A model generated the notes under the pieces. The model made no database searches and was not told where the DNA came from. It saw only the letters and a program-made list of their open reading frames with translations. The position numbers and the translations under genes were made by a program. From positions 1 to 18,703 of the forward strand of contig DASCPX010000044.1 in NCBI GenBank assembly GCA_036012755.1: DNA of 18,703 nt, in the 5' to 3' direction. Of this stretch, positions 1-18,703 are shown one piece after another. Source of the DNA: Myxococcota bacterium. Lineage in GTDB: Bacteria; Myxococcota_A; UBA796; CAJQPC01. Positions within the stretch are counted from its first letter, which is position 1; every line of letters starts with the position of its first letter.

Positions 1-251
1 GGCACCTGGCAGCAGAGGGAAGCCGCCCTGCTGAGGATCGATGAGGTGGGGCGGCGTCAATGGCGCAAGGAGTCCGGCGCGCACCAACAAGCTCGAGCCG
101 AGAATGGGATGTATCGATTCAAACAGATCCTCGGCCCCGACTCCGCTCACGGTCCGAAGAAGGGCAGAGGAGGGAAGCGATGATCGGTGTGAACATCCTC
201 AATCGCATGACCGAGCTCGGGATGCCTGAATCGCGGGCTGTCCGAAGCTAA
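1..251 (+). pseudogene. IS5/IS903-group DDE transposase, C-terminal part, frameshifted at ~135-138
   Basis: Frame +1 reads ...GRRQWRKESGAHQQARAENGMYRFKQILGP and frame +3 continues RLRSRSEEGQRREAMIGVNILNRMTELGMPESRAVRS*. Together they match the IS903-type tail (WK..Y.RRS..E..M.R.K...G..L..R....Q..E......LN.MT..GMPES). One extra C in ggccccga restores the frame. Confidence 0.8.
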
Positions 252-294
252 AACTCCGAGAGAGCCGCTCAGTGGCCCGATCCGGCCTCGCTCG

Positions 295-312
295 GAGCCG
301 TGCAACAACGCC
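295..312. repeat. Right terminal inverted repeat of the IS5 element
   Basis: Reverse complement GGCGTTGTTGCACGGCTC has the GGC-terminal pattern of IS903-group ends and lies ~45-60 bp after the transposase stop. The partner IR is outside the window. Confidence 0.7.
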
Positions 313-413
313 ACGTGGTCCACCATTCGACAAACTCTTAATAAATAACTAAGCTGGTGTTTTATCGGCTTATCAATCAATTTTATGTCCTGGTAATTGG
401 AGGAGGCCACATC

Positions 414-881
414 TTGAGCGACACGACAAAATCCCAGGTGTTTAAGGCGGTTAAGCTGTGTTTTAGATTTCTTGTCGGGGGGAGTGGCCATGTTGCCGGA
501 TACCGCCTTTTGGAATCGACCTTTAAAATAACCGGCAAAAAAGGTCTAAAAGGAGGCCTTACAGAATATGGGTTCACCGTTGTCGGTGAGTATATGTCTG
601 AATTTTCAGGGGAAATGACAGAGGGTGGAATGACGAATACAGACCTCTCGAAGCCGTCAGAAGAGTTAAAGGGTAAAATTGTCCTGGACAGTTTGTTTAA
701 CTTAACCCGGAAAAAATCAGGGAAAATCAGATTGAGTCCCTGGGATTGCCTCGATCCGGATAAAGCAGGTCAACAGAGGGGGACTTCTTCTGGTAAAAAA
801 AATATAGTCACTTTATCTGACAGGGACAAAGAGGTTTTAGTGCGGGCCATGGGGATAATTAAAGGGGAAAGTGACGAATAG
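414..881 (+). CDS. Hypothetical protein (155 aa) in a low-GC foreign segment
   Basis: GGAGGAGG (399-406) sits 7 nt before TTG at 414, in frame with track ORF 357..881. Codons are AT-rich and no motif is recognised. Confidence 0.5.
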   Translation: MSDTTKSQVFKAVKLCFRFLVGGSGHVAGYRLLESTFKITGKKGLKGGLTEYGFTVVGEYMSEFSGEMTEGGMTNTDLSKPSEELKGKIVLDSLFNLTRKKSGKIRLSPWDCLDPDKAGQQRGTSSGKKNIVTLSDRDKEVLVRAMGIIKGESDE

Positions 882-985
882 GGAATAGAATTTTTGTCCT
901 TATGCCATTGGGCAATTTCTTTTTGAAGGTCACGTTGCAGGTCTTTCGAATCATCCTCATCCAAATAGTACCAATCAGTATCATC

Positions 986-1300
986 TAAGGGACTGGCATA
1001 GAATTAATCACCTGACTTTTTCTGATTCGGCTTGCGTTTCTCCGTGGTCGTGTGATCTTCCTGGCATGAGACGAAACCATGAAGCCGAAGCCCTCGAGTC
1101 GTTGCTCGATGAGCGTACCCGAAGGCTGTGGGCCGCCACTGAGTCCAGGGCCCTCGGATACGGCGGAATTGCCACTGTGTCGCGAGCTACGGGCCTCAAC
1201 CCAAGGACCATACGCGTGTAGGCGCGCACTGAGATCGGCCATCAGCCGACAACTCGCCCGACTTCGCTGAATGATGGACGGAAACCACGATCGAGTCTTG
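986..1300 (+). mobile_element. ISAzo13-family insertion sequence remnant (left end plus degenerate transposase N-terminus)
   Basis: Transposase fragment at 1066-1221, and the same frame reads a degenerate ...DGRKP at ~1273-1287 (family GGGRK motif). Candidate left end TAAGGGACTGGCATAGAATTAA at 986-1007 lies near the low-GC/high-GC transition. Boundaries are approximate. Confidence 0.65.
1066..1221 (+). pseudogene. ISAzo13-family (Rhodopirellula-type DDE) transposase N-terminal fragment, 51 aa
   Basis: Manual translation MRRNHEAEALESLLDERTRRLWAATESRALGYGGIATVSRATGLNPRTIRV* matches the family N-terminal HTH signature LDER.RRL.AA.EA..LG.GG...VSRATG..R.TI. It is too short for the supplied ORF track. 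Confidence 0.85.
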
Positions 1301-1488
1301 GGACACCACGGCCTTGGTCCCAGTCCCCTTCGTGCCCTCGGCCTGCTCCCTGTCTGGGCCTCGTCGTCGGCCTCTCCCCGGACCTCGACGTAGTGCCGGT
1401 CGATGTGCCGACCACGGGTGAGAAGGTGCTGGCCGACCCCGGCTCCAAGGCCTCGAGCACAGCCGTTGGCGATCGCGGCCCATCCGAC

Positions 1489-2739
1489 TCACTCCGCCCA
1501 CCAGGGCGACGCCCACGCGCGCTGCTCCACCCCGTCCACCGACGCTCGGATCCGCAGGTAGAACACGTCTGTCGAGGCCAGGGTCATCGACTCCGGCTCC
1601 TCCTCCACCGTCCCGCTCGCCGACACCAGCTCCCAGGTCCAGTCGTCCACCCCGGAGACCGAGACCGTCAGCGGCCACTGGCCGATCTCCAAGGCGCGGC
1701 CTGGCAGCTCTTCACCCGCCAGCGCCGTGATCTCCATCGGCCACGAGGCAGCGATGGTGCGCTTGTCGAGCAGGGCGTCGAAGACCTCTTCTCGCTCCAG
1801 CGACTCCACCCAGATCCCCGTGACACCGCCCGCGAAGGGGTGTGGCAAGGCCGTCTCCAGCAGGCCGTCCGAGTCCATGTCCACGTACAGACCGCTGGGA
1901 CCCGGGCCGTCGCTCAGGGACCCGGGTCGGGCGTCGTGGGAGTCCGTACCAGCCAGCAAGCCCGGTCGCTGTCCGGCTGCCAGCGCCGCCTGCAGGCTGC
2001 CCGAGCCATCGTGGAACTCCGAGAGCCCCCAGGCGCAGCCCTCGGAGAGCGGGTCGCGGCACTCGGAGCTGCCGTGCTCGCTGTGGACCTCCAACAGCAC
2101 CTCGTCCTCTGGGCCCGCGGCGTGACCCCAGTCCACCGACGCCGGGGTCGTCATGGCCGAGTGGTGGACGAAGGACAGCCAGCGGGTCGAGCAGGCCTCG
2201 ACCTCTGCCAGTCGCGAGTAGAGCTTGTCGGTGTTGCCAGCCGGCTCGTTGGGGTTCTCCCCGTAGACCTCCAGGCCGAGCTCGTCCTTCTGTCCGACCA
2301 GCTGGCAGCTGGGCACGCGCAGCTCCTCGCAAGCCCCTGGGGACTCGAAGACCACCGTGCGGTGGATGCCCTGGGCGTCGACGCAGTGGGCGGTCCACTC
2401 GTAGCCGGGGAAGACGACGAGCCCATCTGGCGCCGACTGGATGATCTCCAAGGTCCGAGGCCAGATCTCGTGGCCCACCCCGGTGGACAGGTCGGTGTAG
2501 GTGGAGAACTCCGCGTGGTCGGTCAGGGCAAGCACCGACAGCCCGTTCTGAAGCGCCGTATCGAGCACGTCCGCCGCGGGCATGCCCGGCTCGCGGGACA
2601 CGCAGCCCTCGCCGTTGGCCTCGCAGCCGTCCATGGAGAGGTTGGTGTGGGCGTGGAGATCGGCCCAGACGAGCCGGAGCCCCAGGGCCTCCGAGTCCAC
2701 GATCGTGGCGGGTCGACACGCCAACAGGGCCCACAGCAT
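1489..2739 (-). CDS. PHP-fold metallohydrolase lipoprotein (CehA/McbA / DUF3604-like), 416 aa
   Basis: Motifs WADLHAHTNLSMDG, LTDHAE, PGYEWT, HRTVVF, LLEVHSEHG, AGTDSHDARPG and GGVTGIW...REEVFDAL..RT.A. N-terminal lipobox LLAC; GC3-rich codons. Confidence 0.85.
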   Translation of the reverse strand: MLWALLACRPATIVDSEALGLRLVWADLHAHTNLSMDGCEANGEGCVSREPGMPAADVLDTALQNGLSVLALTDHAEFSTYTDLSTGVGHEIWPRTLEIIQSAPDGLVVFPGYEWTAHCVDAQGIHRTVVFESPGACEELRVPSCQLVGQKDELGLEVYGENPNEPAGNTDKLYSRLAEVEACSTRWLSFVHHSAMTTPASVDWGHAAGPEDEVLLEVHSEHGSSECRDPLSEGCAWGLSEFHDGSGSLQAALAAGQRPGLLAGTDSHDARPGSLSDGPGPSGLYVDMDSDGLLETALPHPFAGGVTGIWVESLEREEVFDALLDKRTIAASWPMEITALAGEELPGRALEIGQWPLTVSVSGVDDWTWELVSASGTVEEEPESMTLASTDVFYLRIRASVDGVEQRAWASPWWAE

Positions 2740-2744
2740 GCCGC

Positions 2745-2750
2745 AGGTTA
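2745..2750 (-). promoter_or_regulatory. Putative -10 element (TAACCT) of a leaderless transcript for 1489..2739
   Basis: TAnnnT 5 nt before the ATG, no SD, within a 20-bp divergent intergenic gap. Confidence 0.5.
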
Positions 2751-2759
2751 GATCGCCTC

Positions 2760-3812
2760 ATGCGCGAGCACATCCGCTCCACCGTGTCCTCCGGCGGACG
2801 CATCTCGCGGGAGTTGGCGACCTGGCTCTACCAGGAGGCCGACGACGCCCTGCTGAAGGAGCTCGCCGGCACCGTCCGAGCCCGCTTCCACCCTCCGAGA
2901 CGAGCCACCTACCTGAAGATGGCCATCGTCAACTACACGAACGTCTGCGTCGCCCGCTGCGACTACTGCGCCTTCTACCGTTTCCCCGGCGACCCGGAGA
3001 GCTACCTCCTGTCCACCGAGCAGGTCTGCGCGAAGATCGAGGCGCTCGTCGCTCACGGCGGCACCCTGGTCGGCTTCAACGGCGGCTTCCATCCGGATCT
3101 GCATATCGAGCACTACACAGAGCTCTTCCGCACGGTCCGGGCCCGCTACCCCGACGTCGAGTTCTACGAGATGACCGTCGCCGAGTTCATGTTCGTGACC
3201 AAGCGACAGGGCCTCGACTACGACGAGTCCGCCCGTCGCTTCCACCAGGCCGGAACGCGCTGGATCACCGGCGGCGGGGCAGAGGTGCTCGACGACGCCT
3301 TCCGCCTCCGACACAGCCCGGCCAAGTACAAGGTCGACGACTTCTACGAGGCCCAGCGCGCCCTGATCCGAAACGGCGTCGGCACGACCGCGACCATGGT
3401 CATCGGCTTCGACGAGACCCTCGACGAGCGCATGAACCACCTCGAGCGACTCAGGGACTTCCAGGACGAGCTCGGAGTCCTTCCGAGCTTCCTGTGCTGG
3501 ACCTACAAGCCCCACAACACCGACCTCGCTGGCGAGGAGGTCCCGCTGTCGGAGTACCTGCGCTGGCTCGCCGTCTGCCGCGTCTACCTCGACAACATCG
3601 AGCACATCCGGACCAGCGTGCTCACCCGCAACGCCGACGCCATGCTCGGGCTGCTGTACGGCGCCGACGACTTCGACCTGCCCACCGAGGACGAGGTCAC
3701 CCAGATGGCCGGGGCGACGATCTCCCACGACTTCGAGATCATCCTGCAGAGCGCCCGCCAGCTCGGCTTCGAGCCCGTCGCGCGAGCGCCGCTGACGCCT
3801 CAGGAGTCCTGA
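2760..3812 (+). CDS. mqnC: Radical SAM enzyme of the CofH/MqnC family (dehypoxanthine futalosine cyclase-like), 350 aa
   Basis: NYTNVCVARCDYCAFYR (CX3CX2C), GG.HPDL, GGGAEVLDD, TATM..G..ET..ER..HL..LR..QD, YLR.LA..R.YLDN, LYGADDF. The family is clear; the exact MqnC assignment is less certain. Confidence 0.75.
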   Translation: MREHIRSTVSSGGRISRELATWLYQEADDALLKELAGTVRARFHPPRRATYLKMAIVNYTNVCVARCDYCAFYRFPGDPESYLLSTEQVCAKIEALVAHGGTLVGFNGGFHPDLHIEHYTELFRTVRARYPDVEFYEMTVAEFMFVTKRQGLDYDESARRFHQAGTRWITGGGAEVLDDAFRLRHSPAKYKVDDFYEAQRALIRNGVGTTATMVIGFDETLDERMNHLERLRDFQDELGVLPSFLCWTYKPHNTDLAGEEVPLSEYLRWLAVCRVYLDNIEHIRTSVLTRNADAMLGLLYGADDFDLPTEDEVTQMAGATISHDFEIILQSARQLGFEPVARAPLTPQES

Positions 3813-4471
3813 GCTTCGCCCCGCTTCTCCATGCGCCCGAGGGCCTCTCGAGCCCGCCGCCCGTCGTCGTGCTCCTCGTCCTCTGCGGCGGCGAGGAACT
3901 GCTCGCGCGCCTCCTCCTTTCGCCCCGTGACGCGGCAGACGACGCCCAGGTTGTAGTGGGCCGCCGTGTCCCCCGGCTTCATGCGCAGGGCCTCGCGGTA
4001 CTTGTCCTCTGCCAGCTCGACCTCGCCGTCCTGCCAGTAGTCGAGCCCCTCGCGCACCTTGTTGCTGGCCTCGTGCACGATCTCGATGTCGATGACCGCC
4101 TTGATGCCCAGGTTGGTGACGACGAGCACCAGCGGCCCGGTCCAGAAGACGGTGGCGACCTCTCCTGCGACGACGAGCCCCAGCGGGATGTCGGGCCCGA
4201 TCTGCTTGCCCCGGAACTTCAGGCGGATCTTGGTGTACCTGCCCTGGTCGTAGATCGAGCGCAGCTTCTCGCCAAGGTTCTCCAGCGACTCGTCCAGGTG
4301 GTCGGGGTCGATCTCGACCTTCATGTTGTCGCTGGCCCATTCCTGGGCCTTCTCGGCGCGCGCGGCGGTCTTCTTGCGGGTCTTCTCGGACCACTCCCCC
4401 AGCTTCTTCCCCGCCTCCTCCGTCCACTTGCGGACGCTCTCGGCTGCCTTGTCGAAGTCACGCTCGGGCAT
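3800..4471 (-). CDS. TPR-containing protein with a DUF4342-like central domain, 223 aa
   Basis: True start is ATG 4471 after GGAGAG; the longer track ORF runs antisense into the next gene. Central segment KLRSIYDQGRYTKIRLKFRGKQIGPDIPLG plus a hydrophobic stretch; TPR AEDKYREALRMKPGDTAAHYNLGVV. Confidence 0.8.
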   Translation of the reverse strand: MPERDFDKAAESVRKWTEEAGKKLGEWSEKTRKKTAARAEKAQEWASDNMKVEIDPDHLDESLENLGEKLRSIYDQGRYTKIRLKFRGKQIGPDIPLGLVVAGEVATVFWTGPLVLVVTNLGIKAVIDIEIVHEASNKVREGLDYWQDGEVELAEDKYREALRMKPGDTAAHYNLGVVCRVTGRKEEAREQFLAAAEDEEHDDGRRAREALGRMEKRGEAQDS

Positions 4472-4527
4472 GCAGTCTCTCCGCTGTCGGGACCTAGGTG
4501 TACACCGGCCACGTCCTGACAACCACG

Positions 4528-4533
4528 TAGGAT
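4528..4533 (+). promoter_or_regulatory. Putative -10 element (TAGGAT) of a leaderless transcript for 4541..7249
   Basis: TAnnnT 7 nt before the ATG with no clear SD. An in-frame TGA at 4517-4519 prevents N-terminal extension. Confidence 0.45.
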
Positions 4534-4540
4534 CCCCTGC

Positions 4541-7249
4541 ATGTGGTTGATCTCCGTCGCGCTGGCCCAGAACTCCTCCGATGAATGGAGGACCGTCGAG
4601 ACCGATCACTACCGCCTGCACTACCCGCTGCAGGCCGAAGCATGGGCGCTCCAGACGGCCTCCCAGATGGACGACATCCGCGCCAGGACATCCGAGGAGA
4701 TCGGCTACGCGCCACCACAGATCATCGACGTCGTCGTCATGGATCCCTACGTCCAGTCCAACGGCTGGGCGCTGCCGAGCCTGCGCCGACCCCGCATGGG
4801 CCTCTATGCCTCGCCCCCTCCGGCTCACTCCGGGCTCGGCCACTATCGCAGCTGGAGCGAGGACCTCGTCGTGCACGAGGACGCCCACCAGGTCCACTTG
4901 CTGATCCCCTCGCGCCACCCGGTCTTCGACGGGCTGGCCTACTGGACCATCGGCTATGGCCCGCTGTCGAGGAAGTCCCCACGCTGGGTGGCAGAGGGCT
5001 ACGCGACGGTGATCGAGGGGCGCCTGACCGGCTGGGGTCGCCCGAACTCCAGGGGCCGCCAGGTCTTCCTCGCGACCCTTGCCCGCTATGGCGTGTTCCC
5101 GACCTACGACGAGCTGGACTTCTCCAATCGGTGGCAGGGCCGGGGGTACGCCTACCTCATCGGCAGCGCCTACCTCGAGTGGCTGGAGGCGACCTACGGT
5201 CAGGACAGCGTGCGCCAGCTGTGGGTCGCCATGAGCGCAAAGGACTCCCGCGACTTCGACGAGGCCTTCGAGGCGGTCTACGGCGAGGATCCGGCGACGC
5301 TGTACCAGCACTTCACTGCCTGGGTGACCTTCGGCGCCGTCTGGCCCGAGGTCTGGGGCGAGCCCCTCGAGGACAGCGTGTGGCTCGAGCTGGAGGGCAC
5401 GACCAGCGCCCCGACGCTCTCCCGTGATGGCAAGCGCATCGCGTTCGTCGACGAGTCCGGACTGGCCCCGCGGCTGACCGTCATGTCACTGGCCGAGGAC
5501 GAAGAGGCCCGAGAGGAGTGGGAAGAGGCCGACGCCGGGCGTCTCGAGGAGGACCCGGACGACATCCTGCTCGAGCCGCCGAGGCACTTCCACGCAGAGG
5601 TCGAGTACCGGCGAGCCCGCCCGGATCGGGCCGCGAACTTCCCTCGCTGGGTCGGCGACGACCTGTTGTTCACCAGCTGGTGGCTGGACGAGGGCGGCAA
5701 CTACGTGCCGGATCTCTTCCTGTGGACCCCCGGCCGAGGCGAGCGGCGGGTGACCACCGACGCGGCCGTGATCTACGCCGACCCCCACCCGAACCTCCGG
5801 TCGGCGGTCGGCGTGCGCACCCGCTGGGGCAGCTCCCAGCTGGTCGAGGTCGACCTGAAGACCGGCGCGGTCACCGAACTCACGGAGCCACGCGCCGACG
5901 TCGTCCACGACGCCCCCCGCTTCGATCCCGACGGCGAGTCCATCGTCTACCTCCTCGACGACGCGACCGGCGGCTGGCGGCTCATCCACCGGGACCTCGA
6001 CAGCGGCGAGGAGCGGGAGCTGGAGCTCCCCCTCGGCGTCACGCCCACCAGCCCCGAGTGGGCCCCCGATGGCCAGTCCGTCTACGTCAGCATCGGCGAC
6101 GAGATCTGGAGTGTTCCCCTCGACGGGGGCGCGACCGAGGTCGTCGTCAAGCGCGTCACCGGCGCCTTCGCTCCAGCAGCAGAGCGTGACGGGAGCGGGC
6201 TCTTCTTCCTCTCCATGCACCCCGACGGCCTCGACCTCCACCGGGTCGCCCTCGAGGGCCGCGAGCGGTCGCCGGTGCTCATCGACGCCATGGACGAGCC
6301 GCCACCGCCGCCGGAGAAGGAGGCGGTGACCCCGGGCCGGTACGCCCCTGGGCTGCCCTACCTGGCCCCCCTGGCTGGGGCGGCCTTCGACCACACCAGC
6401 TGGTCCGCGGACCTGGGCTTCCACGTCTCCGATCGGGCAGGCCGCGCCGAGCTGATCGGCTGGGTGACCGCCGACGGCGACGGGCTGCCGGGGGGCTCCT
6501 TGTTCATGGCGAACCACTGGTTCCCGGTGCGACTCGGGGCCGGAGTCGCCTTCGACGGCCTGAAGGATGATCGGCACGCGCTGTTGCTGCTCTCGGTCGC
6601 CCGGGACGAGCGCTGGGACGGCGGCGTGGGCTGGGCCGAAGTGGGAGCGTGGACACGGGATCAAGGCGACGCGGTCGGCTTCATCCGGGGCGGCGCGGGC
6701 CACGAGCAGTGGTTCGGCCCCGGATTCGCGCGAGGCGGGCTCGACCTGCACGCCCAAGGTGGTCAGGAAGCGGGCGGGCTCTGGGATCTGCGCGCCTCTC
6801 TCGGCGGTGGGGTGTGGGGCGTCGGGCTCGTCGGAAGCGCTGGAGTGGGTTCCTCGGGCGGATCTCCGTTCCAGGTAGGGGGCACGAACCGGAGCTCCCT
6901 GCTCGGCGGCACCGCCTCCCAGCTCCTCTTCGTCCCCGGTCTGCCGAAGGGCTCCCTGGTCGCCAGCCGCCACCAGGTGACTCGGGTGGAGCTCGTGACC
7001 CCAGTCGCCGTCAGCCTCTTCGGCGAGCGTCACGTGGACCTCGACGACGGCGACGCGGTCTCCTTCGTGGGTGTCGGCGTGCGGGAAGAGTCACCGCCGA
7101 TCCCCATGGACATGCGACCGAGCCTGGACCTCGACACCGGGATCGGCTGCCAGCTCGAGTACGCCTCCGGCCCATCTCCCACCCCGTGCGGCAGGCTCGA
7201 GGACTACCGTTTCTGGCTCTCGGCCACGTGGAAGCCCCGGATCGAGTAG
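4541..7249 (+). CDS. Exported multidomain protein: gluzincin-like (peptidase MA) domain + TolB/PD40 beta-propeller + probable C-terminal outer-membrane beta-barrel, 902 aa
   Basis: WRTVETDHYRLHY start, VVHEDAHQVH (HExxH) and PRWVAEGYA (third-ligand Glu). PD40-like repeats PTLSRDGKRIAF, PRFDPDGESIVY and PEWAPDGQSVYV. The C-terminal ~290 aa are Gly/aromatic alternating strands ending YRFWLSATW. Confidence 0.8.
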   Translation: MWLISVALAQNSSDEWRTVETDHYRLHYPLQAEAWALQTASQMDDIRARTSEEIGYAPPQIIDVVVMDPYVQSNGWALPSLRRPRMGLYASPPPAHSGLGHYRSWSEDLVVHEDAHQVHLLIPSRHPVFDGLAYWTIGYGPLSRKSPRWVAEGYATVIEGRLTGWGRPNSRGRQVFLATLARYGVFPTYDELDFSNRWQGRGYAYLIGSAYLEWLEATYGQDSVRQLWVAMSAKDSRDFDEAFEAVYGEDPATLYQHFTAWVTFGAVWPEVWGEPLEDSVWLELEGTTSAPTLSRDGKRIAFVDESGLAPRLTVMSLAEDEEAREEWEEADAGRLEEDPDDILLEPPRHFHAEVEYRRARPDRAANFPRWVGDDLLFTSWWLDEGGNYVPDLFLWTPGRGERRVTTDAAVIYADPHPNLRSAVGVRTRWGSSQLVEVDLKTGAVTELTEPRADVVHDAPRFDPDGESIVYLLDDATGGWRLIHRDLDSGEERELELPLGVTPTSPEWAPDGQSVYVSIGDEIWSVPLDGGATEVVVKRVTGAFAPAAERDGSGLFFLSMHPDGLDLHRVALEGRERSPVLIDAMDEPPPPPEKEAVTPGRYAPGLPYLAPLAGAAFDHTSWSADLGFHVSDRAGRAELIGWVTADGDGLPGGSLFMANHWFPVRLGAGVAFDGLKDDRHALLLLSVARDERWDGGVGWAEVGAWTRDQGDAVGFIRGGAGHEQWFGPGFARGGLDLHAQGGQEAGGLWDLRASLGGGVWGVGLVGSAGVGSSGGSPFQVGGTNRSSLLGGTASQLLFVPGLPKGSLVASRHQVTRVELVTPVAVSLFGERHVDLDDGDAVSFVGVGVREESPPIPMDMRPSLDLDTGIGCQLEYASGPSPTPCGRLEDYRFWLSATWKPRIE

Positions 7250-7258
7250 TAGGGCCCC

Positions 7259-7978
7259 ATGGACGCCATCGTCACCGGCAGCTCACGGGGCATCGGCCGC
7301 GCCATCGCGGTCCGCCTCGCCCGACACGGCGGCACGATCGTCGTGAACTTCCTCGTGAACGAGGACAAGGCCCAAGAGACCGCGGAGCTCGTGCGCGAGG
7401 CAGGCGGCCAGGCGATCGTGGTGCAGGCAAACGTGCGGGACCCGAAGAACCTCGCCCGACTCGCCGCGACCTTGGAGCGCTACGACGTGCTCGTCCACAA
7501 CGCGGCGATCGGGGTGCTCAAGCCCTACGACCAGATCCGACCGAACCAGTGGGACCTCACCCTGGAGTCCTCGGCGAAGCCCTTCTGGCTGCTCACGAAG
7601 ATGGTCGGAGAGCGGCTGGTCGACGGCGGCGCCATGGTCGGGCTCTCCTCGCTGGGCTCTCGCAAGCACGTGCCCGGCTACGCGGCCATGGGCGCGGCGA
7701 AGGGGGCGCTGGAGGCACTCACCCGCCAGCTGGCGGTGGAGCTCGCACCCAGGCGGATCCGCGTCAATACGGTCTGCGGCGGCCTCGTGGACACGGACGC
7801 GCTGAACTACTTCCCCGACCGGGACGCCATGGTCGAAGCGGCCAACCACTACACCCCCCTGGGCCGCGTCGGCGAGCCAGAGGACATCGCCAAGGCAGTC
7901 GAACTCCTGCTCCTGCCCCAGGCGAGCTGGATCACGGGGCAGGTCCTCATCGCGGACGGCGGGTGGTCCCTCTTGTAG
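7259..7978 (+). CDS. fabL: SDR-family oxidoreductase, FabL-like enoyl-ACP reductase, 239 aa
   Basis: TGSSRGIG cofactor motif, HNAAIGVLKP, catalytic Y-x6-K (YAAMGAAKGALEALTR..AVELAP), RVNTVCGG.VDTDAL..FP and WITGQVLIADGG, all FabL-like features. Confidence 0.75.
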   Translation: MDAIVTGSSRGIGRAIAVRLARHGGTIVVNFLVNEDKAQETAELVREAGGQAIVVQANVRDPKNLARLAATLERYDVLVHNAAIGVLKPYDQIRPNQWDLTLESSAKPFWLLTKMVGERLVDGGAMVGLSSLGSRKHVPGYAAMGAAKGALEALTRQLAVELAPRRIRVNTVCGGLVDTDALNYFPDRDAMVEAANHYTPLGRVGEPEDIAKAVELLLLPQASWITGQVLIADGGWSLL

Positions 7979-8157
7979 ACCTGCTCTACGTCGGCAGTGA
8001 CCGCGGTAACGGACACCGGCGCGGCCATGCCGGGGCAGACCGCGTCCTGGCCGACCAGCTCGGCGCGGAGTTCGACGACCTCGAGGTTCTTGAAGGGGAC
8101 CAGGCCCAGGTTGGCCTGGAGTCCCTGCAGGGTTGCGCATCCGGTGAGAAGCAGCAT
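7979..8157 (-). pseudogene. 3'-truncated lipoprotein gene (open frame 8157..7849 runs 130 nt antisense into fabL)
   Basis: Strong SD GAGGAGG, then MLLLTGCATLQGLQANLGLVPFKNLEVVELRAELVGQDAVCPGMAAPVSVTAVTAD... with typical codon usage for ~58 codons. It has no stop of its own before entering fabL. Confidence 0.6.
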
Positions 8158-8197
8158 CGATTCCTCCTCACCCCCCCCTTGGGACAGGTTGGTGAGA

Positions 8198-8941
8198 CTA
8201 CTCGTCGGCGGAAACTTCCATCTGCCATTCCCAGTCGCCGTAGCCGTCGACACCCTCGAAGTCCTCTCCCTTGTCGAGGTCCGTGAGCTGACCGAAGACC
8301 GGGACACGATGGGAGATCGTGCTCATGATGCCGAGGTAGCAGTCCGGCCCCTCGCAGTCGTCGTCTTCGGGGGTCGACCAGGGCTCGTCACCTGCGAGGT
8401 AGCTGCTCGCGGGCACCGTGGAGGTGTAGTAGCCGACATCAGCCGCGTCCCACTCGTCGGACACGGTCCAGGAGGCCTCGGTCCTCCAGGTCTCCTCGAG
8501 GTGACCGTCGAGGGTGTTGCCTTCCTGGCTGACGATGAGCTTCAGCGTTCGCGTGTCGCGCTGGTATTCGCTGTTGTGGTAGCCGGACTCGTGCTCGTTG
8601 TAGTCCTCGATCTCGACCAGATCGGTGACAGTGAAGACCCACTTGCCCTTGTCGTTCTTCTCGCCCTCCATGATCTGGCCGTTCACGAAGAGGTAGGCCT
8701 CGCCGGGGGCCTGGCCCGTGATCTGGGCGATGAAGGGGTCGTCGTCTACGACCGTGTCGGTCGTCCCCGTCCACTCGCTGTCTACGATCTCCTCCGAGGC
8801 GGGACAGTGTGCGTAGTGGAAGTTCTCTTCACAGGTGGCGTCGGTCTTCGTCTGGAGTCCGTCGGGGCTCGCGGTGAAGACCCAGATGCCCTCGACGGGG
8901 TTGGAGGTGTTGCAGGCGGTCAGGATGGTCAGAAGGGTCAT
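8198..8941 (-). CDS. Acidic, beta-rich hypothetical lipoprotein, 247 aa
   Basis: ATG 8941 after GGAGA; MTLLTILTAC lipobox; GC3-rich codons; two Cys pairs (CEENFHYAHC, CEGPDC). Confidence 0.8.
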   Translation of the reverse strand: MTLLTILTACNTSNPVEGIWVFTASPDGLQTKTDATCEENFHYAHCPASEEIVDSEWTGTTDTVVDDDPFIAQITGQAPGEAYLFVNGQIMEGEKNDKGKWVFTVTDLVEIEDYNEHESGYHNSEYQRDTRTLKLIVSQEGNTLDGHLEETWRTEASWTVSDEWDAADVGYYTSTVPASSYLAGDEPWSTPEDDDCEGPDCYLGIMSTISHRVPVFGQLTDLDKGEDFEGVDGYGDWEWQMEVSADE

Positions 8942-9096
8942 GGTGTCTCCATGGGTTCGGGTTGGGCCGATGGAACGCCACGTCGATCCTGGAGCTTTCA
9001 CCGCAGCCTGATATTCCTGGAACCAGGTCGCCCATCGAGTGTCACGCCGCCGCCGTTTCCAGCTGGACGAAGCCCCGGCCCTGGCTGATCGAGCGG

Positions 9097-9119
9097 CTGG
9101 GGGCGCGACCACCCCCCAG
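9097..9119. terminator. GC-rich hairpin just downstream of murJ (possible terminator or stabiliser)
   Basis: CTGGGGG-N9-CCCCCAG 7-bp stem, 14 nt after the murJ stop. There is no U-tract after the stem on the murJ strand, so it is not a canonical terminator. Confidence 0.3.
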
Positions 9120-9133
9120 AAAACCGCACGCCC

Positions 9134-10675
9134 TCAGCGCCCCAAGCGACTCCTCACCTTGCGACCCACCAACCCCACCACCTCGGCGACCTCTGGCACC
9201 CCGAAGAGCCGCGCGAGCACCAGGGTCGAGACCAGCGCCACCGAGCCCGTGATGGCCCCCTGCACCAAGGCCGGCATCGCCATCACGCCGTCCAGCGCCC
9301 GCCCTGCTACCACCGCCAGCGCCACCGCGGGGATCATGCGCAGCACCAGTGACCCGATACGCGGCGACTCCGCCCCTGCCATGCGCCGGCGAAGGAGCAC
9401 AGCCAGCACCGTCACGTAGGTGCCGACGGCCAGGGACGACGCCAGCGCCAGGCCCATCCCGCCGTGGATGGCCCCGAGCCACCGGTACAAGGGCCAGAAC
9501 AACAGCACCACCACGCTCCCGACCACTGTCGGCACCCAGGTGTTCTGGTTCGCGTAGAAGCCTCGGGCGATCAGCGTGGCCGCCGACCAGGCCCCGAGCG
9601 ACAGGCAGAACAAGGCCGTGTAGAGGCCGATCTCCTCGAGCTCCGCCCCCGTGAAGCGCGTCGTGCCCCAGATGACCTCTGCGACCTCTGCGCCAGCGAC
9701 GCTGAAGGCCGCCTGGGACGCGAAGGCCAGGACCAGCATCAAGCGGCAGGCCCGGACCAGGGTCTCGTAGGCCTCGACCCTCTTGCCCTCACCCATCAGC
9801 CGAGCCAGGGTCGGGTAGGCCGCCGTGCCAGTCGCCAGCCCGAAGACCCCCATCGGCACCTTCATCAGCGTCTTGGCGTACTGCAGCCGGCTGACCACGC
9901 CCTCCTCGACGAGGCTGCCGTAGCGCTTGAGCAGCCAGTCATCGACCACCATGATGCTGAAGCCGAGCATGATGGGCACCGACAGCCAGAGGTACCGGCG
10001 GAAGTCGGGATCCGAGAGCGACAGCCCGAGCCTCCAGCCCAGCCGGGTACGCAGGCAGCCGATCAGCGGGAGCCCGAAGGGCCCGACGGCGCTGCCGACC
10101 AGGACACCCCAGGCGAAGGCCTCGGCCCCCCAGGTCGGGCCGAAGACCAGCCCCATGCCGACGATGCAGCCCGTGTAGCCGATGTTCGCGAAGGCGGCCT
10201 CGACGTGTCGATCCTTTGCCTGCAGGACCGCCGACAGCAGCCCCCCCACCACGTGGAAGACCTGCGCCGGCAGGACGATGCGGGTGAGCCGCGTGAGCTC
10301 GACCAGCTGCTCTTCAGAGAAGCCCGGGGCGACCAGCGGCACCAACTGCGGCGCCGCCACCCACAGCCCTGCGGTCGCCAGCCCCAGGACCAGCACCACG
10401 AAGTTCGCGATGCGCGAGAACGCCCGCCATCCTCCGTCCTCGTCCCCCTCGCTCAGGTAGCGGCTGAAGATCGGGATGAAGACGATGGTCAGCGCCCCGC
10501 CCGCCAGCAGGTAGTTGAGGAAGTCCGGCAGAACGAAAGCCGACCAGTAGACGTCCGCCTCGCCCCCGCCCCCGAGCACCCGCCCGATCACCGCCTCGCG
10601 CACGACACCGATGACCCGGCTCAAAAGGACCGAGGTCCCCCAGATCAGCGCGGCGATTCCAATTCGGCGGCTCAC
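9134..10675 (-). CDS. murJ: Lipid II flippase MurJ (MviN), 513 aa
   Basis: LLSRVIGVVRE...ADVYWSAFVLPD, GGALTIVFIPIF, LQYA..LM.VPMGVFG.A..TA.YP.LAR, RGFYA.QNT..P, GLALASSL; many hydrophobic segments. Confidence 0.95.
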   Translation of the reverse strand: MSRRIGIAALIWGTSVLLSRVIGVVREAVIGRVLGGGGEADVYWSAFVLPDFLNYLLAGGALTIVFIPIFSRYLSEGDEDGGWRAFSRIANFVVLVLGLATAGLWVAAPQLVPLVAPGFSEEQLVELTRLTRIVLPAQVFHVVGGLLSAVLQAKDRHVEAAFANIGYTGCIVGMGLVFGPTWGAEAFAWGVLVGSAVGPFGLPLIGCLRTRLGWRLGLSLSDPDFRRYLWLSVPIMLGFSIMVVDDWLLKRYGSLVEEGVVSRLQYAKTLMKVPMGVFGLATGTAAYPTLARLMGEGKRVEAYETLVRACRLMLVLAFASQAAFSVAGAEVAEVIWGTTRFTGAELEEIGLYTALFCLSLGAWSAATLIARGFYANQNTWVPTVVGSVVVLLFWPLYRWLGAIHGGMGLALASSLAVGTYVTVLAVLLRRRMAGAESPRIGSLVLRMIPAVALAVVAGRALDGVMAMPALVQGAITGSVALVSTLVLARLFGVPEVAEVVGLVGRKVRSRLGR

Positions 10676-10743
10676 GGCTTGTCGCTCCTATGGCGCGTGC
10701 CAAGCTGGGTGCAATCAAGACCCGCACCTCGGGTGCAAGCTGC

Positions 10744-11946
10744 ATGCCTGAAATACCAGACCCCGCCTGGCTCTTCGCGCTCTTGACCTTCGCCGGTCTC
10801 GCGCTCGCCGTCGGCCGCGCCTTCTACACCCGCGGCCTGCCATTCGGCCTCTTCGCCACCTTCACCCTCGGGGTCCACGCCTGCAGCAGCGTCATCGTCT
10901 TCTCCGCCCTCGGCTGGCTGAGGCCCCTCGCCGTCGCTCTACAGATCGTGACGATCGTCCACTTTCTGTTGCTGTCGAAGCCACGGATGCGCTCCGTGCC
11001 CTACCGGGGGCTGGTGAGCGTTCCCGCGAACGCCTTCGTCGCCGCCAGCTTCCTGGGCATCCCATGGGCCCTCGCGCTGGTCTTCGGCTTCGACCCCTGG
11101 TTCGCCTGGTTGCCCCTGCTCGTCGCCCTGCTCTCTGCGGCGAAGTCGCTCTCGGCCCGCGTCGAGGACATCGACCTGGTCCTCGACGGCCGCCCGGTCT
11201 CCGACCTCGCCCGCATCGCCGTCGGTGTGCAGCGTCTGCCCTCGAGCCTCGCCATCGTCCAGATCAGCGACCCCCACCTCGGCCCCTTCATGTCGGCCGA
11301 GCGCCTCCACGCCATCTGCGAGCGGGCGGTCGAGCGCCGCCCGGATCTCGTGCTGTTGACCGGGGACTACCTGACGATGGAGTCCAACTCGACACCCGGA
11401 ACCCTCGCCCGCGCCCTGGAGCCCCTCGGCGCGCTCGAGGGCACCGTGTTCGCCTCCATGGGCAACCACGACCACGAGGCCCCGGACGAGGTCCGCGCTG
11501 GTCTCGAGGCCAACGGGATCCGCCTCTTGAGGGACGAGTCCGTCATCGTCGACACAGAGGCAGGCTGGGTGCAGATCGTCGGCGTCGATCACGTCTGGCG
11601 GGGCCGCGAGCAACACCTGAGAGAGGTCTGCGCAGCCAACCCCCGGGTGCCCGGCGCCCTCCGCATCCTGCTCCTGCACGACCCCTCGGCCTTCCCCCTG
11701 TTGCCAGAGGGTGAAGGCGACCTCGTGCTCTCCGGCCACACTCACGGCGGCCAGCTGGGGCTGTTGGACCTTGGCCTCGACTGGACGATCCTGAGCGGCC
11801 TCCGAGCCGTGCCGGACCACGGTTTCTGGGGCCTCGGCACCAACCGCCTCTACGTCCACCGCGGAAACGGCCACTACGGCTTCCCCCTGCGGGTCGGCGT
11901 TCCCGCGGAGGAGTCAGTCCTGCGCATCCACAAGCTGCCCACCTGA
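10744..11946 (+). CDS. Membrane-anchored calcineurin-like metallophosphoesterase (YkuE/YaeI-type), ~400 aa
   Basis: N-terminal TM helices, then QISDPHLG, LTGDY, GNHD, LLLHDP and LSGHTHGGQ. Start 10744 is preferred over 10690 but is uncertain. Confidence 0.9.
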   Translation: MPEIPDPAWLFALLTFAGLALAVGRAFYTRGLPFGLFATFTLGVHACSSVIVFSALGWLRPLAVALQIVTIVHFLLLSKPRMRSVPYRGLVSVPANAFVAASFLGIPWALALVFGFDPWFAWLPLLVALLSAAKSLSARVEDIDLVLDGRPVSDLARIAVGVQRLPSSLAIVQISDPHLGPFMSAERLHAICERAVERRPDLVLLTGDYLTMESNSTPGTLARALEPLGALEGTVFASMGNHDHEAPDEVRAGLEANGIRLLRDESVIVDTEAGWVQIVGVDHVWRGREQHLREVCAANPRVPGALRILLLHDPSAFPLLPEGEGDLVLSGHTHGGQLGLLDLGLDWTILSGLRAVPDHGFWGLGTNRLYVHRGNGHYGFPLRVGVPAEESVLRIHKLPT

Positions 11947-11976
11947 GGCCGCGAGCGAGGCGCCATGGGCGCCAGT

Positions 11977-11982
11977 TACCTT
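11977..11982 (+). promoter_or_regulatory. Putative -10 element (TACCTT) of a leaderless transcript starting at 11989
   Basis: TAnnnT 6 nt before the ATG; no SD. Confidence 0.45.
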
Positions 11983-11988
11983 GGCGCC

Positions 11989-12438
11989 ATGCTGACGCTT
12001 CTGCTGACCTTCGCCTGCAACAAGTCTCGCCCCTCCACCACCGACGACAGCGCCGTCGACACCGCCGGCGAGATCGACGACGAGGACGGCGACGGCTAGG
12101 CCGACGGCGACGACTGCGACGACACGGACGAGGGCGTCAACCCCGACGCGACAGAGGTCTGCAACGGCCTCGACGACGACTGCGACGGGGACACTGACGA
12201 GGGCGTCATGACCTGGTTCTACGTCGACGACGACAACTCCGAGGTCTACCCAGACGCCAGCGAGGTCTGCGACGGCGTCGACAACGACTGTGACTCACTG
12301 ACCGACGCGGACGACGACAGCGTCGATCTGTCCACCGCCACCACCTGGTATGCAGACGCCGACAGCGACGGCGCCTACGACGTGACCCTTGCCGACCTCA
12401 CCATCTCGCCGTCGGCCAGCTGGAAGTCCGGGCTGTAG
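11989..12438 (+). pseudogene. Degraded lipoprotein with MopE-related putative metal-binding repeats
   Basis: MLTLLLTFAC..., DEDGDG*ADGDDCDDTDEGVNPDATEVCNGLDDDCDG, then VYPDASEVCDGVDNDCD and TWYADADSDG. In-frame TAG at 12097-12099; the second repeat lacks its DGDG...DC half; the 3' end overlaps the convergent gene. Confidence 0.85.
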
Positions 12439-13823
12439 GCCTCGTAGGTCCAGCCGCTGTCCTCGGTGGCGCGGTAGAGCCGCGTGGCGGGGAAGAAGAA
12501 GGCCGTGGGCTCCAGGGGATCGGCAAGCACCGGCGGAATCCAGGGCACATAGGACTCATCCGCCGGGAAGCTCACGCCCTCGGTCCAGGGGTTGTCCTCG
12601 TCGTGTTGGATGAGCACGAAGCCCGGGTAGGTCGTGTAGACGAGATCGTGGCTGTTGTCGCCCGAGGTGATGTGGCCGTAGTCGCCTGAGACCAGCTGGT
12701 AGAACTCCAAGGGCTCGTCGGCGTCCTGGGTGGCATAGGCCGTCACCTGCCAGCCCTGGTCCTGGGCTCCGGCGAGGACCCGGTCCGGGTTGTTCCAGCT
12801 CGTGTGCACGTCGTAGTACTGGCTGGCCCGCAGCCCATCCAGAGAGAGGTTGTGGACCGTCGCGAGCGAGTCCGTCGAGGTGTAGAGGCCACCGTCGGTG
12901 TCGACGTACCAGACCTCGCCGTCACCCTCTGGCCGCACGTCGATGCCCATGATGTCTGCGTGGAGGTAGATGTCCTCGTCGCCGCCGTAGGCCGTGTAGT
13001 AGGCCCACCAGTTGTTCTTCTTCGAGGCGCTCTGCCCGCCGTCGCGGCTCACGTGGAGCTCGATACCGCCGTAGGCGACCAGCTCGGCGTCGACGACGCC
13101 GGCGTTGAGGCTGCCCCAGTAGTCGTGGTCCACGAGCTTCCGCTGGACGAAGGTCGAGCCGGCGTCCGCCGAGCGGTACATCCGGCTGGCGTCGAGCACG
13201 ACGTAGAGCGTCTGGGAGCCGTCGCTGGTCATCAGCAGGCGGTGGATCCAGCTCATGGCCTCGGGCTGGCCGCTGGGGGCCACCCACGTGACACCCTCGT
13301 CGTCGCTGTGGTGGATGAGCCCGCCGTCGGTGGCGGCCACGACCCGCCGGCCGGAGTCGGTCTCCAGGACCTCGAGCCAGTGCGCGCCGCCGTAGAGGTT
13401 GTCGCCGATCGGCTCCCAGCTGGTGCCGTCGGGATCGCTCTTCCAGACGCCTCCCCGGCTCGAGCCCGCGTAGAGCTTCGTGCCGTCTGCCGTGACCCGA
13501 GCGACGTGCATGCGCCCTGCCTGGTTGTCGCTGCCCCGCTCGACCCAGCTGCCCTCGGTGCTCGGTGGGGCCTCCGCGAGCCCGTTGCGCCGGGCGATCT
13601 GATCGAGCCCGTTGTGCTCCTCGACAGCGTCCACGTCCACCCCGGGGGGCGCCCGACGCATCTCGGCGAACCAGGCCTTTCGCCGGGCCTTCTGGTCCCC
13701 CTTCGACGCAATGAACTCCTCGAGTCCACCGAAAGGACCAGGTGTAGGCGCCGGAATCCGGCGCTCGGCCGAGACGACCGCGAGGGCGCAGAGGGCCACG
13801 GCAGAGAGCAGGACACGGCGCAT
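12375..13823 (-). CDS. Exported Asp-box (BNR / VPS10-sortilin-like) beta-propeller protein, 482 aa, probably 3'-truncated
   Basis: Conventional signal peptide MRRVLLSAVALCALAVVSA; WVERGSDNQAGR; Asp-boxes WKSDPDGTSW, HHSDDEGVTW, YRSADAGSTF, HVSRDGGQS; LHADIMG, DTDGGLY, GAQDQG. It ends abruptly inside the opposite-strand pseudogene. Confidence 0.8.
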   Translation of the reverse strand: MRRVLLSAVALCALAVVSAERRIPAPTPGPFGGLEEFIASKGDQKARRKAWFAEMRRAPPGVDVDAVEEHNGLDQIARRNGLAEAPPSTEGSWVERGSDNQAGRMHVARVTADGTKLYAGSSRGGVWKSDPDGTSWEPIGDNLYGGAHWLEVLETDSGRRVVAATDGGLIHHSDDEGVTWVAPSGQPEAMSWIHRLLMTSDGSQTLYVVLDASRMYRSADAGSTFVQRKLVDHDYWGSLNAGVVDAELVAYGGIELHVSRDGGQSASKKNNWWAYYTAYGGDEDIYLHADIMGIDVRPEGDGEVWYVDTDGGLYTSTDSLATVHNLSLDGLRASQYYDVHTSWNNPDRVLAGAQDQGWQVTAYATQDADEPLEFYQLVSGDYGHITSGDNSHDLVYTTYPGFVLIQHDEDNPWTEGVSFPADESYVPWIPPVLADPLEPTAFFFPATRLYRATEDSGWTYEAYSPDFQLADGEMVRSARVTS

Positions 13824-13831
13824 GGGCGCGC

Positions 13832-13837
13832 AGTGTA
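13832..13837 (-). promoter_or_regulatory. Putative -10 element (TACACT) for 12375..13823
   Basis: TAnnnT 8 nt before the ATG; no SD between it and the start codon. Confidence 0.45.
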
Positions 13838-13876
13838 GCGGGCTCCGGGATAGGATTCAGACACTGCAGGAGACGG

Positions 13877-14959
13877 ATGGAGCGCGACCCACGCAAAGAC
13901 CTGAAGGTCGGTCTCTTCGTGTTCGGCGCCGTGCTTCTCGGTGGACTCGCCGTCTTCATGCTCGGCGGCAGCTCAGAGCTCTTCGAGGACCGCTACACGC
14001 TGAACACCAAGTTCAACGACGTGGCCGGCCTGCGCGAGGGCGCCGTGGTCAGGCTCGGCGGCTTCGACGTGGGCGAGGTGAAGTCGATCTCGTTCTCGGA
14101 AGACATCGGCGTGAAGGAGATCTTTGTCGAGCTCTCCGTCTTCGAGTCCTACCAGGCCCGCATCCGCGCCGACTCGGTCGCCCGCATCGAGACGGAGGGC
14201 ATGCTCGGGGACAAGTACATCTCCATCTCGGTCGGCTCGGTCGAGGAGGAGATCCTTTTGGCCGAGGGCTGGCTCTCCGTCACGGAGAACGTCCCGCTGG
14301 TCGAGTACCAGAAGATCGCCAACGAGGTCCTCGCAGATCTCCAGGACATCTCCCACAAGATCAACCTCGCCCTCGGCGACGACGACGAGGCCACGAAGGC
14401 ATCCGTGGCCAACGTCGTGGCCAGCGTAGAGAACATCCTCAACGAGGCCGAGTCCGGCAACGGGCTCATCCACGCGCTGGTCTACGACGACTCCCTCACG
14501 CGGAAGCTCAACCGCACGGCCACCAACCTCGAGCACGGCACCTCGGACCTCGCCGAGATCACAGAGGAGGTCCGGACCGGAGAGGGCCTCGCCAACGAGC
14601 TCATCTACGGCGACGAGGGCGAGAAGCTCGCCATCCAGCTGGGCGACCTCGCGGCTGCGCTGGAGAAGATCGTCGGGGACATCGAGAACGAGGACTCGGT
14701 GATCCACGCTCTCATCTACGACCCGGACAAGGCCCAGCTGGTCGAGGATCTCAAGATCACCGCCGCCAACCTCCGCGACATCAGCGAGGGCATCGAGGAG
14801 GGCGACGGCACCCTCGGCATGCTCGCGCAGGACCCGGCGCTCTACGAGGACCTCCGGGCGCTCGTCAACGGCGCGGAGCGGAACAAGCTCCTTCGCTACT
14901 ACGTGCGCAAGACCGTCGAGGAAGGCGAGAAGGACATGGCCGAGCCGTGGGAGCCCTGA
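13877..14959 (+). CDS. mlaD: MCE/MlaD-family protein with long helical C-terminal region, 360 aa
   Basis: SD AGGAG; N-terminal TM (KVGLFVFGAVLL); MCE motifs FNDVAGLREGAVVRLGGFDVGEV and IETEGMLGDKYISI; repeated G.G.I.AL.YD units and GDGTLGMLAQDPALYEDL. Confidence 0.9.
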   Translation: MERDPRKDLKVGLFVFGAVLLGGLAVFMLGGSSELFEDRYTLNTKFNDVAGLREGAVVRLGGFDVGEVKSISFSEDIGVKEIFVELSVFESYQARIRADSVARIETEGMLGDKYISISVGSVEEEILLAEGWLSVTENVPLVEYQKIANEVLADLQDISHKINLALGDDDEATKASVANVVASVENILNEAESGNGLIHALVYDDSLTRKLNRTATNLEHGTSDLAEITEEVRTGEGLANELIYGDEGEKLAIQLGDLAAALEKIVGDIENEDSVIHALIYDPDKAQLVEDLKITAANLRDISEGIEEGDGTLGMLAQDPALYEDLRALVNGAERNKLLRYYVRKTVEEGEKDMAEPWEP

Positions 14960-16656
14960 GGGTCACACCGCAGGCCCTGCTGCGACCCAGGATCACCGGA
15001 CTCCTGAACCGCTGGCGCAAAGCGGACAACCGCCAGAAGTTCGCCTACACGCTCTTCGGCATCGGCGGTGTCGTCTTCTGGCTCGGGCTCTTCTTCGGTC
15101 TGGGCTACGTCGCGGAGCTCTTCTACCAGGTCGAGGTCTTCGGCCCGCTGATCACGCGCAAGCTGCTCGAGCTCTTGTTGCTCGCGCTGTTCTCGATGCT
15201 GATGTTCTCGAACGTCGTGACGGCTCTGTCGAGCTTCTACCTCTCAGAGGATCTCGAGCTGCTGTTGAGCCTGCCCGTGTCCCGCGAGACCTTCTTCTAC
15301 ACCCGCCTGGTGGACACGCTCGGTCAGTCCAGCTGGATGATGGGCATGTTCGGGGTGCCGGTCTTCCTGGCCTTTGGCCTCGCGGCGAACGCTGGCTGGC
15401 CCTACTACGCGTCGCTCCTGGTCGTGATCCCGTCCTTCCTGCTGATCCCGGCGGCGGCAGGCGCCGTCGTGTCTTCCTTGCTGGTCAACGGCTTCTCCGC
15501 CAGGAGGACCAAAGAGGTCCTGGCGGTCCTCGGCATCCTCTTCATCGTGTCGATCTTCATCCTGCTGCGCGTCATGCAGCCGGAGCGCCTGCTCAACGCC
15601 CAGGACTTCGAGAGCCTCGCCGCCTACGTGGCGACCCTGCAGAACCCGATGCCGCTGTTGGTCCCCCCGCGCTGGGCCGGGGACGTGCTCGGGGCCACGC
15701 TCCAGGGCCGGCCCTTTCCCTGGGACCAGCTGGTGCTCCTGCTCAGCGGGGCCATCGGCTTCACCGGGCTCTCCCGCTGGATCACCATGCGGCTGTGGGC
15801 GGACGGTTGGACACGCGCCCAGGAGGCGACGCGGGCTCGGTTGGCGAAGGCCGGGGGCTTCGACCGGGCGCTCAAGGTCCTCACCCGGAGGCTGCCAGGA
15901 CAGCAGGCGACGCTGCTCATCAAGGACGCAAAGGTCTTCGTGCGGGACCCGGCCCAGTGGAGCCAGGTCTTCCTGCTCGTGTCGCTGGTGGTCATCTACC
16001 TGTTCTCGGTCCAGGCCCTGCCGCTGGACTTCATCAGGGGGGCCTACGCCCAGGCCTTCAAGAACGCCCTGGCCTTCCTCAACCTCGGCATGGCCGGCTT
16101 CGTCATGGCCGCCATCGCCGTGCGCTTCCAGTTCGCCTCGATCTCGGGCGAGGGCCGCGCCTTCTGGATCATCCGCACCGCCCCCATCGAGCCGGTCAGG
16201 TACATCTGGACGAAGGCCTTCCCTGGCTGGCTTCCGATGTTGCTGGTCGGAGAGATCCTGGTCGTCGCCAGCAACGTGATCCTGGAGTCGCCTGTGGAGC
16301 TCACGTGCGTCGGCGCAGCCAGCGTGCTGCTGTTGTCCCTCGGCATCTCGGGCATCGCGGTGGGGGTCGGCGCGACCTACCCGGACTTCAAGGCGGACAA
16401 CGTGGCCCGCGCGGCGGCGGGGCCTGGCGCCATCCTCTTCATGATCACGGCGCTGGTGTTCGTCGCCCTGGTGGTCGCGCTGGAGGCCATGCCGGTCTGG
16501 TACCTGTTGAAGGCGGACCTGGAGGGGGCCTCGCTGACCAACCGCGAGCTGGCGATCTCGGCCCTGCTGTATTCGGCGAGCATCGGGGCTTGCGCGCTGG
16601 CGGCCTGGCTGCCGGTCAAGCGTGCCGCCGCCGGTCTCTGGGCCCGCGACCTTTGA
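14947..16656 (+). CDS. Putative ABC-2-type exporter permease (~12 TM), ~569 aa
   Basis: GTG 14947 overlaps the mlaD end. Motifs FSNVVTALSSFYLSEDLELLLSLPV, LLIKDAKVFVRDPAQWSQ, FASISGEGRAFWIIRTAPI and GVGATYPDF. The upstream part of track ORF 13612..16656 is a shadow of mlaD. Confidence 0.85.
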   Translation: MGALRVTPQALLRPRITGLLNRWRKADNRQKFAYTLFGIGGVVFWLGLFFGLGYVAELFYQVEVFGPLITRKLLELLLLALFSMLMFSNVVTALSSFYLSEDLELLLSLPVSRETFFYTRLVDTLGQSSWMMGMFGVPVFLAFGLAANAGWPYYASLLVVIPSFLLIPAAAGAVVSSLLVNGFSARRTKEVLAVLGILFIVSIFILLRVMQPERLLNAQDFESLAAYVATLQNPMPLLVPPRWAGDVLGATLQGRPFPWDQLVLLLSGAIGFTGLSRWITMRLWADGWTRAQEATRARLAKAGGFDRALKVLTRRLPGQQATLLIKDAKVFVRDPAQWSQVFLLVSLVVIYLFSVQALPLDFIRGAYAQAFKNALAFLNLGMAGFVMAAIAVRFQFASISGEGRAFWIIRTAPIEPVRYIWTKAFPGWLPMLLVGEILVVASNVILESPVELTCVGAASVLLLSLGISGIAVGVGATYPDFKADNVARAAAGPGAILFMITALVFVALVVALEAMPVWYLLKADLEGASLTNRELAISALLYSASIGACALAAWLPVKRAAAGLWARDL

Positions 16657-16973
16657 TCTGGCTTCTGGCCTGCTTTCAGAAGACGCCGCCAGCGCCGGTG
16701 GTCGAAGAAGTGGAGCAGGCTGTTCGTTACAACCACGTGGCCCGAGCCCACTACATCCGCGCCAACATGCACCGCGAGCGGGGAGAGCTCTCGCTCGCGG
16801 CGGCCGAGTACAAGCGCGCCATCCTCTTCGATCCAAAGGCCGCCGTGCTCTACCTCGAGCTCGCAGAGGTGCGCGCAGCCCTGGGCGAAGACGAGCTGGC
16901 GCTCGAGTATCTCCGCGAGGCCGCCCTGCTCGGCTCGGAGGAGGCACGGGCGCTCCTCGTCGAAGGCGATTAG
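16653..16973 (+). CDS. Small TPR lipoprotein, 106 aa
   Basis: TTG start overlaps the permease TGA (TTGA); MIWLLAC lipobox; TPR AAAEYKRAILFDPKAAVLYLELAEVRAALGEDELALEYLREA. Confidence 0.8.
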   Translation: MIWLLACFQKTPPAPVVEEVEQAVRYNHVARAHYIRANMHRERGELSLAAAEYKRAILFDPKAAVLYLELAEVRAALGEDELALEYLREAALLGSEEARALLVEGD

Positions 16974-16982
16974 CGGGGGCGC

Positions 16983-17948
<966 letters not shown>

Positions 17949-18018
17949 CGGGCGGGCGTCGGCTCTGTGCTGGCTGTCAGACCCGGTAGTGGGGACAAGG
18001 GCGGGGCGACGGCCGAAC

Positions 18019-18225
18019 TATCGCGCCGATCACATAGGTTGATTCGATGATCGCGCCGCAATGTGTGCGGCTGGGTAGGCGGCCCGACGAAGGCGTGTCT
18101 GGACACTTCGAGGAGGGTCAACGGGGCGAAGCGTTGCCAAACCCGAAGGTCGGCGAGCCCCGTTGCCGCCGCCAGGCGTGCGCAGGGCAAGCGAGGGCGA
18201 ATCAACCGGAGTGATCGGCGCGATA
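18019..18225. mobile_element. 207-bp MITE-like element with 28-bp terminal inverted repeats
   Basis: TATCGCGCCGATCAC-ata-GGTTGATTCG (18019-18046) pairs with CGAATCAACC-gga-GTGATCGGCGCGATA (18198-18225) at 25/28 positions. TA at both extremities, internal hairpins, no transposase. Confidence 0.75.
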
Positions 18226-18229
18226 CTGC

Positions 18230-18235
18230 TACGCT
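18230..18235 (+). promoter_or_regulatory. Putative -10 element (TACGCT) before ATG 18241
   Basis: TAnnnT 5 nt before the ATG; no SD. Confidence 0.4.
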
Positions 18236-18240
18236 CCGCA

Positions 18241-18525
18241 ATGCTCTGACTCTCGCTCGCCCTGGCCGCCGAATCGACCGTCTATGGAGGTGCGAGCCTC
18301 AACGCTGGCTATTCGCCCTTCCGCGGATACAACAGCTTGATCGAGGACGGATTGGAGGATCCGAACGTCGATCCTGACTACGGCGGGTTCGGACCGTATG
18401 GCGGGTTGGCCTTTGGAGTGGGCGGTGGGACACCCCCTCTCGTCGCTCTCCCCCTTCAACCCCGGACATCAACAACCAGGAAGACTCCAACGGCTTCGAT
18501 ACACCACTTGACGGGACACAGCTAA
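18241..18525 (+). pseudogene. Degraded exported protein gene (nonsense codon 3, probable later frameshift and truncation)
   Basis: ATG CTC TGA CTC TCG CTC GCC CTG GCC GCC = ML*LSLALA-AESTVYGGASLNAGYSPFRGYNSLIEDG..., in frame with track ORF 18337..18525. A second frame near 18463 reads PDINNQEDSNGFDTPLDGTQLK. Confidence 0.6.
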
Positions 18526-18703
18526 AGCCTCGGCCCGTGGGCTCCAGTCGAGTCAGCTGCGCCTCCAGGTCCCGGGTCAGAGCCTCCACCTCCAGCTCGT
18601 AGCAGCCAGAAGGCAGCGCCTCCCACGCCGGTGGACGAGGGTCCCGCAGCCGAGCCAGCCGAGCCCCGAGCTCGCGGGCCTCTGGCGGGCGGGTCTCGCC
18701 CAA
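18526..18703 (-). CDS. Partial hypothetical gene entering from the right edge, apparently 3'-truncated
   Basis: GC3-rich codons (…EARELGARLARLRDPRPPAWEALPSGCYELEVEALTRDLEAQLTRLEP…) down to ~18527. The frame then reads on antisense to the pseudogene until 18299. Confidence 0.45.

Follow-up and report, generated by a model that had tools for sequence, protein, structure and literature searches.

Short, uncharged N-termini in an uncultured marine myxobacterium-like bacterium start at the codons assigned to them, belong to proteins whose function requires exit from the cytoplasm, and stand where the same proteins of relatives have Lys/Arg-bearing leaders. Judged from sequence, these N-termini are very probably export signals. 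Standard Sec plus Lgt/LspA/LepB is their likely route, and we favor, with moderate confidence, the explanation that they are Sec signal peptides reduced to the hydrophobic and cleavage regions and processed by ordinary machinery. A causal part for changes in SecY is doubtful.

The initial annotation had described eight exported proteins with such leaders in the window, the whole 18,703-nucleotide stretch analyzed. All eight N-termini are present where they had been placed, but only five belong to intact genes, one to a truncated gene and two to pseudogenes. The relevant features are:

1489..2739, minus strand: intact gene for a lipoprotein-type DUF3604/PHP-like metallohydrolase (416 aa; PF12228, E 1e-9), leader MLWALLA-C (7 aa, 2719-2739)
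4541..7249, plus strand: intact gene for a HEXXH and PD40 propeller protein (902 aa; PD40 match, HEXXH motif), SPase I-type leader MWLISVALA-Q (9 aa, 4541-4567)
7849..8157, minus strand: truncated gene (102-aa ORF), leader MLLLTG-C (6 aa), entering an opposite-strand SDR gene
8198..8941, minus strand: intact lipoprotein-type gene (247 aa), leader MTLLTILTA-C (9 aa), start by start-model choice
11989..12438, plus strand: pseudogene, leader MLTLLLTFA-C (9 aa), TAG at 12097-12099 after 36 codons
12375..13823, minus strand: gene for a propeller protein (weak Sortilin-Vps10-like match) with a canonical Arg-bearing 19-aa leader, MRRVLLSAVALCALAVVSA
16653..16973, plus strand: intact TPR lipoprotein-type gene (106 aa), leader MIWLLA-C (6 aa), TTG start
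16983..17948, plus strand: intact DUF4292 lipoprotein-type gene (321 aa; PF14125), leader MTALLLSWVLG-C (11 aa), GTG start
18241..18525, plus strand: pseudogene remnant, ATG-CTC-TGA (TGA at 18247-18249) and then LSLALA-A

Several of these starts are fixed, as had been claimed: in-frame stops lie 6 codons upstream of 2739, 7 of 4541 and 3 of 16983, with no other start codon in between, and the TTG at 16653 overlaps the TGA of the previous gene. The start region of the metallohydrolase gene is matched by another study's contigs. The truncated gene has an SD-like GAGGAGG at the right spacing, with in-frame starts also at -32 and -50 codons, and the gene at 8198..8941 has GGAG at Shine-Dalgarno (SD) spacing, though upstream in-frame start codons exist; neither ORF matched a Pfam family. 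For the pseudogene at 11989, an alternative ATG 8 codons upstream is possible. Its MopE-type Asp-rich repeats (PF11617) lie downstream of the TAG in an unchanged frame, and the TAG recurs without a differing letter in another study's contigs (X3 record 7, X5 record 13). The ORF at 18241 has only two codons and therefore yields no protein; its 3' part is covered by a repeat also present on C72 and C107, and the stop is absent from one low-depth contig (4.6) in run X7. The canonical leader at 12375..13823 serves as an internal control within the window.

Across the genome (68% GC; 5462 called genes, with home-made gene and start calls), 922 proteins carry a lipobox, and in 767 of them (83%) the leader has 4-12 residues, with a mode of 7. 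Genome-wide Cys positions, a tabulation of the kind that the initial annotation had suggested, show a skew toward short leaders far beyond chance: Cys stands at residue 8 in 5.8% of all 5462 genes versus about 1.4% at residues 13-30. Lys or Arg occurs in 17 of the 767 leaders and in 19 of 540 Cys-type leaders found with a looser anchor, its absence from 6-residue leaders being built into the filter. Short Ala-x-Ala leaders were found on 321 further proteins (7 with K/R), by a filter that required uncharged residues 2-6 and a crude rule for cleavage sites. Short leaders of both classes total 1088 of the called genes (about 20%), some thousand of them with just 5 to 13 hydrophobic, uncharged residues. 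Among 661 non-Cys proteins with a hydrophobic start, 373 contain an [AS]x[AG] motif, whose last residue lies mostly at 7-13, and acidic residues follow the Ala-x-Ala of this class.

Short uncharged and long charged leaders occur side by side, with intermediate lengths; leaders shorter than 13 residues hardly ever contain K/R, and those of 15 or more usually do. The 767 short Cys-type leaders are spread over 516 unrelated mature clusters, and the genome holds 641 distinct Cys-type leaders. Leu makes up 53% of the short leaders, whose hydrophobicity slightly exceeds that of the canonical set (KD 3.04 vs 2.80), and which retain a shortened h-region (median uncharged run 6, vs 12 in the genome's canonical set). 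The strict lipobox [LV][ASTVI][GAS]C, the consensus given in a passage of PMC8048626, is found in 155/767 short leaders versus 41/94 canonical ones, because position -2 is mostly Leu (Leu/Phe/Trp/Met in 559/767), with Cys and a small -1 residue present by selection. In the set of 540, position -1 is A in 369, G in 91 and S in 80, a small residue being part of the search pattern. The short leaders are without Arg and have no twin-arginine (Tat) motif; 19 separate proteins in the genome have an RR motif. In line with the expectation that predictors would miss much of this secretome, a length-plus-charge rule, which asks for a Cys between residues 15 and 35 and for K/R among the first 7 residues, passes only 91 of the 922. 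Describing the leaders as a non-canonical code is an overstatement, as they amount to ordinary Sec signals stripped of the n-region, with h- and c-regions kept, and coexist with canonical ones.

The positions of ATG, SD and upstream stops independently place the starts 6-9 codons before the Cys. ATG frequency reaches 17.8% at -7 and 12.8% at -8 for 996 N-terminal lipobox anchors versus about 2% for 599 interior anchors, the coding score changes sign at about -9 relative to the Cys, a G peak lies at -9, and SD 5-mers at 30-34 nt amount to 9.7% versus 2.7% in controls. In 275 of 540 cases there is no upstream in-frame ATG/GTG/TTG, in 157 not even a CTG/ATH, and in 102 an in-frame stop is no more than 14 codons away from the Cys. 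Of 537 cases, the distance from the end of the upstream gene to the Cys codon is 14 nt in 52, 17 nt in 58, 20 nt in 43 and 23 nt in 18, and it is within 36 nt in 274; many starts are NTGA-coupled. DegP N-termini are equally short in public gene calls of many relatives.

Pfam families for 132 of 146 sampled short-leader proteins included a TonB-dependent receptor, two Omp85, OmpA, ZnuA, two multiheme cytochromes c, SLT, LysM, YceI and NosD, with one clear cytoplasmic false positive among the 132 (a carbamoyltransferase). Counted by domain, uncharged short leaders were present on 3/3 Omp85 proteins (including a BamA-like protein of 810 aa), 3/3 correctly called TonB receptors and 3-4/6 SBP5 proteins, a count that leaves out three TonB and four OmpA rows with overlapping ORFs or no call. 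DegP is also among the cargo. Cytoplasmic controls carried a short leader in 1/153 Walker-A proteins, 0/49 Ser/Thr kinases and 0/11 response regulators. Families such as Omp85/BamA, TonB receptors, DegP and c-type cytochromes suggest that the cargo resides outside the cytoplasm. Together with the proportion of short leaders among lipobox proteins, these families support the earlier proposal that minimal uncharged leaders are in routine use on exported-type proteins of this lineage.

Comparison with homologues, another check proposed at the outset, showed that orthologues in relatives keep long, normal Lys/Arg leaders and that class switches leave the h/c-region unchanged; the leaders on orthologues argue that the short ones are Sec signals whose n-region was lost. 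For DUF4292, K/R-bearing leaders occur in 21/22 rows outside four short-leader genomes, and orthologues of the TPR gene are short and uncharged in 6 of 8 rows with a readable N-terminus. BamD orthologues were compared with the G112 row left out (wrong frame), and a contig search with BamD returned only 3 loci with uninformative taxonomy. Across the order, 55/93 sampled lipoproteins have short leaders versus 4/36 in outgroups (four genomes, 61-73% GC), with frequencies from 0/6 to 14/16 inside the order. A 7-residue pattern gave 18-96 matches in 10/44 order genomes and at most 9 in each of 257 genomes outside it. G067 had 0/6 short leaders in 100 kb despite its SecY and SecA changes, and G112 had one doubtful case of three.

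Our literature search found no paper on such a short-leader system. The short Cys-type leaders are homologous to the canonical leaders on orthologues. They share with canonical Sec/SPase II signals (E. coli Lpp type) the N-terminal hydrophobic run, small -1 residue, invariant Cys, polar low-complexity tether after the Cys, and encoded Lgt, LspA and Lnt, but differ in having 4-12 residues, no positive n-region and usually Leu at -2. The Ala-x-Ala leaders resemble Sec/SPase I signals (n-h-c, Ala-x-Ala) in their Leu-rich h-region, cleavage motif, acidic early mature region, LepB and cargo (beta-barrels, DegP, binding proteins), but span about 7-13 residues without an n-region. Type IV prepilin and archaellin class III leaders can likewise be very short, but they are charged and cut on the cytoplasmic side before a hydrophobic stretch that is kept, whereas here the hydrophobic stretch is the leader.

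The initial annotation had implied adapted machinery, a tentative claim. Substitutions fixed in the order exist (SecY A79V, M169C, I187A/S and F192T/S/A/V; SecA L372Y), but unrelated lineages share them, and the machinery is conventional in overall form, with Ffh, FtsY, 4.5S RNA, SecA, SecY, LepB, LspA, Lgt and Lnt all present. The genome encodes five Lgt, two LspA with both catalytic Asp motifs, one Lnt above the cut-off and three LepB-family proteins; SRP GTPases number two in 41/44 order genomes and one in the other three, and 4.5S RNA was found in 5/5 genomes searched. SRP loss was ruled out by the presence of Ffh, FtsY and 4.5S RNA, and peptide deformylase loss (a retained formyl group) by two copies of that gene. 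LspA duplication as an adaptation was rejected, as it also occurs in 5/8 outgroup genomes, and so was loss of an acidic patch in the SecA preprotein-binding domain, a deletion relative to E. coli that outgroups share. A gene for a membrane-domain/SecD-P1 fusion (C43:68496-69935), considered as a translocon component devoted to short leaders, is distributed independently of the trait: it is absent from G202, G242, G014, G152, G282 and G297, all of which have the trait, only two other homologues were found, and its product has only marginal likeness to SecY (E 0.03-0.05).

SecY I187, a pore-ring member according to a passage of PMC2171872, is A or S in 24/24 order genomes versus 0/4 outgroups, with other pore-ring residues unchanged; A/S/T occupies this position in 27/147 distant SecY representatives, and A79/I187 compensation left no covariation among representatives. 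A first SecY DNA pattern was too loose, matching 234/301 genomes; a second missed 24/44 order genomes because of flanking variation and matched 5/257 outside the order, all Thr. Two other families (f31 and f35) have SecA L372Y as well, in 13 genomes with 0-2 matches of the 7-residue pattern, and the substitution was rejected as a marker since these families lack the pattern; an 80-kb sample of them held only two lipobox rows, neither short, which is too small a number to weigh.

Under the favored explanation, leaders would be exported by ordinary SecA/SecYEG, possibly with SRP. Lgt would diacylglycerylate the Cys-type leaders, which LspA would then cut and Lnt acylate, and LepB would cut the Ala-x-Ala leaders. 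A passage of PMC9360617 describes the basic n-region as mainly improving efficiency. A 6-8-residue leader would be too short to cross the bilayer as a helix with its Cys at the periplasmic face, and so would have to be drawn into the channel or membrane. This would be possible only with an uncharged N-terminus, which fits the length dependence of K/R. The most speculative step is that the order's translocase may be relaxed in the manner of prl mutants of E. coli (through SecY I187A/S together with F192T and A79V), after which new starts inside the Leu-rich h-region would have spread gene by gene, unequally among genera.

That the whole order has naturally fixed a prl-like translocase accepting non-spanning signals (SecY I187A/S, F192T, A79V, perhaps SecA L372Y), with Lgt, LspA and LepB processing a leader held inside the channel or outer leaflet, is a tentative proposal. 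The E. coli prlA (SecY) and prlD (SecA) suppressors of defective signal sequences would give an identical phenotype, and a passage of PMC3164448 maps prl mutations to three sites, the pore ring, the gate and the plug. In the order, pore-ring position I187 is occupied by a small residue and the position adjoining Stem A373 by a bulky one; unlike E. coli prl mutants, these are natural fixed states also seen in other lineages. We found no paper showing SecY I187A/S, or describing SecA L372Y, as a prl allele. The classic alleles tested were absent, I191, I278 and I408 being unchanged, as are the known SecA prlD hot spots Y134, A373, H484 and A507. The small residue at I187 is a lead only.

Alternatively, no adaptation may be needed: ordinary Sec, Lgt and LspA would handle a Leu-rich 7-mer, mature domains would supply much of the targeting, and drift would account for the spread together with gene compaction, which ties start codons to the stop of the gene before. 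The conventional machinery, the Leu content and hydrophobicity of the leaders, frequent NTGA coupling, single short leaders in each of five outgroup samples and the uneven frequency inside the order all fit. We nevertheless consider both the mechanism and this mode of spread unlikely, as similarly GC-rich outgroups have few short leaders, none of the 257 genomes outside the order exceeds 9 pattern matches, and a purely neutral process would be expected elsewhere in the phylum too. Still less probable is that Met-hydrophobic-Cys/Ala leaders are read, beside normal Sec signals, by a route of their own or a factor peculiar to the lineage, such as co-translational SRP/YidC targeting or an unknown chaperone or translocon partner. 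Two clean leader classes coexist, SRP is intact, and the Lgt and LepB-family genes could divide substrates; however, orthologues change class with the h/c-region intact, intermediate lengths exist, two LspA copies are common in outgroups, and the one candidate accessory gene is missing from six trait-bearing genomes.

Improbable, too, is export in which the leader is never removed and holds the protein in the membrane as a small anchor, whether or not the Cys is acylated. A passage of PMC8048626 places the LspA catalytic dyad at the membrane-periplasm interface, and a non-spanning leader may not reach LspA or LepB in the usual manner; the bulky residues at -2 also fit. Yet the -1 residue before Cys is kept small (though the search pattern asked for this), leaders of the no-Cys class finish with Ala-x-Ala ahead of acidic residues, and LspA retains both catalytic Asp motifs. 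Beta-barrel proteins such as BamA and TonB receptors, moreover, normally need release from the inner membrane. An artefact, with true starts further upstream (mis-called or non-standard starts, frameshifts, assembly errors), might be suspected in a GC-rich genome with long open frames, home-made calls and upstream in-frame start codons in some genes, but is scarcely credible and largely refuted: ATG, SD and upstream-stop positions, upstream gene ends and public DegP calls rule out start mis-calls, and the starts in the window recur in independent contigs.

Textbooks present a three-part signal peptide as universal in bacteria, both for Sec export and for the modification of lipoproteins. In this genome, about a fifth of called genes, including core outer-membrane biogenesis genes, use half or less of it, and in such genomes some nine of every ten lipobox proteins escape rule-based prediction. 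Minimal signals found in nature by the hundred, long/short orthologue pairs and a short list of SecY/SecA substitutions provide a resource that makes old questions (the minimal signal, the role of positive charge, substrate access to Lgt/LspA) directly testable in E. coli. If the order's translocase is indeed prl-like, the n-region and membrane-spanning h-region would serve as lineage-specific proof-reading and would not be required, and any other lineage whose leaders are ultra-short would have arrived there independently.

All eight short N-termini that the initial annotation had placed in the window were correct in the sequence (8/8), as were its fixed starts: in-frame stops lie 6, 7 and 3 codons upstream of 2739, 4541 and 16983, respectively, and 16653 is a TTG overlapping the preceding stop. 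Its description of eight exported proteins held for five intact genes and failed for three:

18241, forward strand: not intact, stop at codon 3
11989, forward strand: not intact, stop at codon 37
8157, reverse strand: not intact, 102-aa fragment

Seven of the start regions (all but 18241), along with the 11989 stop, were matched by contigs from another study, and window DNA occurs in marine metagenomes. The window also carries a normal, Arg-bearing leader at 13823 (reverse strand). A repeat at 18456-18522, identical to stretches on two other contigs of the source genome (C72 and C107), covers the 3' portion of the remnant at 18241. Positions 13877-17948 hold consecutive genes for MlaD, an ABC_tran_2 membrane protein, a TPR lipoprotein and a DUF4292 lipoprotein, the last two adjacent in at least ten genomes of the order, putatively UBA796 of GTDB. 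An MqnC/CofH-type radical SAM gene and murJ (2760-3812 and 9134-10675) are ordinary. Positions 1-1260, with an AT-richer stretch (~320-1020, 174-aa ORF) between transposase-like fragments, resemble insertion-sequence remnants at the end of the contig.

We then examined leaders across the source genome, G000 (6.73 Mb, 68.4% GC, 95.95% complete, with an encoded tRNA-SeC), using our own dicodon gene caller (5831 genes) and a start model applied to 5462 genes. In a start-independent test anchored on lipobox-like Cys codons, 996 near gene starts and 599 in gene interiors, ATG preceded the N-terminal anchors at frequencies of 17.8% at -7, 12.8% at -8 and 9.2% at -6, versus ~2% for interior anchors; at about -9 relative to the Cys, the coding score became positive. 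In 540 genes an ATG stood 5-12 codons ahead of the Cys; of these, 19 had K/R in the leader, 275 lacked any upstream in-frame ATG/GTG/TTG and 102 had a stop within 14 codons. A G peak lay 9 bases before this ATG. For 537 genes, the upstream gene ended 14, 17, 20 or 23 nt before the Cys codon 52, 58, 43 and 18 times, respectively; these are the distances that NTGA-coupled starts would give with leaders of 6-9 residues. Under the start model, 922 of the 5462 genes encoded lipobox proteins, 767 with leaders of 4-12 residues (mode 7), bearing out the proposed routine use of minimal leaders. Only 17 of the 767 contained K/R, neutrality being built in for the 144 leaders of ≤6 residues because the filter excludes charge at -5 to -1. 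The 155 longer leaders, some mis-called, mostly contained K/R from 15 residues up. The 767 leaders had 641 different sequences and their mature proteins fell into 516 unrelated clusters, so that the set does not reflect expansion of one family. Among 661 hydrophobic-start proteins without a lipobox Cys, 373 had an Ala-x-Ala-type site, 321 of them within 13 residues.

The cargo was of exported type. Twenty 20-kb stretches rich in short leaders supplied 146 proteins bearing them, and Pfam matches among the 132 scanned (14 omitted for size) included a TonB-dependent receptor, two Omp85, OmpA, ZnuA, two multiheme c-type cytochromes, lytic transglycosylase, LysM, YceI, NosD, sulfatases, FG-GAP and lectin proteins, with one cytoplasmic protein, a carbamoyltransferase. 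Choosing genes by domain instead, short uncharged leaders occurred in 3/3 Omp85 genes (including a BamA-like one, MIHLLLAFWIALA followed by Q), 3/3 of the TonB receptors with correct calls, and 3-4 of 6 SBP5 proteins; two Pal-like OmpA proteins kept canonical leaders. Cytoplasmic controls had such leaders in 1/153 Walker-A proteins, 0/49 Ser/Thr kinases and 0/11 response regulators.

Orthologues of the window DUF4292 gene, present in 26/30 genomes, had a short uncharged leader in G000 and three others (G202, G242, G014); of the remaining 22, 21 read by eye as K/R-bearing leaders with the same h-region and Cys. The TPR neighbour had a short leader in 6/8 readable rows. Public gene calls for 120 DegP homologues included many short uncharged starts alongside long ones, the close homologues carrying source names including Myxococcota, Deltaproteobacteria and (Alpha)proteobacteria bacterium. 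In most genomes of the order the BamD orthologue carries an SPase I-type leader and no lipobox Cys; ~3 of 29 readable rows show a lipobox (L008, L013-L041).

These results establish that short uncharged leaders exist, that they begin at genuine start codons on cargo of exported type and are homologous to canonical signals, and that the standard pathway is complete. The proteins would be exported by Sec and their leaders processed by Lgt/LspA/Lnt or LepB, working as Sec/SPase I and II signals do but departing from them in the n-region; shortness may be linked to neutrality. A seven-residue helix is ~10 Å long by standard helix geometry. Standard signal peptides are described as having an n-h-c form, with efficiency raised by a basic N-terminus (PMC9360617; PMC8048626). 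A full-text literature search, run mainly outside subscription journals and judged from titles and abstract openings, returned no description of such leaders in a bacterial lineage, and the passages considered of a secretome study covering Myxococcota MAGs (PMC11495043) do not mention them.

The complete pathway emerged from inspecting lspA, lgt, lepB, secA, secY and ffh, which the initial annotation had singled out: G000 encodes one SecY, one SecA, Ffh, FtsY, 4.5S RNA, SecDF, three LepB-family genes, two LspA (aligning normally), five Lgt, Lnt and two deformylases. A tandem lspA-lspA-lgt-lgt cluster lies on contig C59 (99967-102600; L001-L005), and two of the three other Lgt-family genes have a divergent G-R-L-G-C-F motif region. 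SecY I187 (E. coli numbering), part of the isoleucine ring (PMC2171872), is Ala/Ser in 24/24 genomes of the order and Ile/Met in four outgroups; at F192 the order has T/S/A/V and the outgroups Phe; A79V and M169C are close to fixation as well, and I82, I86, I191, I278 and I408 are unchanged. Ring, gate and plug are reported to hold most prl mutations (PMC3164448). That these changes permit short leaders is speculative, and the lead is weakened by A/S/T at 187 in 27/147 distant representatives (four sharing the F192 change) and by G067, a genome of the order that has the change but yielded no short leaders when sampled. SecA L372 is Tyr in 22/23 genomes of the order and Leu/Val in seven outgroups; bulky residues at the adjoining A373 are reported to give a Prl phenotype (bioRxiv 10.1101/2021.08.31.458331), but 13 genomes from two families lacking the short-leader pattern share Tyr372. 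Elsewhere in SecA (L201-L230), an Arg precedes the two-helix-finger tip in 23/23 genomes of the order versus His/Gln, and the C-terminal zinc site ends Cys-Cys in the order and Cys-His in outgroups. A 479-aa protein on contig C43 (68496-69935; L259:391-1830) fuses ~five hydrophobic segments to a SecD P1 head domain; it has marginal likeness to SecY TM5 and only two other homologues found, and was rejected as a factor since its distribution does not follow the trait.

A strict DNA pattern for seven-residue leaders gave 18-96 matches in 10/44 genomes of the order and ≤9 in any of 257 outside it, against noise of 2-18 in G000 when another first codon was substituted. Short uncharged leaders made up 55/93 lipobox proteins in ~100-kb samples of ten other genomes of the order, which are kin rather than independent, ranging from 0/6 (G067) to 14/16 (G014). 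The outgroup share was 4/36 in a small sample of four genomes, and 1/1 in 20 kb from a fifth genome. Genomes rich in short leaders occupy separate branches of the SecY tree, which suggests order-wide tolerance of short leaders with repeated expansion.
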